Positions 1 to 64,000 of a stretch of 64,000 bases of DNA are shown here, in pieces. Numbering within the stretch: the first letter of the stretch is position 1; every line of letters begins with the position of its first letter. Made by a program: the position numbers and the translations under genes. Source of the stretch: Bacilli bacterium (lineage in GTDB: Bacteria > Bacillota_I > Bacilli_A > RFN20 > DUOF01); contig JBGVRX010000017.1 in the NCBI GenBank assembly GCA_045128835.1, positions 28,938 to 92,937 of the forward strand. Direction: 5' to 3'. The notes beneath the pieces were generated by a model. It was not told the origin of the DNA. It did not search any database and saw only the letters and a program-made list of their open reading frames with translations.

Positions 1-26
1 GAAAAGAAAAATTAATAACAAAAAAA

Positions 27-60
27 GTTATAGACATCAATCTATAACTTTTTTATTTTA
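27..60 (-). terminator. Rho-independent terminator after rubrerythrin. Hairpin GTTATAG-N8-CTATAAC is flanked by an A-run and a T-run, so it is bidirectional in shape.
   Basis: 7-bp perfect inverted repeat at about 27–48 with a T-tract on the plus side and an A-tract on the other side, immediately downstream of the stop at 77. Confidence 0.5.
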
Positions 61-76
61 TTGTTTTTTGTTTATA

Positions 77-610
77 TTAATAGTTTGCTTTTCTAATCTC
101 AAAATATGCTTTAGGATGAGCACATACTGGACAAACCTCAGGAGCTTTTTCTCCTACGTGGATATGTCCACAGTTACGGCATTCCCAAATACAGATTCCT
201 GCTTTTTGGAAAACTTGTCCGTCTGTCAAATTTTTAAGTAATGCTCTATATCTTTCTTCGTGTGCTTTCTCAATAGCAGCAACGCCTCTAAATTGAGCTG
301 CTAAGCGTGCAAAGCCTTCTTCTTCAGCTTCTTTAGCGAATTGGTCATACATTTCTGTCCATTCGTAATTTTCGCCTTCAGCAGCAGCTTCTAAGTTTTT
401 AGCAGTATCTTGTAATTCACCTAATGCTTTAAACCACATTTTAGCGTGCTCTTTTTCGTTATTAGCAGTTTCTTCAAAGATTGCAGCGATTTGCTCATAT
501 CCTTCTTTTTTTGCTACGCTAGCGAAATAAGTATATTTATTTCTAGCTTGAGATTCTCCAGCAAAAGCAGTTAATAAATTTTTCTCTGTTTTTGATCCTT
601 TTAATTCCAT
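77..610 (-). CDS. rbr: Rubrerythrin (ferritin-like diiron domain plus C-terminal rubredoxin-like CxxC…CxxC)
   Basis: [18 protein letters not shown]…[12 protein letters not shown] are ferritin-like diiron motifs. The C-terminus has [20 protein letters not shown]. Start was moved to M25 of the track ORF (ATG at 608–610), which is preceded by GGGAGGAAAAAAC; the track's N-terminal extension has no RBS. Confidence 0.9.
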
Positions 611-711
611 GTTTTTTCCTCCCTTTTGTGAATTGACATCACTACTAAAATAATAATATATCAGCCCATTATTTTGCAACAAAAAATCTTTTTTATAATT
701 AAAAATTATAT

Positions 712-738
712 ATAAAAAAGGCAGTTTCCTGCCTTTTT
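712..738 (-). terminator. Terminator hairpin GGCAG-TTTC-CTGCC between A and T runs, downstream of the SPFH gene
   Basis: aaaaaaGGCAGTTTCCTGCCttttt at about 714–738, directly after the stop at 765. Confidence 0.5.
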
Positions 739-764
739 GTTAATTTGTTTTGTCATATAAAATT

Positions 765-1550
765 TTATTTGTTTGTTAATTTATCTACAATCTTTTTAGC
801 CATATCTTCTTTATTACCTTCAAATGCTCTAAGAACCTCTATTGGTAATGCAAAAATAATTGTATTAGATTGATCTGAAGATATATCGTTTATTGTTGAT
901 AACGTTCTAAGATGTAATGCTCCTGGAGCCATAGATAAGTTAGTAGCAGCCTCCGCTAAGTTTTTACTTGCTTCTAATTCTCCGCTAGCTTTAGTAATAA
1001 CAGCAGCTTTTTCTCTTTCTGCCTCTGCAACTTTAGCCATAACTCTCTTCATTTCTTCTGGTAAAGCAACATCTTTCAATTCAACATTCTCAATCTTTAC
1101 GCCCCAAGCATCTGTAGCCTTATCTACGATTGAACATATATTGCTAGAGATTGAATCTCTTTCAGTCAACAACTCATCAAGAGTTACACTACCAACAATA
1201 TTTCTCATTGTAGTTTGTGCCAATTGAGATACAGCATAATCATATCTTTGAACAGACAATACCGCTTTTTTTGCATCAAATATGTTGTAATAAATAACAG
1301 CATTTATTTTTATTGATATGTTATCCTTTGTGATTGTATCTTGTTCAGGAACATCAATAACCTTAGTTCTAACATCAATCTTTCTAAGTGATTGAAATAT
1401 CGGCCATATAATATGCCATCCTGAATCTAAAGTTTTACTATATTTTCCTCTAGTAAACTTTATCCCTTTCTCATATTCATCAATTTGTCTAATAGACGTA
1501 AGTACGACAATAAACGCTACAATAGCTAAAATAATCACAAGAACCCCCAT
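765..1550 (-). CDS. SPFH/band-7 (stomatin/prohibitin-like) membrane protein
   Basis: N-terminal TM helix followed by a typical SPFH core (VRTKVIDVPEQDTITKDNISIKINAVIYYNI…) and a C-terminal coiled-coil AEAEREKAA. RBS AAGGGGGA is upstream. Confidence 0.8.
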   Translation of the reverse strand: MGVLVIILAIVAFIVVLTSIRQIDEYEKGIKFTRGKYSKTLDSGWHIIWPIFQSLRKIDVRTKVIDVPEQDTITKDNISIKINAVIYYNIFDAKKAVLSVQRYDYAVSQLAQTTMRNIVGSVTLDELLTERDSISSNICSIVDKATDAWGVKIENVELKDVALPEEMKRVMAKVAEAEREKAAVITKASGELEASKNLAEAATNLSMAPGALHLRTLSTINDISSDQSNTIIFALPIEVLRAFEGNKEDMAKKIVDKLTNK

Positions 1551-1628
1551 TTTTTATCCCCCTTTTCCTATTATTACTTATATAATACCTTTTTATTTTC
1601 ATTTAATCTACTTTTCACTATTTTTTAA

Positions 1629-1654
1629 TAGAAAAAAGGTTACTTATAGTAACC
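1629..1654 (-). terminator. Terminator hairpin GGTTACT-TAT-AGTAACC overlapping the cotJC stop codon, followed by UUUUUUC on the transcript
   Basis: Perfect 7-bp stem at about 1638–1654, with a T-run on the minus-strand side (plus-strand aaaaaa at about 1632–1637). Confidence 0.55.
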
Positions 1655-2203
1655 TTTCGTCTTGTATTCATCATACAATTCTTTGAATCTTTGGAAATGA
1701 ACTATCTCTCTTTGCCTTAGCCACTCTAGCGGTCTTAATATTTCAGGATTCTCTGTTAAATTCATTAGATTTTCATATACGGCACGAGCCTTTTCTTCGG
1801 CGGCCATATCTTCACTTAAATCAGCTAAAGGATCTCCAGTTGTAGAAAAATAAGAAGCAGTCCAAGGAACACCACTCGCATTAACAGGATATAATCCCAT
1901 ACCATGGTCTGCATAACGAGCGTCTAAACCTGCTGCTTTTAACTCTTCTACAGTTGCCCCTTTAGTTAACTGATGAACCATTGTACATATCATCTCGACA
2001 TGCGCTAATTCTTCTGTTCCTATGTCTGTAAGCAGCGCTTTACCCTTATCATCCGGCATTGTATATCTTTGATTTAAATACCTTATCGCAGCCCCTAGTT
2101 CTCCTTCTGGTCCACCATATTGTGTTATAAGAATCTTAGCAAAGTTTAAATCCCTTCTTTTTATATCAATAGGGAATTGTAATTTTTTACTATAATCAAA
2201 CAT
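1640..2203 (-). CDS. cotJC: CotJC-type manganese-catalase-family spore coat protein
   Basis: Near-complete match to the CotJC signature (LITQYGGPEGELGAAIRYLNQRYTMPD…LLTDIGTEELAHVEMI…AAEEKARAVYENL). RBS GGTGA is 6 nt upstream, inside the end of the preceding gene. Confidence 0.88.
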   Translation of the reverse strand: MFDYSKKLQFPIDIKRRDLNFAKILITQYGGPEGELGAAIRYLNQRYTMPDDKGKALLTDIGTEELAHVEMICTMVHQLTKGATVEELKAAGLDARYADHGMGLYPVNASGVPWTASYFSTTGDPLADLSEDMAAEEKARAVYENLMNLTENPEILRPLEWLRQREIVHFQRFKELYDEYKTKGYYK

Positions 2204-2205
2204 AT

Positions 2206-2667
2206 CTATTCACCATCCCACGGCCATACAGTTTTATTCCAAGGCCAATATCCCACATTAGTTTCCACATTTTCCAAACATAACGCTCCATACTTCTCTT
2301 CATACTCACTCTTAGCCTTCTTGTATGAATTTCTATATTGATTAAAAAGCATCATTACATTTCTATCCATTGGATGTGTATTCAAATATAAATTCAAATC
2401 CCACATAGCAAAACCATACTTTTGAGCCTCCAAAAGAAGTTTTTGCCTTTCGTTATAAGTTTGAGGATTTTGAGGGTTTGTTAGTTTATAAGGCTTGTAT
2501 ATATTGACCTGCATATTTCCTTTAGAAAAGCCTTCTGTTGGGCTGAAAAAGGTATCCATTCTTTCGTTATTAACAGGCATCAATGAATAGTCATTTCTAT
2601 AATCTTTTGATTGATATCGATCGTATGAATATCCATTAAAACAATCATCATAATACATATCGTTCAT
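2206..2667 (-). CDS. cotJB: CotJB-domain protein, probably a CotJA–CotJB fusion
   Basis: C-terminal half carries the CotJB signature (MWDLNLYLNTHPMD). At 153 aa it is about twice the length of canonical CotJB, consistent with an N-terminal CotJA-like extension. It is 2 nt upstream of cotJC (TAG-AT-ATG). Confidence 0.65.
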   Translation of the reverse strand: MNDMYYDDCFNGYSYDRYQSKDYRNDYSLMPVNNERMDTFFSPTEGFSKGNMQVNIYKPYKLTNPQNPQTYNERQKLLLEAQKYGFAMWDLNLYLNTHPMDRNVMMLFNQYRNSYKKAKSEYEEKYGALCLENVETNVGYWPWNKTVWPWDGE

Positions 2668-2757
2668 TTTTTCATTTCCTTTCTTTCTCTATTAATATAT
2701 TAGAGAAAAGAAATGTGGTATAGGCTAAAATAAAAAAGAGACATTTCTGCCTCATTA

Positions 2758-3594
2758 TTATTTGACTAATTCTCTAAATACTTGAGGAACATCTGTTTTA
2801 AATGAATATGCTTTATCGCCATACTTAAAACTAATTTCCTTAGCGTGCAAGCACAATCTTTTTAACGGATCACTTGTAGAGCCATATACTTTATCTCCAA
2901 CCAAAACGTTACCATTATCTTTAAAATGCACTCTTATTTGATGTTTTCTTCCCGTTAACAAGTTAATGTCTACCAATGTATATTTTGTAGAAGCCTTAAG
3001 TACTGTATATTCTGTTATTGCCAATTTTGCATCCCTATCTTTTGAAGAATATACCATTCTGTTTTTTCCTTCTTTTAAGTAAGATTTTAATGTGCCACGT
3101 TCATTCTTTAGTGAGCCTTCTACTACTGCAACATAACCTCTTCTATCAACAAGTTCATTCCATTTATCTTGTAGTTCATTCTTTACTTTCTCGCTTTTAC
3201 AGAACACCAAAACTCCTGATGTATCTTTATCCAATCTATGTAAAACAAACACTTTATTTCTTTTATCATTCTGTTTTATATACTTACTAACTTCAACATA
3301 AGCTGTTTTATCTTTTTCTTTATCTGTCGCTACAGTTAATAGTCCGTAAGGTTTATTTATTGCAATAAACAAATCATCTTCATATATTATCTTTAATCCA
3401 CAATTATCTTTTTTACCTTCAAAACTTATCTTGTCTCCTACCTTTAATAAATAATCATATTTTGTAACAACTTTACCATTAACTACAATTTGCTTGTTAG
3501 TTAATAAATTTTTAACATTGTTCCTAGATAGTTTATTAAACTTTTTCAACAAGAATACTAATAACTCTGATTCTTCCTTAATTATTTCTTCCAT
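2758..3594 (-). CDS. RluA-family (RluD/RluC-like) 23S rRNA pseudouridine synthase with N-terminal S4-like domain
   Basis: HRLDKDTSGVLVF catalytic-Asp motif and a C-terminal RVHF…GDKVYG region. The track ORF starts at a GTG (3603) that overlaps the upstream stop. ATG at 3592–3594 with AAGGTGAT upstream is preferred. Confidence 0.8.
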   Translation of the reverse strand: MEEIIKEESELLVFLLKKFNKLSRNNVKNLLTNKQIVVNGKVVTKYDYLLKVGDKISFEGKKDNCGLKIIYEDDLFIAINKPYGLLTVATDKEKDKTAYVEVSKYIKQNDKRNKVFVLHRLDKDTSGVLVFCKSEKVKNELQDKWNELVDRRGYVAVVEGSLKNERGTLKSYLKEGKNRMVYSSKDRDAKLAITEYTVLKASTKYTLVDINLLTGRKHQIRVHFKDNGNVLVGDKVYGSTSDPLKRLCLHAKEISFKYGDKAYSFKTDVPQVFRELVK

Positions 3595-3599
3595 ACCAA

Positions 3600-4748
3600 T
3601 CACCTTTTGAAAAATATTCTACCTATTAAAGGTCTTTTAGATTTACTGATTGCATTAACTGGGCAAACTTCAGTACAGCACCAACATCTTATACACTTAT
3701 TTTTACTAACAGTTGGAGTTTTGCCTTTTTCCATACTTATTGCTTGAGGTGGACAAATCTTTTTACATTCACCACATTTCACACATGTTTTTTTATCAAA
3801 CTTAGGATGTTCCAAAACTAAATTCTTAATATTATATTTGTTCACTAATTTTAAACTTCTAATTCCAACTTCTTCTATTTTAGCAGGTTCAAATTTAATG
3901 TCTTTAAATAGCGATAAATCATCTCCGACTATCTTAATGTTTTCTAAATTAAATTCTCCTAACCCTCTGTTGTTTGTGATGATAGAAATAAAGCTTTTAC
4001 TACTATCCAACTTAACAATTTCCATGGCAACCCTATCTAATGCTACCGCATCTTTACTTGACAACAATACATTGGCTTCTTTCTTGCTTCCTCCAGTTGA
4101 TGGACCTTCGCCTTCTAATCCTTCAATACCATCCATTAAATTAACGAATATTTTATTCTTCATCTCTTTTTTTATCGCACTGTACAAATCAGTCATTGCT
4201 TCACCAAACTCTAATGGCGTTGATGATTTTACATGCCATTGAGCTTTTTCTAAACCATAAATAGTTCCAAACAAGTTTTTCTCTGCTCCAGTAAAATAAG
4301 CTAGCCCATGCGTTTTTAGTTTAGGCATATTAACTAAAATATCTGCTTCAACTATTTGCTTAGAAACATTAAATTCTTTGTAACGTTTATAATTATCTGA
4401 CTCAATTACTTTTAGTTCACTATTAGCAGCTATTTCAACTCCTTCTTCTTCAACAACAGAAAGCGTTCCATTAACCTTATAAACCAATTTCATATCCTTT
4501 GTCGCTGGGTTATCTCCAACTATAATTCTAACGCCATACTTTTTAAAATAACGTATTGCAGCGCGCACTACCTCAGGATGAGTTGTTATGGCCCTACTTG
4601 CTGGATGAGGCGACAATGCATTTGTTTTTAGAAAAACAACCATTCCTTCTCTTATAACTTCACCATTTTTTAGAACACTATTTAATAAATAATCCACTTT
4701 ATCTTGGATATCATTATAATCTTTACTGTATTTAACATATACTTCCAT
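3600..4748 (-). CDS. DUF362-family protein with C-terminal 2×[4Fe-4S] ferredoxin domain
   Basis: C-terminus has CVKCGECKKICP … CIRCWCCTEVCP (two CxxCxxCxxxCP clusters). The N-terminal about 300 aa match DUF362 architecture (recalled from memory). A strong RBS GGAGGATTTTAT lies before the ATG. Confidence 0.6.
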   Translation of the reverse strand: MEVYVKYSKDYNDIQDKVDYLLNSVLKNGEVIREGMVVFLKTNALSPHPASRAITTHPEVVRAAIRYFKKYGVRIIVGDNPATKDMKLVYKVNGTLSVVEEEGVEIAANSELKVIESDNYKRYKEFNVSKQIVEADILVNMPKLKTHGLAYFTGAEKNLFGTIYGLEKAQWHVKSSTPLEFGEAMTDLYSAIKKEMKNKIFVNLMDGIEGLEGEGPSTGGSKKEANVLLSSKDAVALDRVAMEIVKLDSSKSFISIITNNRGLGEFNLENIKIVGDDLSLFKDIKFEPAKIEEVGIRSLKLVNKYNIKNLVLEHPKFDKKTCVKCGECKKICPPQAISMEKGKTPTVSKNKCIRCWCCTEVCPVNAISKSKRPLIGRIFFKR

Positions 4749-4791
4749 ATAAAATCCTCCTTAAAATAAAAAAGCCCGAAGGCTTAATTTA

Positions 4792-5025
4792 TTATTTAAC
4801 TTGTAAATAGTGAATAATAACTGATAGCAAGAAAAATATCATACCTAAAACTAATGTAATTCTTGCTAAAATAACTTCAGGTCCTCTTTCTTTATTGTCT
4901 ACAAAGACATTTAGATTTCCACCTGTGATTGCTCCACTTGCACCATCTGATTTACCGCTTTGTAATAAAGATATTATTATAAGCAAAACTGAAACAATTA
5001 AAAATATTATATTTAACGCTGTCAT
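4792..5025 (-). CDS. secG: Preprotein translocase subunit SecG
   Basis: MTALNIIFLIVSVLLIIISLLQSGKSDGASGAITGG plus a second TM helix, 77 aa. Start moved to M16 of the track ORF, preceded by AAAGGAGGAATATTA. Confidence 0.85.
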   Translation of the reverse strand: MTALNIIFLIVSVLLIIISLLQSGKSDGASGAITGGNLNVFVDNKERGPEVILARITLVLGMIFFLLSVIIHYLQVK

Positions 5026-5068
5026 TAATATTCCTCCTTTATATCTGGACTTGTTTATTATAACAAAC

Positions 5069-5100
5069 ATACACTTAAAAGTGTATAAAAATTTATTTTT
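5069..5100 (-). terminator. Hairpin ATACACTT-AA-AAGTGTAT between the lipoprotein operon and secG, with only a weak U-tract
   Basis: Perfect 8-bp palindrome at about 5069–5086. A/T runs flank it but the minus-strand T-tract is interrupted. Confidence 0.3.
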
Positions 5101-5105
5101 TTATC

Positions 5106-5690
5106 TTAATAATAGTTTTCTAAATGATAATCAAAAATAGCCTTAACAATTGAAACTACATTGCTCGCAGAAATAGTTCCTCCAGTAATCAAATCAGAAT
5201 TGATTCCCTCAATACTTTTATAATTACCGTATCCATTTTCCGCTACTTGAGAAACAAAGTCATACTTTGCATATTTCAACTTAGTTAATAGTTCGTTTTC
5301 TATGCCTGTATAGTATTCTTTTTTAATAGCTTCTTTATAATCTCCCCAAAGGCCAACATTAAATTCCACTTCATTTTCTGTTATTGTTGAATAAGATATA
5401 TTTCTAATTAAAGCCTCTTCTTTACTTCCTTTATTTGTTATCTCAATATAAATAACATTTATATAGTTTACAGAAGGATCGCTACAAACATAAGAAGTGT
5501 ACGCTACTTGATATTTAGTATATGTTTTGTTTGAATATTCCCATAAAATATTAGCATCTAGTTTTTCACTACCGCCACCTCTTAAATAGTGAGTATATTC
5601 AATAGTATTAGTATCTTTTTTATTACACGAACATCCACCAATTACAATAAGCGTGAAAAATAGCACAAATATTACGCTTAATTTTTTCAT
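5106..5690 (-). CDS. Lipoprotein of unknown function (third gene of the lipoprotein operon)
   Basis: Signal peptide MKKLSVIFVLFFTLIVIGGCSC with a lipobox-like GGC. Stop–start spacing TAA-T-ATG with the upstream gene. Confidence 0.7.
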   Translation of the reverse strand: MKKLSVIFVLFFTLIVIGGCSCNKKDTNTIEYTHYLRGGGSEKLDANILWEYSNKTYTKYQVAYTSYVCSDPSVNYINVIYIEITNKGSKEEALIRNISYSTITENEVEFNVGLWGDYKEAIKKEYYTGIENELLTKLKYAKYDFVSQVAENGYGNYKSIEGINSDLITGGTISASNVVSIVKAIFDYHLENYY

Positions 5691-5691
5691 A

Positions 5692-6432
5692 TTATTCTCC
5701 CTTAGGTGTTAGATATTTTAATGTCGTATCTATTGCCATATAATTTGCATTATAGAAAGAATAGAATTGTTCTTCATAAGCGCCTTGAACTTCTCCATCA
5801 TAGTAACTAACCAATTCAACTGAATGTTCTCCAGTATATGCCCAGAAGCCACCTAAATTATAAACTTTTGATGCATCATATCCTAACTTAACAAGAATTT
5901 GCTTTGTCATCCAAGCATATCCTCCGCCCCCACACATAAGGAAAATCAATTTATCCTTTGGGAATATCTCTTCTAAAACATATTTAGATTCAACGTAATT
6001 CTCACTTATAGATTCAATCTCTCCATTATCTTTCCAAACAACATTAAACAAAGGAGTATATCCTAAATCCTTACCTTGATAATCTTCTAATACACCCGGA
6101 GGCAACATTCCTTCCCACAAATTAGCGATATAAGGTAATGATGAAATTCTAAAGCCTTCAATAGTTGCAGTAAGCATACCACTACTAGTTGGAGTCAAAT
6201 CATCATATCCTTGAGAATCAACCAATAATCTCATATCTCTATACGCAACATTTTCCAAATTCAAATAATTATCAATAGTGCCAACATTTATATTTTCATC
6301 AACACCGAAACTTTGACTATTCATATCAAAAACTCCAGCACTTGCCTCAGGAATTTCTGTTTTCTTACAAGAACACCCAAACAAACCTAAACTAATAACT
6401 CCTACACATAATAGTGACATTATTTTTTTCAT
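5692..6432 (-). CDS. Lipoprotein with C-terminal rhodanese-like domain
   Basis: Leader MKKIMSLLCVGVISLGLFGCSCKKTE. C-terminal LIFLMCGGGGYAWMTKQILVKLGYDASKVYNLGGFWAY matches the rhodanese active-site loop plus the …G(Y/F)-nV-ynL-GG-xaW tail. TAATG overlap with the upstream gene. Confidence 0.7.
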   Translation of the reverse strand: MKKIMSLLCVGVISLGLFGCSCKKTEIPEASAGVFDMNSQSFGVDENINVGTIDNYLNLENVAYRDMRLLVDSQGYDDLTPTSSGMLTATIEGFRISSLPYIANLWEGMLPPGVLEDYQGKDLGYTPLFNVVWKDNGEIESISENYVESKYVLEEIFPKDKLIFLMCGGGGYAWMTKQILVKLGYDASKVYNLGGFWAYTGEHSVELVSYYDGEVQGAYEEQFYSFYNANYMAIDTTLKYLTPKGE

Positions 6433-6926
6433 TAATTATTCCCCCATTCAATATGTTCTTCCATCCATGATTTTACTGTTTCAACATTCGCTTCTGCGTC
6501 ATTTGATAATTTCATTAGTTCTTTATAAGCAATAGAACCTTCACTAACAATAACCAAATATGGAGTTGTATTTACACCGTTCTTATATAAATCATGTTTA
6601 TCTGAAACTTTGGAATAATCAAGAGTGTACACAACAAGATTCGTGTCTTCAACATATTCTTTAAGGGCTGGTGCTAATAAAGAACAACCATAACAACCTT
6701 GTGCATAAACAAATAACAAGAAATTATCCCCTTCACTAACTTTAGAATCATACGCAGAAGTACTATCTAATTCTTTAGAAAGTAAACCATAATTATTATA
6801 TAAATACGTTGATGATTCACTTTGTGTTGGTACCGTTTCATAATCTAATTTAAATGTTTCTGTTTTCTTACAAGAACATCCAACAACACCCACTAACATC
6901 ATTATAAATAAAATTATTTTTTTCAT
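6432..6926 (-). CDS. Lipoprotein with thioredoxin-like CxxC domain
   Basis: Leader MKKIILFIMMLVGVVGCSCKKTE. FLLFVYAQGCYGCSLLAPALKEY is a Trx-fold CxxC (CYGC). Start taken at MKKIIL (ATG at 6926, RBS AAGGAG 10 nt upstream) rather than the track's 6956. Confidence 0.65.
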   Translation of the reverse strand: MKKIILFIMMLVGVVGCSCKKTETFKLDYETVPTQSESSTYLYNNYGLLSKELDSTSAYDSKVSEGDNFLLFVYAQGCYGCSLLAPALKEYVEDTNLVVYTLDYSKVSDKHDLYKNGVNTTPYLVIVSEGSIAYKELMKLSNDAEANVETVKSWMEEHIEWGNN

Positions 6927-6927
6927 T

Positions 6928-7425
6928 TTATTCACGCTCCTTCTTTGGTTTAACAAAGTTATTTTTTATTAATATATTTTTAAATTCATCTACATTTTTC
7001 AATTTAGACTTACTAACAACAAGTGCCGCTTCATTGCTTAAATATAAATAGAAATTCAACTTATCTTGCTTAACGAAACTAATATCCGTATATGAATATT
7101 CACCTTCGTTTACTGCTCCATTTTTTCTAATAACTTTTTCACGAATTTTATCTTCAGTTATCGTTTGTTCAATTCTAACTATATCTCTCATAAAATTAAC
7201 TTTTTTAGCGTTGTCTGTAATATTCTTTTTCATTATATAATACGCCGCTATCGCTGCTGCAAAGGCTAGAACAAAATTAAAATACATATCATCATCTATA
7301 ATTACTCCAACTACAAACCCGATAATTGCCGATACCAATGAAGCAATCAACATCAACTTCTTATTTTTATTTGCGTTAAGCTGCAATATTAACAACTTAT
7401 ATTCTTCTCCACTATACTCTATCAT
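6928..7425 (-). CDS. YcxB-like membrane protein (paralog 2)
   Basis: Two N-terminal TM helices, then FYLYLSNEAALVVSKSKL… (YcxB-like PH-type domain, recalled from memory). ATGA overlap with the upstream paralog. Confidence 0.55.
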   Translation of the reverse strand: MIEYSGEEYKLLILQLNANKNKKLMLIASLVSAIIGFVVGVIIDDDMYFNFVLAFAAAIAAYYIMKKNITDNAKKVNFMRDIVRIEQTITEDKIREKVIRKNGAVNEGEYSYTDISFVKQDKLNFYLYLSNEAALVVSKSKLKNVDEFKNILIKNNFVKPKKERE

Positions 7426-7940
7426 TTCTCATACTCCTTGACTTTAATACCTTTAGAATTAATTAAACTAATATATTCTTCTCTATTTAAATATATATCT
7501 TTGAATAAGGGAATGGCAACAGCTTCATTCAAAAACAAATAAAAATATTCTTTAGTTTCTACAACCTTTAAAATATCCTTGTATTCAAAACATTTTTCTT
7601 CCGTTTTGAAATCTGATTTATGAAATCTAATAACTACGTTTTCTTCATAAATTTGTTCAACCTTTTCCACATCAAATACATGTCTTTTACTTACAAACAA
7701 AGAGGCAATTATCCCAATCAAAATAAAGAACATGACAATAAGAACTAAATAAATAACTCGCAAAAAAATCTCTTTCATTCCCGATAAAACAAAACACAAA
7801 GAAATAAGCGCAGCTATACTAATAACAAACACCATAACACAATTTCTTAATGAGCCTTTTTTTAATTCTTCTTTATAATAAACTTTCAAAAAATTTTGAA
7901 GACCTTTATTATAATCTTTACCACTTACAACAAACTTCAT
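7422..7940 (-). CDS. YcxB-like membrane protein (paralog 1)
   Basis: Same architecture (two TM helices plus FYLFLNEAVAIPLFKD…). It sits 4 nt after the uvrB stop. Confidence 0.55.
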   Translation of the reverse strand: MKFVVSGKDYNKGLQNFLKVYYKEELKKGSLRNCVMVFVISIAALISLCFVLSGMKEIFLRVIYLVLIVMFFILIGIIASLFVSKRHVFDVEKVEQIYEENVVIRFHKSDFKTEEKCFEYKDILKVVETKEYFYLFLNEAVAIPLFKDIYLNREEYISLINSKGIKVKEYEK

Positions 7941-7944
7941 TTTA

Positions 7945-9906
7945 TCAACCTTCGCTCTTTAATTCTAAAATAATATCTCTAAGTTGAGCAGCTCTTTCAA
8001 AATCTAATTGTTTAGCGGCCTCTCTCATTTCTTTCTCTAAATCTTTAATCATTTGTTCCTTTTGCTTTTTAGATGCTTTGTTAGTTTTAGATGTAATATA
8101 TTCTTTATAATCTTCTTTAATTTTAACTGGTTCTTTTATGTCCTTAACAATCGTTTTTGGGGTTATACCATAACGCTCATTAAATTCAATTTGAATAGTT
8201 CTTCTTCTATTGGTTTCATCGATTGCTTTTTGCATTGAATCAGTAATGGTATCCGCATACATTATAACTTCACCATGTTCATTACGAGATGCTCTACCGA
8301 TAATTTGAATAAGCGATCTACTTGATCTCAAGAAACCTTCTTTATCTGCATCTAATATTAAGATTAGAGAAACTTCTGGAATATCCAAACCTTCTCTTAA
8401 TAGATTAATTCCTACAAGAATATCATATTTACCTTTTCTTAATTCATAAATAATTTGCGTTCTTTCCAATGTTTTTGTTTCACTATGTAAATAAGCAACT
8501 TTATAACCTTTTTCTTTTAAATAACTAGTTAGGTCTTCTGCCATTCTTATTGTTAATGTCGTAATCAATATTCTCTCATTATTTTTTATTCTTTCATTAA
8601 CCCTATTTATAATGTCATCAATTTGATTTTTTCTAGGCTTAATAGTGACAAGTGGATCGATAAGTCCTGTTGGTCTAATAATTTGTTCTACAACTTCATT
8701 ATCAACTTTCTCTAGTTCATAATCACCTGGTGTCGCACTTACATAAATTAAATTATTACCTTTTTTCTCAAATTCATCAAATTTTAATGGTCTATTATCT
8801 AAAGCGCTTGGAAGTCTAAATCCATATTCAACAAGAGTTTCTTTTCTTGATCTATCACCATTATACATTCCTCTAATTTGAGGTAAAGAAACATGCGATT
8901 CATCAATTACAATTAAATAATCATCCCCTAAATAATCAAACAATGTATACGGTGTTTCTCCTGCTTTTCTTCCATCTATTGGAGCACTATAGTTTTCTAT
9001 TCCAGGACATATTCCTAATTCTTTCAAAGACTCCATGTCATGGTTTGTTCTTTGTTCTAATCTTTCTGCCTCTAAATACTTGTTTTCTTTTCTAAAATAT
9101 TCTAAACGTTCTTTTAACTCTTCTTTTATTCTTGGTATAGCTTCTAAGATTCTTTCTCTTCTTGAAGAATAAGTATATGCAGGATAAATTGGATATCTTT
9201 TAAAGGCCGCTTTTACTTTTCCTGTTAAAGGGTCAACTTCACAAACCCTTTCAACCTCATCTTCAAACATTTCTACTCTTATAATAAATTCAGAAGTAGA
9301 AGCTGGAGCAATCTCAATATTTTCTCCTCTTGCTCTAAATGTCCCTGGTGACAAATCAATATCATTTCTAGTGTATTGTGCTTCAACTAATTTAGCAAAC
9401 AATTCTTTTCTATCAATTGTTTCGCCTTGAACTAAATCAAAAATCAAAGAATTATATTCTTCTGGATCATTAAGGCCATAAATAGCCGCAACAGAAGCTA
9501 CAATTATCGTATCTTTTCTTGATAATGCTGAATTAACTGCACTACTTCTCATCATTTCTATTTCTTCATTTGTAAGTGCATTTTTATCTATGTATGTATC
9601 GGTTTTTGGAATATAGGCTTCAGGCTGATAAAAATCAAAGTTTGAAATAAAATATTCTACTCTGTTGTTTGGAAAAAACTCCTTAAGTTCAGCATAAAGT
9701 TGCCCTGCTAAAGTCTTATTATGAGCCATTACAATCGTAGGTTTGTTAACCTCTTTTATAACATTAGAAATTGTAAACGTTTTTCCAGTTCCTGTCGCAC
9801 CTAATAACACTTGATGCCTTTTATCTTTTTTTATTCCATCAACCAATTGCTCTATTGCTCTTTTTTGATCAACAGAAGGAGTATACTTTGATACTAATTC
9901 AAACAT
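7945..9906 (-). CDS. uvrB: Excinuclease ABC subunit B
   Basis: Walker A GATGTGKT, the UvrB beta-hairpin and helicase motifs, and a C-terminal UVR domain ([14 protein letters not shown]). 653 aa. RBS GAGGTGAT. Confidence 0.97.
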
Positions 9907-9949
9907 TTTATCACCTCTTTTCTAAAAACAACAAAAGCTTAGCAATAAA

Positions 9950-11365
9950 CTAAGCCCCATAATAATTTAAAACTTCACTAATTTCGTTATTATAATCCGC
10001 TAGTTGATCTTCATAAACTTTGGCTAACAAATATCTTATTGTGGTTTCATCTAACTCACCAGTTGTTTCAATACCATTATCAGTTTGATATGCTTTTATT
10101 GAATTCTCTAGTGTCTCATCATAATAACTTGTATACTCACCATTATAATAACCTAAAGTTTTCATAATAACTTGTAAATTATAAACCTCTGTTCCATAAT
10201 CACTTCTCTTTAAAGTAATTCCATTGAAATTCATTAAATGCAATCCGCTTCCAATATATTCTCTTTCAGGTGCTATACCAACTTTTTGAATAGAATTACC
10301 ATTAGGAGTAAACCATAATGCGTATGTGTAATGGAAATATGTTCCATCTGTAAAATAAATAGTCTTTTGAGCACTACCTTTACCATATGTTGTAACTCCT
10401 ACTAAATCCACTACATCACCTAGATTTTCGTTTAAAGCCGCAGATAAAGCTTCAGCTCCACTTGCGCTATTGTTATTAATTAAAATAACTATTTTACTAA
10501 AATCATACTTATCATTAAAAGAAGTTTTATAGTTATAACTTTCCCCCGCTTTATTTTTAGTTGATAAAACAACTTTACCTTTTTCTAAAAATAAATCAGC
10601 ACAATCTACAACACTACTAATATAGCCTCCAGGATTATCTCTTAAATCTATTATTAATTTGTTGTAGCCACTATTTTTTGATTCTTCTAAATAAGTTTCT
10701 AAGTATTGCGCTGTATCCATATCAAATTCAGTTATTTTTATATAAGCCATTTCTTCATTTGAAAAATCTTTGAAAACTGTAACAGGAGTATATGTTGTTA
10801 TATAACCAGTAATTGTTAATCTGTTCCCATCTCTTTCAACAACAACATTAACAGTATTTTTATTTTCTATTAAAGTTTTTATGTATTCAGTTTCTTTATT
10901 AGCCAAATCTTGACCATCTATCGATATAAGTAAATCTCCTTTTTTAAAACCTGCATCAATGTTAACTTTAGAAGCAACTTCTGTTATAACAAAGTATTCT
11001 TTATAAGGACTTATAGTTATTCCTAATCCCTCATAAGAAGTAGCAAGACTACCTAAAGATGTTAAATATCTTGTAAAAGGATCTTTTTGTGTATCAAGCA
11101 TTCCATAAATTGCTCTATCAATTAAAGTTTTTTCTATGTTTTCATCTTCTATGCCATAATACCATTCATCTTTTAAAATTTCATATATCTCATCTAATTT
11201 GCTTTTATAACCATCCTCTTTTTTTGAGTTATTAAAAGCATATGATGCATAAAAGCCAATAGAAAAAGCAAGAAACGCTACTACAAGTGAAATTATAATA
11301 AATATCTTTTTTTGTTTATTCGTTTCTTCCTTTAATTTTTTAGAATACTCTACTATATCGTCCAT
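9950..11365 (-). CDS. S41 C-terminal processing peptidase with C-terminal peptidoglycan-binding (PG_binding_1-like) domain
   Basis: N-terminal TM anchor, PDZ-like region and an S41 core (DLRDNPGGY…, SASGAEAL). C-terminal LQVIMKTLGYYNGEYTSYYDETLENSIKAYQTDNGIETTGELD is PG-binding-like. Confidence 0.82.
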   Translation of the reverse strand: MDDIVEYSKKLKEETNKQKKIFIIISLVVAFLAFSIGFYASYAFNNSKKEDGYKSKLDEIYEILKDEWYYGIEDENIEKTLIDRAIYGMLDTQKDPFTRYLTSLGSLATSYEGLGITISPYKEYFVITEVASKVNIDAGFKKGDLLISIDGQDLANKETEYIKTLIENKNTVNVVVERDGNRLTITGYITTYTPVTVFKDFSNEEMAYIKITEFDMDTAQYLETYLEESKNSGYNKLIIDLRDNPGGYISSVVDCADLFLEKGKVVLSTKNKAGESYNYKTSFNDKYDFSKIVILINNNSASGAEALSAALNENLGDVVDLVGVTTYGKGSAQKTIYFTDGTYFHYTYALWFTPNGNSIQKVGIAPEREYIGSGLHLMNFNGITLKRSDYGTEVYNLQVIMKTLGYYNGEYTSYYDETLENSIKAYQTDNGIETTGELDETTIRYLLAKVYEDQLADYNNEISEVLNYYGA

Positions 11366-11367
11366 AG

Positions 11368-12240
11368 TTACTTCCCCCTAACAAGAAATTCCTCGAATCC
11401 ATTTCCATAAGTATTTATCGTTTTGTAAATGCTTATAAATGCACTATCGTCAATCAAATATATATTTCTTTTTATTTCATAATACTCTTTCTCGTTAAAC
11501 ACTACTTCTATTACGGTTTTCTCTTTTTTAGAAATACCTCCAACAGCTTTCATAAGAGTAGTTCCTCTTTCTAGTGTATTGTTTAAGTAATCATTTATTT
11601 CCTCAGCTTTGTCACTTATGATATGAGCCATAAAACTACTTGTACCACTTATTGTTATTCTTTCAATAATATAGGAAGTTAATAGTACGCACAAAATACC
11701 ATATAATGCACTTTCAAGCGATAAACTCACTAATCCTAATGTAATAATAACCGTATCTATAGCAAATGTTGATATCGATATCTTAATCTTTAAATACTTT
11801 TTCAACACTAGACTTACAACATCCAATCCGCCTGTTGAACCACCGCACCTATATACCATACCCATTCCTGCGCCAGTTAAAACAGCACCGGTCAAAGTTG
11901 CTAAAAGTGGATCTGTTATTTGCTTAGCTAACTCCACAAAGTAACTAACATTTGTAAATAAACTTACAAACACAGGATACAAAAATGTCGACAATAATGT
12001 TTTTAATGCAAAATCTTTACCCAATATCACTAAACCAACAAAGAATAAAATCCAACATAGAGCAAAAATAATTATTTCCGGATTTATTCCAAACAAAGCC
12101 TCCACAATAAGTGAAATACCGCTTGTTCCTCCATTTATAATTCCATTAGGTAAAATAAACATTGCAACACCAACAGCTAAAAGTAAATTACCTAATACTA
12201 CAATCAAAAAATTAAGTATTTGTTTTTTATTCAATTTCAT
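11368..12240 (-). CDS. YitT-family membrane protein (DUF161/DUF2179)
   Basis: Five to six TM helices with the YitT signature and a C-terminal DUF2179-like soluble domain. 2 nt from the prfB stop. Confidence 0.75.
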   Translation of the reverse strand: MKLNKKQILNFLIVVLGNLLLAVGVAMFILPNGIINGGTSGISLIVEALFGINPEIIIFALCWILFFVGLVILGKDFALKTLLSTFLYPVFVSLFTNVSYFVELAKQITDPLLATLTGAVLTGAGMGMVYRCGGSTGGLDVVSLVLKKYLKIKISISTFAIDTVIITLGLVSLSLESALYGILCVLLTSYIIERITISGTSSFMAHIISDKAEEINDYLNNTLERGTTLMKAVGGISKKEKTVIEVVFNEKEYYEIKRNIYLIDDSAFISIYKTINTYGNGFEEFLVRGK

Positions 12241-12241
12241 A

Positions 12242-13333
12242 TTACTCCCCCATTTTTAAATAAGCACTTATGAAACCGTCTATTTCTCCATCCATCACTT
12301 TTCTAACATCACTAACTTCGTAATTGCTTCTATGATCTTTAACCATAGTATATGGACAGAATACATATGATCTAATTTGTGATCCCCATTCATTGGCCAT
12401 ATTTTCACCTTTGATTTTATCTATTTCTTTTTTCTTCTCTAACATCATTTGTTGATACAATTTACCTTTTAAAATATTCATACAATATTCTTTGTTTTGA
12501 ATTTGGGATCTTTGATTTTGACAACTAACAACAATTCCTGTTGGTAAATGAGTAATTCTAACTGCAGAATCCGTTTTGTTTATGTGTTGTCCTCCAGCAC
12601 CACTAGCCCTATATGTATCAATCCTTATGTCCTCATCTTTTATTTCTATTTCTATATCATCTTCAAACTTTGGCGTAATATCTACAGAAGCAAATGAAGT
12701 GTGTCTTCTTTTTGAAGCATCAAACGGCGAAATTCTTACTAATCTATGAACACCTTTTTCCCCCTTCAAGAAACCATAAACATTTTCACCTTTAATTTCT
12801 AAAGTAACGCTTTTGATTCCAGCTTCTTCTCCTGCTAGATAATCTAAAATTTCTATTTTACAATCACTTTTTTCACACCATCTAACATACATTCTAAATA
12901 ACATATCTGCCCAGTCATGAGATTCTGTTCCTCCTGCACCTGGATGGATTTCTAAAATAGCGTTATTATTATCAAATGGTCCACTAAGCAAAATGTCTAA
13001 CTCCATCTTTTCAAGAAGAACATCTGCATTAGTTAATTCTTCATCTGCCATTAGAATCATATCTTCATCATTACTATCTAACAGTTCTTTGATTCCATCA
13101 TACCAAGATTCTAACTTTGTAATTTGCTCTATATTTTGCTTATCTTTATTTAATTGTTTCAAAACTTGTTTAGCGTGCTTATTATCATTCCAGAATCCAT
13201 CTTCGTTGCATTCTTTTTCTAATTTCTCTATCTCACATAAAAGAGAGTTAATGTTTAAACAATCTTTTAAATCATTAACTCTTTTAGAAGAATTATTACA
13301 ATTTATTCTTAATTCATATAATTCTCTAGCCAT
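12242..13333 (-). CDS. prfB: Peptide chain release factor 2, encoded without a programmed +1 frameshift
   Basis: SPF tripeptide (RISPFDASKRRHTSFASV) and GGQ (SGAGGQHINKTDSAVRITH). The 363-aa ORF is continuous from the N-terminus. Confidence 0.93.
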   Translation of the reverse strand: MARELYELRINCNNSSKRVNDLKDCLNINSLLCEIEKLEKECNEDGFWNDNKHAKQVLKQLNKDKQNIEQITKLESWYDGIKELLDSNDEDMILMADEELTNADVLLEKMELDILLSGPFDNNNAILEIHPGAGGTESHDWADMLFRMYVRWCEKSDCKIEILDYLAGEEAGIKSVTLEIKGENVYGFLKGEKGVHRLVRISPFDASKRRHTSFASVDITPKFEDDIEIEIKDEDIRIDTYRASGAGGQHINKTDSAVRITHLPTGIVVSCQNQRSQIQNKEYCMNILKGKLYQQMMLEKKKEIDKIKGENMANEWGSQIRSYVFCPYTMVKDHRSNYEVSDVRKVMDGEIDGFISAYLKMGE

Positions 13334-13337
13334 TGTA

Positions 13338-15734
13338 TTACGCCTTGCTTCCTTGAGTTACTATTTTAAGTTCATGGAAATGAAGTGAGTGCAAAGTAAT
13401 TTCCATAGCAATATTATTAGCCATTTCTTGGAACATTTTATATCCTTCATTTATATATGCAGTAAGTGGATCTTTTTGAGCGTAAGCCATATAGTTTACA
13501 CCTTGTTTTAATTTACTCATATTATCAATGTGTTGAGTCCAATATTTATCAACGATTGTGATTGCTAAATTTGATTTAATCATTCCTATTAATTCTTCAG
13601 GAACACGCTTAGCGCTCGCTTCACTAAGACCAGTAAATAAGTTAGCTAACATTTCTTTATTTTCGTCAATAGTTTTTTCTTTATATTCATCTACATTTAG
13701 AATCACTGCCACTTTAAAGTTTCTTATAATTAATTCAGTTAATTTTTTATAATCAACCATAGGATCTCCATCTTCATAATATATACAGTTATCAACTAAG
13801 AAACTAGCAGCCTTCTTATGTAAACTTTTAATAACTTCATCTTGATTTTCGCTTCCTAAAATGTCATCTCTTTGTTTATACATTATTTCTCTTTGTTGTC
13901 TTAATACTTCATCATATTTTAAAACATGTTTACGAGAGTCAAATGCATGTCCTTCACTTCTAGATTGAGCACTATTAATCATTTTAGTTAAAAATGCGTT
14001 ATCTAAAGCTTGCTCATCTAGTTGTTTAAACATTTTAAATTGTGGCATTAATCTCATTAGATCATCTTGCATTGAAACATAGAACCTTGAATATCCTGGG
14101 TCACCTTGTCTTCCACTACGTCCTCTAAGTTGGTTATCAACACGTCTAGATTCGTTCTTTTCGCTACCAAGAACAGCTAAACCTGCAGTGTATTGAAGTT
14201 CTCCTGTAGGGTCTACTATATCTTTTACCCCTTCACCCAGTTTAATGTCGGTACCACGTCCTGCCATGTTTGTAGCAATTGTAACTGCGCCTTTTTGTCC
14301 TGCTTTAGCAACAATCTCTGCTTCTCTTGCATGGTTTTTAGCATTTAACACTTCATGAGGAATTCCTTTCTTACGTAATTTTTCTGATAAGATTTCACTA
14401 ACATCAACAGAAGTTGTTCCTACTAGTATTGGTTGTCCCAATTCATGTCTTTTAACAAGTTCATCGATTAATGCATTATATTTAGCTTCCATTGAATAGA
14501 ACACTAAATCATTATCATCTTTTCTTTGAATTGGTCTATTAGTTTCAATTTCAACAACTCTCATATTGTAAATTTCTTTAAATTCTTCTTCCTCAGTTTT
14601 TGCAGTACCAGTCATACCTGCTAGTTTTTTATATAATCTAAAGAAGTTTTGGAATGTTATAGTAGCAGTTGTAATTGTCTCTTGTTTAATTCTTACGCCT
14701 TCTTTTGCTTCAACAGCTTGGTGTAAGCCATCACTCCATTGTCTTCCTGGCATTAAACGTCCTGTAGATTGGTCGATGATTAAAACTTCTCCATCAACAA
14801 CTGTATAATCATATTCTTTTTTCATTATGTAATTTGCTCTTAAAGCTTGATTTATATGATGCACTAAAGCAGTATTTTCAAAAGAGTTATAATTATCTAA
14901 TTTAAACTTCTCTTCTGCATGTCTAACACCATCATCACTTAAATATACAGACTTACTTTCTTCATCTATAATATAGTGATTTGATTTTAAATTTTTTACA
15001 AATCTGTCAGCTTCAACATATCTTTGGTGAACGCTCTTGCTTCCTCCAGAAATAATAAGTGGTGTTCTACCTTCATCAATAAGAACAGAGTCACATTCAT
15101 CTACTAAAGCAAAATTTAATTCTCTTAAAACTTTATCATCTAAAGAGCGAACCATATTATCTCTTAAATAATCGAATCCAACTTCACTACTTGTTGTATA
15201 TGTTAAATCACAATTGTATGCAGCTTTCTTTTCGCTCGGTGTTAATTCTCTAGCATTTACACCCACAGTCAATCCTAAGAATCTATAAATTCTTCCCATC
15301 CACTCAGCATCACGTTTTGCTAGATATTCGTTTACAGTAATAATATGAACACCTTTTCCTTCTAGAGCGTTTAAATAAACCGCCATTGTCGCAGTAAGAG
15401 TTTTACCTTCTCCAGTTCTCATCTCAGCAACATTTCCTTCATTTAAAACCAATGCACCAATTATTTGCACTCTATAAGGGAATTCGTTGTTTACTCTTTT
15501 TGCAGCTTCTCTAGCTACAGCAAAAGCTTCATGCTTTATATCTTCAAGAGTTTCTCCTGCTCCTAGTCTTTCTCTAAATTCATTTGTTTTATTTTGCAAT
15601 TCTGAATCAGATAATTTACTCATTTCTTCTTCATATTCAATAACCTTATCTGCATCCTTCTTTATTCTTTCATAATATTTCTTATCAATTCTGAATAATT
15701 TATTTAACCAATTTTCCATAACTTCACTCCTCAT
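13338..15734 (-). CDS. secA: Preprotein translocase ATPase SecA
   Basis: Walker A MRTGEGKT, DEAD-like DEVD and the full NBD/PPXD/HSD/HWD layout. 798 aa with no C-terminal CxxC Zn tail. RBS GAGGAGTG. Confidence 0.97.
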   Translation of the reverse strand: MRSEVMENWLNKLFRIDKKYYERIKKDADKVIEYEEEMSKLSDSELQNKTNEFRERLGAGETLEDIKHEAFAVAREAAKRVNNEFPYRVQIIGALVLNEGNVAEMRTGEGKTLTATMAVYLNALEGKGVHIITVNEYLAKRDAEWMGRIYRFLGLTVGVNARELTPSEKKAAYNCDLTYTTSSEVGFDYLRDNMVRSLDDKVLRELNFALVDECDSVLIDEGRTPLIISGGSKSVHQRYVEADRFVKNLKSNHYIIDEESKSVYLSDDGVRHAEEKFKLDNYNSFENTALVHHINQALRANYIMKKEYDYTVVDGEVLIIDQSTGRLMPGRQWSDGLHQAVEAKEGVRIKQETITTATITFQNFFRLYKKLAGMTGTAKTEEEEFKEIYNMRVVEIETNRPIQRKDDNDLVFYSMEAKYNALIDELVKRHELGQPILVGTTSVDVSEILSEKLRKKGIPHEVLNAKNHAREAEIVAKAGQKGAVTIATNMAGRGTDIKLGEGVKDIVDPTGELQYTAGLAVLGSEKNESRRVDNQLRGRSGRQGDPGYSRFYVSMQDDLMRLMPQFKMFKQLDEQALDNAFLTKMINSAQSRSEGHAFDSRKHVLKYDEVLRQQREIMYKQRDDILGSENQDEVIKSLHKKAASFLVDNCIYYEDGDPMVDYKKLTELIIRNFKVAVILNVDEYKEKTIDENKEMLANLFTGLSEASAKRVPEELIGMIKSNLAITIVDKYWTQHIDNMSKLKQGVNYMAYAQKDPLTAYINEGYKMFQEMANNIAMEITLHSLHFHELKIVTQGSKA

Positions 15735-15735
15735 T

Positions 15736-15790
15736 TTTTATTTTAGCATGTTTGCTAAAAGTATTACTTCTTTTTACGAACTTTATTATA
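15736..15790 (-). promoter_or_regulatory. Putative secA promoter with an extended −10 (TGcTAAAAT)
   Basis: Minus-strand TTTAGCAAACATGCTAAAAT lies about 35 nt upstream of the secA RBS. No clear −35 is assigned. Confidence 0.35.
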
Positions 15791-15818
15791 ACATATTTAT
15801 TTAAATATGTTGCTATTT

Positions 15819-15846
15819 AAATTAAAAGGGGCACTTACTGTACCCC
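15819..15846 (-). terminator. Terminator downstream of csp (GGGG-N-AC…GT-N-CCCC hairpin plus UUUUAAUUU)
   Basis: Imperfect GC-rich stem at about 15828–15846, followed on the transcript by a T-run. Confidence 0.5.
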
Positions 15847-15853
15847 TCGCTAT

Positions 15854-16057
15854 TTATCTAACTATTGCAACTACATTTTGTGCTTGCAACCCATGGTCTG
15901 TTTCAAGAACATCAAATTCAACCTCTTGACCTTCTTGTAAAGTTTTATAACCATCTAGAACAATTTGACTATAATGAACAAAAATGTCATTACCCTCTCC
16001 ACGATTAATAAAACCATAACCTTTGTTTGCATTAAACCATTTTACTTTTCCTATCAT
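15854..16057 (-). CDS. csp: Cold-shock protein (CspA family)
   Basis: [17 protein letters not shown]…DIFVHYSQI has the RNP1/RNP2 motifs. 67 aa. Start moved to M15 of the track ORF (RBS GGAAAGGA, 8-nt spacer). Confidence 0.9.
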
Positions 16058-16128
16058 ACTATACATCCTTTCCTTCCATTTAGGTTTGTGCGAACACAAG
16101 AAAAGGTTACCTATTTAAGAAAACAATT

Positions 16129-16746
16129 TCAAACAATTTCGTTCTTCAAAATCCGACAATTACTTGATAAAACTAGTACTTTTTTAACTATATTTGAAGG
16201 GATTTGACTAATCATAGTTTTTATTGTCGAACCACTAGTCAAAACATCATCTACAATAAGAACCTTTTTAACATCTAAAAGCGCTGCTTTGTCGATTTTT
16301 ATAACATTTTGTATTTGCTTTCTTTCCTCCTTGCTTTTATCACTTTGTTTCCACATTTTATCCTTTTTAAAACATTTGATTATAGGAAAATTTAAGCACT
16401 TAAAGATTCCCTCTAAATGATTAAATCCCCTTTTATCCTCTAATTCATTATTAGATGGAGCAAGAATTATTTTACATCCTCTATACTTTCTTTTTATCCA
16501 AAATAAAGAATTAACCAAGAAGATATCTTTCAAAACGTAATCTCCACATCCTTTATATCTAAAAAGAACATCTTTGAAAAAATCATTATAAAAATATAGA
16601 ATTATTCCTTTCACATCATTTATAACAAATTTTTTATTTCTAACTTCAAATTTTTTAATACACTCATAACAAAATTTATCGCAGTCATCAAAAATATTTG
16701 TAAATACATTTTCGATCACTTTATCACACATCAAGCACTTATTCAT
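16129..16746 (-). CDS. comFC: Competence protein ComFC (phosphoribosyltransferase-type)
   Basis: N-terminal CxxC…CxxC zinc ribbon and a C-terminal PRTase motif VLIVDDVLTSGSTI. It overlaps comFA by 8 nt. Confidence 0.8.
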   Translation of the reverse strand: MNKCLMCDKVIENVFTNIFDDCDKFCYECIKKFEVRNKKFVINDVKGIILYFYNDFFKDVLFRYKGCGDYVLKDIFLVNSLFWIKRKYRGCKIILAPSNNELEDKRGFNHLEGIFKCLNFPIIKCFKKDKMWKQSDKSKEERKQIQNVIKIDKAALLDVKKVLIVDDVLTSGSTIKTMISQIPSNIVKKVLVLSSNCRILKNEIV

Positions 16747-17830
16747 TGCATTTTTTCAAAGTCTTGATTGCACCTTTTATGCTCCTATTTTTTATTTTAC
16801 AAATAAAAAAAATATTGCCTGAAGGAAAATCTTTACTTCTCCCAACCCTTCCCGAAATTTGTATTAATGCATCTTTATCAAACAAAGAATTATCCGCATT
16901 ATAAACAATTACTTGAACATTTTTTATGGTTATGCCGCGTTCTAAAACAGTTGTAGCAAAAATAACGCCTTTACTTAAACCTCTTATTTTTGACAAAATT
17001 ATTTCCCTATCATTTGTTTTAGAGTTTATTAAAAAGTCACACTTTATTTTCTTAGCCACTTTCATTTGTATTTTTATCGTAGGAAAGTAAACAATCACTA
17101 CATTTTCTTCTAATGCTTTGAGTTTCTTTTTTAATGTTCTTATTAACGAAAAGGATTCATTACATTTAGGTATTGGTAAATCAAATCCATGATATCTTCT
17201 ATTTAAATAAAATTTTTGTATTTGCTTATCCTGTTCTACATATTTCGGCATAGTTGCACTTAAATAGATAAAACGAGAACTGCACTTTTTTATAATTTGC
17301 TTTAACTTTTCATTCCCCTTATAAGGGAATGCATCTATTTCATCAATTATTAAGACATCAAAATAACCTATATATCTAAAAGATTGATGTGTGGTAAAAA
17401 CAATAATATCTCCTTCTAAAAGTTTATGATTACCTCCATAAACCGGAATAACCTTAACATTAAAATCTTTTTCTATTCGTTGTGCTAATTCTATCACAAC
17501 ATCTTTTCGGGGAATTGCAATGCCAACCTTTAAATCATTATTCAAACAATACTTTAAACAATCATAAATAATTTCTGTTTTTCCTGCACCACAAACAGCA
17601 TTAATCGCACAATCTCTTTTAAGTAATATATTTTCTAATATAAAATCACTGGCCTTTTGTTGTAAATCTGTAAGTTTATAACTTAATGAAAAATATCCTG
17701 GTTTTATTTTATACGTCTTGTCAGCTTTTTCTCCAACAAAATTTATGCATTTTCTGCAGTGCAACTTACCGTTTAAATAGAAGAAATAGTCTTTGTCCTT
17801 ATTTGAGCATACAGGGCAAATATAAGCCAT
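16739..17830 (-). CDS. comFA: Competence helicase ComFA (short form)
   Basis: N-terminal Zn finger CPVCSNK…CRKC, Walker A CGAGKTE, DEID box (IIDEIDAF) and a helicase C-domain. RBS GAAAGGAGGTAATT. 363 aa. Confidence 0.8.
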   Translation of the reverse strand: MAYICPVCSNKDKDYFFYLNGKLHCRKCINFVGEKADKTYKIKPGYFSLSYKLTDLQQKASDFILENILLKRDCAINAVCGAGKTEIIYDCLKYCLNNDLKVGIAIPRKDVVIELAQRIEKDFNVKVIPVYGGNHKLLEGDIIVFTTHQSFRYIGYFDVLIIDEIDAFPYKGNEKLKQIIKKCSSRFIYLSATMPKYVEQDKQIQKFYLNRRYHGFDLPIPKCNESFSLIRTLKKKLKALEENVVIVYFPTIKIQMKVAKKIKCDFLINSKTNDREIILSKIRGLSKGVIFATTVLERGITIKNVQVIVYNADNSLFDKDALIQISGRVGRSKDFPSGNIFFICKIKNRSIKGAIKTLKKCNE

Positions 17831-17900
17831 AATTACCTCCTTTCAATATTATCTATATACTTCAAATTTTTTTAGTAACAAAAAAAGCTGATTTCTCAGC

Positions 17901-19025
17901 TTAAATTTCTTTTATATAGCATCTTCTTTTTCTTATAAGTTCTGCATCATAGTTTTCCCATTGGCTTCTAACTTTATGATTGTTTTCCAACTCTGGTCCT
18001 GTTTCAGCATATTTAATTCCCGCTTCAATCGCACACTTAGTAACATCATGCATTAATATTGCATTTAATCCATATCCTTGAAGTTCTGGTTTTATTGCTA
18101 CTAAATACATATCTAATACTTCTGGCTTTTTCAATGCTTTTAATAAATGGAACCATCCAAATGGGAACATTTTTCCTTTTGCTTTTATGCTTGCTTCTGA
18201 TAGAGAAGGAACTAAAACAGCAAACCCTACAACTTTATCGTTTTTATCAACAATAATTGGAATGTATTTTAAATCTACCAAAGGAATATATTGTTTAACA
18301 AATTGGTCTATTTGTTTATCTGTTAATAAGACTGTCCCGTGTAATGCATAAAATGCGTTGTTATATACTTCAAAAGCATCATAGATATAAGGCAAAATAT
18401 CTTTCGCTTTTGTAAATTTCTTTAATGTTAAGCCAAATTTTTTAAGTACTGCATCTTTAACTCTTTCAATTCTAGGATCTACTTTCTCCGGAATGTTAAT
18501 AATATATTCAACATCATCAACATCTTTTTCAAACCCTAATTTATCAATGTGTTCAATGTAATATGGATAGTTATAACTAGTAAATGACAATCCTAATTTA
18601 TCAAACCCTTCAATAAGTAAACCATGTCTATCAAAATCAACAAAGCCTAAAGGTCCTGTATATTTAGTCATTCCTTTTTCTTTTCCCCAGTTACCTATAT
18701 AATCAAACATTGCTTTTGTAACTTCAAAATCATCAATAACATCAAAGTGAGTAAAACGCAAATGATTTTCCCCAACCTTTTCATTGTACTTATAGTTTAT
18801 AATCCCTACTAATCTTCCTACAACTTTATCATCTTTATACGCAATTATCATTAAAGAATCACAGTACTCATAAGCACCATTTTTTTCTCTATTGAATGTA
18901 TCTCTTATATCACTATGTAATTGAGGCACATAATACTTATTATCTTTGTATAAATCATCAGCGAACTTTATAAACGCATTCATATCTTTTTTTGTTTTTA
19001 CTTCTTTAATTACTATATTTCCCAT
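17901..19025 (-). CDS. Uncharacterized protein of about 374 aa, possibly a GNAT/FemAB-fold acyltransferase
   Basis: Long ORF with good RBS. Assignment rests on loose resemblance to a conserved Firmicutes family annotated as GNAT N-acetyltransferase (C-terminal …AILMHDVTKCAIEAGIKYAETGPE…). Weak. Confidence 0.4.
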   Translation of the reverse strand: MGNIVIKEVKTKKDMNAFIKFADDLYKDNKYYVPQLHSDIRDTFNREKNGAYEYCDSLMIIAYKDDKVVGRLVGIINYKYNEKVGENHLRFTHFDVIDDFEVTKAMFDYIGNWGKEKGMTKYTGPLGFVDFDRHGLLIEGFDKLGLSFTSYNYPYYIEHIDKLGFEKDVDDVEYIINIPEKVDPRIERVKDAVLKKFGLTLKKFTKAKDILPYIYDAFEVYNNAFYALHGTVLLTDKQIDQFVKQYIPLVDLKYIPIIVDKNDKVVGFAVLVPSLSEASIKAKGKMFPFGWFHLLKALKKPEVLDMYLVAIKPELQGYGLNAILMHDVTKCAIEAGIKYAETGPELENNHKVRSQWENYDAELIRKRRCYIKEI

Positions 19026-19084
19026 CTATTTATCACCCTTTAAAAAAATTTTACTTAATTTACCGCTCTATTTCAATTTATTTA

Positions 19085-19128
19085 CACACTAATTTGTTTA
19101 TATTTAGTATAATATTCTTGGTGATTTA
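19085..19128 (+). promoter_or_regulatory. Putative yigZ promoter (−10 TATAAT at about 19108–19113) and RBS GGTGA
   Basis: …ttatatttagTATAATattcttGGTGAtttaATG in the divergent intergenic region between 19025 and 19129. Confidence 0.4.
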
Positions 19129-19707
19129 ATGAAGAAGCAAGTAAAAAAATTAATTACTAATGAAATAGTAATTACAAAGTCAAAATTTATAACATATTTA
19201 TTTCCAGTTTCTTCATTAGAAGAAGTAAAAATAAAACTTGAAGAATTTAAAGAAAAATATAAAGATGCTACTCATGTTTGTTACAGTTATATTCTAGATG
19301 TTAATACTTTTAAATACTATGATGATGGTGAGCCTAGTTGTACTGCTGGAGCCCCTATTTACCAAGTTTTAAACGGCAATGACTTAATATATACAATGTG
19401 CGTTGTTATACGTTATTTTGGTGGCACTAAATTAGGTGTAGGAGGACTAGTTAAAGCTTATAGTGGGAGTTGTATTGAAGCGTTAAATAAAGCTGAAATT
19501 ATAGACTATGAAATACTAGATACTTATGTCGTAACAACGTCTTATTCAAATCACGATAAATTAGATTATTTTTTGAAAACCAACAATATAGAAATAGTAG
19601 AAAAACAATTTGATGAAAATGTTTCTATTAAGATAAAAGTAAATGAAAAAAGCCTTGCTTTACTGCAAGACTCTTTCTCTTATAATATAAAGTTATTAAA
19701 GGTTTAA
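19129..19707 (+). CDS. yigZ: IMPACT/YigZ-family protein (UPF0029)
   Basis: N-terminal IMPACT fold motifs (…SKFITYLFPVSSLEE…DATHVCYSYIL…DDGEP…AG) and a C-terminal DUF1949-like part. It is the only plus-strand gene. Confidence 0.8.
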   Translation: MKKQVKKLITNEIVITKSKFITYLFPVSSLEEVKIKLEEFKEKYKDATHVCYSYILDVNTFKYYDDGEPSCTAGAPIYQVLNGNDLIYTMCVVIRYFGGTKLGVGGLVKAYSGSCIEALNKAEIIDYEILDTYVVTTSYSNHDKLDYFLKTNNIEIVEKQFDENVSIKIKVNEKSLALLQDSFSYNIKLLKV

Positions 19708-20469
19708 TCCAAATTCATTTTTAAAGAAACCTGTTATTAAGCCAACAACACTTGTTGCTGCATACGTAATTGCTACACCGATTATTAACCACTTTAACCC
19801 GTGGATTTTTTCGCGTCTAGTACTTGGTTCATCTGCACTCTTAACAATTTGAAATCCAAGTATTGTTCCTTTTATAATAAAGAACAAACTAGTGATTATA
19901 TAAATTATTGGCAACACAGCTTTGTTTACTACAACTTGAATTTTACTCATTGCACCACTTAATTCTTTGTCACCTACACCACCAAGATTCTTACCATTTA
20001 TATAATTTTCATTAGTATCTGCAATTTGAACAGAACCAACTGTAAATGATCCATACACACTTTCAGTTCCACTATAGGCACTGCTTGTACCAAAGAAAGC
20101 TTCTACTCTTACTCTATATTGAAAATCTGAATCTAATTTAAGGTTATATGTATGTTTTGCTAATCCTGCTTCTGTGTTTTTAAATGGTGCTAAAGCAGTA
20201 GCATCAACAATGTTTATAACAGAATAATTACCACCATCACATTGTTCTCCTTTAACACAATAATATACATCCGCTTTTCTTAATCCATATTTATACTCTA
20301 ACTCTATTTTTCCGTTACTATAAACCGTAACTTTACTAATCGTATCACCAAATATATCTTGGCTTGTTACTGTTGCATATACTTCAGCAGCAGATACTTT
20401 TGCCTCTACTAACATAAACGAGCAAAAAGCCATTAATATAGTTAGTATAATCCATCTAATCTTTTTCAT
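19696..20469 (-). CDS. Secreted protein with a C-terminal two-TM 'IVKSADEP…RREKI' module (paralog A)
   Basis: Signal peptide MKKIRWIILTILMAFCSFMLVEAKVSAAE. Ectodomain has an IELEYKYG motif and a Cys pair. C-terminus: TM(Pro-containing)–FQIVKSADEPSTRREKIHGLK–TM. Confidence 0.6.
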   Translation of the reverse strand: MKKIRWIILTILMAFCSFMLVEAKVSAAEVYATVTSQDIFGDTISKVTVYSNGKIELEYKYGLRKADVYYCVKGEQCDGGNYSVINIVDATALAPFKNTEAGLAKHTYNLKLDSDFQYRVRVEAFFGTSSAYSGTESVYGSFTVGSVQIADTNENYINGKNLGGVGDKELSGAMSKIQVVVNKAVLPIIYIITSLFFIIKGTILGFQIVKSADEPSTRREKIHGLKWLIIGVAITYAATSVVGLITGFFKNEFGLNL

Positions 20470-20471
20470 AC

Positions 20472-21557
20472 TTATTTCTCTTCGATTATTCCTTTTATAA
20501 AATTAACAGCAGGATTTGCAGCAAATAATAGCAATAATGCAATAGCTATACCAATTAAAATATTTCTAAGTCTAACAATCTTTTCTCTTCTTTCTTGAGG
20601 TTCATCTGCACTCTTAACAATCTTATATCCTAATACAGCAATTGAAACACCTGCAGCAATGAATAATATAGTAATTAGAACAGGTATTATTGTATCATAA
20701 ACCAAATCCTCTATTTCGCTAGCTCCACCCTCCATTTTAGAGTTGTCTATTTGAATATATAAAGTATTTTTTGGTGTTGCATCATTCTTATTTAATTCAA
20801 CGTAAGTGTTTTTTACTTGTCTTCTTAATTCATCTGTACATTGACTATCTTTAGTACAAGCTTCAGGAACTTCATTTTGATATACTAAATATCTTCTATC
20901 AGTATAAGTAACATCGTATTTTTTTGAACTTCCCAAAACAGTTTCAACAAAATATCTAACTCTAGCGTCTGAAGTAATGTCACTCTTTGATTGTCCTGAA
21001 CTTTGCTTACAATTTTGAGTATTATTGTCTACACTACAATATAAAGGATAATAAAGTCCTGTATTATCACTCGCTCCTGTTGTAGATTTCATAAAAGAAA
21101 ATATTAATTGAACTTGAGCAATTTTTCCAGCACCAAAATAATCGTACAAGTGAATTGTTTTGCTTTTAACACCGCTAGCATCTCTATTATAGTCTCCAGA
21201 CATATGGATAATCCTTACAGTTCCATTAAAATTACCGCACGAAACAGCATCTGTTAAATCTCCATTAGTTATTTGATTATGTGTTGAATCATAGTAAAGT
21301 GAGCACTCAGTTGCTACAACCATCAATTCACTAAATCCATACTTATACTCAATCGTGATTGCACCATAATGATTTGCTTTTATGCTTCCTATAACAACAC
21401 CTGCATTTTTCTCTTCATAAACAAGTGTCTTATTATTTTTGTCTCTAGGTGTAGTTCCATACGCAGAAACTTTTTGATTACCTTGAACTAAAAATATTCC
21501 ACTTATCATCGTTAATAACATAAAAAATACAAACATAAAACTTAATGATTTTTTCAT
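20472..21557 (-). CDS. Secreted protein with a C-terminal two-TM 'IVKSADEP…RREKI' module (paralog B)
   Basis: Signal peptide, an ectodomain with ITIEYKYG and multiple Cys, and a C-terminal TM–YKIVKSADEPQERREKIVRLR–TM. 2 nt upstream of paralog A. Confidence 0.6.
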   Translation of the reverse strand: MKKSLSFMFVFFMLLTMISGIFLVQGNQKVSAYGTTPRDKNNKTLVYEEKNAGVVIGSIKANHYGAITIEYKYGFSELMVVATECSLYYDSTHNQITNGDLTDAVSCGNFNGTVRIIHMSGDYNRDASGVKSKTIHLYDYFGAGKIAQVQLIFSFMKSTTGASDNTGLYYPLYCSVDNNTQNCKQSSGQSKSDITSDARVRYFVETVLGSSKKYDVTYTDRRYLVYQNEVPEACTKDSQCTDELRRQVKNTYVELNKNDATPKNTLYIQIDNSKMEGGASEIEDLVYDTIIPVLITILFIAAGVSIAVLGYKIVKSADEPQERREKIVRLRNILIGIAIALLLLFAANPAVNFIKGIIEEK

Positions 21558-21637
21558 ACTTACTACCTTCTTTCATTAAAATTATATCTATTATTGGGAA
21601 TTCTTGCAACAAATCCCATTTCAAATGAGTAAAACAA

Positions 21638-21669
21638 AAGAAAAAAACTCTATTAATAGAGTTCTTTTT
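21638..21669 (-). terminator. Terminator: perfect 18-nt palindrome AACTCTATTAATAGAGTT between an A7 and a T5 run, directly after the LytM-domain gene stop
   Basis: aaaaaaaACTCTATTAATAGAGTtcttttt at about 21641–21669. Confidence 0.6.
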
Positions 21670-22335
21670 CTAAACTATTTTTTTAATTTCTTGGCCATAC
21701 AATTTATTAGGATTTAGAAGAGTTTCATTTTTCATTAAAGCGAAATGTAAATGATTATTAACTTTCGCATCTATTGTGTTGGTTCCAGCTTTAGCTATCA
21801 CATCGCCTTGTTTAACATTATCGCCTACATTTACATTAATATCATTTAAGCTTCCATATATCGCGGTTATACCGTTATCGTTTTTTATATAAACCATATA
21901 ACCATATAATGGATCAACTTTTCTTTCTGTAACCACTCCACTGAATGCCGCTATTACATCAAATTTCGTATTGTTATAAGAGTATTCCATTGCAGTAGAT
22001 GGTGTATACTTGCCTTTATACTCTAAAATAGATTTTTCTTGAATTGCTAAATCATCTTTTGCATCAAAGAAATATCGTTCCACTTTAGCATTAACACTAA
22101 AAGGTTTAATTAATTTTTCCTCTACTGTTACTGGATTTGATGGTTCTGGATTTTCATCTTCCTCTCCTCCATTTGTAGAATTATCTACTGAAGGATTTAC
22201 AACAACCATATCCCCATCATTTGAATTAGAGAAAAACATAATTCCTCCAAACAAAAATACTGCTAAAATCGATAAAACAACAGCCGCTTTAAATTCCTTA
22301 GTTAATGAAACTTTTTTCAATTTTTCCTTTGCCAT
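21670..22335 (-). CDS. Membrane-anchored LytM/M23-domain protein with a degenerate active site (SpoIIQ-like?)
   Basis: N-terminal TM, then an LytM domain that keeps Asp (KFDV) and HLHF. The HxxxD His and the catalytic H(L) are replaced (…YIKNDNGITAIYGSL…). RBS GAGGTGA. Confidence 0.75.
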   Translation of the reverse strand: MAKEKLKKVSLTKEFKAAVVLSILAVFLFGGIMFFSNSNDGDMVVVNPSVDNSTNGGEEDENPEPSNPVTVEEKLIKPFSVNAKVERYFFDAKDDLAIQEKSILEYKGKYTPSTAMEYSYNNTKFDVIAAFSGVVTERKVDPLYGYMVYIKNDNGITAIYGSLNDINVNVGDNVKQGDVIAKAGTNTIDAKVNNHLHFALMKNETLLNPNKLYGQEIKKIV

Positions 22336-22406
22336 TTTTGTTCACCTCAATAAGATTTTTCCCAACTTATTGAAGTTTATTCTTTTTGTTTTTTAAATTA
22401 ATATTT

Positions 22407-22850
22407 TTATTTTTTTAATTCGTATTCATCTATTATATCTAATCTTTCTTGATATCTACCCTCTAAAAATTTTGTTTCAATAAAAACTTGTAACATTTCA
22501 TAAGCTTCTTCCACATTAGTTTCTTCTGCCGCTAATGCTAAAACATTTATATTTACGTGCTCTCTTGCTCTTTTTACATGACTTGTATCTTTAGCGCAAA
22601 TACATCTTATACCTTTAACTTTATTCGCAGAGATACATACTCCATCACCACTACCACAAATTACGACCCCTAAGTCACATTGTTTATTTTTTACTGCTTC
22701 TCCAACTTTAAAAGCAAAAACAGGATAGTCACATCTCTCTTCACTAAAGCATCCATAATCTTCAAAAGAAAGACTATTCTCCACCATCTTTTCTACTAAT
22801 TTTGTTTTTAATCCATATCCTCTATGATCACTACATATTGCTATTTTCAT
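22407..22850 (-). CDS. rpiB: Ribose-5-phosphate isomerase B (RpiB/LacAB family)
   Basis: MKIAICSDHRGYGLK… plus the CGSGDGVCISANK motif. Start moved to MKIAICSD (RBS GGAGGA, 7-nt spacer). Confidence 0.85.
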   Translation of the reverse strand: MKIAICSDHRGYGLKTKLVEKMVENSLSFEDYGCFSEERCDYPVFAFKVGEAVKNKQCDLGVVICGSGDGVCISANKVKGIRCICAKDTSHVKRAREHVNINVLALAAEETNVEEAYEMLQVFIETKFLEGRYQERLDIIDEYELKK

Positions 22851-22975
22851 ATTCATTCCTCCAAACACTTTTAATGTTACACAAATATTTTTATTTATTC
22901 AATATTTTAAACTTTCAAATACATTGATTTAAATTCAATAAAACACAAAAAATAAAAGGCATAGTTTCCTATACC

Positions 22976-23377
22976 TTATTTATTAAAAAAATATTTTGAA
23001 AAATAAAATTTTACTCTTACTCCTGATGTATCGCACATATTTTTCTTTAGTTCTCCTTGCAGTGAATTACCTTTTGCTTCACCAATATAAACAACAATAG
23101 CCCCATCTTCATATTTTGCTAAACTACCATCCTTAGCAAATTTACTTATATTATTTATTACAGCATCTTGATGTAAACTAGGATCTAAATATTCAATAAT
23201 TTCATTATATTTATCAATTAAATATTCTTTATATGTATACCCATCTAAAATATCACTCATTGAATTGCTATTTAAAACAACTCTATACTCATAATTAAAT
23301 TCTTTTTGACTATTTACTTTTCCTCCAATTATTAACCCACTTGACAATACTATTGTTGTTACTATTTTTCTTATCAC
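22976..23377 (-). CDS. Small secreted protein of unknown function (GTG start)
   Basis: Signal-peptide-like N-terminus (IVTTIVLSSGLIIGG). GTG start with GGGTGA RBS 6 nt upstream. 133 aa, no recognizable domain. Confidence 0.45.
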   Translation of the reverse strand: MIRKIVTTIVLSSGLIIGGKVNSQKEFNYEYRVVLNSNSMSDILDGYTYKEYLIDKYNEIIEYLDPSLHQDAVINNISKFAKDGSLAKYEDGAIVVYIGEAKGNSLQGELKKNMCDTSGVRVKFYFSKYFFNK

Positions 23378-23423
23378 TATTATTCACCCAATTAAAGTAT
23401 CGTCATTTAAGATGTTTTCATAC

Positions 23424-23448
23424 AAAAAAAGAATAACTTTCGTTATCC
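23424..23448 (-). terminator. typA terminator: GGAUAAC-GAAA-GUUAUUC hairpin (GNRA loop, one G·U pair) plus U7
   Basis: Immediately after the typA stop (23449), followed by ttttttt on the transcript. Confidence 0.55.
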
Positions 23449-25260
23449 TTATTTTTTAGAATCTTCTTTTTTTCTTTCTGTTGTATTTAAGATCTTCTTA
23501 CGCATTCTATAACTAATAGGTGTTATTTCTACTAGTTCATCTTCGTTGATATAATCTAAACAATACTCTAATGACATTGATCTAGGTCTTTTTAAAACTA
23601 CTGTTGTATCTTTAGCAGCACTTCTCATGTTAGTTAAGTTCTTTGCTTTTGCAACGTTAACTGCCAAATCATTATCATGGTTATGTTCTCCAACTATCAT
23701 ACCTTCATATACATCTACACCTGGTTCAATAAACATAATTCCTCTATCTTCTAATTGACCAATACCATAAGCTGTAGATTTACCTGCACCTATTGAAACA
23801 AGAACCCCACTCTTTCTTTCACCAATATTTACGTTTTCTCTAGGACGATATTCTTTAAATGTATGATTGATAATTCCATAACCTTTAGTTAATGTCATGA
23901 AGTCTGTACTAAATCCAATTAATCCTCTTGAAGGGATTACATAGTTAACTCTTGTTTGACCGTTGTTGCTAAGCATGTTTTCCATGATAGCGCCTCTTGT
24001 ACCTAAAGATTCAATTACTCCTCCGATTGAATCATCTGGACATTCGATTTGCAAATCTTCAAATGGCTCACAAATAACACCATCGATTTCTTTTAAAATT
24101 ACTTGAGGTTTAGAAACTTGAAGTTCGAAATTTTCTCTTCTCATATTTTCAATTAAAATTGATAAATGAAGTTCTCCTCTTCCTGAAACTCTCCAAGATT
24201 CTTTATTTTCAATTCTTTGAACTCTTAAACTTACATCTCTTTGCGTTTCTTTTGTTAATCTTTCTTCAATCTTTCTTGCAGTTACATTTTTACCTTCCAA
24301 TCCTGCGAAAGGTGAATCATTAGTAGAGAAATTCATTTCTAGAGTTGGTTCATCAATTCTTAATAAAGGTAATGGATCAATATCATTAATATTACATAAT
24401 GTTTCTCCAACACTAATATCAGCTAAACCAGCTACAGCACAAATATCTCCTGCACTTGCTTCTTCAATTTCAATTCTTTTAAGGCCCATATAACCAAATA
24501 ATTTTTGAACTCTAAATTGTTTTACAGAACCATCTAGTCTAACGCAAGAAACAGTTTCGTTAACTCTAATTTTTCCTCTAGTTACTCTACCAACACCGAT
24601 TCTACCAACATAATCATTATAGTCTAATAATGCAGGTTGGAATTGTAAACTTGATTCGCTATCCATACTTGGAGAAGGAACATATTTAATGATTGTTTCA
24701 AAAATAGGATCCATAGTCTCTCTTTGAGTCTCTAACTCTTCATTATAACTAGATGTACCTTTTAATCCAGAAGCAAATAGAATTGGGAAATCTATTTGTT
24801 CATCATCTGCTCCTAAATCAATAAATAATTCATAAACTTCATTAATAACTTCTTTAATTCTTGTATGAGGTCTATCAACTTTATTAATAACAACAATTGG
24901 TTTAACTTTAGCTTCTAATGCTTTTCTTAAAACGAATCTAGTTTGAGGCATTGTTCCTTCATATGCATCTACAACAAGTAAAACACCATCAACCATTTTC
25001 ATGATTCTTTCTACTTCTCCACCAAAGTCAGCGTGTCCTGGTGTATCCATAATGTTGATTTTGTAATCTTTATATTTAATTGCTGTGTTCTTCGCTAAGA
25101 TTGTAATTCCTCTTTCTTTTTCTATATCATTAGAGTCCATTACTCTTTCAGCAACTTGTTCATTATCTCTAAATGTTCCTGATTGTTTTAATAATTGATC
25201 CACTAGTGTTGTTTTACCATGGTCAACGTGCGCAATAATTGCAATATTTCTTATATCCAT
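23449..25260 (-). CDS. typA: Translational GTPase TypA/BipA
   Basis: [22 protein letters not shown]-motifs and EF-G-like domains. 603 aa. RBS GAGGGTGGA. Confidence 0.95.
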
Positions 25261-25370
25261 AAATCCACCCTCTTATTCAACCTACCTATTATACAACTAT
25301 TTATTTTCAAATTACAATTTATTTTTTATATTTTTAAAATTAATCAAAATAATAAAAAAACTAAATTTTA

Positions 25371-25400
25371 AGAAAAAGGGATAATATTATATATTATCCC
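25371..25400 (-). terminator. Strong terminator after giant gene 1: perfect 10-bp stem GGGATAATAT-TAT-ATATTATCCC followed by U-rich run
   Basis: At about 25378–25400, 2 nt after the stop at 25403. The transcript continues UUUUUCUU. Confidence 0.6.
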
Positions 25401-25402
25401 CC

Positions 25403-28400
25403 TTACATGTCTTCATAGATGATTTCCTCTTCTTCCTCTTCTTCCTCTTCTTTCTTTCTACGTTTCAAGAATATTACAAAGAAGAACGCTACTAGAGCAA
25501 AGATTAGGAAGGCTATTGCAGCGTAGCCTAATCCGCCATCTTCACTTTCATCTCCATCTACTGTTTGACTTCCGAATTTATTTAATTCTTCAGCTTCTAC
25601 AACGAAACCAACAAACATATAAGTATCATCAGTTCCAGCAACTTTAATTTCTACGATTCCTCCAGAAATCAAAGTTTGATATTCACTTTCTGAGAATAAT
25701 TTACCACTAACATATTGGAATCCTCCATCAATAAGTGGCATAGCAATTAAGATACCATTATTTCTAGAATATGATGTTCCAGAAATACTAACTTTATCAA
25801 TTGCATTGTGTTGAGAAATTATATTAACAAGTTTTTCATTAATTATTACGCTACGAGTTTTATTGATTACAAATTGCAAGTTAACAGTATTGCCAGCTAA
25901 ATCTCTTATAACAACTTGATAATATCCATCATTAGTAAATGTGTATAATGTTGGAATGTTGTATTTTGAGTTAACTGCTATTGTTGCATTTTCTTCTGTA
26001 ATCAAATTAACATCAGTATTGGTAATACCTTTGTTTATAACCCCTGTCAAACTGAAGTTAGGTGCCGTTCTATCAACAACAAACATTACTACAGAAGATA
26101 CGTTATCAGCCATATCTACAGCATATACACGATACGTTCCTTCATGTGAGAATGATAATACTTGTTCATCTGTTCTTACCCATTCTCCGTTTTGATATCT
26201 ATACTCATAATATTTAATTTTTTCATTACTATATACTTCTACAACTTCTCTGTTTGTATATTCACCATTTCTAACACCTAAAATTTGAGGTGGCGTGCTG
26301 TCTATTGCAAACCATATTCTTGTTTCATTTCCAGCATCGTCTCTTACTAATAAATTATATTCACCTTCAGCTTCAACGAAGTGAGGGCTTGATATTTCTT
26401 CTCCATTCAACCAACCAATTAATTTTTCATCTGTTCCTAAAGTTGGGATGAAATAAATACTAACTGGTTCTTTATAATATTTGCCATCTTCAACACCTAG
26501 TACGATAGGTGGTATAGTATCTACAACATAAACAATTCTCGTTGCTTCACCAACGTTTCCAGAACTATCGATAGCTTTATAAATTACTTCATAAACACCT
26601 AGCGCCATACCTGATGGTGCATTTATTATTGTGACATGTGGCATTGGTCCATCGTAATTATCGATTGCAGTTGCCCCATATTCCACATATTCCAAACCTC
26701 TTTCAATAGTAATAGGATTTTCACCAATTAGCGTTACAACCGGTGGTGTTGTATCTTTTACATATACCCGCCTGATAACAGGTTCAGCCTTATTTCCATT
26801 ACTATCTGTCGCATTATATGTAACAATATATTCACCTAACTTATTAACATTAATATTATGATTAACAACAAGGTTTACTGTTATACCATGATATTCATCA
26901 TATCTATCATATACAATAGCGCCAAATTCTTCGTACATTGTAAATACTTCAACGATTTGGCTAGTATCATCTTCACAAGGCAAATCATTTGCACATTTAA
27001 GCGTAATTGTAGGTGCAGTAGTATCTACAACCTCAACATAGCGATTAAGCGTTACCGCAGCATTTCCTGCCATATCGCTTACATCATAACGAATTGTATA
27101 TAAACCTATTCTAGTATTATCAACTGTTCCTGTAACAACAACACGTTTTTGAAGTTCATCTAAATCTTCCATATAGTCATCTTCTACCCAAATACCATAT
27201 CCAGGAGCATCACATCTTAAATCATATTCTTCATATAATGCTTCTATTGTTATGTATTGAGGACATTTTGCATAGAAATGAATAATCGGATTTTGAACAT
27301 CTACAACAATAATTTCTCTTGTTACAGTTTGAGCGATATTGCCATGAGCATCTACTGCATCATAATATAAATAATATGTTCCTAACTCATTACCTATTTG
27401 CCCAGTTATAGTTACTGGAACATAACTATCATAGTTATCTTTAGCAACTGCTCCTGGTTCTTCATAATTAAGCTCTGGATATGAATAACGAATAATATAT
27501 GGATTTGTTCCATTAAGAACAATTACTGGAGGAGTACTATCTCTTACAATAACTATTCTAACTTTACCAGCACCAATATTACCAGCTGTATCTTGATAAT
27601 CGTAATGAACATAATATGTTCCTAATCTACTTGTATCAATTCTATTTACTAACTCTTCTCCAAAATAGAAACTTGAACCAGGCATTATAAATGTTCCATC
27701 AACATTATCTTCAACCAAAGCACCTTCATCTTTAAATTCACTATATACTTCTACATATGTTACTTCATCACCAATTAGAGTAATAACTGGTGACACGTTA
27801 TCAATAATTTCTACATATCTTACTGTACTACCTCTGTTACCAGATTCATCGTAAGCAACGTAAGTTACTTCATAAGTACCAATTTTATCAATAATAATTG
27901 GGTTGTTTATAAGAACTTCTAGTGGACCATCATAGTTATCAACCGCAGTTGCGCCATATTCTACATATGCTTGTCCATATAATAATTTTATTTCTCTATT
28001 TCCGATTAGATTAACTACAGGGGGAGTTGTATCTCTTACAACAACTTGTCTATATACACTAATCGCATTATTTCCGTGACTATCTTTAGCATCATACTTT
28101 ATATAATATGTTCCTTTTACTTCTTCATTTACATATCCCGTGATAACTAAAGAATCAGTTATATCTCCATCAATATCATCAATTACAGTAGCACCTTGTT
28201 CGATATAATCCACACCTGTTTTTGCTTCAATGTAAACAACAGGATTTCCATTTAATGTAATTACTGGAGGATTATTGTTACGAACATAGAAGAACAATGG
28301 ATCACTTGTTTTACCACCAATCTTAGCTTGAATTTTATATTCGCCTTTTCCTAAATTAGGAGTATAGTCGAAATAAATATTCGTAACTTTATTAGCCTTG

Positions 28401-31400
28401 ATAGTTGTTCCATTTATTATCCATTGAACAGTTGCATCACTACTTGCATTTTCAGGAACGATAACCATATAAGTTATTCTTTCCTCTTTACCTAAAATTT
28501 GTTCAGTTGAACCATTTACCCATCTTATATAAACAGTACCAACAGTATCTATTTCTACAAATACTTCGTAGTATGCTGTTTTACCGCCATAAGAAGCACT
28601 TACAACATATGTTCCTATACTTCCACTTGGGAAGAAAGAAATGATATTGTTGATTGGATCTTTTGTGAATTCCCATTCTAATTCTTCGTTTTTGATAATT
28701 GTCCATACAACATCGCCAATGTTAGTTTCATCAGCACCTTCATTAAACCTTACATATAATCTAACTTCTTCTTCTTCACCTTTTACTTGATATTGGTTAC
28801 TTGTTAAAGAATAAATAGTTAAACCTGTAAATTCAGCATATCTTATAGTAAATACTCCTGGAGTATAAATAATTTGGTAGTTACTGTTAATAGATAAACT
28901 ACCTTGCATAATTTCATACTCTCCAACTTCCTCTCCGGCATCCCTAACCAAAGAACCGTAGAATCTATCATTACCAATAAGAGTTCCTATATAGTTATAT
29001 GTTAATTGAGGATCTGCTGTACCGTATAACTTACCATTATTTTCAGCTTTTACCTCTATAATTCTAGCCATTACTGTGAAATAAGCTTCATTTAATACCA
29101 TATCAAAGTTTGGCCCAAAACTTAAAGTTCCTAGCAAGATTCTATATTTACCTACATCTTCTCCTGGCTCTCTATCAAGTTCTCCAGTATAAGTTGCTCC
29201 AGCAAAATCTATGGTAAACTTGAAGTAATCAGGATCATCTTCACCATATACTTTATATAATGTTGATTCACTAGGTGTAATTGTTACAACTCTTTTGTTT
29301 ACGATTAATAAACCAGGCAAGAAACTGTAGTTGTAGTTTCTTATGTTTGTAACAGTTATATTATCACCTAAAATTCTATAAGTTCCATAACCTGCATATT
29401 CTCTATCTAAATTCAATTCACCTTCGATTGAATCCACAACACCAATGTCAGGATTATTTGCAACTCCATCACCGCTTATTGTATAAGCTAATTCAAATGG
29501 ATCTCCGTAATAAATTTCAATATCACTTGCTTTTAAAACCAAAGATCTTGGGTTAATAGTAAATGTTCTACTACCATCTAAAACAAGTTCATAGTTAGGT
29601 TTACCACTTGGAGTGTTAACACTTAAGGTTCCAAGACTAATTAAGTATTCTCCAACATCTTCAGTAACCATAACACCATTTACATCTCTTGGAGTTCTCT
29701 TTAAAGTTCCAACAAACTCATCGCCTTCATCTAATAAAGCTGGAGTATATGTAAATGTAATACCTATATCTGATTCGCCATATTTTTTGAATTGTCCATC
29801 ATCTGGAGTTATTTTAATTGTTCTAGGCACAATTGTTAATGTACCATTCTCGAATGAATAATTGTAATATTTGTGAGTAACATCTTCACCTGTATATCTT
29901 CTAACGATTTTTATGTCCTCACAACTAATTGTGTAAGTTCCAACACCATCAACTGTTCCTAGTATTTTCAAACTACCATCTAAAATATCATATATTGGAC
30001 TTCCATCGATTTCTAAAGTCAAGTTATATGCTAGTTTACTTCCACTTGTATCATAAACTATATCTTTTTGATATTCATTACCATATATTGCACTAACGTC
30101 TCTTGCTTTAACAAGAATTGTTCTTTTTTCTATACGGAATGGATGATAATTTCTAAACTCAGTAATTAGATAGTTAGCCACTCTTTCTCCATCTTCATTT
30201 TTACCATGAAGTATAAGTTCAAATGTACCCCAGTTTATTGCATAATCACCAGGTTCTTCACCTGCGTCTCTTCCAAGCCATCCTTTGTAATCATATTCAA
30301 GCATTTCTTCTATAACGCCATTATAGTAAACAATAAACTCTAATTTAGGGTCATCATTACCATATTGTTTTCCTTGTCCAGATTTAACTTCAATTGAAAC
30401 TTCTCTTTGAACAATCTTCAAGACTCCACCACTTGTAGAAATAGTATAGTTGTTAGTTACATCAAGTTTTTCATCTTCTACATCAGCATAAACTCTAATT
30501 GAACCAACACCAATTTGATAAACACCAACATTACGATATTCACCTGCATCTGGAGTTCCTTCTAAATAGTCAGCATATTGTAGATCATCAACCCAAACCC
30601 CATCAATGATATCTCCACCAACTGTAAATTCTATTTCATCTTGTAACACTTCTTTATAAATGATTGTTTGGTTTTCAATTGAAACTCTTAATAGTCTTTT
30701 TACTATTTCAAATTTATATTCTTGGAATAAATAAACATCATAGTTTTCGCAACCTTCTAGTTTTTCTATAGTTATAGGATAGTACCCAACATAAATTCCC
30801 TCGGCTCTAATTAAATGATATTTCATTCTATCATTATCTCTAGGAATATATGGTTCTTCACCTTCAACGCTACTTGGAGTAATCTCAATAACAAATCTTC
30901 CATTTGCCTCTAAAATTACATATTCATCATATCCAGTTAAATCGTAATCAGTGAAGACTTTATCTTCATCACCATAAACTTTACTTAAGTCTTTAATTAT
31001 CTTTATCCAGATTTCTTTTCTTATAACTTCTAATTCACCCGGATTAAATGTTACGTTGTAGTTGTATTCTGCATCCATATTATCTTTATCTAAAATTCTC
31101 AAAGATCCTTTATTAATAACATATACACCTATTCCATTTACATATTCTGTTATTAAATCTCCGCCTTGAGTATATAAAGATGCTCCTTCTGGAGAAAATT
31201 TATCAGCAATTCCCAAGTTTGCGTTATTTACCAAACCAGTCGCAGTACCAACACTACTATCATAAACTTCTAAATAAGGTATATTATCCTCATAGTATAT
31301 AGTGTATTTCCCTGTTGGATTTCCATTTTCATCCAAATCACCTTTTACACTAATTGAAATATCTCTTCTTAAAATAGTCAAGTATGCATCAAAGAATTCT

Positions 31401-33916
31401 ACTTGATAATTCATGTTTGCTGCAGAACCAGATATTAAATAGTAATCAATATAATTACCATAAGCATCTGTCACTACAGTTTCACCTTCAACAGTTCTAT
31501 AAACAGTTACTCTTAATTCTTGTTGACAGAACTCTATTGTCGCACCATTAATTGGATATGCTCCTCTACATTCTTTTATAGAGAATTCTATATCATCTTC
31601 ACCATATATTTTACTCGCACTTTCAATATACACTGAAATATGTTTTGGTTTAATTAGGAAAGCACCTTCACCAAAATCAAGATAATAGTTATCTACTCCA
31701 CCGTTATATTGTTCATAAACATGAAGTGTACCTACCATTATTCTTCTTGCAACAAGATTACCTTCTGTGTCATACCATACAGCCTCACTAACGCTCCAGC
31801 TTCCTTCATCCATCCAAATTTCAATTCCTTCTTCTGGATTGCCCATATATCTTTCGATATCACCAATTAGTCTATCTCCAGTATTTGGAGCAAAAGTACA
31901 ACGATAATCTTGATTATATAGAGGGTCTGTAGGATCACAAACTCTCATATCAATTTCATAAGTTAATGCTGGATCATCATCCAAATAATACTTTTCTTTA
32001 TCATGAGCAATAACTTTAATAGTTCTTTGCTTAATTGTAAATACCGCACCTTCTTCATAGTGTAAATAATACAAGTCACTTGGCACACGAAGGTTATTAT
32101 AATAAATTTTATAATCACCAACATAATGCGCATTTAATATATACAATTCTCCACTAATAGAGTCACCTTCAAGTAACTCTTCTGAACAAGGAACATTATT
32201 TCCTTCTCTAGTTACACAATGATAAGTTACAACAATATCATCAGCTGTTTTATCACCATAAATAATATATTGTGAATAGTCCGCTTCCACGTGAATCTTT
32301 CTAGCACGAACTTCCGCAATTAGAGAAATAGAGGCAGAAACGTTTCCGGCTTCGTCAACAGCTCTAACAAATATATTATATTCACCTAATACATTTAATC
32401 TTTGATTTTCATCAACAGGAAGTCTGCTAAAATCCAAATAGTATTCTATTGTTTTTGGGCTTCCAGGATACAAACTGTTATCAGTAACGATTATTCCATA
32501 CTTAGCTTCAATTTCTGCTGCTGTTGGATATGGGTCATTAATATAAAAGTCTGTTCTGTTATATGTTTTATTAATAGTTGGATTTGTATTATCGACAGAT
32601 ACTACATAACTATCTCTTTCAACACTGTTACCAGCTTCATCTGTAACTTTATATCTAACAATAATATCTCTTACTGTATATAAGTATTGTCTAAAGTCAC
32701 TTCCTAGAGGCGAACCAATTGAGCCACCAACAACAGTATAATAACTTGCTTCTATTATTATATTCTCACTTAAAGTAACATTATCATAAACAAATACTTG
32801 AGCAAGGGGATTAAATAAATTTACGCTTTCTGTATAAACAGTCATTGTTTCTAAAATTTGAACAAACGGAGCTTCTTTATCAATGTTTGTTACTTCAAAG
32901 ACAAATTCCGCTTCCGATAAGTTTAACGAGCGCGCATATATTGAATAAACACCATTGCTATCAACAATTATTTGCATTGAATCTTTAATCGATGTTGTAT
33001 TGCCATTAAATTCATATTGAAGAACGCTTAAATCATCACTACTTAAAATATAATCAGTATCAAAGAATTTTACAATTACATCAATTGGATAACTATGATT
33101 AATTGGACCCGTTACACTAGGATTTATTTCAATAACTATTTCTGGATCTCTTAAGTTATCAATAACAACTTCCAATCTAAGGGTATATCCGAACACATCT
33201 GTTATTTCAATTAAATATGTTCCATTTTGACGAACAGTAAAATAATAATTGTTAACACTTTCATATAAAGCATTTACAACCGTTTGATTTTCACTACCTT
33301 GAAGAAGATATGTAACATCTTTAAAAACATACTCGTCGATTTTACCTTTACCCGGAATTTCTTCTGGCAAAGTAACATTAACCTTATATGGACTAGCGCC
33401 ATTCTCTTCGTTTTCTTTAATGATTAAAATATCTTCTGGAGTTAACTCTCCAATATTTCTTTTTTGGTCAACTCCCACAATAATCTTATCCACTATCGCA
33501 GAATCGCTTGGATTATAAGAAAATTCAGTAAGTAGTAATATTGTTATATATTTTTCACCATAACTTTTATTTTTTAAAGTATATGTTATCTTACTAGCAA
33601 ATTCAGAACTAACATTTCTTTCATAATGAACTAAATCCGTTAATGAATAGCCACTTTCTACTATAGCAATAGAATTTACATATTCATTAGCAATTGCTTC
33701 TTGTTGAATATCTATAGTTACCTCGGTGTCTCCAATATAATCAGCGCCATAGTTAACTATTGCCCAATAACCTAATTTTTCTCCTATTCCTGCATTTGCA
33801 AAAATATTTTCTGGCAAATCATCTTGGGCTAACACAACATTAGAAGTATTAAAACCTAGATTTAAGAAAAGGAAAGCAAAAGCTAATATAATAGCACTAA
33901 AAAATCTTTTCACCAT
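25403..33916 (-). CDS. Giant surface protein 1 (2837 aa): signal peptide, Ig-like N-terminal region, block of about 10 MBG(YGX)-type modules, about 7 tandem DUF5011-type Ig domains, C-terminal TM anchor plus KRRKK and a poly-Glu tail
   Basis: 8.5-kb uninterrupted ORF in 30%-GC DNA. Signal peptide MVKRFFSAIILAFAFLFLNLGF. Repeated K-x-YG-(E/D)-x-DP…TY…G-x-L-x-R…GE-x-VG-x-Y modules. Repeated PP(V/I)(I/V)-L-x-G…GAT-A-x-D-x-YDG…GTY-x-V-x-Y-x-A-x-D-x-(A/S)GN modules. C-terminal GYAAIAFLIFALVAFFFVIFLKRRKKEEEEEEEEEIIYEDM. Start at ATG 33916 (9 nt after AAAGGAGA) preferred over the track's GTG at 33925. Confidence 0.85.
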   Translation of the reverse strand: MVKRFFSAIILAFAFLFLNLGFNTSNVVLAQDDLPENIFANAGIGEKLGYWAIVNYGADYIGDTEVTIDIQQEAIANEYVNSIAIVESGYSLTDLVHYERNVSSEFASKITYTLKNKSYGEKYITILLLTEFSYNPSDSAIVDKIIVGVDQKRNIGELTPEDILIIKENEENGASPYKVNVTLPEEIPGKGKIDEYVFKDVTYLLQGSENQTVVNALYESVNNYYFTVRQNGTYLIEITDVFGYTLRLEVVIDNLRDPEIVIEINPSVTGPINHSYPIDVIVKFFDTDYILSSDDLSVLQYEFNGNTTSIKDSMQIIVDSNGVYSIYARSLNLSEAEFVFEVTNIDKEAPFVQILETMTVYTESVNLFNPLAQVFVYDNVTLSENIIIEASYYTVVGGSIGSPLGSDFRQYLYTVRDIIVRYKVTDEAGNSVERDSYVVSVDNTNPTINKTYNRTDFYINDPYPTAAEIEAKYGIIVTDNSLYPGSPKTIEYYLDFSRLPVDENQRLNVLGEYNIFVRAVDEAGNVSASISLIAEVRARKIHVEADYSQYIIYGDKTADDIVVTYHCVTREGNNVPCSEELLEGDSISGELYILNAHYVGDYKIYYNNLRVPSDLYYLHYEEGAVFTIKQRTIKVIAHDKEKYYLDDDPALTYEIDMRVCDPTDPLYNQDYRCTFAPNTGDRLIGDIERYMGNPEEGIEIWMDEGSWSVSEAVWYDTEGNLVARRIMVGTLHVYEQYNGGVDNYYLDFGEGAFLIKPKHISVYIESASKIYGEDDIEFSIKECRGAYPINGATIEFCQQELRVTVYRTVEGETVVTDAYGNYIDYYLISGSAANMNYQVEFFDAYLTILRRDISISVKGDLDENGNPTGKYTIYYEDNIPYLEVYDSSVGTATGLVNNANLGIADKFSPEGASLYTQGGDLITEYVNGIGVYVINKGSLRILDKDNMDAEYNYNVTFNPGELEVIRKEIWIKIIKDLSKVYGDEDKVFTDYDLTGYDEYVILEANGRFVIEITPSSVEGEEPYIPRDNDRMKYHLIRAEGIYVGYYPITIEKLEGCENYDVYLFQEYKFEIVKRLLRVSIENQTIIYKEVLQDEIEFTVGGDIIDGVWVDDLQYADYLEGTPDAGEYRNVGVYQIGVGSIRVYADVEDEKLDVTNNYTISTSGGVLKIVQREVSIEVKSGQGKQYGNDDPKLEFIVYYNGVIEEMLEYDYKGWLGRDAGEEPGDYAINWGTFELILHGKNEDGERVANYLITEFRNYHPFRIEKRTILVKARDVSAIYGNEYQKDIVYDTSGSKLAYNLTLEIDGSPIYDILDGSLKILGTVDGVGTYTISCEDIKIVRRYTGEDVTHKYYNYSFENGTLTIVPRTIKITPDDGQFKKYGESDIGITFTYTPALLDEGDEFVGTLKRTPRDVNGVMVTEDVGEYLISLGTLSVNTPSGKPNYELVLDGSRTFTINPRSLVLKASDIEIYYGDPFELAYTISGDGVANNPDIGVVDSIEGELNLDREYAGYGTYRILGDNITVTNIRNYNYSFLPGLLIVNKRVVTITPSESTLYKVYGEDDPDYFKFTIDFAGATYTGELDREPGEDVGKYRILLGTLSFGPNFDMVLNEAYFTVMARIIEVKAENNGKLYGTADPQLTYNYIGTLIGNDRFYGSLVRDAGEEVGEYEIMQGSLSINSNYQIIYTPGVFTIRYAEFTGLTIYSLTSNQYQVKGEEEEVRLYVRFNEGADETNIGDVVWTIIKNEELEWEFTKDPINNIISFFPSGSIGTYVVSASYGGKTAYYEVFVEIDTVGTVYIRWVNGSTEQILGKEERITYMVIVPENASSDATVQWIINGTTIKANKVTNIYFDYTPNLGKGEYKIQAKIGGKTSDPLFFYVRNNNPPVITLNGNPVVYIEAKTGVDYIEQGATVIDDIDGDITDSLVITGYVNEEVKGTYYIKYDAKDSHGNNAISVYRQVVVRDTTPPVVNLIGNREIKLLYGQAYVEYGATAVDNYDGPLEVLINNPIIIDKIGTYEVTYVAYDESGNRGSTVRYVEIIDNVSPVITLIGDEVTYVEVYSEFKDEGALVEDNVDGTFIMPGSSFYFGEELVNRIDTSRLGTYYVHYDYQDTAGNIGAGKVRIVIVRDSTPPVIVLNGTNPYIIRYSYPELNYEEPGAVAKDNYDSYVPVTITGQIGNELGTYYLYYDAVDAHGNIAQTVTREIIVVDVQNPIIHFYAKCPQYITIEALYEEYDLRCDAPGYGIWVEDDYMEDLDELQKRVVVTGTVDNTRIGLYTIRYDVSDMAGNAAVTLNRYVEVVDTTAPTITLKCANDLPCEDDTSQIVEVFTMYEEFGAIVYDRYDEYHGITVNLVVNHNINVNKLGEYIVTYNATDSNGNKAEPVIRRVYVKDTTPPVVTLIGENPITIERGLEYVEYGATAIDNYDGPMPHVTIINAPSGMALGVYEVIYKAIDSSGNVGEATRIVYVVDTIPPIVLGVEDGKYYKEPVSIYFIPTLGTDEKLIGWLNGEEISSPHFVEAEGEYNLLVRDDAGNETRIWFAIDSTPPQILGVRNGEYTNREVVEVYSNEKIKYYEYRYQNGEWVRTDEQVLSFSHEGTYRVYAVDMADNVSSVVMFVVDRTAPNFSLTGVINKGITNTDVNLITEENATIAVNSKYNIPTLYTFTNDGYYQVVIRDLAGNTVNLQFVINKTRSVIINEKLVNIISQHNAIDKVSISGTSYSRNNGILIAMPLIDGGFQYVSGKLFSESEYQTLISGGIVEIKVAGTDDTYMFVGFVVEAEELNKFGSQTVDGDESEDGGLGYAAIAFLIFALVAFFFVIFLKRRKKEEEEEEEEEIIYEDM
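25424..25450 (-). repeat. (GAA/GAG)9 microsatellite-like run encoding the C-terminal poly-Glu of giant protein 1
   Basis: ctcttcttc ctcttcttc ctcttcttt on the plus strand, E9 in frame. Confidence 0.8.
26520..28270 (-). repeat. Protein-level tandem array of about 7 Ig-like DUF5011-type domains within giant gene 1 (approx. aa 1885–2470)
   Basis: Seven consecutive 75–90-aa units beginning PPV(I/V)(T/V)L(N/I)G and ending …D-x-(S/A)GN-x-(A/G)…R-x-V-x-V-x-D. Bounds from residue counting are approximate. Confidence 0.6.
28860..32040 (-). repeat. Protein-level array of MBG(YGX)-type modules within giant gene 1 (approx. aa 630–1690)
   Basis: Recurring K-x-YG-(E/D)-x-D modules (KVYGDEDKVFTDYDLTG, KQYGNDDPKLEFIVYY, KKYGESDIGITFTYTP, IYYGDPFELAYTISG, KVYGEDDPDYFKFTIDF, KLYGTADPQLTYNYIG…). 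Family name recalled from memory. Confidence 0.5.
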
Positions 33917-33945
33917 TGCTTTCACTCTCCTTTCTTTAAATATAA

Positions 33946-33970
33946 GTAGGGGAAAAGTTTATTTCCCCTT
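33946..33970 (-). terminator. Hairpin AGGGGAAA-N6-TTTCCCCT between giant genes 2 and 1, overlapping the gene-2 stop and abutting the gene-1 RBS
   Basis: Perfect 8-bp stem at about 33948–33969. It is followed on the transcript by ACUUAUAUUU (a weak U-tract) and then AAAGGAGA-N9-ATG of gene 1. Confidence 0.4.
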
Positions 33971-36900
33971 AATTTTTTCTTTTGTTTATCAAACTGAACC
34001 AACAAGCACCTAAACTTGTTAAAAGTAGTCCGATAAGAACAATTATATAACTGCTATTAGGTTGTCCCGACATTTCTACAATTGGAGGTGTTGCCTCAAC
34101 AACAATTGTAAGTTTGACTGGCTCAGCCTCGATAAGTTCACTTTGCCCATCACTACCGTGGAACATGTATTGTAGTGTATAAGTAATTTCATATACACCT
34201 GGAACAGAAGTCGTAAACTCATCCCAAATATTTGCGTTATATTTCTTGTTGTCAACAACTAACTCACCATTATAATAAACAGTTTGAGTTAAGAAGTGAT
34301 TTTTGTCTCCTGCAGTTACCGCTAAGTTGTTTACGATGTTAGCAACATCTTCTCCTTGTTCAACAGTTAAACTGTAAGAATTTGGTTCTACAACATCTAT
34401 TGGTAGACTTGCATTAGCAATTTCTATTTGAGGAATTAATGATGCATAAATAACTCCTCTAGCAATATATACAGATTCATTTCCAGCTTTATCAAATACA
34501 GAATAAATGATTGTATATGTGTAATCTCCTGTGCTTAGATATGCACTTGGATCTTTCTTGATTATCGCATAAATACTATCTTCACCAACTGTTGAATCAA
34601 TTGATGTTGGAATACTTGCAGATAAATCATATGTTTGTTTTGTATTATCTTTATCAAAAGAGTAAATAATGTATCTTCTTTCTTCTGAATAAACGTTTCT
34701 AATATCTAATCCAGCGATACCACCATTCATTGCATATGGGTCACTGCCTAGTCCACCAATATCTTGTTTTACACCAGGTTTTTCTTGGCTTACATCAGCG
34801 TAACTTTCTTGATACAATGTTCCAGCCTCATTCTTTGTGCTTTCAAACAAATAGTGATTTACTAGAATTGAATGATTCTTATCAAATGTTGATGATTTAA
34901 TTTCACTACTTTCATAATTTTCAGGATATGAATCAGCAGCACCTGCATAATATTCTGTATAACCAGTATCACATATTCCCGCTGTTCTACATCCATACTC
35001 ATATACATAAAGTTTTTCACCATTATCTCTACCAAAGTTGATTATTGGACTAGTTCTATCAAGATATGCTGTACGTTTATCTTTATAGTATTTATATTGT
35101 GAAGCTACACCAATTTCTCCCTCAGCTGGCATACCATAAATTAATTGAGATATTGCTTCTGCTTTGGTTGCATCATTTTCTGAAGCCTCACTTACATTCC
35201 ATCCGATATTTGCAAGAGCAGTATTTCTATCTGCATCTCTTAATTTTTGTTCTTCCAAAGTCAATAATTCAAAATCTGCTAAATCTTTATCATATTGACT
35301 AGTATCAACAATATTATAAGTTGTCATTGTTGATGTTGTATTAGATGCTTGACCATCACCATAATACTTATCAACATAACTAACTGTAACAGATGTAGCT
35401 GAAGTAATATCAACTCCGCTATCAACTGCTTTGATTAATATTTCACGTGAACCTTCTGAGTCTAGAGCTAAGTATGACTCACCTTTTGCTCTATCATATA
35501 AGAACCATGTGATACCACCATCTCTAGAATAATAATGATTCCATTGTGAATGGTCTTTAGTGTTTTTAGTTGGGAATAACTCTTCAGTATACGAGTTATC
35601 ACTACCACCAGTTATTGTTAAATAAATACCACTTGTAGAATTGCTCCAACTGTAATGTTTCAATGCTCTTGCATTATTTCCTGCAGGAATCATAATATAT
35701 TTTCCTTGAGCAGCATCTTCAGTATAAGTATATCCTAAAGCGGCATCTGCAACTCTAGAATATTTTGTAAGCGTTGATAAGTTTGCTAATGTAGCTGCAC
35801 CTATATCAACATATGCCCCATTACCTACAGCATTACCTTCACTATCATATCTTAGTAGTACATTAACTGGAACGTATGTATTTTCAGCAACAATCCAGTT
35901 TTCTTCTTTTGTACAATCAGGAACTGTACATTTAACTCTACCGTTGTATAAGTTAACTGTTCCTACAATTGGATTTGTTGTATCCACAATGTGAAGTGTT
36001 CCCACATTCTTATAAGTTGTTTGAAGAACATCTTTTTCATCTACAACCTCGTACATATTACCGTTACTAACATTTCCAGCATTATCCATTACATAGAAGT
36101 GAACATTATAATTTCCAACTCTACTTATATCAAATTCTCCGTTAGTTCCTTGTTTCTCGATAACTATATACCAATACTTATCAAATTTCTTATCTAAAGC
36201 TTCACCATTTCTGATTTCACCTTGGTCATATGCAGTTACACCGAACCAATTAACTAAAGTAATAATAAATTCTTTCAAATTATTTGGTCCTGCATTTTTA
36301 ATGTATTCATCCTTTTGCATTGTGAACGGATAAACAAAATCATTTTCTGTAGCAGGTAAGATTCCACCACTTGTAGCAAACTCTGAATTTCCTTTACCAT
36401 ACTCTAATTCGAAGAATGCAGTAGATGTACAATCATGTTCATTTGTTTCACATTCGCTGATTAATGGCAAGTCGACTTTTATAACTGCCTCATAATTAGT
36501 TGTTTCATTTAACCAGTCAAGGATTGGATCGCCTTCAGTATTTTCAGTCTTACCAACAATACTTATTCCTGATCCACAATTCACATATGTTGTTGTGCTT
36601 TGTTCTCCTACACATTCATACATATATGTACCGATAGCATTTGCTTCAAGATAAACATCTTTTCTATTAACTTCTACTATTGGTTTTACATCATCTTCTT
36701 CAATTCTTAATGCTCCTGGATAGAAGATTACTGCATAGTTGCTATCTTCATAATCCTTATCAGCATCAGTTTTAGATTCACTAACAATACTTAATTTAGT
36801 TGAGTTTCTAACAATTGGAACATAACCAATTAAATTTGTATTAACTGTATCCTTGTGCTCGTTGTAAACTAAATCAGCACAAACATAATCATTCAATAAT

Positions 36901-39900
36901 CCATCTGATCTTAAAGTGTCATAAGCATCTGCAGAAATAATTGTATTACAGTATGCTAATTCACCAGCAAGTTTATCTCCTCTTCTTACTTGATTTGGAT
37001 GAGTACCCCAAATAATCTTGCCATAAGAATCAACACCATAAACAGCCGCCTCTCTGTCACCCGCTGGATATCCTATTCCATTGAATAAGTTGTAATCCAA
37101 ATCTATAGTATTATTTATAGTTGGAAGAGATGGAGCGTTAGTATTTTGACCTACATAATAAATTTCTAAACCTTCTGTGAAGTATGAAGTATTCACATAT
37201 AACGCAACAGATTTTTTGTTTATAGTAAGAGTTCCTGTTGCTTTAAGCATATTGTCATACTCATATGGGTTAGTTGCATCTTTAGTTCTACTTGTCGATG
37301 CATGTGATGTTGTAAATAAACTATCAGATGTCACTGCAGTTTCATCAGCATCGTTATCAAGTACTATCACAAAGTAGTTAGGGTTATATCCAAAATATGT
37401 ATCATAATAATATTTTTCAACACCTGAGGCTGGTCCAGTATAATGACTTGATGCTGGTGCCTCTGGTCTATATGCACTTTGATAATTGTTAGCAGTTATA
37501 CTATCTGTTGTATTTAAGTAACCATATAGTCTTAAATAATATGTACCTGCATCTTCACAGAAGCCATATGTATCACCAGCATATAAACAACTAGCATTCG
37601 CTGTATTTCTTTCATCACGGCTTACATATACACCAAGTTGCTCTGTGTTTTTATTTTCAGCAACGCCATAAACGCTGTAAGCTTTTTGATCTTCTGGAAC
37701 AAGTCCATTTGCAAATTTGCTATTTTGAGAATACAACTTACTATTGTTATATGTTTCTCCTTCAAATGAATAGTTATTTAGAATTGACTCTAATTTAGTC
37801 ATTCCTTCAAAATATTCAACACTGAAGTTATTTCTTAATAGTGTATTGCCTGTCATAAGAATTCCTGCTTCATTTACACACGGAGACAACATTGCCCCAT
37901 CAATAAACTCACAACTTACAACATCTGTTGTTTGACCATAAGTCTTAACAACGTTTTCAATTTGAACACCTACTGGTCTTGGAATTATTGTGAATTTGAT
38001 TCCTTCAACAAATTCTAAACCATAGTTATTAACATTCCATTCATTAACAGCAACCTTAATACCATTAACTATGTTATAAACGCCTGCAGCTTGAGACCAA
38101 CCATCAACGTACAAGTAACCTAATAAAATTCTACTTGTTTCTCCATAGCTCAATGTTCTATCTGCGTTACATCCTTCAGTTGCATCTTTACACACTGTAT
38201 CAAAATATAAACTTCCTATAACGCTACCTTGATTTACAAGTTCTTCAACATTTGCTTTTAAACCACTCTCAGCTTTACCGTAGTTTCTGATTGTTCCGTT
38301 ATTTTCTCCATATGCAAATCCAGAGATATAAACAACATCACCCTCAACAAGATAAATATAATTTCCTGTGCCTGCATCATTTTTAATAAACGTCTTTGTG
38401 GATGCATCGTAATCAAATGAATCCAATTGAACTAACGTCTTTGTTACATTGCCCGCAGATACAACTTTAATAATATTAGAATCTTTAATTGAATAATATG
38501 ATTTAGAAACTGTATATGTTGTTACAACTTGGAATGTCAATTCCTTGTCTTTTTCACCATAAACCTTATATTGTCCAGTTTGAGTTGTATCCGTAACATT
38601 GTCTTCTACAGAAACGCTATCTGGAGTTATAGTTACTTTAGCCGCTTTAATTTCATATGTCACACCTTCTGCGAAAGTAAGGACATAGTTTCCTGTTTTA
38701 TCAGCCAAATCACCAATTGTAATCTCATACACCCCAACATTTCTGTTATATCGAGTATTTTCTGTTGATAGGATTTTTCTATCCAATGCACTTCTAACGC
38801 TACTTTCAGTTTCATACACATCACCGAACACATAATGTTTGATATTAACATTTGCTAATCCAGTATTAGAACTAACTGCACCTGCATTGTATGCACTTGT
38901 AGTCATATTGCTATCTGCGCTATATTCATCTATTCTATCGTTGATATAGAAGCAAGTTCCAACATCAACGCCATTAATTGTTCCGTTATTGTAATAGTTT
39001 ATGTTATTCAAGCACACTCCAGCAGCACTACCCGCTGTTGTATCATGAACTAATCCGTAAGTTTGAATCAATCCATCTCCTGGAGTTCTAACCAAACTGT
39101 CTGTATATGTGATAGTTGGAATCAAAGTTCCGTGATAATCACCATACATAAACCCTTGTCCGCTATCTGGTGTAATAAGGATTGGTCTAGGAACAATATT
39201 AACATGTCCTATTTGATAATTAACTTTATAGTTGAATCCAGGAACTGTATTATATGCTTGCTCGATGTAAGCTAGAGTTTCATAAACACTCTTACCTTCT
39301 ACGGCAGTTGTATTACATTTTAGCACTTTAGTATAAGTAAGGCCTTCCGCATCAACTTCATCACTAGAACCATAGAAATAACCGGTCAAATTAACAGTAA
39401 CATTCGTAGATGTTCCACATGAAACATTTTCTCCAAGAACTCTCATAAATCTTACAACAAACTCTTCTTTAAACAACTCTTGGTTCAAAATTCCTGATGT
39501 TGTATATCTAGAAATATGAGTTGCACTTAGTCCATGTTTATCGTTAGGATCTTTATTAATACACTTCATGTTTTCAAAATCAAAATCTTCGCTAGGAGCA
39601 CAAACTAAGATATTGTAATTTTCCACAGCGTCCTTTTCCCCATAAGTTTTATCAAAACTAACGAACGCAATTTTAATTTGTCTTAATACGATTTCGTATT
39701 TAATTGGAGTTAGATCAACATCATCTTCTTCGGTTTCTCCATCTTCATTAACAGCCAAACCATCTTCATAATAATTAACTAAATAATTGTCATATCCATA
39801 TGTACTAGCATATTTATCATTATCTTCTGCAAAACTACCAATCAAGTGAACTGTTCCATAGAAGTCTGGGTTTTCATAAACATACTCATACAAACCTTTT

Positions 39901-42900
39901 ATATCATCAGTAGTAGGGGCCCCGCCATTCATACCTTTTCTTGAAATCTTACCAGCAAGAATATCAGTTTGAACGTCGTTTCTTCCTTCAATTCCATTCC
40001 ATGGTGCTTTTGCTAAAGAATTGTATTTAGTGTAGTATCTGGTCAATCCATACTCAACATATGTATTGTTAGCACCATCCAAATCTTTATTAGCCTCAAC
40101 TTGCTCTTGAGAACAGAATCCGTAATAAACATCTAAGTTTACAACAGTTCCGCCTTCGATTGTAACATCATCATCACCATTAACGCTTCCATCCATATTG
40201 TTGTCTCCACACAAGTAAACAACAGATAAGTTTGGATCGTTATACATATCAGCTTCACCATAAATCTTTTGATCGTACTTAGTATAAACATAAGCCTTTC
40301 TCTTTGTTATTGTAAACAACAATTCAGTTGGGAATGAACCTGCTTTAGTATAAGTTTGATCAACATCAACTGACGCATCATACGCTTTAGTTCCATAATA
40401 ATCTATATCATAGTTTTTACAAACAAATGTAAATCCAGTTCCAACTCCAGGCATATTGTTTGCATCACATGAGTTAACATAAGTTTCTTTCGCCTCATTC
40501 TTTGTTGCATCAACATCACCTAAAGTTAATATATAGTTTCCAACAACTTGGTCTTGATATTTTTTAGAAGCGCCACCAACAGATTGTTGAGCACTAATTG
40601 CCGCACTTACATATGCAGACATTTTAACTGAAGTTCTATTTGTTGCAGTGTCTTTTATTCTATATAAAGTACCATTATTTAATGCATGAGCCTTGATACC
40701 ATTTGAAACTGTTGTAGGTCTAAATGTATCATCACCTATTATTCCAGACACTTCATATGAATCGTTTGTTCCGTATTCATATCCGTTTCTAGCTATTTGA
40801 TAATCTTTATCCCCGCTTACAATATATTTATAACCTAAGTCATAATAATTTCCATCACCCTCGACACAATTGCTGTATCCAGTAGCATAATCATACGAAT
40901 AATTTGTAGCTGTATTGTTGAATGCGTTATATGCACAACCATACATTTTTGTTTGTCCTGCAGTAACTGTTATATTAAGTGTAGCAGGAGTAATATATAA
41001 CTTACCGTTTTTAATATCATATACAGGAGTTGCTACATCGACATCTTTCTCTTCTTCTACAGTTGTTTCCATATCGAATGAATAAACCCTGCTCTCCCCG
41101 GCAATAACATAGTTGTTAATTAATTTATTTGCAACAACAACGCAATCACCATAATCTCCTTTAACAACTTGTGTTGTACATGCATTATCAGCATTTACAA
41201 ATGGGTTGTTATTAATTGTCTTTATTGAACCTTTTGTTAAATCGTATGTTCCAACGTTATCTTGTAACCCATTAGCATCTGCCGCCAAGCTAACACTTCT
41301 ACTTCTTGTAGGTACACCATTGAAGTTTCCTGCAATGCTATCCATATCATCTAATCCATTTATATGGAATCCATAAATATTCTTATAACTGTTTTCAAAG
41401 TCAACAGAAGCATCTGTACAATATGATCCAAGCGCTAAACTATTAAGATTTGTACCAGGAGTTATAAACCATCCATCTAACAAACAACCGTTTGCGAATG
41501 TATCAAATGAATTGTATTCACTTCCAAGTCCATAACTTGCATAATACTTCTCACCATACTCTTTTGTATAACTAGTTATTTCAACTTCAACAGCTAGAGA
41601 TTTTATAGTTAACGCTCCACCCAAATATTTGAAGTTGTAGTTTTTCTTTTGTGCTTCAGCTATATCTGCATAAACATAATAAACTCCTGCAGGTATCGCG
41701 AAATCTTCGTCATCATAATAATCACTTGTTGTCGCAGAAACCGCTTCGTGCATTTTGAAGAATAATCCTATATTTGTCCAGCTATCTCCAGCTGTTAATC
41801 CATAACGGTAATCTCCAGTACATCCTGTTGAAGCCGCGTTATCTGGATCAAACTCTGCTCTTGCCATTGTTGTTTCATTTTGATAACACAAGAACAAGTA
41901 ATCTTCTGGATACAACTTATTAACATTTGTTGAATTGTAAGTATCATAGAAAGTTACATCTAAGTAGTTGTTTTTATAGAAGTTATATCTCTTACCATAG
42001 AAGACATTCCAACTAGCTGCATCACTAAGAGTTATTGTTTCTATCGCGCTATTGAATTCCATGATTACTTCTCTACGATAAATCTCAAATAATATTTTAT
42101 AAATCTTTTCTGGTTCTGCACCTGTATTAGCACAAGGAAGATCTTCATCTAGAGTCAAACAAGATTCATTGTTAGACTTATAAATGAAATCATTTGCAGG
42201 ATTTCCATTAGGATTGTTATCAATTGTATATCCTTCATTATTTGTGTAATAAGGATTATAAATTAAATTGTAGTTTTTACACACAATTGGTGTTCCAGAA
42301 ACATCTACTGTAACAAGATGTCCTGTTGCATCATAAGAACATTGTTCTCTTCCATTTGTCATAACCGCAATTGCAGATTGTGATCCAGTTAATGTTCCAG
42401 AAACAACATTCAAATCACTTGATAGAGTATAGTACAAATACCATCCCCCATCTTTTCCAGGCTCTCTTACTAGTTTAGCACTTCCAGCAGTTGAACCATA
42501 AGCAGCGTTTCTTAACAATTTGTAAGTTTCATTTGTTTTATAACCTACTAGTTGAACTCCATTGTGATATAAATACCAATTAGTTCTTTCTTCAGAGGAG
42601 TTAGCAGGAATCTTTGATGCTTCACTTCCTGTTGGAGTATCTTTTTCGTTTGGATCTGCAGCATAATAATCACCCTCAATTATATCAGCTGTATATCCAT
42701 TGAACTCAACAACTGTATCAGGTTCCGCTTCAATAGCAGGCACTCTTTTAATATTTCCATCTACCAAACCATATAGAATTATTTCCCAAGGATTTGGATC
42801 ATAGGTATTTGTAAAGTTATATTCTCTTCTTTGACCAGGTGCTGCTTGAACAACTAAGTCAATTGAATTAATAATATATTCTCCCTCTGTATAATTTATA

Positions 42901-45900
42901 ACATAGTTTGCAAACTCATTATTTCTAATATCTGTTGTTGCATTTAAAGATTTACCAGAAACTTTTTTATTTGTCGCGATGTATAAAGCTCTACTCTTAA
43001 TGTATTCTTCATTCATGATTATTATACCATCGCTATATGTATAACCTTCGTAGTTACTAGCACTAGAATTAAATGTAATACCAGAAGAAGTCATATCTAC
43101 ACAATTTTTATACATGTTATTAGGACTTTCTAGAACATTATCTCCGTTTGAAGTTCCTCTATAGTTACATATCTTGTATAATCCTACATTTTCTCCAACT
43201 TCTCTTCTTACAACCCCTAGAACAATATCTAATGTGTCGTTGTATTTCAAGTTTGAAGATTCTCCATCACCGATTTTTTCAGAATAACCATTCAAATATT
43301 TATTAGTCGCTGAATCACTATTGTAGTTTTCATAATAAGTATCTAGATCGCCATAATTTTTCTCTCCACCATTAGCCATGATATTTAAAACAATTTGTCT
43401 AATAGTAAAGTCAACACTACTTTGTGAGAACTTATCATCATCCTCTAACATTTGATTAGTAATAAGGTTATCATTTTCAGAAGGATTATTCGTATTACTA
43501 TATTTTGTATTATCTCTGTATGTTGGGTGAATCTTTACAACATAGTCAGGATCTTGATCTGTTTGATTTGAATTTAATTTTATATTTAATGTTCCTAACA
43601 ACAACCTGTATAATCCTACATAATTGTTTTCAACTCCAACACTTGTTCCTGTAACGAAGATTGGAGAAGCAAGATTTTCATTGTACCAAGAACTCTCTAG
43701 TCTACTAAGTTCTCCATAGAAATCTGATGTTTCATTTGATTGGAATAGTTTATTTTTTCCTGCATTGATTTCATCTGCTGTTTGATTTGTACAATATATT
43801 TTTGTGAAGATTGTTGGATCACTGTATGGATTATCAGAGAATCTTATTTCATAATGGTTATCCATATCAATGTAAACGCAATAATCAAATCCAGGATCTG
43901 CGCTACCATAATATTTATTAGTTGCTATTGGTTCAATAAGAACTATTTTTCTATCTACATAATAAGAAGTCAATATTGTTAATGTATTAGTACCACTTTC
44001 ACCGATTGTGTTATCGTAAATAACAAACTTCAAATCATAATAACCTGTTTTATTAGGAATAAATGTTTGAGAACTTAAATCAACCCAAACAGGTCTTCCT
44101 TCTCCATCAACTCTATCTGATAAAATAAATAGTTTTATATAAGATTGAGCTGCTGTAATATTTCCGTTTATTCTATTGAAGAAACTTAATCCATCATCCA
44201 CTGTTGCTTTATATAAGTTATCTTCAAAGTTATATGTATTTGCATCAGTTACTGTGTCATTAATATCAATATTGTAACAGTTAAGTAATGATGCCATGTT
44301 TTGAACTTTTCCAGAACCGATTTCTTGACCAATTTCCATTCTACAGTCAGTTCCAATATTACTAGCTTTCATTAATTTAGTTTGGTCAACAACCATCGTT
44401 CCGCCTTCATCAACCATATGCATTGTCAAACCAGGCGCTGTTGTATCAACTAATTTAACATACACTCTATTTTTGCCAATGTTACCTACATAATCTTCTG
44501 CGACAAATTCTATAATAAAATCTACGCCGTGGTCTATGTAATAGTTAACACATTCTAATTCTGTTTTTGAAGCATAACTTTCATAGCCTGTAATGCTAGC
44601 TATTTGTGTACATACTCTATCAATTCCATCTTTATGATAATAGTTGATTTCCTTAAATTCGAATTCTCCAGAATCTAACTTTAATCCATTTGAGTTATGT
44701 TTTGTATTTTTTAATATTGTATTAATTGAATTATCGTAGAAACTTCCGCTATATAATTTCTTAACATAATAATCAGAACCAGCTCTATCGTAAACAGAAT
44801 AATCTGAATATAAATCTTTTGTTCCATCATGATAATAAACATACTCTGACGCTCTTACTTTAGACATAACAATTGCATCTTGATTTGTGAATTCATCATC
44901 TACCGATCTTCCTTCATCTCTATTAACTGGATAATAGATTTGACTTGTTATATTTCTTGCTACTGCATCTGTTGTATCCTTAATTCTTCCATCATATTCG
45001 AAACTTCCCCCAACAGCAGTTAACTCAATACCTGTATAGTAACTATAAGTTTCAACACTGAATGTTTTTAAGTAATCTCCAGAAACATTTGTTTCCTCAT
45101 CATGTTCGAATACAATTTCAGGAGCCGCTTTATCTATCGCATAAACTTCAACTCTTGGATTTCTATATTCTTCTTCAAGTCTATCGCCATCTGTTCCCCA
45201 AGAGTTATTTCCGTAAATATCTTCTATATAAAATCTGTATCTTCCATTAACACCTATATACATTGCTAAAACATTATTTTCAAATGAATAATATCCTGAG
45301 CCATCTTCTTTATTTATTTTATTTGGATCGAATATTTCGGCGTCTGTACAATATTCTGTTGTTTTACAATAAACGTTTTTCATTGAACCAGATACTGCAT
45401 AATTTTCACTTGCGTAATCTTTAGAAGGTAGGTCGCCTTCTTGGTACGCATCTCTATCATATCCACCAGTGCCTATTACAACATCTACTCTCCAATACTT
45501 AACTTTCTTAACATCATCTTGAGTAAGGCTTATGATTTTTGTACACATTGTTACATCCATACATACACCGAACTCAAAGTGTGTCTCTACTGTCATAGTT
45601 AGTTCAACTTTAACACTTTCATTTGTAAATGTTTCGTTTGCTCCATATCCATCAGTATCAGCATTACCTTTTTTAACCTCTGTGATAATTGCTCTGTTCT
45701 TTACGTTAGTTACATCTTGAGTTATTTCTTTTACATTTCCAAAAATATCTTTTATGTAATAAGTGAATGCACCAACTGAATCTACCTTTGTTAAAATATA
45801 ATCAACTTCATTAAACATTGCATCTAAATATAATGTGTAGTTTGAATTGCCTGTTGTAATGAACTCTACTGTTTTACCTTGAGAATCAACACCTGACATT

Positions 45901-46877
45901 GAAAATTCTGTATACATATATTTTCTTTGTGCATTTTCTTTATCTACTGCCGGAGTAACTTCACCACTTGCTGTTTCATTGAAGTAGTTTATTCCATATA
46001 TTGTACTTCCTGCTTTTACTTGAGCTTCATTCGCAACAATTTCTGTTCCTACAGTGTTATCAAACACCCATGTTAGAGGAATAACATTAAACTTATAAGC
46101 AACACTAGTTGGAATATAAATTTTTAATTCTCTAGAAATTCTTGATGTATCTGCATCGGCATCATATCCTATACAAATTTCTGTTGTACTTTTTGATGTA
46201 CAGTTAGTAGCACTTTGTTCTACCATATCAATTGGTCTAGATACAACATAATAAACATCATGATATCCAGAAGGATTTGTCTCAATTGTATTTGCGTTAT
46301 AGAAATACATTCTTAGGAACTTCATTCCAAACGATCCTTTTCTTAATCTGTACACGATTTCAACATTTATCGTTCCATCATCTTCTTCAGAGAAAAGCAC
46401 ACTTCCTGTAATTCCATTTTTTGTTATATTCTTTTCACTAGCAACCCATTCCCAAATTGTATTGCCATCTCCATCAGTTCCTAACACCTTGCTGTATCTA
46501 TCAGCATCGGCAGTTGAACTTGAGTCTGTTTTCTCACTTTCAACTATCATGAATGATGTAGCGTCACTTGGGAAGTTGCTAACATTAAACATGATTGCAA
46601 CCTCATCATCATCACCATTGGCTTGGATGAATGTTAATTTATCAGAACCACTCGACAAATCAACTTTTATAAAATTCTCCGTTGACTCATCTATAGTTCC
46701 ATCACCATTCTTGTCAAACTTAGTGCCCACTATCTCTGTTTCTATAGCATTAATTTTAACTGTTTGCATAAACAAAAACATGAATGCCAATATTAAAACA
46801 AAGCCAAAGAAAAACATTTTGGCCTTAGACTTTTCGCACTCGTTTATTTTATTCATAAAAGAACTTTTATATTTCAT
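33969..46877 (-). CDS. Giant surface protein 2 (4302 aa): signal peptide, long array of MBG(YGX)-like and Ig-like modules, one BNR/Asp-box, C-terminal DUF5011-like Ig domain and TM anchor plus basic tail
   Basis: 12.9-kb ORF. Start moved to MKYKSSF (ATG at 46875–46877) behind a perfect GGGAGGAGTG-N5 RBS; the track's 35-aa N-terminal extension is not followed. Signal peptide …MFFFGFVLILAFMFLFMQTVKINA. Many K-x-YG-x-xD modules. SRDGGITW Asp-box at about 35505–35530. C-terminal SYIIVLIGLLLTSLGACWFSLINKRKN. Confidence 0.85.
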   Translation of the reverse strand: MKYKSSFMNKINECEKSKAKMFFFGFVLILAFMFLFMQTVKINAIETEIVGTKFDKNGDGTIDESTENFIKVDLSSGSDKLTFIQANGDDDEVAIMFNVSNFPSDATSFMIVESEKTDSSSTADADRYSKVLGTDGDGNTIWEWVASEKNITKNGITGSVLFSEEDDGTINVEIVYRLRKGSFGMKFLRMYFYNANTIETNPSGYHDVYYVVSRPIDMVEQSATNCTSKSTTEICIGYDADADTSRISRELKIYIPTSVAYKFNVIPLTWVFDNTVGTEIVANEAQVKAGSTIYGINYFNETASGEVTPAVDKENAQRKYMYTEFSMSGVDSQGKTVEFITTGNSNYTLYLDAMFNEVDYILTKVDSVGAFTYYIKDIFGNVKEITQDVTNVKNRAIITEVKKGNADTDGYGANETFTNESVKVELTMTVETHFEFGVCMDVTMCTKIISLTQDDVKKVKYWRVDVVIGTGGYDRDAYQEGDLPSKDYASENYAVSGSMKNVYCKTTEYCTDAEIFDPNKINKEDGSGYYSFENNVLAMYIGVNGRYRFYIEDIYGNNSWGTDGDRLEEEYRNPRVEVYAIDKAAPEIVFEHDEETNVSGDYLKTFSVETYSYYTGIELTAVGGSFEYDGRIKDTTDAVARNITSQIYYPVNRDEGRSVDDEFTNQDAIVMSKVRASEYVYYHDGTKDLYSDYSVYDRAGSDYYVKKLYSGSFYDNSINTILKNTKHNSNGLKLDSGEFEFKEINYYHKDGIDRVCTQIASITGYESYASKTELECVNYYIDHGVDFIIEFVAEDYVGNIGKNRVYVKLVDTTAPGLTMHMVDEGGTMVVDQTKLMKASNIGTDCRMEIGQEIGSGKVQNMASLLNCYNIDINDTVTDANTYNFEDNLYKATVDDGLSFFNRINGNITAAQSYIKLFILSDRVDGEGRPVWVDLSSQTFIPNKTGYYDLKFVIYDNTIGESGTNTLTILTSYYVDRKIVLIEPIATNKYYGSADPGFDYCVYIDMDNHYEIRFSDNPYSDPTIFTKIYCTNQTADEINAGKNKLFQSNETSDFYGELSRLESSWYNENLASPIFVTGTSVGVENNYVGLYRLLLGTLNIKLNSNQTDQDPDYVVKIHPTYRDNTKYSNTNNPSENDNLITNQMLEDDDKFSQSSVDFTIRQIVLNIMANGGEKNYGDLDTYYENYNSDSATNKYLNGYSEKIGDGESSNLKYNDTLDIVLGVVRREVGENVGLYKICNYRGTSNGDNVLESPNNMYKNCVDMTSSGITFNSSASNYEGYTYSDGIIIMNEEYIKSRALYIATNKKVSGKSLNATTDIRNNEFANYVINYTEGEYIINSIDLVVQAAPGQRREYNFTNTYDPNPWEIILYGLVDGNIKRVPAIEAEPDTVVEFNGYTADIIEGDYYAADPNEKDTPTGSEASKIPANSSEERTNWYLYHNGVQLVGYKTNETYKLLRNAAYGSTAGSAKLVREPGKDGGWYLYYTLSSDLNVVSGTLTGSQSAIAVMTNGREQCSYDATGHLVTVDVSGTPIVCKNYNLIYNPYYTNNEGYTIDNNPNGNPANDFIYKSNNESCLTLDEDLPCANTGAEPEKIYKILFEIYRREVIMEFNSAIETITLSDAASWNVFYGKRYNFYKNNYLDVTFYDTYNSTNVNKLYPEDYLFLCYQNETTMARAEFDPDNAASTGCTGDYRYGLTAGDSWTNIGLFFKMHEAVSATTSDYYDDEDFAIPAGVYYVYADIAEAQKKNYNFKYLGGALTIKSLAVEVEITSYTKEYGEKYYASYGLGSEYNSFDTFANGCLLDGWFITPGTNLNSLALGSYCTDASVDFENSYKNIYGFHINGLDDMDSIAGNFNGVPTRSRSVSLAADANGLQDNVGTYDLTKGSIKTINNNPFVNADNACTTQVVKGDYGDCVVVANKLINNYVIAGESRVYSFDMETTVEEEKDVDVATPVYDIKNGKLYITPATLNITVTAGQTKMYGCAYNAFNNTATNYSYDYATGYSNCVEGDGNYYDLGYKYIVSGDKDYQIARNGYEYGTNDSYEVSGIIGDDTFRPTTVSNGIKAHALNNGTLYRIKDTATNRTSVKMSAYVSAAISAQQSVGGASKKYQDQVVGNYILTLGDVDATKNEAKETYVNSCDANNMPGVGTGFTFVCKNYDIDYYGTKAYDASVDVDQTYTKAGSFPTELLFTITKRKAYVYTKYDQKIYGEADMYNDPNLSVVYLCGDNNMDGSVNGDDDVTIEGGTVVNLDVYYGFCSQEQVEANKDLDGANNTYVEYGLTRYYTKYNSLAKAPWNGIEGRNDVQTDILAGKISRKGMNGGAPTTDDIKGLYEYVYENPDFYGTVHLIGSFAEDNDKYASTYGYDNYLVNYYEDGLAVNEDGETEEDDVDLTPIKYEIVLRQIKIAFVSFDKTYGEKDAVENYNILVCAPSEDFDFENMKCINKDPNDKHGLSATHISRYTTSGILNQELFKEEFVVRFMRVLGENVSCGTSTNVTVNLTGYFYGSSDEVDAEGLTYTKVLKCNTTAVEGKSVYETLAYIEQAYNTVPGFNYKVNYQIGHVNIVPRPILITPDSGQGFMYGDYHGTLIPTITYTDSLVRTPGDGLIQTYGLVHDTTAGSAAGVCLNNINYYNNGTINGVDVGTCFYINDRIDEYSADSNMTTSAYNAGAVSSNTGLANVNIKHYVFGDVYETESSVRSALDRKILSTENTRYNRNVGVYEITIGDLADKTGNYVLTFAEGVTYEIKAAKVTITPDSVSVEDNVTDTTQTGQYKVYGEKDKELTFQVVTTYTVSKSYYSIKDSNIIKVVSAGNVTKTLVQLDSFDYDASTKTFIKNDAGTGNYIYLVEGDVVYISGFAYGENNGTIRNYGKAESGLKANVEELVNQGSVIGSLYFDTVCKDATEGCNADRTLSYGETSRILLGYLYVDGWSQAAGVYNIVNGIKVAVNEWNVNNYGLEFVEGIKFTIIPRPVGVQIENVVKTYGQTTDVVSCEFIDGAMLSPCVNEAGILMTGNTLLRNNFSVEYFEGMTKLESILNNYSFEGETYNNSKLYSQNSKFANGLVPEDQKAYSVYGVAENKNTEQLGVYVSRDERNTANASCLYAGDTYGFCEDAGTYYLRLYGYLNTTDSITANNYQSAYRPEAPASSHYTGPASGVEKYYYDTYFGYNPNYFVIVLDNDADETAVTSDSLFTTSHASTSRTKDATNPYEYDNMLKATGTLTINKKSVALYVNTSYFTEGLEIYYVGQNTNAPSLPTINNTIDLDYNLFNGIGYPAGDREAAVYGVDSYGKIIWGTHPNQVRRGDKLAGELAYCNTIISADAYDTLRSDGLLNDYVCADLVYNEHKDTVNTNLIGYVPIVRNSTKLSIVSESKTDADKDYEDSNYAVIFYPGALRIEEDDVKPIVEVNRKDVYLEANAIGTYMYECVGEQSTTTYVNCGSGISIVGKTENTEGDPILDWLNETTNYEAVIKVDLPLISECETNEHDCTSTAFFELEYGKGNSEFATSGGILPATENDFVYPFTMQKDEYIKNAGPNNLKEFIITLVNWFGVTAYDQGEIRNGEALDKKFDKYWYIVIEKQGTNGEFDISRVGNYNVHFYVMDNAGNVSNGNMYEVVDEKDVLQTTYKNVGTLHIVDTTNPIVGTVNLYNGRVKCTVPDCTKEENWIVAENTYVPVNVLLRYDSEGNAVGNGAYVDIGAATLANLSTLTKYSRVADAALGYTYTEDAAQGKYIMIPAGNNARALKHYSWSNSTSGIYLTITGGSDNSYTEELFPTKNTKDHSQWNHYYSRDGGITWFLYDRAKGESYLALDSEGSREILIKAVDSGVDITSATSVTVSYVDKYYGDGQASNTTSTMTTYNIVDTSQYDKDLADFELLTLEEQKLRDADRNTALANIGWNVSEASENDATKAEAISQLIYGMPAEGEIGVASQYKYYKDKRTAYLDRTSPIINFGRDNGEKLYVYEYGCRTAGICDTGYTEYYAGAADSYPENYESSEIKSSTFDKNHSILVNHYLFESTKNEAGTLYQESYADVSQEKPGVKQDIGGLGSDPYAMNGGIAGLDIRNVYSEERRYIIYSFDKDNTKQTYDLSASIPTSIDSTVGEDSIYAIIKKDPSAYLSTGDYTYTIIYSVFDKAGNESVYIARGVIYASLIPQIEIANASLPIDVVEPNSYSLTVEQGEDVANIVNNLAVTAGDKNHFLTQTVYYNGELVVDNKKYNANIWDEFTTSVPGVYEITYTLQYMFHGSDGQSELIEAEPVKLTIVVEATPPIVEMSGQPNSSYIIVLIGLLLTSLGACWFSLINKRKN

Positions 46878-47104
46878 ATAAACACTCCTCCCTAAGGGTA
46901 CAATCATAGACAATAACATTTTATAACAAAAGTCTCTTGCAACCAATGTTTTACGGCTTTTTTTGTCGTATTTTGTGTACAATATTTCTGTTTTTTTACA
47001 AATAGCATAAATTTCGCCATTTTTATAAACTTTTATATTATTATATAATAATATAAAATTATTGATTTAACCAAAATAATAAAAACAGCAAAAAATTACC
47101 AACA

Positions 47105-47181
47105 ACAAAAAAAGAGACATATAACGTCTCTTTTCATTTAAATAAAAAAGCTAGAAGGATTTCTCCAATCTAGCTTTTATT
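47105..47181 (-). terminator. Tandem pair of bidirectional-looking hairpin terminators after giant gene 3 (AGAGAC-N7-GTCTCT and AAGCTAGA…TCTAGCTT)
   Basis: At about 47112–47130 and about 47149–47177. Each is flanked by an A-run on one side and a T-run on the other. They lie immediately 3' of the stop at 47183. Confidence 0.6.
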
Positions 47182-47182
47182 T

Positions 47183-50100
47183 TTAACGTTGCTTTTGTCT
47201 TCTTTTTAATTCAACAAATAACATTGCTAAACCAACAGTTATAACAGATCCTGATACCAGAATAATGTTAATGTAATTTATATTGTTTGTTGAAACAATT
47301 GCTACATCTGGTTTTACAGTAACTGTTAATTCAACAGAGTTTCCTACAACATATGCCATTCCATCTTTTCTTTCGATACTGTACACAATTCTGTATACAC
47401 CTGGAACTGTAGTATCTAAATCTTCAAACATTGATAAATCATATGCTTTTCTTGAAGATACTAAAATACCATTGTAGTAAACAGTTTGTAAAATACGTTC
47501 ATTATTTCTCAAACTCTTTCCAGTTGTTGTTGTAATTTCAAAGTCACTTAAGGCACTTGCAACATTTGTGTTTTGTCCAACATCAATTGCATATGACATT
47601 AAAGCAACTCCTGTAGGATTAGCCACACCGATTGTTCTTGTGAATCCACTGAACAATATACCTTTTCTTTCATAAACAGATACGTTACCAGCAATATCAT
47701 ATACTCTGTAGTCTAAAGTAAATGTTAATTCATTTCCTTTGAAGTTGTATCTATTTTCTGGATTTCCAGCACTAGTTTCAGCATAAACAGATAACAAGCT
47801 ATTCATAGCCTCTCTAGTGTTTGTAAATGTTAATGTACTAACTGAGTAGTTAGAAGAACCTTCACTACACCAAGTGAACTCTGTAGGAACAGTACTTGAT
47901 AAGTAACATCCATATACCTTATAACCAGAATCAGAATCTGAATAAGATATAACGAACTTATAGTAACCTTGTTGAGAGTAGTAAGGATTTCCTTCTACAG
48001 CTCCAGTACCACCTCTAATATCAGCATATACGAAGATATTAGTATACTTATCTGCGATTTGTGCATCAGATACTGTCGCACCATCAATTGTAACTCCGAA
48101 TGTTCTTTCTTCATTTCCTACACCAGAGAATAAATCTGCACCAATAGGATTGCTACTAGCATCATACAATATATCACCTAAACCAACACCACTTTGCAGT
48201 TTGTTAGTGTTATTTTGTAGTTTTTCAGCAACTTCTTCACTTCCAGTTACAGATGTTGCAACTGTAAATGTAGCTTGTGCTTTAGTATATTGGTTATAAA
48301 CATTTATATCTCCAGCAATTCTATCTGCAACCTTTTCACTAATTAATGTATCAATTGCAGTAACGCTATCAGTCTTACCTAGATAGATATAAGCTCCACT
48401 GTTAGATTGAGTAATAACCTTAGTTGTTGGATCTATATTAAATCTTCTTAATGATTCAACCAAGATTAACTCATTTCCAACTCTAACGTAATCTCCACCA
48501 TCAGTAACTTGACCAGCATTGTTATACTTAATCAACTTATCTAATTTGAATAAATATCCATCTATCGCAGTACCAAACATTTCTACGTGATTTACACTAC
48601 ACTTACTAATATCCGCACAACCATATTCAAATACTTCAATGAATTGATCAGATAATGTTGTATTTGGAATTATAGTATCTAAATAAGCATATTTTCTATC
48701 TCTATTGCCATCATCACTATAATCTTCCCAAGCAGAAATATTATATTTCCATACCTTGCTTCCAGCATATTCTTTATAGCTGATAGCTGTGCCAGAATCA
48801 TCTTTTATAGTAACTCCACCAACAGCTATATTATTCCATATTTGGCAAGTCATATTTCCAACTGTTTTACAATATGCATCTATTACATGGTCCTTATCTA
48901 CTTCTGCTTCAGCAAATGTATATCCATTGTCTATAGCCTTAATCATAATCAAACGTTGACCATCTTGACCTAACGCTAAGTATCCTGATGTTGTATCTCT
49001 ATCGTATTTAATCCAAGAATTTCCACCATCTCTTGAATAGTAATGGTTCCATTGTTGGAAGTTAACGTAAGTTCCTGTGCTATCGTGTTGTCCACTTGCA
49101 TTATATTTTTCAGATGGAATTTCATACATATCACCATCTCTTAAGTAATATGTTGTTCCTTCTGGAATTGTTTCTGGCATTGAAGATGCTTCAGTATACG
49201 TAGTTCCTGTGTGTGAGTATAATTTAACAGCATGCTCTGCACTAGGTGTACCATCAATATAACTTCCACTTCTCAAGTCAAAATAATATCCTTTATATCT
49301 AATTATTGTTCCAGTCTTGTCTGGAAGATATACGATACTTTCTGCATCATCTATATCATCAACTTCATCACCATTTACATCTAATCCAACAGCTCTATAC
49401 TTAGTAAGATTTGCAACATTTACAAAACTTCCTAGTAACAAGTGTGTTCCTGATGCGCTTGTAGTGATTGTAGTTCCAGCAACATTGTATTTAGTATATC
49501 CAGATGTATCTAAGTATGCTAAAGAGTTATCATCACCGCCTGTTATAGTCATGTAAATTCCAGCACTTGTATTAGACCATCCTGTGTGTTTAACAGCCTT
49601 AGCAGATGTTCCGGCTGTTATCTTGTAATATGTACCAAAATATTGATTTGGAGTATATGTAGATACATACACACCACCAACAAGTGTTTTTCCTGAGAAT
49701 GAATACTTGTTAGCTTTATCCGCTGCTTTCATGTTATCTAAGTTTTCTTTAGTCAATGTGTTAATTGGTAGATATACATCTTCTGCAACTACCCAGTTAT
49801 CTTCAACACCACAATTAGTTGCAGATATACAACTAACTTTAGCATTATATAGATTTAATGTGCCTACTGTAGGAGCAGTTTCATCAACTAATCTTAAAGT
49901 AACCATACTTGCTAAACTGATGTTTCCTGAATCATCTTGAACATATATAAAGATTGAGTAATCCCCAACTTTCTTTTGGTTGAAGTCTCCTTGAATTGCC
50001 ATATACCATCTTGGATGATAACGTTTACCACTTGGGTTACCCGCTCTCATAATTCCAGGATCAAATGAGCTTAAACCGAACCATTGAAGTATTGTCTTCA

Positions 50101-53100
50101 TACTGTTATATTGTACGCTTGGTGTTTCTCCACCTGGTTGATTTGTACTATCTTCATACGTGAATATAACACCAGAATCACATGTGCTAGCAACGTTTGT
50201 GCTACCATCTTCAGTTCTTGTCGAAATTAATGATGCACAACCGTTTGTTCTTAGAGCATCTAAGAATCCTAGAACATCATCAGCTGCAGGAATTGCATCT
50301 TTTGACATATAACCACTGTTAGTTTCTTTAATAATGAAATCTGTTTCAATATTTATAACTGGTGGTGTTTCATCAATATCTATTTGAAGAATTCCGTTAA
50401 CGAATGTTGTTGTGTAGTTGTTATATTCATATTGCCATTTATCTGCTTCTGTAGCAATTGTTAAGTCTTCATTTGTGATATATAATTTTTGTTTTTCTCT
50501 AGTAATAATATAGTATCCAGCTTCTGATGTATCGAAGAAGTTAGACTTAGACTCATCGTTAATATTAGCATCGTAATAATGCAACGAATCTCCACAAGTT
50601 TGAAGCGCTCTTAGAGTATTTAATGCTCCAATTCCATTTCCTAAAGTTAATGTTTCTTGACAATAAGCAACAGTACCAGTTAATTGGTCAGCAGTTCTTA
50701 CTTGTAATGGGTGATGATACCAAGTTATACTTTCGTAATTAACATCATCATAAGTTGTATGATGAACATCCTTACTATTAGTTACAGTAACTAATGCTGG
50801 CACATCAGTATTTTCTTCTATTGCATACTTTTCTCCAACAGCCTTAGCATAAGCATCAAATCTATTAGCACTTACTATTTCATAACAGTTGCTGTCTGTG
50901 TTTGCTGTTGCGTATGAACACAAATATGTACCATCTGATTTTTGAACATATTTTCCAGACGCATTTTTAATATATCTATTTGTATCTGTAATCAAATAAT
51001 ATTTATAATCATCCACATTAGTACCAACTCTTAAATGAGTACCATTATTGTTTTGTTCATATTGATATTCACTTATAGTTTCTACAACTATTTCAATAGC
51101 TCTCTTTCTAATCTTCAATGTTGCTGAAGCTTTAGGATTAGCATCGTCTGTATAAGCAACAGAGCCATATGTTCTTGTTCCTTCTTCATCAATTATGCTT
51201 GAATAGTAAATATTTGTATTAGCGCTTATTGATTGATAGCTTTGGTTATTAATCTCATCACTACTCCAGTTACTATCTTCGAAGTTATTGTAAATAATTA
51301 CATAGTAGTTCTTGTTATAACCCCAATACTTATTGTTATAAGCATTTTCAACTGTTGATTCTTTAGTTTGAGCAGCATTTCTTGTTGTGAAGCTTAAATA
51401 GTATTCGCCAACATCTTCACAAAGCATACTATCATCAGCCAAACATGTACTAGTATTTCTAGCAATATTATACTCTCCACGTTGAACCTTAATATTAAGA
51501 GTATCATTCTTTCTTTCGATAAGACCTTTACTTGTTGAAGCATCTAATGTCGCCGTATAGTAATGTCCTACATCTACTGTAACATAGTTATAATATGTAG
51601 TTCCGCTTCCTAATGCAATACTACGCGCCGTTGGCATATTCATCTTAGAATAGTCATCCGTTGCACTCATATAAACAACTTCAATTCCACCAGTTCCAGC
51701 ATCATCATTATAATGAGCTGTCTCTACAATTGCTTTTAATACTCCTGATGAAACAGTTGCATTAGCAATTGCATCAGCTAAGCCCTTATCTATAACATTA
51801 AAGTTATTTATTAATAATGAATTGTTAACATCTTCATTTGGATCTAATACATCGTCAGCACCAGTATCCTTAATAAGAATTCCATCTCCAACAATCTTTT
51901 CAGTTGCATACTTGTTATCAAAACTATCTGCATCTGTTGCTTGACCATATATCTTAGTAATATTTTCAATTTCAACATTTACAGGTCTTGGAACAATAAC
52001 AAACCACTTAGTAAAGAATGTTAAGTTATAGTTCTTAGCTCCAACGTTACCGTCTCCTGCAAGTTTATTTAAACCTACAGTTAATCCGTTAACGATATTC
52101 TTTTCTCCTACTGTTTGATCATAATTTTCAACATACAAGTTACCAATCAAGATTCTACTTGTTGTTATTGTACTGTTATATGTTGTGTATTTATCATAAT
52201 GTTTTAATCCAGTTGTAGCATGAGTTAATGCTTCTTCAGCAATAACATCATTATCATCAGCATCTTTAGTCATTTCGTGTTTATATTTAGTTCTATTTAC
52301 ACCGTAATCTAAATCAGCACTCTTATTAGCTTGATTTTCTTCATCATATGCATAACTATCAAGAACAACTGTCCATCCCTTTGTTAATAAGATGTAATCT
52401 CCACTAGCGTTTGCAGTAGTAGCACCAATTGCACCATATCTATATGCATTTAACGCAGTTCCTTCGTAACAAGTTCCGCCATTACAAATCTTAACAATAT
52501 TTGAGTTAGCGAAGTTTTGATATTGTGTTCTAGCTACAACATATGTTGTTTCTACATCAAACTTAATTTCAATATCTGCTTCTCCATAAATCTTATATTG
52601 TTTTTCGATAGGTGTTACAGTTATGTCTGCAGCACTAATACTAAACACAACAGTTTCATCCACTGACTTAATTCTATAGTTATTGCTTGTCTTAACAACT
52701 TTCAAGTAGTTGTTTGTAGCACCTGCTGTCTCATCTTTCTTATATTGACAAACTAATTTAGTTCCATCTGATTCACAAACATAAGAAACCATATTAGATT
52801 CAATAATTTGAGCATATAAGTTATTTCCATATTTTACATATGTTCCAGCATCTGATTGAGAATACTCTCCGCTTCCTGCATCGTAACTATATCTCTTACT
52901 GTTTGTTACATATATATAGAATGTTGTTTCTTTTTCAATCAATACTGTTCCAGCAACTAATTCACCAGAAACAATTGAATAATCACAAACATCTCTACTA
53001 TAACGTAATCCTGCAGTATTTCCACACTTCAAGTTAAGTGCATTTCTTGCATTTTCAGTTAAAGTGTTACTTACTGTATTTGTTTCTTTTCTAGTATGTT

Positions 53101-56100
53101 CATTTGCTGGGTTAGAATAACTATCAGCATAAACATTGTAACTATAATATTCTACAGTGTTGCTAGATACTGTTACTTCTCTTAAAGCATCTGTATTTCC
53201 TCTAGCACCATCATAAACCTTAGATGATAATACTGCAGATGTATAAACACTAGTTGATCCACTAATTGTGTAATACTCGTAATAATTTTCACCTAAGCTA
53301 TTTTGTAACGCTTCGTTTTGAGCATCACTAATACAAGTTGTATAAATACCTGAGATATTTATTAAACAGCTTGCCTTTTGAATAATACTATATGTTGTTC
53401 CATCAATTGTAACAGTCTTAGCGTTTTGTCCACTTGTTGTTTCAACTGCAATTGTAGCAACAACAACATTACTACTCTTATTCAATACTTTTCTACCATC
53501 AATAACGTATGTTACTGAATCTAATTCAAATTCATATAAACTTGTGTATTTATCTGAAGTATTTTGAACTCTTTCGATTTTTGCTTTTTGAGTAGTTCCG
53601 TCGAACAAGTATACACCTGATCCATAAACTAAACCATTTTCTCCTGTTCCATCTCTTACTTCTGTAAATGTAATATTAGGCATTGAACCATTTTCAGTAT
53701 AGTTACCATAAATAAATCCTTGTTCAGAATCTGGAGTAATAGAAACTTCTCTTGTTTTGATTGTCATAGTTCCAGATACTTCAACGATTTCGTAGTTGTC
53801 TCCTAAAACGTTAATTGAGTAGTTAGGGCTAACTTCTACTAATTCATGTGTACAGTCTGTTACACCAGTTTGAGCAGCACACGCTGTTACTGTATATGAA
53901 CCCGCATTTTCACCATGAGTTCTTCTGAAATAAATACCAAAGCTGTTTTGTAAATCAGTAGCACCTTGGAAAATATAATCAGAATTTGTTGAAACACCAT
54001 TATTCTTTATTTGCCATTGTTTCATTGTGCCATCAGCATTAACAAATTTACTAGCATCTACTGTACTTAATCCGTGAGCATCACTTTCAGCAGTGTTGCT
54101 AGCACATTTAATATTTGTACCATCTTGAGTATAACCAAGTCCATTTGGACATATAGCTACCAAGAAATCACTATACTTATCTGCTTCACCGTATGTTTTT
54201 TCAACATCTACTGCATATAAGTAAATAGTTCTCTTTATAATTTCGAAATAAACTTCTTTAGCTGCTTCTGTAAAGAATCCTACTTCTGTTCCACTACTAT
54301 TTTTATTAGCGTCGTTATCAAGTTTCAATTCATCGTAAGGTTCTTCAAATACAGTTCTTGAAGTCCACCATTTAGCTAATTCATTTTCTCTTCCTGGAGC
54401 ATCATCATTCAAATAGAATCCAAGATACCAATAGTTGATTGGATTGCTATCAGACGCACTAGAATATTTTTTAACTAAACTTACAGATGTTGATGAACCT
54501 GCAGTATTGTAGTTTCCATCAGTTGCTTTTATTTTGTAAGTGTTATTAATTAACATCTTACCAGTTCTATTACCGTTAGAATCAATTGCATCTGCACCAC
54601 CTGTTGAAATACAGTGAGCATCACCATAGTAACAAGTAGTAAACAAGATTTCGCTTAACTTAACGTAAGAACCACCATCTTCTTTTACATATGTAGCATC
54701 TAAATCATAGTTTGTTACATATTTAATCATGTAGTTGTTACCGCTTAACGCATCGTTAGTTTTAACATCCCCAAAATCATATGTGTATTTTCCAGCTTTA
54801 TCAGATTTACGATTTGTATCTGTAGGATCAACACTTGTTGGGTCAAATTTTCTGCTTACTTTACCAGTAACAACATCAAATTGGATATCATTAAATGTTG
54901 TTCTAGTTTGTACGCCTGTATCTTCAAAATCTGTCCATGCAGTCCATGGTGCTTTTGCTAAACTGTTTGCAACAGCATAGTACATAGATACACCTAAATC
55001 CACTTGATCTGTGGCTGCGTTTTCACAATAATTTCCACTTCTTCCAGTAAAGTCTGTTAATCCATTAGCTTCTAAGATTTCTTGACATGTCATGTATTCT
55101 AAAGGATCATTCTCACCGTAAGGTTTTACGTTATATTCTGGGTGAACATAAACAATACGTGAAACGATTGTGAATTTAACTTTGTCAGTTTCTTCTCCTC
55201 TAGTAACTCCACTTCCAGAAACATTTGCACTATTTAATTCGATTTCTGAATCAACAGTTTGACTCGCACTTGTAATTAATGAGTTATAAGGAATATAACT
55301 GCCATTAACAAATACATATAAGTTTTTATTTCTATCTGTAGATGCAGTCTCTGTATACATTGCATGTCCAGTTGCATCTAATTTATATCTTGATAAAGAT
55401 GCAATTTCTGCAAATTCGTAAATTTGAACATAAGTTCCTGTTGCATCTTTTGTGTACAATCCACTAGCTTCTGAATATCTTTGAAGACTAGTTAATTGAA
55501 CATATTCATCGTTTATAAGCACATATGCTCCATTTGTATCTGCAACATATGAACTAGAGTTTAATTTAAATTTAAGGATTGTACTTAATGCTATATATTT
55601 ACTATCTCCGCTAGCACCAGTAACTTTTAAGTAATCACCAGTTTCGTTTTGAGTTGCTCCTGTAGCATCAGTATATCTATAACTTCCTAATGCAGATAAT
55701 AACACATAACCGTTTCCTATAACAGCACCTGTTCCATCCACAACACTTGAGTCTTTCAAGTAAATATAACAATCACTAGAACAAACATTTGTTCTTTCAT
55801 ATTGAGTTAATTTTTTATATTTTGTCAAACTATCAACAGATACATATTTACTAATTAAAGCATATGCTCCGCTTGGATTTGAAGTAGTTAAATCTGAATC
55901 ATATCTATCTAAATCCATTAAGTTAACAAACTTGCCATCGATTAATACATAATCTCCTGTACTTGATTCTTGATAATTAAGAGTATATAGAGTTAAATCT
56001 CCTAATGCCACATCTGTCTTATCAGTGTAAGAATGTGTATCAATATCAATAGTAGGACTGTTTCCATAGTAGTTAATATTATAGTTTCTACATGGTGATC

Positions 56101-59100
56101 CACCATTTAACGCAGGGTTATTATATGCATCACACATTGCAGAGTTAGAGTTATTAACTATATTTAATTTACCAAGCGAAATTGTATAAACACCAACTTT
56201 TTGACCTTGATATTTAGCATAGTTATCTTTAATGTAATCATAATCATAACTATTTGCTGAACTATATGTTACTCTGTATAGTCTGTCATCAGTAAGAATT
56301 GGGAAGTTGTTTGTAAATTGAGTTCCACCAGTTAAGAATACTCTTCCTCCACTTTGTGTTGTTGTAACATCATAAGTTGATCCTACTGAAGCGTAAGATT
56401 TAGCAGTATCCTTATCTCCACTAACTGTATACTTATATGCGAAATCAGCATTTCTATTATCTGATGCATCACAATTTGCATAACCAGTATCATAGTCATA
56501 AGTATAATATTCTCCTGCTTCTGTTTTGAAAATTGAATATGCACAACCATACATCTTAACTTGGTTTTCATAAACAGTAATTTCTACATCTGCAGGCAAG
56601 ATAAATAAGTATGCACCTTCATTATTGTTAATACTGTAAGTTATATCATAGTTTCTTGCATTAGCAAATGTTCCAGTTCCTGTAGTTCCATCCTCTACAA
56701 ACACACAATTTGTTTTATCAGTGTCAAGAACACCGTGAGCATCCAAGTTTGTAATACATTGTGTAAATAAAGCATTTGTATTTTGTTTTGTAGCGATATT
56801 TCCTGTCGTGATCTTATAGTATCCAACATCATCAAATACACCAACATTAGCAGCGTTCTTGCTTGCTCTAACAGGTCTTCCGTTAAAGTTTTCTGCAATT
56901 GTATCTTTAGAATCTAATCCTTCGATAACAAATCCATATTTATTACCAACAACATTATCAGTCATAGAAGTACAATCAGTAATTAACCCTGTTTTAACAT
57001 TTCCTGCATCATCTACTAAATATGAAACATCATTCATACATTGAGCTAATTTATATGAAGTATAAGCACTATAATCAGAACCTAAACCATAACTAGAATA
57101 TGTGCTTTCACCATATTCCATTGTATAACCTGTAAGTTGAATGTTAGTAACTTTAGGTTTGATTGTTAATGTACCACCACGATATGTGAATTTATAGTTT
57201 TGTTTTATTCTAGAGTTGTTCGTTGTAGCATCTGTTCCAGTAAGTTGAGCAATATCAGCGTATACATAATACGTTCCTGCTGGCAATGCTTTATCACTAG
57301 CATCATAGTAGTAACCAGAACCTTCTGATGAAACAACACTATGAAGATAGAATTTTAATCCAATTGATTGCCATGTATCACCAGAAGTGATTCCATAGTC
57401 AGCATTACTTGTACAATCTACTAGATAATCCCCTAAGTCGCTATAACACAAGAAGATATTTCCTTCTGAAGTAGTATTGTTTATATAGAATATTCCATTG
57501 CTGTTTCCATTATATTGGTAAACATTACTACTATAATTTCCACCATCATAATACTCATAACGTTCACCATAAATGAATGTATAATTTTCATCAATGAATT
57601 CAAGAATAATTTCACGTTTGAATATTTCAAATTTAATTGTTGTATTATCTGAGTTTCCACATGTCATAGAGTAGAATCCAGAGTTACATAGATTAATACC
57701 GTTTGGAGCGTAAATGTTATCATCATCTCCCTCAACAGTTTCGTAAATATCTAATGCATCATCATATGTTGGAGCATTGTCTCTATAAACGACATTATAG
57801 TTTCTGCAATCAACATTTGTTGCCCCACCACTTGTTGCAACACTATTTTCTCCAATAACACATTCTTTGTTATCGTTGTTAACTTTTCTTATTGTGTAAA
57901 CCTTAACATCTGGAGAAGCAACAACTTTAAAGTTTTTGATTTCATCATATGAATACCAAGCAACATTTTCACCAAGAGAACGGGTAACAGTAAAGTTTTC
58001 ATCGAACAATGAGTATGTTTGGTTAACTAATCTTCCTTCAACAACAACTTTCAAGTATGTACCATCGTTAGTTTGTGTTCTTGAAGAATTATATCTATCA
58101 CTATTCTTTATTTCATAATATCTACCAAATGCATAGATATAACTTCCTGTACTGCTTTCGTAATATATTTCTCCTGACTTAGCATATGTTGTTCTTCCTG
58201 TTAAGTTAATATAATCAACATATTGATAAGTAGATTCTGCAGGTGAAACTTTTCTTCTTGAGTAATAAACTTCACTTTCTGCAACCAGATTAGTGTCATA
58301 TATATATGTATATGGATCTTGTCCTAAAACTTGTTCTCTTCTATTGTTTTCTACAGAAATATTTGCAGTATAACCACTAAATGAACTTTCATCAATTTCA
58401 ATATTTGAAACCCATGCATCTGTATCATAAGTAATAGTTTCACCGTAAACCACTAATTGCCATAATGGGTCATTATATGGAGAACCCGCATATTCTTTAC
58501 CTTGATTTATACCAGGTTGAACAATTAAATCAGTCGCTTCGATTTTGAAGTCAGCTTTAATAAATGATATAGCATAGTTTCTAGTATCTCTATTTAATGT
58601 TCTTCCCGCATATTTAACGCTATCTTCACCAGATGCGTTAGTTAAATAAATGTTTCCATTTGTTCTAATTGTTAATGCTGCAACGCTTGAAGAACCATCT
58701 GTTGCATAATGATCAAATGCATAGAAGTAATATGGATGAGTTGTGTCGTAAGCAGAAGGAGTTACAACATCAGCATCTCTACATAAAGCCACCGTTAATT
58801 TAGTTGTATCACTTGGATTTCCACTAATATTACATATATCATAGATACCAACTTCTTCTCCAATTTCTCTTCTAAGAGTTCCTTCGATAATATAGTTAGA
58901 AGCATTATCAACTAATGTTGAGTCTTCATAGTTACCATTATATCTCCATCCACTTACTGTATAACCACCTAAATAACCAGTAGTAACAATATTTGTTGGA
59001 GTTGTTGTATCATTCCAGTTATTACTATAAGGATCTTGTTCACCAAAAGCCTTAGTGCTTCCATTAGCTCTTATAGTTAATACCGCTTGTCTAATAGTAT

Positions 59101-62100
59101 AGTTAACCGCACTTTCTGTATATAATCCATCATCAACTAAAACGTTATCGACAGAATTTGTAATTGTTTGAGTAGCCCCTCCAACAGAGAAGTTACTAGC
59201 AATATAATTTGTATTAATTTTTATAACATAGTCTTCATTGTAATTACTTGTTCCATCTTCTTTAATAGATAAAGTTCCCAACACTATATGGTATTGACCA
59301 ACATTATCGTTTCTAACACCTCTATCTACATCTGTAGAATTTTCATTACAATTTAGAAGTGTAGCAAAATCTGAAACCTCTGTATTTGAGTAATAGTTTG
59401 GAGCATAGCTGTTGTAACAACGGCTTTCTACTCTAGCTAATTGTCCGTCAAATACATTTCTATTAACCAACGCAGCATTTGCGTTAGTTATTGGATCTGC
59501 AGCATCAAACACATCATTAAAATCACTAATGTTATCAAATCCAGCGGAACTAACAACATTAAGGTTATATTTTACGTAAGAACCACTGTTATTTTGAGTG
59601 TATTTTTCTGTATATCTATTAGATTCTTCGATAGCTAAGCATCTCATTCCTGCTCTCAAATAAACAGTTCCTGTTTCTGTTCCCATAGCAGCGTATAAAC
59701 AAGCCGCATCACTGTAAACATATCCACTCTTAATTTCATGGTATGTTCCATCATTTAATAAATACTCACCAGAATTATTTTGAACATATTCCATGTTGTA
59801 TCTTTTAGCGCTTTCTAACTTAACATATGTATTGTTAATCTTTATGAAATAATTTCCACTTGTAGAATCCCATGCTGCGCCACTAGAAATAGCTGTATAT
59901 GTATGATAAGCATATCCTAATTCCACAGTTCCTGCCGTTCTTGTATATATATTAACATCTGTTGTATCATTTATTTTTTCATAAACATCTCTACTACAAT
60001 ATATACTTGTGAAATATTCATTAATAAATTCTTTTTCAAAGAAGTGATCTTCTAAGTTAAATGTATCGTTAGCTTTGTTTACATAAACACAGTAATCGAA
60101 TAAAGGTTCTTCTTCACCATACATTTTTTCTCCAGCCAAAGGCTCGATAAGTAATGTTCTTGGGTTAACATAATATGTAACATAAATAGTTAACACATTA
60201 TCAGCAGTTCCTGTTATTCCACTCTTATCTTCCCAGTGATCTGATATTTCAATCTTTAATTGATGATATCCGGATTTATATAAGTGAGGGAATCCTGTAG
60301 CAGCATCATTGTCGCCAATTGTCATCCAAGTTCCTCTTTCAAGGACTTGCATAACAATCTTCTCGTGATATGAATCTGAACCACTACCAAGATAATATTG
60401 TTTACCATCATCAGTCTTTATCGCATTACCTTGAAGAATCAATTCACTTGTAATGTGATTTAAGTTGTTATCTTTAATTTTATATACTTCACCAACTTTT
60501 AATTTGTAACATTTCAAAATTCTTTCTTTAACTTGAATCAAGTTATCAATTTCCAATCTACATTCAGTTGGTTCGTTAGAATAATTTAAACTGTTATCAG
60601 CGTTTTCTCCAGTCATATCAATACCAGGACTTGTTGTATCAAGAATTGTAACATTAACTGCATACAAATTAGATAAATGTCCTTCAACAGAATTGTAATC
60701 TCTAGTACTAAATACCATTTGGAAGTTTTCAACATCGTCTATGTATTTATTTATTAATTCGAAACAAGCTTGGTTTGCATCATTGCTTGCACCACTAGCA
60801 TCATTAGCATCTATTGTAACAGTACAAATTTCAGCAGCACCGCCAGCTGTTTTGAATTGAATTTTCAAATAACCCAAGAATGTTGTAGCATCTTTTTGGT
60901 TTACAAATTCAACTCCCGCATTTGCAATATATGCTGTATCTATTTGAGTATATGGTTCAGTTGTTCCACCATCATAATTTGTATATCCAACTTGTTTTAC
61001 TAGCCCTCCGCTGAAAGAAGTGAAGTTATTATTAATTATATAATTATGCAAGTTATAAGAAGTTCCAGAAGAATTTCTATTACTCTTAGAATTATATGTA
61101 GGATCACAGTAAGAACCAGCAGCAGTACTAGACTTATTTTCACTTCCTGTAGTTACATCAAAACATTGATTTGTGCTATATCCAAAGTTAACTTCATAAC
61201 GAGGATATATGTTTTGCACGCTACTTCCACTATAATATTCGATTGAATCTACGACTTTAATTTGTGCAATTTCTAAAGCATCTTGATAATTAAATATTTT
61301 TTGTCCTTTAGAGTTATAATAAATCGTTGTATAATTTGCTGTATTTTTCCAGTATTCATCATTACTTGTATCTGCATCGCTCAACAAACTATTAACATCT
61401 GGATTTACAGGATTAACCTCTCCGCCACCAATAACATAAGGATATGTATTTATACTTGTACTAGATTCATTTGTCTTTCCTGTATCAACACCCAAGTCAC
61501 TAGAAATGACTGGTGCAGTTCTATCTATAACACTAACTTCAACTTTAGGGTTCTTAGCTGAACCTTCTAGTGAATCTGTTGTATTTCCAAAGTTATCTGT
61601 AATTTTAATTCTATAACGCCCATTACTCTTGATTGTAAATGTAATTTTATTGTTTCTGTATCCAATAGTAGCGCCACCACTGTAATCCCCAGATCCGTAA
61701 TCAATATTTGAGGCAGAACACAATTTATCCAGATCTGTTCCACATGAAACGCTATTAGTAGTTAATGCCAAACTTCCTGCTGCATCATCTGTAGAAATAT
61801 CTTTAACTCTCCAGATTACAACGCCATCACCATCAAATTCATTTGGAACATTTGTATCACCATCTTGATATCCTAAAGGTTGTTTAGCAATATCTTCAAT
61901 ATTTGTTGTATCTGAACCATCTGTTCCGTTATTACCAAACACACCATTAGTTATAACTATCTTTTGGAAAACATAAACTTCAACAACTATTTGGTCATTA
62001 ACCATTTTTGTGAAATCAATTTCAAATGGCGATGTAATTGAGAACAACCAACCTTGTTTCCAGCTTCCACCATCATAAGCTCCTGTAGAAGTCATTATAT

Positions 62101-63442
62101 TTAAAGCAACTGCATTTGTATAATCCACAATTATATTAGTTTTAGAAACGTCTTCAACGTCAATAACTTCTGTATTGTAATAAGAGTTGCCAAACACATC
62201 AGTAATATAGAAAACATAGTTTCCTGAAGCATCAACCATTAATGCAATTAGATAATTCTTTGTTGGGTCCATTCCAACGTTAGCTCCAGTTGTATCATAT
62301 GTTCCAGCAGTCGCATCAACAGACCCGACTAAATGGAAGTCATAATAATAATAAACAACTTTATTAGAATTTTCTGTACCGAAGTTTATAAATGTATTTG
62401 TTCCGTAAATTGTATTGTCTTTAATACTGCTTATAACAATATCCGTTCCTGAAGTTTCATAAGCAACATCATGAATATATGCACTCTCTTTAGGAAGAGT
62501 AATTGACAATAATTTTTGTTCTGTTGTTTTAGCACCATTCTCGTAGTACACACAAATATTTTCAGTTACAGGTCTTCCTGCTGCGCTATCACTAGAATTG
62601 GTTTCACAAGCATCTTTCACAACATTTCCACTCGCATCAGTTTTGCCAACCCATGTGAATTGGTTTTCATCTAATGGTTTTGAAGAAATGAATGTAACAG
62701 AAAATCTATCTGCATACATTGGGTCAGCCCACACTTCACCGCCAGGAGTATATTCATAACCGCTGTCGTTATACAAAGCAAAGATAATTTCTTTTTGACC
62801 GTATCCCGCATTTCTAATTGTATATGCATATTGAATTGTTATAGTTCCTGGATCAGTAGCCATTGTCGCAGGGTCTGTATTCTTTTCTTCTTTTATACAC
62901 ATTAAAGAATAGTAAGAACCGCCATTAGCTTTCAATTGAGTAGATACTGATGCAGCTGACGCAAATGTTGATACACATAGTTCACTACTAGCATCTAACA
63001 CAACACCAGGAGCTAATCCTCCAAGAGTTGCATAATCAGCATCACTCAAAGAACTCCAAACACCCTCAACACTCTTTTTATATGAATCATAGTTTTTATT
63101 ACCTGAACCAGTATAACCTGTTTCGAACGCAACAATACCATTGATTTCATGATATGGGATTTTCAAAGTAACTGTTACAACATCTTTCATGCTGACACCT
63201 GTACCTTGAATATACCACGCATCATAATAAGACGAAGAACTCACTTCAACAGAATTATAAGAGTTTCCGTTTCCTTTATGATTAGATTGGTGAACGTCAT
63301 AGCTAGATATTTCAACAGCACCAACTTTCTCGCCACCAGCAAATTGGAATGCAAAAAGCACACCAAAAAACATTAGATTAAATATAAAATATTTAACCCA
63401 ATTTACGCTTGTCTTTTTTGTTTTAACATTTTTGGAACACAT
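47183..63442 (-). CDS. Giant surface protein 3 (about 5419 aa): collinear paralog of protein 2 plus extra interspersed 'RY…G-Y-(V/L)' modules, one BNR/Asp-box, C-terminal TM anchor plus KRRQKQR
   Basis: 16.3-kb ORF. Start most likely ATG at 63440–63442 (MCSKNVKTKK… signal peptide, AGAAAGGA 12 nt upstream). ATG at 63454 sits directly on the RBS. The track's 63490 start has no RBS. Anchor motifs shared with protein 2 in the same order along the full length (detailed in the findings). Confidence 0.85.
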   Translation of the reverse strand: MCSKNVKTKKTSVNWVKYFIFNLMFFGVLFAFQFAGGEKVGAVEISSYDVHQSNHKGNGNSYNSVEVSSSSYYDAWYIQGTGVSMKDVVTVTLKIPYHEINGIVAFETGYTGSGNKNYDSYKKSVEGVWSSLSDADYATLGGLAPGVVLDASSELCVSTFASAASVSTQLKANGGSYYSLMCIKEEKNTDPATMATDPGTITIQYAYTIRNAGYGQKEIIFALYNDSGYEYTPGGEVWADPMYADRFSVTFISSKPLDENQFTWVGKTDASGNVVKDACETNSSDSAAGRPVTENICVYYENGAKTTEQKLLSITLPKESAYIHDVAYETSGTDIVISSIKDNTIYGTNTFINFGTENSNKVVYYYYDFHLVGSVDATAGTYDTTGANVGMDPTKNYLIALMVDASGNYVFYITDVFGNSYYNTEVIDVEDVSKTNIIVDYTNAVALNIMTSTGAYDGGSWKQGWLFSITSPFEIDFTKMVNDQIVVEVYVFQKIVITNGVFGNNGTDGSDTTNIEDIAKQPLGYQDGDTNVPNEFDGDGVVIWRVKDISTDDAAGSLALTTNSVSCGTDLDKLCSASNIDYGSGDYSGGATIGYRNNKITFTIKSNGRYRIKITDNFGNTTDSLEGSAKNPKVEVSVIDRTAPVISSDLGVDTGKTNESSTSINTYPYVIGGGEVNPVNPDVNSLLSDADTSNDEYWKNTANYTTIYYNSKGQKIFNYQDALEIAQIKVVDSIEYYSGSSVQNIYPRYEVNFGYSTNQCFDVTTGSENKSSTAAGSYCDPTYNSKSNRNSSGTSYNLHNYIINNNFTSFSGGLVKQVGYTNYDGGTTEPYTQIDTAYIANAGVEFVNQKDATTFLGYLKIQFKTAGGAAEICTVTIDANDASGASNDANQACFELINKYIDDVENFQMVFSTRDYNSVEGHLSNLYAVNVTILDTTSPGIDMTGENADNSLNYSNEPTECRLEIDNLIQVKERILKCYKLKVGEVYKIKDNNLNHITSELILQGNAIKTDDGKQYYLGSGSDSYHEKIVMQVLERGTWMTIGDNDAATGFPHLYKSGYHQLKIEISDHWEDKSGITGTADNVLTIYVTYYVNPRTLLIEPLAGEKMYGEEEPLFDYCVYVNKANDTFNLEDHFFEKEFINEYFTSIYCSRDVYEKINDTTDVNIYTRTAGTVELGYAYHTYTAISSGAAWDSTSGNYFIKINNTYVKLESAKRYNMEYVQNNSGEYLLNDGTYHEIKSGYVYSDAACLYAAMGTETGTVYLRAGMRCLAIEESNRYTEKYTQNNSGSYVKYNLNVVSSAGFDNISDFNDVFDAADPITNANAALVNRNVFDGQLARVESRCYNSYAPNYYSNTEVSDFATLLNCNENSTDVDRGVRNDNVGQYHIVLGTLSIKEDGTSNYNEDYVIKINTNYIASNFSVGGATQTITNSVDNVLVDDGLYTESAVNYTIRQAVLTIRANGSTKAFGEQDPYSNNWNDTTTPTNIVTTGYLGGYTVSGWRYNGNYEDSTLVDNASNYIIEGTLRREIGEEVGIYDICNISGNPSDTTKLTVALCRDADVVTPSAYDTTHPYYFYAFDHYATDGSSSVAALTIRTNGNIYLTNASGEDSVKYAGRTLNRDTRNYAISFIKADFKIEATDLIVQPGINQGKEYAGSPYNDPLWQLVVYGETITYDTDAWVSNIEIDESSFSGYTANISVENNRREQVLGQDPYTYIYDTNLVAESEVYYSRRKVSPAESTYQYVDYINLTGRTTYAKSGEIYYESSTGSYIYAFGRYYEIKNSDRYNSSRTQTNDGTYLKVVVEGRLVNQTYSLFDENFTVTRSLGENVAWYSYDEIKNFKVVASPDVKVYTIRKVNNDNKECVIGENSVATSGGATNVDCRNYNVVYRDNAPTYDDALDIYETVEGDDDNIYAPNGINLCNSGFYSMTCGNSDNTTIKFEIFKREIILEFIDENYTFIYGERYEYYDGGNYSSNVYQYNGNSNGIFYINNTTSEGNIFLCYSDLGDYLVDCTSNADYGITSGDTWQSIGLKFYLHSVVSSEGSGYYYDASDKALPAGTYYVYADIAQLTGTDATTNNSRIKQNYKFTYRGGTLTIKPKVTNIQLTGYTMEYGESTYSSYGLGSDYSAYTSYKLAQCMNDVSYLVDDAGNVKTGLITDCTSMTDNVVGNKYGFVIEGLDSKDTIAENFNGRPVRASKNAANVGVFDDVGYYKITTGNIATKQNTNALFTQCITNLDAHGVLDTDKTNCVFVEDGTTGTGTFANARNYDITYSINNNEGAYLFILPADVEITVYENQVKMYGCAYSIFKTEAGEYYTYDYDTGYANCDASDNRNADFAYKYTVSGDKDTAKSYASVGSTYDVTTTQSGGRVFLTGGTQFTNNFPILTDDRLYRVTYSSANSYDYDYIKDNYAKYQGQKVGVYTISLGKLNIVNNSNSAMCDAYNNPALNGGSPCRNYNINYYGNSPTIDIDTHSYTDKTDVALGDLTLYTLNYQESSTGDYVLIDGKFVNLMDLDRYDSDLTTSNPSGAYALISKYVSVDSLTKYKKLTQYERTNVCSSDCYIYLKDSSVVDGTGAVIGNGYVLLSALGSYRYTDATGATQNETGDYLKVTGASGDSKYIALSTILKFKLNSSSYVADTNGAYVLINDEYVQLTSLQRYSEASGLYTKDATGTYVQIYEFAEIASLSRYKLDATGHAMYTETASTDRNKNLYVFVNGSYIPYNSLITSASQTVDSEIELNSANVSGSGVTRGEETDKVKFTIVSRIVYVHPEYNVKPYGENDPLEYMTCQEILEANGLTDFTGRSGNYCENAATDQVDLGVSMYYAVANSLAKAPWTAWTDFEDTGVQTRTTFNDIQFDVVTGKVSRKFDPTSVDPTDTNRKSDKAGKYTYDFGDVKTNDALSGNNYMIKYVTNYDLDATYVKEDGGSYVKLSEILFTTCYYGDAHCISTGGADAIDSNGNRTGKMLINNTYKIKATDGNYNTAGSSTSVSLVKKYSSASDSNPINYWYLGFYLNDDAPGRENELAKWWTSRTVFEEPYDELKLDNDANKNSSGTEVGFFTEAAKEVYFEIIKRTIYLYAVDVEKTYGEADKYSDFLVAICPNGLGYTQDGTNIKCASNTAESDAHGLSTVDASKFVNADGTMKQWQIKNNGVSTNSDYIFQGATDLQNSFGIYFRRTHGENAGSYTVTACAAQTGVTDCTHELVEVSPNYSINVLGDNYEIVEVSGTMTIKTREVSITPDSEQGFIYGNYTENGSMPNITFTEVRDGTGENGLVYGSGVYLFDGTTQKAKIERVQNTSDKYTSLYEFELDSVTYVIDGRKVLNKSSNVVVATIAVETTSGQNAKTVTIDGTTYSIIQKASCLINISGIYTTCISDAQNEALQNSLGENYYEYYTISGSTSVYTSAVLSSKVYDGARGNTDALREVTVSSNTVEYYSYNVYADSYSNPANEHTRKETNTVSNTLTENARNALNLKCGNTAGLRYSRDVCDYSIVSGELVAGTVLIEKETTFYIYVTNSKRYSYDAGSGEYSQSDAGTYVKYGNNLYAQIIESNMVSYVCESDGTKLVCQYKKDETAGATNNYLKVVKTSNNYRIKSVDETVVFSISAADITVTPIEKQYKIYGEADIEIKFDVETTYVVARTQYQNFANSNIVKICNGGTCYEGTALNAYRYGAIGATTANASGDYILLTKGWTVVLDSYAYDEENQANKSADLDYGVNRTKYKHEMTKDADDNDVIAEEALTHATTGLKHYDKYTTYNSTITTSRILIGNLYVENYDQTVGEKNIVNGLTVGLNKLAGDGNVGAKNYNLTFFTKWFVIVPRPVNVEIENITKIYGQATDADSFDNKYATEKIVGDGILIKDTGADDVLDPNEDVNNSLLINNFNVIDKGLADAIANATVSSGVLKAIVETAHYNDDAGTGGIEVVYMSATDDYSKMNMPTARSIALGSGTTYYNYVTVDVGHYYTATLDASTSKGLIERKNDTLNIKVQRGEYNIARNTSTCLADDSMLCEDVGEYYLSFTTRNAAQTKESTVENAYNNKYWGYNKNYYVIIYNNFEDSNWSSDEINNQSYQSISANTNIYYSSIIDEEGTRTYGSVAYTDDANPKASATLKIRKRAIEIVVETISEYQYEQNNNGTHLRVGTNVDDYKYYLITDTNRYIKNASGKYVQKSDGTYLCSYATANTDSNCYEIVSANRFDAYAKAVGEKYAIEENTDVPALVTVTNSKDVHHTTYDDVNYESITWYHHPLQVRTADQLTGTVAYCQETLTLGNGIGALNTLRALQTCGDSLHYYDANINDESKSNFFDTSEAGYYIITREKQKLYITNEDLTIATEADKWQYEYNNYTTTFVNGILQIDIDETPPVINIETDFIIKETNSGYMSKDAIPAADDVLGFLDALRTNGCASLISTRTEDGSTNVASTCDSGVIFTYEDSTNQPGGETPSVQYNSMKTILQWFGLSSFDPGIMRAGNPSGKRYHPRWYMAIQGDFNQKKVGDYSIFIYVQDDSGNISLASMVTLRLVDETAPTVGTLNLYNAKVSCISATNCGVEDNWVVAEDVYLPINTLTKENLDNMKAADKANKYSFSGKTLVGGVYVSTYTPNQYFGTYYKITAGTSAKAVKHTGWSNTSAGIYMTITGGDDNSLAYLDTSGYTKYNVAGTTITTSASGTHLLLGSFVNVANLTKYRAVGLDVNGDEVDDIDDAESIVYLPDKTGTIIRYKGYYFDLRSGSYIDGTPSAEHAVKLYSHTGTTYTEASSMPETIPEGTTYYLRDGDMYEIPSEKYNASGQHDSTGTYVNFQQWNHYYSRDGGNSWIKYDRDTTSGYLALGQDGQRLIMIKAIDNGYTFAEAEVDKDHVIDAYCKTVGNMTCQIWNNIAVGGVTIKDDSGTAISYKEYAGSKVWKYNISAWEDYSDDGNRDRKYAYLDTIIPNTTLSDQFIEVFEYGCADISKCSVNHVEMFGTAIDGYLFKLDKLIKYNNAGQVTDGGDYVRVGNELILVESLRRFNIDPTTKVITQSNSGAYIYLGKTDSVTAIDTLISEKVADRIAGDINVYNQYTKAQATFTVATSVTGSEEVAEKLQNNTNKLQSGVGLGDILYDASSNPIGADLFSGVGNEERTFGVTIDGATVSDAQIADKYTNIFVYADIRGGTGAVEGNPYYSQQGYYKFVISYSDSDSGYKVYGCYLSSTVPTEFTWCSEGSSNYSVSTLTFTNTREAMNSLLSVYAETSAGNPENRYNFKGNELTFTLDYRVYDIAGNVSVYERKGILFSGFTRTIGVANPTGVALMSYAIDVGQNTNVASALSDFEITTTTGKSLRNNERILQTVYYNGILVSSRKAYDLSMFEDLDTTVPGVYRIVYSIERKDGMAYVVGNSVELTVTVKPDVAIVSTNNINYINIILVSGSVITVGLAMLFVELKRRQKQR
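49013..49036 (-). other. BNR/Asp-box motif (S-R-D-G-G-N-S-W) inside giant protein 3
   Basis: Codons tca aga gat ggt gga … read directly from the sequence. The frame was checked against the ORF. It occurs in the conserved context QQWNHYYSRDGGNSWIKYDR, shared with protein 2. Confidence 0.6.
55301..55993 (-). repeat. Densest cluster of the protein-3-specific short module (…L-x-x-L-x-R-Y-x-x-x-x-x-G-x-Y-(V/L)-(K/Q)-(V/I)…), approx. aa 2500–2730
   Basis: FVNLMDLDRYDSDLTTSNPSGAYALI; YVLLSALGSYRYTDATGATQNETGDYLKV; YVQLTSLQRYSEASGLYTKDATGTYVQI; EIASLSRYKLDATGHAMY. The coordinate mapping was checked against the DNA at several points. Confidence 0.45.
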
Positions 63443-63469
63443 AAATACATACATCCTTTCTAATTTAAG

Positions 63470-63500
63470 TAAAATTACATAAATCGACATTATAATTTTA
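63470..63500 (-). promoter_or_regulatory. Putative promoter of giant gene 3 (palindromic ATTATAAT −10-like element at about 63489–63496)
   Basis: A TATAAT-containing element lies about 45 nt upstream of the preferred start and right after the upstream terminator. No clean −35 was found. Confidence 0.3.
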
Positions 63501-63504
63501 CAAC

Positions 63505-63594
63505 AAAAAACGAACCCAGGGGAGCATTTAGAGGCTTTTTTTTACAATATTGGTGATAAATTTTTGTAAGCCTCTAAAATAGGGTTCGTTTTTT
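63505..63594 (-). terminator. Long nested-stem terminator (AACGAACCC…TAGAGGCTT / AAGCCTCTA…GGGTTCGTT) followed by U6, after the upstream partial gene
   Basis: Two nested 9-bp inverted repeats span about 63508–63590. The transcript ends …GGGUUCGUUUUUUGUUG. Confidence 0.55.
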
Positions 63595-63649
63595 ATATTT
63601 TTTCTAACTTTATTATATATATAATATATAATACTTTCCAATTATCTAT

Positions 63650-64000
63650 TTATATTTCTTTTTTCATTGATACAAATGCTAAACCTAACATTGCCACAAT
63701 TCCAGTCATTACAGCAGCGATAACCGCATACTTAACAGCATTAGAATTATTATTTACTATTGGATTAGTAAATTCACTTTGTATAAATAGATTCATTACC
63801 TTTTGAACAGATACTCTTCCTGATTGGTCAACAACCCTTACGTATATATCGTAATTACCAGCAATATTAGAATCAACCTTATCAACTAATCTACCTTCAT
63901 ACTCAACAATATATTCGTATGTATCAATCTCTTCAACAACGCCTATAAAGTATTTGTCTAAAGAGTAAGCTGTAATTTCAGGATATGTAAATGTTTCTCC
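63650..64000 (-). CDS. 3' end of a fourth surface-protein gene (partial; continues beyond the window): DUF5011-like Ig domain plus C-terminal TM anchor
   Basis: Manual translation of the minus strand gives …GETFTYPEITAYSLDKYFIGVVEEIDTYEYIVEYEGRLVDKVDSNIAGNYDIYVRVVDQSGRVSVQKV…AVKYAVIAAVMTGIVAMLGLAFVSMKKEI*. This is the same Ig-domain-plus-TM-plus-basic-tail ending as genes 1–3. The stop is at about 63650–63652. Confidence 0.6.
   Translation of the reverse strand, partial: GETFTYPEITAYSLDKYFIGVVEEIDTYEYIVEYEGRLVDKVDSNIAGNYDIYVRVVDQSGRVSVQKVMNLFIQSEFTNPIVNNNSNAVKYAVIAAVMTGIVAMLGLAFVSMKKEI

What the first reader, a model, noticed from the sequence alone, without database searches (positions are those of the whole stretch)
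19696..21557. Paralogous pair of secreted proteins sharing a unique C-terminal TM–'(K/Q)IVKSADEPxxRREKI'–TM module
Two adjacent, tightly coupled genes (2-nt spacing) have their own terminator-bounded transcription unit. Both encode a signal peptide and a Cys-containing ectodomain with a shared '(I/T)-I-E-Y-K-Y-G' motif. Both end with hydrophobic helix 1 (Pro-containing: VLPIIYIITSLFFII / IIPVLITILFIAAGV), an almost identical 17-aa cytoplasmic loop (IVKSADEPSTRREKIHG / IVKSADEPQERREKIVR) and hydrophobic helix 2. The near-identity of the loop against divergent ectodomains implies the loop is the functional core. It could be a docking site, or a VirB2/pilin-like helical hairpin. I cannot place it in a known family.
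Basis: seen in the sequence. Interest (0 to 1): 0.65.

Follow-up and report, generated by a model that had tools for sequence, protein, structure and literature searches.

The report
Surface proteins ending in T4SS pilin hairpins
Two adjacent genes of an uncultured spore-forming gut bacterium encode secreted surface domains fused to a membrane hairpin of the kind that builds conjugative (type IV secretion) pili, a part that recent reviews say ordinary Gram-positive bacteria lack.

Summary
Two translationally coupled genes on the minus strand (A 20472..21557, 361 aa; B 19696..20469, 257 aa) each encode a signal peptide, a Cys-containing beta-rich ectodomain and a C-terminal helix-loop-helix with a near-identical loop (IVKSADEPxxRREKI).

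The module is not unplaceable. It is a VirB2/TrbC-type type IV secretion (T4SS) pilin hairpin: 35 of 36 family members hit Pfam PF18895, 14 hit TrbC/VirB2, and both proteins hit NCBIfam NF045849 below its cut-off.

The closest short relatives (~100-130 aa, loop KAADEPQVRQEKI) sit in front of Mycoplasma-ICE-type T4SS genes (Mbov_0396-like membrane protein, Mbov_0397-type VirB4). That cluster is fixed in the chromosome beside spoIVA.

In a sister lineage one contig carries a VirB4 gene 4.8 kb upstream of the positional orthologues of A and B. One MAG carries both loci.

The pair is core-chromosomal, with a conserved own promoter and terminators. Its ectodomains evolve fast while the hairpin is conserved.

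Best reading: these are surface-domain-bearing pilin paralogues serviced by a domesticated chromosomal T4SS. It is not shown that the window's own genome has that T4SS, or that any pilus is made.

Verdict: new variant of a known kind, with moderately high interest.

The parts
20472..21557 (-). Gene A (361 aa): signal peptide, beta-rich Cys-containing ectodomain, C-terminal pilin-like helical hairpin
   Evidence: ORF. 28 homologues, all unnamed metagenomic proteins. AF2 model pLDDT 76.7 with strands 45-269 and helices 273-318 and 320-360.
21462..21557 (-). A signal peptide (residues 1-32, ...KVSA|YG)
   Evidence: Hydrophobic segment 6-24. The VSA cleavage-type site is read from the sequence. 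The N-terminal pattern is conserved in alignment A2.
20742..21461 (-). A ectodomain (residues 33-272) with the ITIEYKYGF beta-hairpin and six Cys
   Evidence: Y71, G74 and G121 are invariant, and C85, C107, C174 and C183 nearly invariant. Mean pairwise identity is only 30%. No significant PDB fold match.
20475..20741 (-). A pilin-like module (residues 273-361): helix 1 with invariant Pro292, loop, helix 2
   Evidence: NF045849 32.3 bits, E 5.8e-8. PF18895 14.3 bits. Module HMM 124.8 bits. hhalign against the B family gives 99.5% probability.
20577..20624 (-). A loop K312-IVKSADEPQERREK-I327 (predicted cytoplasmic in the membrane-inserted form)
   Evidence: I313, K315, D318, E319 and R323 are invariant in 26 orthologues. 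Loop region identity is 74%.
19696..20469 (-). Gene B (257 aa): signal peptide, beta-sandwich ectodomain, flexible linker, C-terminal pilin-like hairpin
   Evidence: ORF. 34 homologues. AF2 model pLDDT 78.5: sandwich 30-151 at pLDDT 85-93, disordered 164-172, helices 169-210 and 215-246.
20389..20469 (-). B signal peptide (residues 1-27, ...KVSA|AE)
   Evidence: Hydrophobic segment 7-25. VSA site read from sequence.
19975..20388 (-). B ectodomain (residues 28-165) with the ELEYKYGL hairpin and a C71-x5-C77 pair
   Evidence: Y59, G62 and C71 invariant, C77 nearly invariant. Mean identity 47%. Only weak FN3/Ig-like matches in the PDB (best E 4.5e-3).
19699..19974 (-). B pilin-like module (residues 166-257)
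   Evidence: PF18895 scores 23.4 bits for the full protein and 26.1 bits for the module alone, against a cut-off of 26.6. NF045849 25.8 bits. Module HMM 127.8 bits.
19804..19851 (-). B loop Q207-IVKSADEPSTRREK-I222
   Evidence: I208, D213 and R218 invariant; V209, K210, A212 and K221 nearly invariant.
21581..21609 (-). Sigma-70-type promoter of the A-B operon (TTGCAA, 17 nt, TATAAT), followed by RBS GAAGG at 21566..21570
   Evidence: Scan hit with 10 of 12 matches. The hexamers and RBS are invariant in four orthologous loci whose A proteins are 36-40% identical, and recognisable in two sister-lineage loci.
21641..21663 (-). Hairpin AACTCTA-TTAA-TAGAGTT plus T-run, ending the upstream M23 gene's transcript
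   Evidence: Read from sequence. An equivalent hairpin plus T-run is present in all six aligned loci. It was not flagged by the scanner because it has too few G-C pairs.
19646..19677 (-). Intrinsic-terminator-like hairpin (13 pairs) plus T-run, 19 nt after the stop of B, lying inside the 3' coding end of the convergent yigZ gene
21670..22335 (-). Context only: M23/LytM-domain membrane protein (SpoIIQ-like, degenerate metal site), a constant upstream neighbour with its own terminator
   Evidence: PF01551 E 1e-19. NF053738 SpoIIQ 139 bits over the full length, below the 250 cut-off. It is the neighbour in every orthologous locus.

Best explanation
A and B are Sec-exported membrane proteins. In each, a fast-evolving beta-sandwich surface domain is fused to a C-terminal VirB2/TrbC-type T4SS pilin hairpin: helix 1 with an invariant Pro, the basic loop KSADEPxxRxEK, then helix 2.

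In the membrane the ectodomain and the C-terminus face outward and the loop faces the cytoplasm. This is the resting topology of conjugative pilins.

They are paralogues of a short pilin that, in related genomes, heads a chromosomally fixed Mycoplasma-ICE-type T4SS module: pilin, Mbov_0396-like polytopic protein, VirB4, duplicated.

Most likely that machine takes A and B from the membrane through the shared hairpin and loop. They would then join or decorate the pilin-based surface structure, displaying variable adhesin-like domains for cell-cell or host contact.

Shown: the architecture, the homology of the hairpin to the T4SS-linked short pilins, the conservation pattern, the core-genome location, the separate conserved promoter, and linkage to a T4SS in the sister lineage.

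Inferred: the cleavage site, the topology, dependence on the T4SS, polymerisation, and an adhesive role.
For: Module identity:
- 35 of 36 module sequences hit PF18895 T4SS_pilin (best E 3e-8), 14 hit TrbC/VirB2 and 2 hit CagC.
- A and B hit NF045849 with E 5.8e-8 and 6.3e-6.

Short pilins and their T4SS cluster:
- An exhaustive profile search found only 258 relatives.
- The short relatives P0129, P0169, P0128 and P0180 carry the same loop.
- They lie directly upstream of VirB6-like and VirB4 genes beside spoIVA in five genomes or assemblies.
- In L020 the cluster reaches curated NCBIfam cut-offs: pilin 40.1 against 40, Mbov_0396 91.4 against 70, Mbov_0397 VirB4 632.7 against 590.
- The VirB4 matches PDB 4ag5 at E 6e-49.

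Linkage between the T4SS and the pair:
- Contig L024 carries a VirB4-family gene, a 292-aa gene, typA, a small ORF, rpiB, M23, the A orthologue and the B orthologue. The VirB4 gene ends 4.8 kb before A.
- MAG GCA_045612885.1 holds both the T4SS cluster (L020) and the syntenic A-B pair (L023).
- L013 has a 306-aa ectodomain-pilin fusion 2 kb from the short pilin.

Conservation and structure:
- The hairpin is conserved and the ectodomains diverge.
- The promoter is conserved.
- AF2 models show a beta domain, a flexible linker and a long helical hairpin.
Against: - No T4SS gene lies in the 64 kb window. The window's own genome could not be searched, so co-occurrence is shown only for a sister lineage (TypA 84%, SecA 61% identical). 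One of the two links rests on MAG binning.
- In the window lineage, giant surface-protein genes occupy the place where the sister lineage has the T4SS.
- A and B score below the curated cut-offs of PF18895 and NF045849.
- Classical pilins are about 70-130 aa. A 130-240 aa domain on every subunit may hinder helical packing.
- No solved pilin was recovered by sequence or by Foldseek.
- Housekeeping genes (typA, rpiB) separate the pair from the T4SS even in L024, so the proximity could be inherited synteny.
Confidence: 0.55

Rival explanations
1. A and B are T4SS-independent surface proteins. An ancestral pilin hairpin was exapted simply as a C-terminal membrane anchor, or as a self-oligomerising stalk, for envelope or adhesion proteins. 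In that case A and B act on their own, in parallel with the giant C-terminally anchored surface proteins nearby.
For: - The pair has its own sigma-70-type promoter and terminators in a housekeeping neighbourhood.
- No T4SS gene is in the window.
- A third paralogue sits after rpoC, far from any T4SS gene.
- Neighbouring giant proteins also use a C-terminal membrane anchor.
Against: - A simple anchor does not explain near-invariance of a charged cytoplasmic loop across three or more paralogue families and the T4SS-linked short pilin.
- It also does not explain the invariant Pro and Gly in the helices.
- Fusions and the T4SS lie on the same contigs in relatives.
Confidence: 0.27
2. The pair is a sporulation component working with the adjacent SpoIIQ-like LytM protein, for example as part of a forespore-mother cell channel. 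The T4SS cluster beside spoIVA would be used during sporulation.
For: - The upstream neighbour matches the SpoIIQ model over its whole length (139 bits). Its LytM metal site looks degenerate (NxxxD in place of HxxxD, read).
- The organism has cotJB and cotJC.
- The T4SS cluster is flanked by spoVIF and spoIVA.
Against: - The SpoIIQ match is below the curated cut-off of 250.
- A terminator and a near-consensus vegetative-type promoter separate the M23 gene from A.
- spoIVA near cmk and der is ordinary Firmicutes synteny (general knowledge).
- No sporulation-sigma promoter was identified.
Confidence: 0.08
3. The resemblance to T4SS pilins is compositional, that is, two hydrophobic helices and a charged loop. 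On this reading the module is an unrelated lineage-specific membrane hairpin.
For: - The window proteins score below the Pfam and NCBIfam cut-offs.
- Other two-helix membrane families appear among the weak hits (TctB, tetraspanin, ATP synthase c).
- There are no PDB pilin hits.
Against: - The top family is consistently PF18895, in 35 of 36 sequences, followed by TrbC/VirB2 and CagC.
- Several orthologues carry precomputed PF18895 hits.
- The module HMM finds the short proteins at E 1e-16 to 1e-25. These occupy the pilin slot before Mbov_0396 and VirB4 homologues, and one reaches the NF045849 cut-off.
Confidence: 0.05

Closest known systems
Mbov_0395 / MMCAP2_0565 family 'pilin-like conjugal transfer protein' of Mycoplasma integrative conjugative elements (NCBIfam NF045849)
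   Same: - It has the same helix-loop-helix module.
- The short relatives of A and B reach this model's cut-off.
- They keep the ICE gene order: pilin-like protein, Mbov_0396-type membrane protein, Mbov_0397-type VirB4.
- In M. agalactiae ICEA, the genes CDS15, CDS16 and CDS17 are needed for transfer (PMC6030558). Mapping CDS15 to this family is my inference from gene order.
   Different: - A and B are 2-4 times longer, with a signal peptide and a 130-240 aa ectodomain in front of the module.
- They score below the cut-off (32.3 and 25.8 against 40).
- They are core-chromosomal, not on a mobile element.
- They occur in a walled, spore-forming lineage.
Pfam PF18895 T4SS_pilin: VirB2-like pilin arrays of Patescibacteria (CPR)
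   Same: - It is the same Pfam family.
- The setting is chromosomal and apparently non-conjugative.
- There are several divergent paralogous pilin genes per genome, arranged in tandem.
- The host is a monoderm (PMC12102498, PMC12857230).
   Different: - CPR pilins are described as small proteins clustered near virB4.
- Here the host is a Bacilli lineage, the subunits carry large ectodomains, and the paralogues are scattered: after M23, after rpoC and beside spoIVA.
- The 2025 review states that VirB2 is otherwise not found in Gram-positive T4SSs.
TrbC/VirB2 conjugative pilins of Gram-negative bacteria (PF04956; F TraA, T-pilus VirB2, CagC)
   Same: - A cleaved leader precedes two hydrophobic helices joined by a short basic loop.
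- 14 of 36 module sequences hit PF04956.
- The predicted membrane topology is the same.
- In the solved pili the loop lines the lumen and contacts phospholipid (general knowledge). That would explain strong conservation of the loop.
   Different: - The similarity is only sub-threshold.
- There is no outer membrane.
- No VirB5, VirB7, VirB9 or VirB10 homologue was seen.
- The large N-terminal domain has no counterpart.
- Pilus formation is unproven.
Multi-copy variable pilins of the Bartonella Trw T4SS (TrwL/TrwJ)
   Same: Paralogous, sequence-variable pilin genes are thought to diversify surface binding (PMC12857230). This is a functional analogy for the fast-evolving A, B and C ectodomains.
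   Different: Trw variability lies within small pilins inside the T4SS operon of a Gram-negative bacterium. Here the variability sits in appended domains.

Membership tests
VirB2/TrbC-type T4SS pilin superfamily (PF18895, PF04956) | Significant profile match to the family model | tested here: inconclusive
   Window B scores 23.4 bits (26.1 for the module alone) and A scores 14.3 bits, against a gathering score of 26.6. However, 35 of 36 family modules hit PF18895 (best E 3e-8), and several orthologues carry precomputed PF18895 hits.
VirB2/TrbC-type T4SS pilin superfamily (PF18895, PF04956) | Two hydrophobic alpha-helices joined by a short charged loop, preceded by a cleavable leader | tested here: met
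   Hydropathy analysis. AF2 helices are 169-210 and 215-246 in B, and 273-318 and 320-360 in A. The N-terminal signal sequence ending in a VSA site is read from the sequence; cleavage itself was not tested.
VirB2/TrbC-type T4SS pilin superfamily (PF18895, PF04956) | Small protein (mature form roughly 70-130 aa) consisting essentially of the hairpin | tested here: not met
   A is 361 aa and B is 257 aa, with 130-240 aa ectodomains. Of the 191 relatives held, 152 are at least 200 aa with the module at the C-terminus.
VirB2/TrbC-type T4SS pilin superfamily (PF18895, PF04956) | Encoded with VirB4 and other T4SS genes | tested here: not met
   No VirB4 or VirB6 homologue lies in the 64 kb window. 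In the sister lineage a VirB4 gene lies 4.8 kb upstream of the orthologous pair, and the same MAG holds both loci.
VirB2/TrbC-type T4SS pilin superfamily (PF18895, PF04956) | Polymerises into a lipid-containing helical pilus | not testable with these tools
   Only monomer prediction was available.
Mbov_0395 family pilin-like conjugal transfer protein (NF045849) | Score at or above the curated cut-off (40 bits) | tested here: not met
   A scores 32.3 bits and B 25.8 bits. The short relative P0180 scores 40.1 bits.
Mbov_0395 family pilin-like conjugal transfer protein (NF045849) | Located on an integrative conjugative element next to Mbov_0396 and Mbov_0397 homologues | tested here: not met
   A and B lie between an M23 gene and yigZ in conserved housekeeping synteny. 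There is no plasmid match.
Patescibacteria-type chromosomal pilin array | Two or more divergent PF18895 pilin genes in tandem on the chromosome | tested here: met
   A and B are 2 nt apart, and their modules are 35% identical. The tandem arrangement is conserved in all orthologous loci.
Patescibacteria-type chromosomal pilin array | Host belongs to Patescibacteria, with the array near virB4 | tested here: not met
   The matching genomes are titled 'Bacilli bacterium' MAGs. Sporulation genes are present. No virB4 lies in the window.
SpoIIQ-SpoIIIAH sporulation channel partners | Homology to SpoIIIA or SpoIIQ components, or co-transcription with them | tested here: not met
   A and B have no hit to such families. 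A terminator and a separate promoter divide them from the SpoIIQ-like gene.

The most novel reading that the evidence does not exclude
A walled, spore-forming Bacilli lineage has domesticated a Mycoplasma-ICE-type T4SS. With it, the lineage builds a VirB2-type fibre or surface array whose subunits (A, B, the rpoC-linked paralogue C, and the short pilin) include pilins that each carry an Ig-like domain. This would be an adhesin-sheathed conjugative-type pilus in a classical Gram-positive, used for cell-cell or host contact rather than for plasmid transfer. It would also be a possible evolutionary bridge between monoderm conjugation machines and the essential pilin-bearing T4SS of Patescibacteria.
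Probability: 0.3. Interest if true: 0.85.

Novelty: new variant of a known kind. Interest (0 to 1): 0.62.

Why it matters
Current reviews state that VirB2-type pilins are absent from Gram-positive T4SSs, with Patescibacteria as the only exception (PMC12857230, PMC12102498).

This pair, its paralogues and the spoIVA-linked cluster point to something different: a Bacilli clade with pilin-like genes in a fixed, apparently non-mobile T4SS. It also has an undescribed architecture in which the pilin hairpin carries a large, rapidly evolving surface domain.

If these subunits assemble, three things follow:
- The view of what monoderm T4SSs put on the cell surface would change.
- There would be a natural example of domain display on a conjugative-type pilin.
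- There would be a candidate intermediate for the origin of the Patescibacteria pilin arrays.

If they do not assemble, they are still a clear case of a secretion-system part exapted as an anchor for surface proteins.

Tried and rejected
- The third word-indexed homologue search, run with the module alignment, returned one useless hit because hydrophobic words dominated.
- Foldseek against the PDB gave nothing significant for either model, only generic FN3/Ig-like sandwiches. The hairpin is too simple to retrieve pilins.
- A profile search of PDB sequences gave only chance membrane hits.
- The metagenome scan gave just three short loci. It did show a short pilin and a C-type fusion in one assembly.
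- Cluster-member look-ups gave no names or shared accessions.
- The exact look-up of the window's A protein found only two metagenome contigs and no MAG, so the window's genome could not be searched for a T4SS.
- Plasmids, PHROGs and PADLOC gave no relevant match, so a plasmid, phage or defence origin was rejected.
- A type IV (T4P/competence) pilin reading was rejected. There is no class III leader, and the hydrophobic hairpin is C-terminal, despite comFA and comFC lying nearby.
- A lipoprotein reading was rejected because there is no lipobox (read from sequence).
- Ectodomain homology between A and B was not detected by hhalign. It rests only on the shared Y-x-x-G hairpin and Cys pattern.
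Full report
**1. What is in the window**

Two ORFs lie on the minus strand: A (20472..21557, 361 aa) and B (19696..20469, 257 aa). They are separated by 2 nt.

BLASTP aligns only their last ~95 residues (35% identity, E 7e-15). The loops KIVKSADEPQERREKI and QIVKSADEPSTRREKI are almost identical.

Each protein has one N-terminal and two C-terminal hydrophobic segments. The N-terminal one ends in VSA, a signal-peptidase-I type site (read from sequence). No other copy of the loop motif occurs in the 64 kb.

Two small points need correcting. The shared ectodomain motif is E-Y-K-Y-G rather than (I/T)-I-E-Y-K-Y-G. The upstream terminator is a weak A+T-rich hairpin that the scanner missed.

**2. Conservation**

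A has 28 homologues and B has 34 among 5.8 billion clustered proteins. All are unnamed and almost all metagenomic.

In contigs whose A proteins are only 36-40% identical, the gene order is the same: giant surface protein, typA, small ORF, rpiB, M23, A, B, convergent yigZ, GNAT, comFA, comFC, cspA, secA, prfB, yitT, ctpA, uvrB. So the pair belongs to the core chromosome, not to a mobile element.

A scan of one genome per species (185,579 species) found the B and C types in only three MAGs, all titled 'Bacilli bacterium'. The window also carries cotJB and cotJC, so the organism is a spore former.

Within each family the ectodomain diverges while the hairpin and loop are kept:

| Family | Ectodomain identity | Hairpin identity | Loop identity |
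|---|---|---|---|
| A | 30% | 62% | 74% |
| B | 47% | 63% | 69% |

For comparison, TypA is 97-98% and SecA 70-73% identical between the same genomes.

A third paralogue, C (~285-299 aa, motif VTYQRGF, loop QIVKSADEPQVRQEKIG), lies just after rpoB-rpoC in the same MAGs.

**3. Identity of the module**

The window proteins give sub-threshold hits to two families:
- Pfam PF18895 T4SS_pilin: B 23.4 bits, A 14.3 bits, against a cut-off of 26.6.
- NCBIfam NF045849 'Mbov_0395 family pilin-like conjugal transfer protein': A 32.3 bits, B 25.8 bits, against a cut-off of 40.

I scanned 36 modules from the A, B and C families one by one. Of these, 35 hit PF18895 (best E 3e-8), 14 hit TrbC/VirB2 (PF04956) and 2 hit CagC.

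Profile-profile comparison of the A and B families aligns only the module (99.5% probability). No PDB sequence relative was found.

An exhaustive hmmsearch of the module profile against 1.84 billion representatives found only 258 proteins at E<=1e-3. Of the 191 I hold, 152 are at least 200 aa with the module at the extreme C-terminus, 24 are short (<=140 aa) and 6 contain several tandem hairpins.

**4. The short relatives are T4SS pilins in a fixed chromosomal cluster**

Short proteins P0129, P0169, P0128 and P0180 (101-129 aa) share an invariant K[AS]ADEPQ[VIL]RQEKI loop with the C family.

In five genomes or assemblies they lie in the same place. The order is: cmk, der, spoVIF, spoIVA, short pilin, a 958-1555 aa polytopic protein, a VirB4-like ATPase, a ~640 aa polytopic protein, a ~100 aa two-helix protein, and a second VirB4-like ATPase.

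In L020 these genes reach curated NCBIfam cut-offs for the Mycoplasma ICE conjugation module:
- pilin NF045849: 40.1 against 40
- Mbov_0396-type membrane protein: 91.4 against 70, and 108.3 against 90
- Mbov_0397-type VirB4: 632.7 against 590

The VirB4 also matches the solved VirB4 domain 4ag5 at E 6e-49.

The cluster holds the same position next to spoIVA in genomes that have diverged considerably. It therefore looks like a domesticated chromosomal T4SS rather than an active ICE. This is an inference: no relaxase or integrase was looked for beyond the fetched flanks.

**5. Link between that T4SS and the A-B pair**

Three observations connect them.
- On contig L024 (ENA ERZ28436053, 65 kb) the order is: VirB4-family gene, a 292-aa gene, typA, small ORF, rpiB, M23, a 405-aa protein, a 234-aa protein, yigZ. 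The 405-aa and 234-aa proteins both carry the module (58.7 and 46.3 bits) and occupy the exact slots of A and B. The VirB4 gene ends 4.8 kb before the A orthologue.
- MAG GCA_045612885.1 holds the spoIVA-T4SS cluster on contig 9 (L020). It holds the syntenic A-B pair on contig 42 (L023), which starts with the same 292-aa gene.
- On L013 a 306-aa protein (signal peptide, Cys-rich ectodomain, pilin module) lies 2 kb from the short pilin.

One metagenome assembly (JAEIGA01) also contains both a short pilin and a C-type fusion.

For the window's own lineage the link is not shown. The place upstream of typA is filled by at least four giant surface-protein genes, and the window ends inside the fourth. 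No VirB4 or VirB6 homologue is in the window.

**6. Structure**

AF2 models built from family alignments give the following.
- B (pLDDT 78.5): a signal helix, a beta-sandwich at residues 30-151 (pLDDT 85-93), a disordered linker at 164-172, and a helical hairpin at 169-210 and 215-246.
- A (pLDDT 76.7): a larger beta-rich domain and a hairpin at 273-318 and 320-360.

The invariant Y-x-x-G of both families sits at the turn of an equivalent beta-hairpin that ends in a conserved Cys. The ectodomains are therefore probably related, although hhalign does not detect this. Foldseek against the PDB found only insignificant Ig/FN3-like matches.

**7. Transcription**

Between the M23 stop codon and A lie a hairpin plus T-run, a TTGCAA-17-TATAAT promoter and a GAAGG ribosome-binding site.

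These elements are invariant in four orthologous loci and recognisable in the two sister-lineage loci. A strong terminator follows B, lying inside the 3' end of the convergent yigZ gene.

This argues for an autonomous, probably vegetatively and strongly expressed two-gene operon.

**8. Most likely mechanism**

The proposed sequence is as follows.
1. Sec export and leader cleavage.
2. Insertion of the hairpin with the ectodomain and C-terminus outside and the basic loop inside. This follows the positive-inside rule and is the known resting topology of VirB2-type pilins (general knowledge).
3. Recognition of the conserved hairpin and loop by the chromosomal T4SS.
4. Extraction into, or decoration of, a pilin-based surface structure that displays fast-evolving adhesin-like domains.

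In solved conjugative pili the loop lines the lumen and binds lipid head groups, while the N-terminus is on the outside (general knowledge). This would explain both the extreme loop conservation and why an N-terminal fusion is tolerated. Only the architecture, homology, conservation pattern and genomic linkage are shown; the rest is inference.

**9. Rivals**

- The hairpin may be merely an exapted anchor. Favoured by the autonomous operon and scattered paralogues; disfavoured by the invariant cytoplasmic loop shared with the T4SS pilin.
- A sporulation role with the SpoIIQ-like neighbour. Favoured by the full-length but sub-threshold SpoIIQ match, the degenerate LytM site and the sporulation genes flanking the T4SS; disfavoured by the separate vegetative-type promoter.
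- Compositional artefact. Disfavoured by the consistent family ranking and by the gene-order evidence.
- Phage, plasmid and defence origins found no support.

**10. Comparison with what is known, and novelty**

The closest families are the following:
- the Mycoplasma-ICE Mbov_0395 pilin-like proteins
- the PF18895 pilin arrays of Patescibacteria
- more distantly, TrbC/VirB2

Recent literature says VirB2 is not found in Gram-positive T4SSs except in Patescibacteria, and is absent from the MPF-FATA class (PMC12857230, PMC12102498).

A and B fail the membership criteria of size, of curated score and, in this window, of T4SS adjacency. I therefore file them as a new variant, ectodomain-pilin fusions in the core genome of a spore-forming Bacilli clade, rather than as members of those families.

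The main limits are three:
- the organisms are uncultured
- the window's genome could not be searched for the T4SS
- no assembly modelling was possible

Noticed in passing
window 25403..63490 (- strand) and 63491..64000: Three giant ORFs (2840, 4337 and 5435 aa), plus the C-terminal end of a fourth that runs off the window. Each has an N-terminal signal-like segment and a single C-terminal membrane anchor followed by a basic tail, with no LPXTG motif. The 2840-aa protein has Ig-like, MBG and HYR domains. The 4337-aa protein and the first 4900 residues of the 5435-aa protein have no Pfam hit at E 1e-5. They fill the position where a sister lineage has its T4SS cluster.
   Followed up: partly
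L010, L011, L013, L019, L020 (relatives; e.g. L020 10001..20390): A Mycoplasma-ICE-type T4SS module with duplicated VirB6-like, VirB3-like and VirB4 genes. It is fixed in the chromosome directly after spoVIF and spoIVA in several low-GC spore formers. This looks like a domesticated T4SS. No relaxase or coupling protein was seen in the fetched flanks.
   Followed up: partly
P0154 (820 aa), P0182 (471 aa), P0174 (659 aa), P0192 (334 aa): These proteins are made of 2-7 tandem pilin-like hairpins, each with an S/G-x-D/N-P-x-x-R type loop ('poly-pilins'). They came from the exhaustive search. Their origin and context are unknown.
   Followed up: no
window 21670..22335 (-): An M23/LytM membrane protein resembling SpoIIQ over its whole length (139 bits, cut-off 250). 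Its metal site appears degenerate: N-T-K-F-D in place of HxxxD and Y-G-S-L in place of Y-x-H-L, with HLH retained (read from sequence). It is always the upstream neighbour of A.
   Followed up: partly
window 22976..23377 (-): A conserved 133-aa ORF between typA and rpiB with no Pfam or NCBIfam hit. It is present in all orthologous loci and is 57% identical in the sister lineage.
   Followed up: no
window 19696..19707: B and the convergent yigZ (UPF0029/Impact_N) gene overlap by 12 nt. The terminator hairpin of B (19646..19677) lies inside the yigZ coding sequence. The overlap recurs in the orthologous loci.
   Followed up: no
L008 10337..12499 and L009 10275..12077: The rpoC-linked paralogue C is always followed by a 600-720 aa predicted lipoprotein (LxGC lipobox) of unknown function.
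   Followed up: no
window 1640..2667, 77..682, 5106..7940: cotJB and cotJC (Mn-catalase-like) spore-coat genes, a rubrerythrin gene, two tandem YcxB-like genes, a membrane thioredoxin-like gene, and two ORFs (246 and 194 aa) with no family hit.
   Followed up: no
L024 1260..2138 and L023 1..522: A 292-aa protein lies between the T4SS cluster and typA in the sister lineage. It has a Gly/Ser/Arg-rich N-terminus, two membrane segments and a C-terminal CxxC...CxxC zinc-ribbon-like tail, and no Pfam hit is on record for it.
   Followed up: no

Follow-up and report, generated by a model that had tools for sequence, protein, structure and literature searches.

The four giant genes that lie head to tail on the minus strand of the window (the whole 64,000-nucleotide stretch of DNA analysed here) are best explained as four different giants of one cassette, D-C-B-A, inherited vertically in an uncultured, low-GC lineage of gut Bacilli. 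Its products are probably lineage-specific, type-I-anchored fibrillar adhesins or coat proteins, Ebh/Embp-like in working and yet outside the Ebh/Embp family.

Mechanical ORF calling recovers three complete minus-strand frames, at 25403..33925, 33969..46982 and 47183..63490 (2840, 4337 and 5435 codons), and a fourth (D) open from the window edge with its stop end at 63653, just as an earlier note on this DNA had described them. True starts were chosen from RBS motifs and orthologue N-termini, and set at ATG 33916 (A), ATG 46877 (B) and ATG 63442 (C), which gives the following genes:

25403..33916, minus strand: gene A, 2837 aa (ORF, RBS AAAGGAGAG, orthologue N-termini)
33969..46877, minus strand: gene B, 4302 aa (ORF, RBS GGGAGGAG and ATG 46877, orthologues beginning at the same Met)
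47183..63442, minus strand: gene C, 5419 aa (ORF, no Pfam match, B-like layout)
63653..64000, minus strand: 3' end of gene D, last 115 codons plus stop, open to the window edge

The predicted-start lengths (2837, 4302, 5419 and 115 aa) sum to 12,673 aa (12,674 if one extra residue is retained) in the window, in keeping with the earlier figure of more than 12,500 and with the description of the genes as giant and head to tail. The four ORFs are real genes: given the composition of the stretch (per-codon stop probability 0.086), 5435 codons would stay open by chance with a probability of ~1e-213.

The D-C-B-A order is kept in related gut Bacilli MAGs, independent assemblies included, in which the following arrangements are seen:

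L081: B-A-typA
L083: D-C
L084: D(9342 aa)-C-B
L085/L086: C-B-A-typA, identical protein (P0062) on 9 contigs, two of them >1 Mb
L088: C-B-A
L087: C-B-A, without typA

The adjacency to typA that the earlier note proposed to look for in relatives holds for the closest of them only, the more distant L087 keeping C-B-A but not typA. These loci also bear on whether the array is an assembly artefact, a chimera or a set of decaying pseudogenes, a suspicion fed by the fact that the window and all its relatives are metagenome assemblies, in which giant repetitive genes are often misassembled. These genes, however, are non-repetitive at the DNA level, frames of this kind would stay open by chance with a probability of <1e-100, the Cys pairs and motifs are conserved, and orthologues of equal size and order recur in many independent assemblies. 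Because that order is kept in independent assemblies, the worry over an artefact is refuted, and we give this explanation next to no credence.

Sec-type, signal-like segments are found at the N-termini of A, B and C, the three complete proteins, and all four proteins end in a hydrophobic TM helix and a basic tail, while LPXTG was not found in A, B, C or the D end. The helices are placed as follows:

25466..25525, minus strand: C-terminal TM helix of A (YAAIAFLIFALVAFFFVIFL)
33987..34049, minus strand: C-terminal TM helix of B, then tail NKRKN
47213..47272, minus strand: C-terminal TM helix of C, then tail ELKRRQKQR
63674..63733, minus strand: C-terminal TM helix of D, then tail SMKKEI

The predicted topology agrees with the positive-inside rule. 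The combination of signal peptide (in the three complete proteins) and TM helix with basic tail in place of LPXTG, which the earlier note had read from the letters, is borne out, and at the level of sequence it supports that note's picture of exported giant surface proteins that would be TM-anchored and sortase-independent. The same window also encodes two peptidases suggestive of peptidoglycan, one of type M23 and one of type S41 that carries a PG-binding domain.

The gaps between the genes carry the following signals:

25373..25402, minus strand: terminator hairpin after A, just before typA (GGGGGATAATAT/ATATTATCCC plus TTTTT)
33948..33969, minus strand: hairpin in the 43-bp B-A gap (AGGGGAAA...TTTCCCCT), T-run poor
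47109..47178, minus strand: two successive terminator hairpins after C, a T-run behind each
63504..63591, minus strand: nested hairpin and T-run after D
63612-63641: promoter-like site upstream of C, TTGGAA-18-TATAAT

Terminator hairpins between the genes, as earlier proposed, are therefore present with T-runs after D, C and A, but the B-A hairpin is weaker; its poor T-run would make it a weak terminator, so that read-through from B into A is possible.

Protein A is the only one of the four that Pfam recognises. From the signal peptide it runs through an N-terminal head with an OmpL47-like beta-barrel, 12 MBG-like units and Ig domains to the TM helix and tail. Pfam supports its earlier assignment as a bona fide MBG_2 and Bact_surface_Ig-like protein (MBG_2, 119.7 bits; Bact_surface_Ig-like, 191 bits over 7 stretches; HYR), and NCBIfam adds the OmpL47 barrel and LapB_rpt_80. 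Its two arrays are:

28772..32314, minus strand: MBG-like array of A, 12 units of ~90-120 aa (ORF residues 538-1718; iterative HMM, decoy control)
26525..28261, minus strand: seven tandem Bact_surface_Ig-like (DUF5011-type) domains of A (ORF residues 1889-2467)

The Ig units number 7-8, a number kept in orthologues. The cytoplasmic tail of A is basic and then acidic (KRRKKEEEEEEEEEIIYEDM), and its pattern of basic stretch, acidic run and terminal aromatic residue is kept in all six orthologues.

C is a colinear paralogue of B (~30% identity) and has the same layout, which in B consists of a 44-aa signal peptide, a ~1000-aa Ig-like head, an MBG-like centre, a C-terminal third, the TM helix and the basic tail. 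Neither protein, whole or in pieces, has a significant Pfam match, and no PDB sequence relative was found for either. The regions that could be assigned are:

43158..46745, minus strand: modelled head of B, residues 45-1240 (AF2: beta-sandwich chain, confident to ~residue 1010 of the model)
37878..44030, minus strand: central region of B, ~residues 950-3000 (divergent MBG-like units, 150-250 aa)
51893..60205, minus strand: central region of C, ~residues 1080-3850 (divergent MBG-like units; profile evidence)
35505..35528, minus strand: Asp-box of B, S-R-D-G-G-I-T-W (regex; BNR E=0.007)

As modelled by AF2 (residues 45-1240, pLDDT 74.5, nearly all beta), the head of B is a string of Ig-like sandwiches. 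The AF2 folds of both heads are Ig-like, and both carry 'D-x-x-G-N-x-S ... V-x-V-x-D-T-T-x-P' motifs typical of Ig-like domains of the Bact_surface_Ig-like/HYR/Big_3 type. For the centres, iterative HMMs find a minimum of 7 MBG-like units in B and of 9 in C, and those of B are enlarged to 150-250 aa by inserted stretches bearing Cys pairs. When windows of the B/C family are set against an MBG profile built from A only, hhalign returns probabilities of 83-96% at many central sites (up to 98.2% for the full A-family against B/C-family profiles), the matches being partial-length and often covering only the first ~25-30 or last ~40 positions of the unit. A search of 1.84e9 sequences with the B/C profile brings up proteins that contain 9-37 copies of Pfam MBG_2 (E 1e-19 to 6e-12). 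By profile methods, then, the centres of B and C are shown as very divergent, insertion-swollen MBG-like units; a single AF2 attempt on the central region, with a 2-sequence alignment, gave a pLDDT of 27. The C-terminal third of B holds faint Ig-like signals and one conserved Asp-box, invariant across the B family at S3784, D3786, G3788 and W3791. The 'one Asp-box' earlier ascribed to every protein is indeed single in B and single in C, but is absent from A.

The end of D that lies in the window comprises a membrane-proximal beta domain, the TM helix and the tail KKEI. Its orthologues elsewhere, of 3409 and 9342 aa, have no significant Pfam match and no PDB sequence relative, and D-type proteins have no detectable relationship to MBG or Ig profiles. 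A construction from MBG and DUF5011-type modules visible in all four proteins is true of A by Pfam, which matches nothing in B, C or the D orthologues; DUF5011-type Ig modules occur in 7 copies in A, but B, C and D score at most 12 bits (decoy, 9 bits); and domain types are common to A, B and C by remote homology (hhalign to 98%), but not to D.

The 'hundreds of repeats' said to be built on K-x-YG-x-x-DP did not survive counting: the motif occurs 3 times in A and once each in B and C, and the MBG-like units number 12, at least 7 and at least 9. Another reading is that of periscope-type stalks of variable length, in which recombination of near-identical repeats would tune the projection of the tip. 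A does carry MBG_2, a Pfam family created in the Periscope study, and the stalk repeats of CdrA are MBG_2 (PMC8201768). However, BLAST detects no internal repeats in A, B or C, and at the DNA level the only tandem repeat is one 29-bp Glu-codon run; the MBG-like unit count is 12 in the A of the window and in five of its six orthologues; and the orthologues of B and C are colinear. Length variation of this type is contradicted by these three observations, and we consider it very improbable.

The departure in composition from housekeeping proteins, also claimed earlier, is confirmed against 16 housekeeping ORFs: in the giants T stands at 8.8% (housekeeping 5.1%), Y at 8.4% (4.9%), N at 7.9% (5.7%) and K at 4.9% (9.5%). 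The paired cysteines are confirmed as well; B has ~26 pairs and C ~34, spaced ~4-35 residues apart. Of the cysteines, 41 of 54 in B and 54 of 69 in C are retained by 80% or more of the aligned homologues, and the pairs persist across homologues only 30-60% identical. We infer from this conservation that they form disulfides.

Compared with GTDB relatives, TypA retains 91-97% identity, A 51-65% and the B C-terminus 43-49%, and on these sequence identities the giants are diverging much faster than the neighbouring TypA, roughly evenly along their length. Rapid, colinear divergence with an unchanged number of domains fits surface exposure under diversifying pressure, and does not suit 'periscope' proteins, whose length varies through recombination. 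It is conceivable, if a good deal less probable than our preferred reading, that the four giants make up a protective fibrillar coat or steric shield, a brush at least 100 nm thick without a specific ligand, which would exclude phages, bile, antimicrobial peptides, immunoglobulins and other cells and modulate access to shorter surface molecules. Divergence that is uniform and not tip-concentrated would suit such a coat, as would an order of four different giants fixed in every lineage examined, the lack of a recognisable lectin or binding tip by Pfam in pieces and AF2 head folds, and the change in clumping caused by up-regulated giant surface proteins of S. aureus, TM-anchored Ebh included (PMC4856396). 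Against it, characterised proteins use MBG_2 and Ig-like arrays as adhesin stalks (PMC8201768), and the very high expression that a coat usually requires is hard to square with 13-16 kb transcripts.

Among 1.84 billion representatives the B/C family makes up ~22 clusters, none of them named and every one metagenomic. Its limitation to a narrow gut Bacilli clade is one of several observations that would favour an attachment apparatus by which a lineage of apparently small genome would be tethered to, and depend on, a partner bacterium or a cell of the host epithelium, with the conserved acidic tail of A coupling fibre to cell interior; the array of one relative lies on a 1.03-Mb contig, one D orthologue attains 9342 aa, and the A tail pattern is invariably kept. 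Large adhesins are common in free-living gut commensals too, however, and we hold this dependence unlikely, more so than a coat.

That no described system could be named, as the earlier note had it, was too strong, since Ebh (PMC4856396) and MBG_2 adhesin stalks such as CdrA (PMC8201768) are precedents. Staphylococcal Ebh is a giant with a signal peptide, membrane-anchored by a C-terminal TM domain (PMC4856396). Like the cassette proteins, Ebh/Embp are giant single polypeptides with an N-terminal secretion signal and a C-terminal TM tether rather than LPXTG and sortase (PMC4856396), and would share with them the form of a long, many-domain fibre projecting far from the cell (PMC9302970). Their domains, on the other hand, are recognisably repetitive alpha-helical FIVAR/GA (F and FG) repeats, whereas those of the cassette are beta-rich (MBG-like, Ig-like), non-repetitive in sequence and Cys-paired; FIVAR, GA and DUF1542 have no Pfam match in A, B or C, and here four different giants make one conserved cassette. 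MBG_2 arrays are known as extended adhesin stalks, as in CdrA (PMC8201768). With such MBG_2 (PF18676) adhesins (CdrA; the T9SS-tailed P0026 and P0027) A shares Pfam-level domains, and the centres of B and C are their remote homologues, but the B/C units are of 150-250 aa against ~72 aa in Pfam and fall under its threshold, high-identity repeats and length variation are absent, and a Gram-positive-type lineage with a TM anchor takes the place of TPS or T9SS export. Among Bact_surface_Ig-like (DUF5011, PF16403)/HYR/Big_3 proteins of Firmicutes, A finds its likeness in 7 such domains at the membrane-proximal end, and the B and C heads in their motifs and folds, whereas B, C and D lie below significance for the Bact_surface_Ig-like models, and the usual member is anchored by LPXTG or SLH and is 5-10 times shorter. 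Giant bacterial genes mainly encode surface proteins or NRPS/PKS (PMC11573180). In the surveys (that of Reva and Tummler as cited in PMC11573180, and that paper's own of 'huge proteins') giant surface-protein genes are, as in the cassette, >5 kb, lineage-restricted and unlike the bulk proteome in composition; here, by contrast, four adjoin in conserved order within a narrow clade, and three of the four families are without an annotated domain.

On the reading that we prefer, of Ebh/Embp-like fibres, the N-terminal signal peptide would send each protein through Sec, and one C-terminal TM helix would tether it, leaving in the cytoplasm a short tail that is basic (in A, first basic and then acidic). 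Outside the cell each protein would be a beads-on-a-string fibre of ~25-45 small beta-rich domains, most of those in B and C pinned by a conserved, putatively disulfide-bonded Cys pair. Such fibres would reach through and beyond the wall, where they may attach to ligands on host, mucus, particles or partner cells and/or make a fibrillar coat. As a type of protein, giant surface fibres are well known; of the four families that would build them here, three are without any database description.

The giant genes proposed in the earlier note are real, as each of them is an open frame on the minus strand, and the chance of a 5435-codon open frame, given the base composition of the stretch, is ~1e-213. 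Called here A, B, C and D, with only the 3' end of D lying in the window, they are arranged head to tail as follows.

25403..33925, minus strand: A, mechanical open reading frame of 2840 codons
33969..46982, minus strand: B, mechanical open reading frame of 4337 codons
47183..63490, minus strand: C, mechanical open reading frame of 5435 codons
63653 (stop) to the window edge, minus strand: D, open frame of at least 115 aa

From ribosome-binding sites and orthologue N-termini, the starts lie at ATG 33916 for A (downstream of AAAGGAGAG), ATG 46877 for B (downstream of GGGAGGAG) and ATG 63442 for C. The mechanical frames over-extend B by 35 codons, to a TTG, and C by 16 codons, to an ATG; judging from the orthologue N-termini and the positions of the binding sites, these upstream extensions (46878-46982 and 63443-63490, respectively) are noncoding. 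The products measure 2837 (A), 4302 (B), 5419 (C) and at least 115 aa (D), ~12,670 aa in all. Terminator-type hairpins with T-runs stand 3' of D, of C (two hairpins) and of A. Only 43 bp separate B from A, with a hairpin whose T-run is poor, so these two genes may be co-transcribed. An Rfam scan of the whole window gave no matches, and hence no known leader or riboswitch.

A hydrophobic helix followed by a basic tail closes each of the four proteins, and the three complete ones (A, B and C) begin with long signal-peptide-like segments. A pattern search for LP.TG along the full length of A, B and C found none, which rules out membership in the sortase-anchored class and bears out the earlier proposal of a sortase-independent transmembrane (TM) anchor. 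An S-layer or SLH-anchored protein would carry a wall-binding module, and Pfam and NCBIfam detect no SLH, LysM, CWB or similar module in A, B or C; that class, too, is ruled out. A type-I topology is evident from the sequence: the signal peptide is followed by an ectodomain of very large size, and one TM helix leads into a cytoplasmic tail of basic residues. Giant adhesins exported by type 1 secretion (T1SS), of the LapA, SiiE and MpIBP type, carry C-terminal RTX repeats and a T1SS signal and have no N-terminal Sec signal. The window's giants have signal peptides and C-terminal TM helices, and Pfam finds neither RTX nor HemolysinCabind in them, so this class is excluded as well; the sole link to it is a modelled, fold-level resemblance of the Ig beads to the RTX-adhesin extender 6xi1.

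The tail of A (window 25403-25465) has a conserved form, in which a basic stop-transfer sequence, K/RRRKK, leads into an acidic run of 8-12 residues and then into a terminal aromatic-containing motif, the terminal motifs among A and its orthologues (at the related loci L001, L002, L081, L085, L087 and L088) being IYEDM, IEDIY, IDEF and DFYY. This cytoplasmic tail looks like a docking motif. The tails of B, C and D are short and basic only.

Measured against 16 housekeeping ORFs of the window, the giants are enriched in T, Y, N, G and D and depleted in K, L and R, in agreement with the compositional shift first noticed. The paired cysteines are likewise genuine, and the majority are conserved among homologues: 41 of the 54 in B and 54 of the 69 in C are retained in most of them.

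The domain content of A is the most readily defined. Pfam assigns it MBG_2 (PF18676) at 119.7 bits, against a gathering score of 25 bits, and Bact_surface_Ig-like (DUF5011, PF16403) at 191 bits over seven stretches, against a cut-off of 27 bits, along with HYR and Big_3_3; further matches, from NCBIfam, are to OmpL47-type barrels and a LapB repeat. B and C, scanned whole and as 470-aa pieces, have no significant Pfam match. The MBG and DUF5011 modules that had been claimed for the giants at large are thus present at the Pfam level in A but not in B or C, and by this measure A alone belongs to the two families. An iterative HMM, started from the MBG_2 domain that Pfam verifies in A, delineates 12 tandem MBG-like units at residues 538-1718; decoys made by reversal and shuffling score no higher than 5 bits. 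Five of six A orthologues have the same 12 units, and all have 7-8 Ig units.

The earlier count of hundreds of K-x-YG-x-x-DP repeats does not survive inspection, as the motif occurs just three times in A and once each in B and C. Self-BLASTP of A, B and C gives no off-diagonal matches, and the only DNA tandem repeat reported by TRF is a 29-bp run of Glu codons in the tail of A. These proteins therefore differ from the periscope proteins (PMC8201768), in that they have no highly similar tandem repeats at either the DNA or the protein level and no variation in repeat number, the unit count of A being nearly constant and B and C being colinear with their orthologues. Length variation of the periscope type is thereby ruled out.

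B and C are colinear paralogues with ~30% identity over their whole length. Neither has a sequence relative in the PDB, even when the family profile is used, and the search with A likewise yielded nothing meaningful. The iterative HMM locates at least seven MBG-like units in B and at least nine in C, stretched to 150-250 aa each. As a guard against circularity, the B and C family alignments were set against a profile built from the A units alone, and hhalign then returned probabilities of 83-96% at many sites (~950-3000 in B, ~1080-3850 in C); full profiles of the A family and the B/C family align at up to 98.2%. An independent, exhaustive search is in agreement: outside its own family, the B/C profile matches members of a set of 1.84 billion cluster representatives at E values of 1e-19 to 6e-12, and four such matches scanned with Pfam contain 23, 37, 14 and 9 MBG_2 domains. 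These profiles support the view that the centres of B and C are remote MBG-like relatives, lying under family thresholds. An AF2 model of the central region from the B/C pair alone (a two-sequence alignment) is unusable, at a pLDDT of 26.8.

The head of B, its N-terminal ~1000 aa, is modelled by AF2 as nearly all beta. A polymorphic toxin or an enzyme might have been housed there, and is ruled out by the model, which has Ig-like folds only. The consensus of the B/C family contains several DxxGNxS...VxVxDTTxP motifs, which are typical of bacterial Ig-like domains. The Bact_surface_Ig-like model nevertheless scores B at just 12.2 bits (E=0.19; cut-off 27 bits), an Ig HMM derived from A reaches at most 12 bits on B, C and D against a decoy score of 9 bits, and the C-terminal ~1100-1500 aa of B and C give faint Ig-like signals only. 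One Asp-box had been expected in each giant. By regular expression (S-x-D-x-G-x-x-W) there is one apiece in B and C, in the C-terminal third and conserved across the family, but none in A. The BNR model finds a single stretch at E=0.007, and a sialidase-like propeller might be read from it; Asp-box propellers typically carry four or more Asp-boxes spaced through the propeller, and a lone box rules this out. We conclude that beta domains follow one another as beads on a string; this is certain in A, comes from a model for the B head and has profile support at the centres of B and C.

D-type proteins stand apart. Their orthologues are mutually colinear at 44.5% identity and have Cys pairs, and Pfam finds no match in them. 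Kinship to MBG or Ig domains was considered and set aside, as hhalign gives at most 0.5% against either set of profiles and so no detectable relationship. The sole resemblance is between the membrane-proximal modules of D and B, at 43% probability (hhalign). At locus L084 (1-9838; ENA ERZ24773415, contig 70,845 bp) the D-type orthologue is annotated as 9342 aa, of which our reading of the sequence covers the last 3279 aa. This is nearly three times the 3409 aa of D at locus L083, so the length of D varies greatly among lineages, unlike that of A, B and C.

Among known systems, the nearest functional analogues would be Ebh and Embp, along with MBG_2 stalk adhesins such as CdrA (PMC8201768). Ebh is a giant protein with a signal peptide and a C-terminal TM anchor (PMC4856396), a combination that it has in common with Embp (PMC4856396, PMC9302970) and with the window's giants. 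The latter are not members of the Ebh/Embp group, however, because the FIVAR/GA repeats are absent: Pfam finds none of the FIVAR, GA or DUF1542 helical repeats, and the B head is, in the model, a beta structure.

The B/C family is rare. A search of 1.84e9 cluster representatives gave 24 matches below 1e-30, of which ~22 are genuine members, being either 4100-5600 aa long or fragments of proteins of that size. They fall into two well-separated types, B and C, and a signal peptide, a TM anchor and a basic tail are present in all the full-length members. Eight clusters that were looked up are singletons or nearly so, all from metagenome assemblies and none named. No exact record of the window's B protein was found, and a scan of GTDB with B/C peptide patterns, which were too specific, gave no relatives. 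A scan of GTDB species representatives anchored on TypA, whose gene adjoins A, was more productive. Closest are MAGs of uncultured gut 'Bacilli', whose TypA is 91-97% identical; Catenibacterium and Kandleria are among those in the tier that follows, at ~70-72%. Directly upstream of typA in the four closest genomes is an A orthologue of 2930-2941 aa (51-65% identical), preceded by the C-terminal end of a B orthologue, at 43-49% identity. The array is absent from the typA position of one 72% TypA relative.

Gene order at related loci (protein lengths in aa)
L081: B (4345), A (2879), typA
L083: D (3409), C (4696, truncated)
L084: D (9342), C (4931), B (4146)
L085/L086: C (5251), B (4110), A (2915), typA
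L088: C (5264), B (4266), A (2910)
L087: C (4771), B (4604), A (3035), then an unrelated neighbour

Evidently the genes of the cassette keep the order D-C-B-A, and adjacency to typA is confined to the closest clade. The earlier question of whether related genomes carry the same array beside typA is thus answered with yes within that clade but with no at L087, the most distant member (merely 32% identical to B), which has C-B-A without typA. Because this order recurs across related contigs, an assembly artefact, which had been thought worth checking for, is ruled out; an identical B-type protein is found on nine contigs (L085/L086), two of them longer than 1 Mb. Acquisition of the array as a horizontal island is likewise ruled out, as its GC content and skew match those of the flanks and its synteny is vertical. 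The divergence of B and C is spread roughly evenly along their length, their orthologues being colinear, and the cassette evidently evolves quickly.

Several other genes of the window merit description.

5106-6956, minus strand: three consecutive lipoprotein genes, with a common G-C-S-C lipobox-like motif after the signal helix
6432-6956, minus strand: lipoprotein to which Pfam assigns a thioredoxin fold, with CYGC as its active site
6928-7940, minus strand: a pair of adjoining small YcxB-like proteins, of 165 and 172 aa, with uvrB on one side and the lipoprotein trio on the other
19696-21557, minus strand: a pair of neighbouring secreted paralogues, of 257 and 361 aa, each with a signal peptide, flanked by comF-like genes and an M23 peptidase

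The lipoprotein at 6432-6956 would be an exported thiol-disulfide oxidoreductase, and is a possible catalyst for the Cys pairs of B, C and D, from 20 kb away. The YcxB-like pair looks like a tandem duplication. Each of the secreted pair has a C-terminal two-helix hairpin around a conserved KSADEP..RREKI, and a weak match to Pfam T4SS_pilin (PF18895), at 23.4 bits, falls short of the 26.6-bit cut-off.

We infer that the giants would be exported through Sec, their domains stapled by disulfides, and that they would project as fibres of ~100 nm or longer through the wall, the presence of which is suggested by the window's M23 peptidase and S41 peptidase with a PG-binding domain. They may act in attachment or as a surface coat. 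It strikes us as improbable that A to D, rather than being four redundant adhesins, are obligate partners in one undescribed surface organelle, a fibrillar layer or attachment structure that would be hetero-oligomeric and stapled by disulfides. Were it so, the gene order, the shared membrane-proximal module and the acidic tail of A would be signs of co-assembly and of a connection to the inside of the cell, the organelle would underlie an attached or dependent lifestyle of this small-genome, uncultured human-gut Bacilli lineage, and the B/C and D types would be the first members of new families of giant proteins.

Genes of this general kind are already known, since giant bacterial genes encode mainly surface proteins or NRPS/PKS (PMC11573180). 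What is new here is that four different giant TM-anchored proteins are encoded in one conserved cassette, that two of the giant-protein families (B/C type and D type) lack annotation, and that MBG-type units with conserved Cys pairs have diverged and swollen to an extreme degree in a narrow, uncultured clade of gut Bacilli. Giant surface proteins often determine the niche and binding partners of a gut bacterium, and in uncultured lineages their genes usually come out of assembly in fragments and carry no annotation. The window and its orthologues define such a cassette, intact in several independent assemblies, and bring to light two 'dark' families missed by domain databases, one with ~22 clusters in 1.84 billion and the other with proteins of up to 9342 aa. 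For MBG-type stalk domains, the units of B and C illustrate how far divergence can go, and the many Cys pairs conserved in proteins that a gut anaerobe exports prompt the question of extracytoplasmic disulfide formation. The giants themselves are candidate markers and handles, through antibodies, FISH-EM or enrichment, for a lineage of human-gut Bacilli still without a cultured member.

Follow-up and report, generated by a model that had tools for sequence, protein, structure and literature searches.

Two giant surface-protein genes, here called G2 and G3, lie next to each other in the 64,000-nucleotide stretch of DNA that was analysed (the window), and their products resemble one another only at low identity. 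This raises the question of whether the two genes are true duplicates, how old the duplication is, and whether the copies diverged under diversifying selection of the antigenic or adhesive kind, which a preliminary description of this DNA had suggested, or have been retained as a stable pair of different proteins.

Layout of the locus and architecture of the proteins

G3 and G2 are arranged head to tail on the minus strand with 200 nt between them, and 43 nt separate G2 from G1, the third giant gene of the array (Table 1). Together, G2 and G3 take up ~30 kb of the window, or ~38 kb (its last 38 kb) when G1 is included, and the portion of a fourth gene that falls within the window (63650-64000) encodes an Ig-like motif and a transmembrane anchor, which brings the tandem run of such giant surface-protein genes to at least four. 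Downstream of the giant genes, the DNA is ~31% GC and carries ordinary chromosomal genes, including typA, a gene for an M23 peptidase, secA, prfB, and uvrB. The nearest relatives that carry a name are MAGs from human faeces, labelled 'Bacilli bacterium', and the exact TypA sequence is on record in only one NCBI contig and one Logan contig. The start codon of G3 was picked by aligning the N-termini of its orthologs, which gives a coding span of 47183..63442 with the probable start. The probable ATG of G2 has GGGAGGAG immediately 5' of it, and start codon and ribosome-binding site are kept in three species.

Table 1. Positions, within the window, of the giant surface-protein genes and of the features read in and around G2 and G3
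Feature	Position	Strand	Description
G3, B-type giant surface protein gene	ORF 47183-63490; probable ATG 63442	minus	5435 aa (ORF); 5419 aa from the probable ATG
G2, A-type giant surface protein gene	ORF 33969-46982; probable ATG 46877	minus	4337 aa (ORF); 4302 aa from the probable ATG
G1, third giant surface-protein gene in the array	25403..33925	minus	2840 aa
Fourth surface-protein gene, 3' part, located upstream of G3	63650..64000	minus	truncated at the end of the window
Signal-peptide-like N-terminus of G3 (aa 17-58)	63317..63442	minus	Lys-rich n-region, then hydrophobic YFIFNLMFFGVLFAFQF; read from sequence
Signal-peptide-like N-terminus of G2 (aa 36-79)	46746..46877	minus	Lys-rich n-region, hydrophobic MFFFGFVLILAFMFLF, then KINA; read from sequence
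N-terminal region of G2 (aa 80-1009), presumed membrane-distal	43956..46745	minus	most diverged from G3, 26% identity
G2 core (aa ~1010-3430)	36695..43955	minus	predicted ~12 MBG(YGX)-like modules, ~170-210 aa each
G3 core (aa ~1109-4373)	50374..60166	minus	collinear with the G2 core, lengthened by insertions (coordinate mapping)
C-terminal region of G2 (aa ~3431-4290)	34115..36694	minus	Ig-like domains by profile
Putative C-terminal transmembrane helix of G2	33987..34049	minus	YIIVLIGLLLTSLGACWFSLI, basic tail NKRKN; read by eye
Putative C-terminal transmembrane helix of G3	47213..47275	minus	YINIILVSGSVITVGLAMLFV, basic tail ELKRRQKQR; read by eye
Two terminator-like hairpins directly after the G3 stop	47109..47186	minus	hairpin 47135-47109 plus T run; inverted repeat 47138-47186
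Non-coding leader upstream of G2, ~115 nt	46878..46990	minus	nearly invariant in three species

Within the leader of G2 are a TGTACA palindrome, the sequence TGTTATAAAAT (resembling an extended -10 element), and the ribosome-binding site, and this leader may serve as a promoter or operator. It matches nothing in Rfam, its folding energy shows no excess, and no similarity was found between the G2 and G3 leaders. Given the terminator-like hairpins behind G3 and the separate conserved leader of G2, each gene is probably transcribed and regulated independently of the other. With only 43 nt between them, G2 and G1 may be co-transcribed, leaving G3 separate.

The domain content of G1 is readily recognised and comprises seven Bact_surface_Ig-like domains, MBG_2 and HYR, together with a transmembrane anchor and a poly-Glu tail. 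Searches of G2 and G3 against Pfam and NCBIfam, by comparison, returned no recognised domain, and no LPXTG-type motif is present in the last 60 aa of either protein. Their N-terminal ~930-1050 aa have no match in Pfam, NCBIfam or the PDB sequences and no MBG or Ig-like profile match, and a phmmer search of G2 against the PDB sequences gave a single match, at chance level.

For the core, several comparisons point to the MBG domain. Conserved columns of the 24-sequence family alignment place the motifs K-x-YG, R-x-x-GE-x-VG-x-Y-x-I and N-Y-x-I, along with family-specific insertions, in the G2 core modules. When sliding windows were compared by hhalign with an MBG profile built from 344 domains, MBG probabilities of 66-94% were obtained only within aa 1020-3430 of G2, with the motifs correctly paired. 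In a MAFFT alignment, module 2 of G2 and of G3 aligns with the Pfam-recognised MBG_2 domains of G1, from which it differs by an insertion after the YG motif and another of ~85 aa before the NY motif. Furthermore, proteins matched weakly by the G2/G3 profile carry 8-33 matches each, and five of the six that were scanned are Pfam MBG_2 arrays. The resemblance is remote: the Pfam MBG_2 model (PF18676; gathering threshold, 25 bits) has no match in G2 or G3, an ortholog (P0010) has a sub-threshold match of 18.1 bits at the equivalent place, and a local HMM of the 344 MBG domains found nothing in G2 or G3 at a domain E-value of ≤1, detection being by profile-profile comparison only. AlphaFold2 gave a pLDDT of 26 for aa 1461-2208 of G2 with G3 as the sole homolog, and of 42 when module 2 was modelled from an alignment of the MBG domains present in the window. 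The core likely consists of divergent, insertion-expanded MBG-like modules, a form that current Pfam models miss.

Towards the C-terminus, G2 gives hhalign probabilities of 87-89% against the Ig-like profile of G1 (at aa 3606-3641 and 4155-4171), together with a sub-threshold Big_3_2 signal. This region also holds SQWNHYYSRDGG (aa 3812-3823, nt 35514-35549), the most conserved motif of the family, which is kept in all clades described below.

Homology and age of the G2/G3 pair

BLASTP of G2 against G3 yielded 11 HSPs, all of them collinear and with no off-diagonal matches, covering aa 201-4336 of G2 and 213-5433 of G3; their E-values range from 3e-8 to 8e-64 and their identities from 26 to 33%, with one additional 44-aa block at 61%. 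The preliminary description had listed sequence anchors that follow the same order in both proteins, and this holds for all 13 anchor patterns tested, each of which occurs once in G2 and once in G3 in identical order and is missing from G1. The two proteins also have 22 exact 6-mers in common (~2 expected from shuffled sequences), of which 19 are collinear. A global MAFFT alignment likewise shows collinear homology, with 1329 identities in 3917 aligned columns (34%), and the HSP-weighted identity is 30%; the 35-45% given earlier was somewhat too high. The extra length of G3 is mainly accounted for by seven insertions of 53-141 aa each.

It could be argued that two unrelated Ig/MBG-rich proteins look alike here only through shared generic repeats or domain composition, given their common abundance of Tyr, Asn, Thr, and Gly and the ~12-fold recurrence of MBG-like motifs, or else that the pair reflects a recent amplification. 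However, the strict collinearity of the HSPs and the uniqueness of each anchor within each protein argue against a compositional origin, as does G1, whose canonical MBG and Ig-like domains produce by BLASTP just one marginal 63-aa match to G2 and none to G3. Since BLAST detected no internal repeats in G2 and only two weak ones in G3, and Tandem Repeats Finder reported nothing meaningful between 33.9 and 64 kb, the similarity is not that of a repeat consensus. A recent amplification is at odds with the saturation of synonymous sites and with the finding that each paralog has orthologs of its own, and we consider either form of this explanation exceedingly improbable. By these alignments, G2 and G3 are true, very old tandem duplicates, homologous from end to end, and G1 is not a paralog of either.

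At the DNA level, aligned codons of G2 and G3 are 50% identical, and the longest exact word common to both genes is 20 nt. Four-fold sites at identical residues are 49.7% identical, compared with 46.5% expected from composition, and synonymous sites are saturated. Because the four-fold sites are near the compositional expectation, the duplication is old and recombination between the copies implausible. For the same pair, dN/dS is not estimable because of the synonymous saturation. The earlier view that this DNA is past supporting homologous recombination is therefore reasonable, and so is the view that the duplication is old rather than a recent amplification, which gains further support from the A and B clades, each with orthologs from several species.

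These clades were delineated as follows. A HMMER search of 1.84 billion cluster representatives with a profile of G2 and G3 gave only 24 strong matches (E < 1e-30), all of them proteins of 4,100-5,600 aa or fragments of such proteins. In full-length members, the matched segment lies at an equal relative position, and length is conserved within each clade. A neighbour-joining tree from 721 well-occupied columns, together with an all-against-all comparison, resolves three clades (A, B, and C), all at 100% bootstrap support. Clade A includes G2, with relatives at 40-70% identity; clade B includes G3, with relatives at 34-59% identity, and comprises two sub-clades; and clade C has four members (P0019-P0022) and lies closer to A. 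Every pairing of an A with a B protein gives 27-31% identity. A genome scan with patterns from the core and a scan of JGI metagenomes gave no match. A word-indexed protein search matched nothing with a fragment of G2 and only a 154-aa piece with the motif alignment, its index evidently lacking proteins of this size, and no contig matched G2 exactly. Judging from these searches, the G2/G3 family is rare, lineage-restricted, and unannotated in domain libraries.

When the best motif of the family, QW[DN]HY[YF]SRD, was scanned against 185,579 species-representative genomes, it was found in two MAGs of other gut Bacilli species (fecal_MAG_421 and a Hadza MAG), each with two matches ~13 kb apart on one strand. 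In both, the gene order is B-type, A-type, G1-type, the same as in the window, and identities to the window in fecal_MAG_421 and the Hadza MAG, respectively, are 58 and 51% for G1, ~50 and ~43% for G2, and 42 and 35% for G3. This congruent branching of G1, G2, and G3 is the pattern expected for vertical inheritance of the whole array. Contigs reached through relatives of TypA include five more with an A-type gene, a G1-type gene, and typA, and contig L010 has a G1-type gene, two small genes, and then typA; G1 orthologs occupy the equivalent position in contigs L004-L007, L009, L010, L013, and L015. Among the related genomes read, neither copy number nor gene order varies, with one A-type and one B-type copy in a constant order. 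In a sister lineage (TypA 82-84% identical), no giant gene is present at this site: the same genes follow downstream of typA, and upstream are spoIVA and a gene for a TraG-like ATPase. Since the group shares the array and the sister lineage has none at this site, the array is confined to one genus-level group, whose radiation was preceded by the A/B duplication.

Selection and sequence variation in the array

To place selection on a measurable footing, dN/dS was calculated on three contigs close enough for synonymous sites to be informative, with up to seven flanking genes pooled as neighbours; the comparison covered the C-terminal 430 aa of G2 (~10% of G2) and all of G1, and none of G3. On the closest contig (L006; dS of the G2 C-terminal segment, 0.03), dN/dS was 0.033 for the G2 C-terminal segment, 0.089 for G1, and 0.032 for the neighbours. 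The corresponding values were 0.038, 0.044, and 0.035 at a dS of 0.16 (L015) and 0.081, 0.059, and 0.124 at a dS of 0.66 (L013). The values for the G2 C-terminus (0.03-0.08) and G1 (0.04-0.09) thus lie within the range of the neighbours (0.03-0.12). The same three comparisons show no gap in the G2 C-terminal segment and no more than one gap position in G1, and in close strains the two differ by 0.2-1.4%. The C-terminal 430 aa of G2 and the whole of G1 are under purifying selection, and site-level positive selection elsewhere in G2 and G3 is possible.

For full-length proteins, two strains of the species represented by the Hadza MAG are informative: for their A- and B-type proteins, identity across 2,700-4,100 aa is 97.5-99.2%, and the alignments contain two gap positions at most. 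Ortholog identity along the protein is nearly even, the N-terminal third being only 2-7 points lower, and there is no hypervariable tip. Between G2 and G3, conservation is highest for Cys (64%), Tyr (53%), Gly (51%), and Trp (48%) and is ~22% for Lys, Glu, and Ser, a residue pattern that is the signature of conserved folds with drifting surfaces.

Divergence between species depends strongly on the gene chosen for comparison. Relative to contig L007, TypA is 98% identical, the M23 peptidase 78%, SecA 75%, G1 68%, a helicase 67%, the G2 C-terminus 53%, and two unannotated ORFs ~45%. Across species, the giant genes diverge about twice as much as SecA (dN 0.39 versus 0.17), with B-type genes changing faster than A-type genes, and they change no faster than some of their neighbours. 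Extraordinarily fast evolution of G2, as might be read from TypA at 97% and G2 at 50% identity to fecal_MAG_421, was considered and rejected, TypA being exceptionally conserved according to the SecA, helicase, and 361-aa ORF controls. A TypA identity of 97% badly understates genome divergence here, where SecA is only 75% identical.

No silent cassettes, recombination tracts, tandem repeats, or convincing invertible promoter were found at the locus, and the inverted repeats present there are short and at chance level. One of these, a 13-nt inverted repeat (46973-46985 / 47376-47388), was examined as a possible inverton and dismissed: one arm lies inside the coding sequence of G3, the putative -10 element is outside the flanked segment, and a repeat of this length is expected by chance in AT-rich DNA.

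How far, then, could the pair have been driven apart by diversifying selection, with fast surface turnover as an escape from host immunity or phages? The proteins are predicted to be surface-exposed, and the identity of the G2 C-terminus (52-53%) and G1 (64-68%) is low in genomes where SecA is at 75% and TypA at 97-98%; B-type proteins diverge still faster between species. In addition, identity between the paralogs is lowest in the N-terminal region that is presumed to be distal (26%, versus 34% in the core), and charged and polar surface residues are poorly conserved. However, dN/dS of the G2 C-terminus and G1 at unsaturated divergence is 0.03-0.09 and not above that of the neighbours, conspecific full-length proteins are nearly identical, and copy number and order do not vary among related genomes. 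Divergence is spread evenly without a hypervariable block, the locus lacks repeats, cassettes, and convincing invertons, and unannotated neighbouring ORFs of 361 and 257 aa diverge as fast or faster. We regard this explanation as very unlikely. The diversifying selection suggested earlier was not borne out, and the related genomes read showed no copy-number or sequence hypervariability of the kind for which a check had been proposed. Low identity between tandem surface paralogs is, by itself, no evidence of diversifying selection, and G2 and G3 are best read as a stable gene pair, not an antigenic-variation system. The question shifts from how these genes vary to what two distinct, conserved giant fibres do.

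Possible function and relation to known surface proteins

We favour, with a probability of roughly 0.7, the reading that G2 and G3 are a vertically inherited, ancient A/B pair of giant membrane-anchored surface fibres that is under purifying selection and has non-redundant products. An ancestral gene with ~12 distinct modules would have been tandemly duplicated before the genus-level radiation of the host group, uncultured, low-GC, spore-forming gut Bacilli. Vertical inheritance would then have carried both copies on under purifying selection, in an array of unchanging order (B-type, A-type, G1-type, typA), and two non-redundant products would fit such a history better than a variation system. 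Each protein would be exported by the Sec system through its N-terminal signal peptide and stay anchored to the membrane through a single C-terminal transmembrane helix with a basic tail, with no sortase motif. The ectodomain may form a long fibre, with Ig-like domains next to the membrane, then a stalk of ~12 MBG(YGX)-like modules, and at the distal end the unique N-terminal region of ~930-1,050 aa. Because G2 and G3 differ most in this distal region (26% identity versus 34% in the core), it would be the likeliest site of differing binding specificities. We infer this mechanism as a whole from sequence features; by analogy with known fibres, the function of G2 and G3 may be adhesive, and the pair is probably subfunctionalised.

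Such fibres need not bind a ligand at all. They could act as a steric shield or scaffold brush against phages, host factors, or other cells, or mask shorter adhesins, and their topology matches that of Ebh, whose shielding depends on size (PMC6548404). At least four such genes occur in tandem, no recognisable adhesive domain was found, and protein length is conserved within each clade, all of which would suit a shield. However, a passive spacer would be expected to tolerate repeat expansion and contraction and would not need ~12 non-interchangeable conserved modules, position-specific motifs such as SQWNHYYSRDGG are kept across clades, and the portions measured are under purifying selection that matches that on the flanking genes. 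A pure shielding role is unlikely in our view. Returning to the preferred reading of two non-redundant fibres, a more speculative extension, doubtful but conceivable, is that the A and B proteins belong to an undescribed class of fibre, restricted to one genus of these Bacilli, in which an obligatory pair acts together, for instance as a two-fibre attachment organelle with distinct tips, turned on from the unusually conserved ~115-nt leader. If this were true, the A/B fibre pair would be a colonisation device without a studied counterpart. An uncultured human-gut lineage known only from metagenomes spends ~30 kb on surface proteins that domain libraries do not see.

One close comparison is with proteins carrying MBG domains of the YGX type (PF18676), such as G1 and the T9SS-tailed proteins of Bacteroidota (P0026, P0029, and P0037). 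G2 and G3 share three motifs with these in the same order (K-x-YG-x-x-D/P, R-x-x-GE-x-VG-x-Y-x-I, and N-Y-x-I-x-Y/F), and, as in MBG arrays, their modules are arranged in tandem within a large, predicted secreted protein. They differ from the MBG domain in falling below the Pfam threshold and in a module length of ~170-210 aa, compared with ~72 aa, owing to insertions after YG and before NY, and they differ from MBG arrays in that their modules are so diverged that BLAST sees no internal repeat.

Tandem arrays of paralogous surface-protein genes are also known from antigenic and phase variation, as in the vsp and vlp genes of Mycoplasma, vls of Borrelia, and pilS of Neisseria. Such arrays need shared recombination tracts, silent cassettes, or invertible or slippage-prone promoters, and they vary between strains. 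G2 and G3 have only the tandem arrangement of paralogous surface genes in common with these systems and are without their variation features.

Fibrillar adhesin-like proteins of Gram-positive bacteria offer another parallel. According to the criteria of Monzon et al. 2021, these are long, multidomain extracellular proteins with a stalk of tandem domains, a C-terminal anchor, and an N-terminal functional region (PMC8286594). G2 and G3 resemble them in being extracellular and anchored, as read from their termini, and in having a tandem stalk that is beta-rich by profile comparison. With the anchor at the C-terminus, an adhesive region, if there is one, is therefore expected at the N-terminus. 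Compared with fibrillar adhesins, G2 and G3 have no known adhesive domain, a transmembrane helix instead of LPXTG, and a stalk that is not made of near-identical repeats.

In Staphylococcus aureus, steric shielding has been shown for Ebh, SraP, and SasG, and Ebh combines a secretion signal with C-terminal transmembrane and cytoplasmic anchoring domains, its shielding being size-dependent (PMC6548404). Like Ebh (~1.1 MDa), G2 and G3 encode giant proteins with a Sec signal and apparent C-terminal transmembrane anchoring rather than a sortase signal. Ebh is made up of alpha-helical FIVAR/GA modules in a highly repetitive arrangement, whereas G2 and G3, for which no sequence similarity to Ebh was found, are beta-rich by profile, non-repetitive, and form a conserved pair of paralogs. 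As a kind, giant anchored surface fibres are well known; what sets G2 and G3 apart is that their modules are probably an unusual, expanded form of the MBG domain.

Leader upstream of the A-type gene

Immediately 5' of the start codon of the A-type giant surface-protein gene (G2), about 115 nt are nearly unchanged across three species, while protein identity between the A-type coding sequences of these same species is only 43-50%. The leader contains a TGTACA palindrome, TGTTATAAAAT and a ribosome-binding site. It had no match in Rfam and folded no better than shuffled sequence; therefore, it is probably a promoter with a regulator-binding site. The leader of the B-type gene (G3) is unrelated to that of G2.

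Features discussed in the text, with positions in the window
Feature	Window positions	Strand	Location or counterpart
Unannotated 361-aa and 257-aa ORFs	19696-21557		downstream of M23 peptidase gene
typA	23449-25260		
G1 C-terminus	25403-25540		ortholog, L010 ~7560-7700
A-type (G2) leader	46878-46990	minus	L002 ~12560-12680; L003 ~12600-12720
G3 insertion	49199-49522		G3 aa 4657-4764
G3 insertion	50918-51076		G3 aa 4139-4191
G3 insertion	52727-52957		G3 aa 3512-3588
G3 insertion	55325-55600		G3 aa 2631-2722
G3 insertion	55835-56005		G3 aa 2496-2552
G3 insertion	59546-59968		G3 aa 1175-1315
3' end of fourth surface-protein gene	63650-64000		ends just upstream of G3

Insertions, C-terminal tails and extent of the array

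Many of the insertions that lengthen G3 relative to G2 share the short motif G-x-Y-[VL]-x-[IV]...Y-V-x-L...L-x-[RK]-Y, ~22-25 aa in length. It resembles a beta-hairpin repeat and has no match in Pfam. The pattern was matched five times in G3 and not at all in G2, against a chance expectation of 0.3. Judged by eye, two A-type ortholog proteins (P0009 and P0011) have arrays resembling this motif at different positions.

The third giant gene, G1, ends in a transmembrane helix followed by a basic stretch and a poly-Glu cytoplasmic tail (KRRKKEEEEEEEEEIIYEDM), and the poly-Glu tail is kept in its L010 ortholog (KKRKKEEEEDEEEETIVDDY). Unlike in G1, the tails of G2 and G3 are short and basic only. 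At the window edge lies the end of a fourth surface-protein gene, which encodes the Ig-like motif 'GNYDIYVRVVDQSG' and, at the C-terminus, a transmembrane helix; therefore, the giant-gene array continues past the window.

Slow and fast genes around typA

TypA is 97-98% identical where SecA is 75% identical, a conservation far above that of its neighbours in this group, and typA dN/dS is 0.005-0.03. TypA is thus a poor yardstick of genome divergence here. In a sister lineage (L011 and L012, positions 3400-9900), TypA is 82-84% identical; gene content downstream of typA matches the window, and upstream spoIVA, a 650-aa ORF and a TraG/DUF87-type ATPase stand in place of the giant genes. Its spoIVA gene suggests that this lineage forms spores. 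In another relative (L009, 11909-13439), a DUF6088/AbiEii toxin-antitoxin-like pair, not found in the window, is inserted immediately downstream of typA.

The 361-aa and 257-aa ORFs diverge at the pace of the giant genes, with 39-49% identity where SecA is 75% identical. They have weak matches to pilin-like families of conjugal transfer: in the window to Mbov_0395, in L009 to T4SS_pilin.
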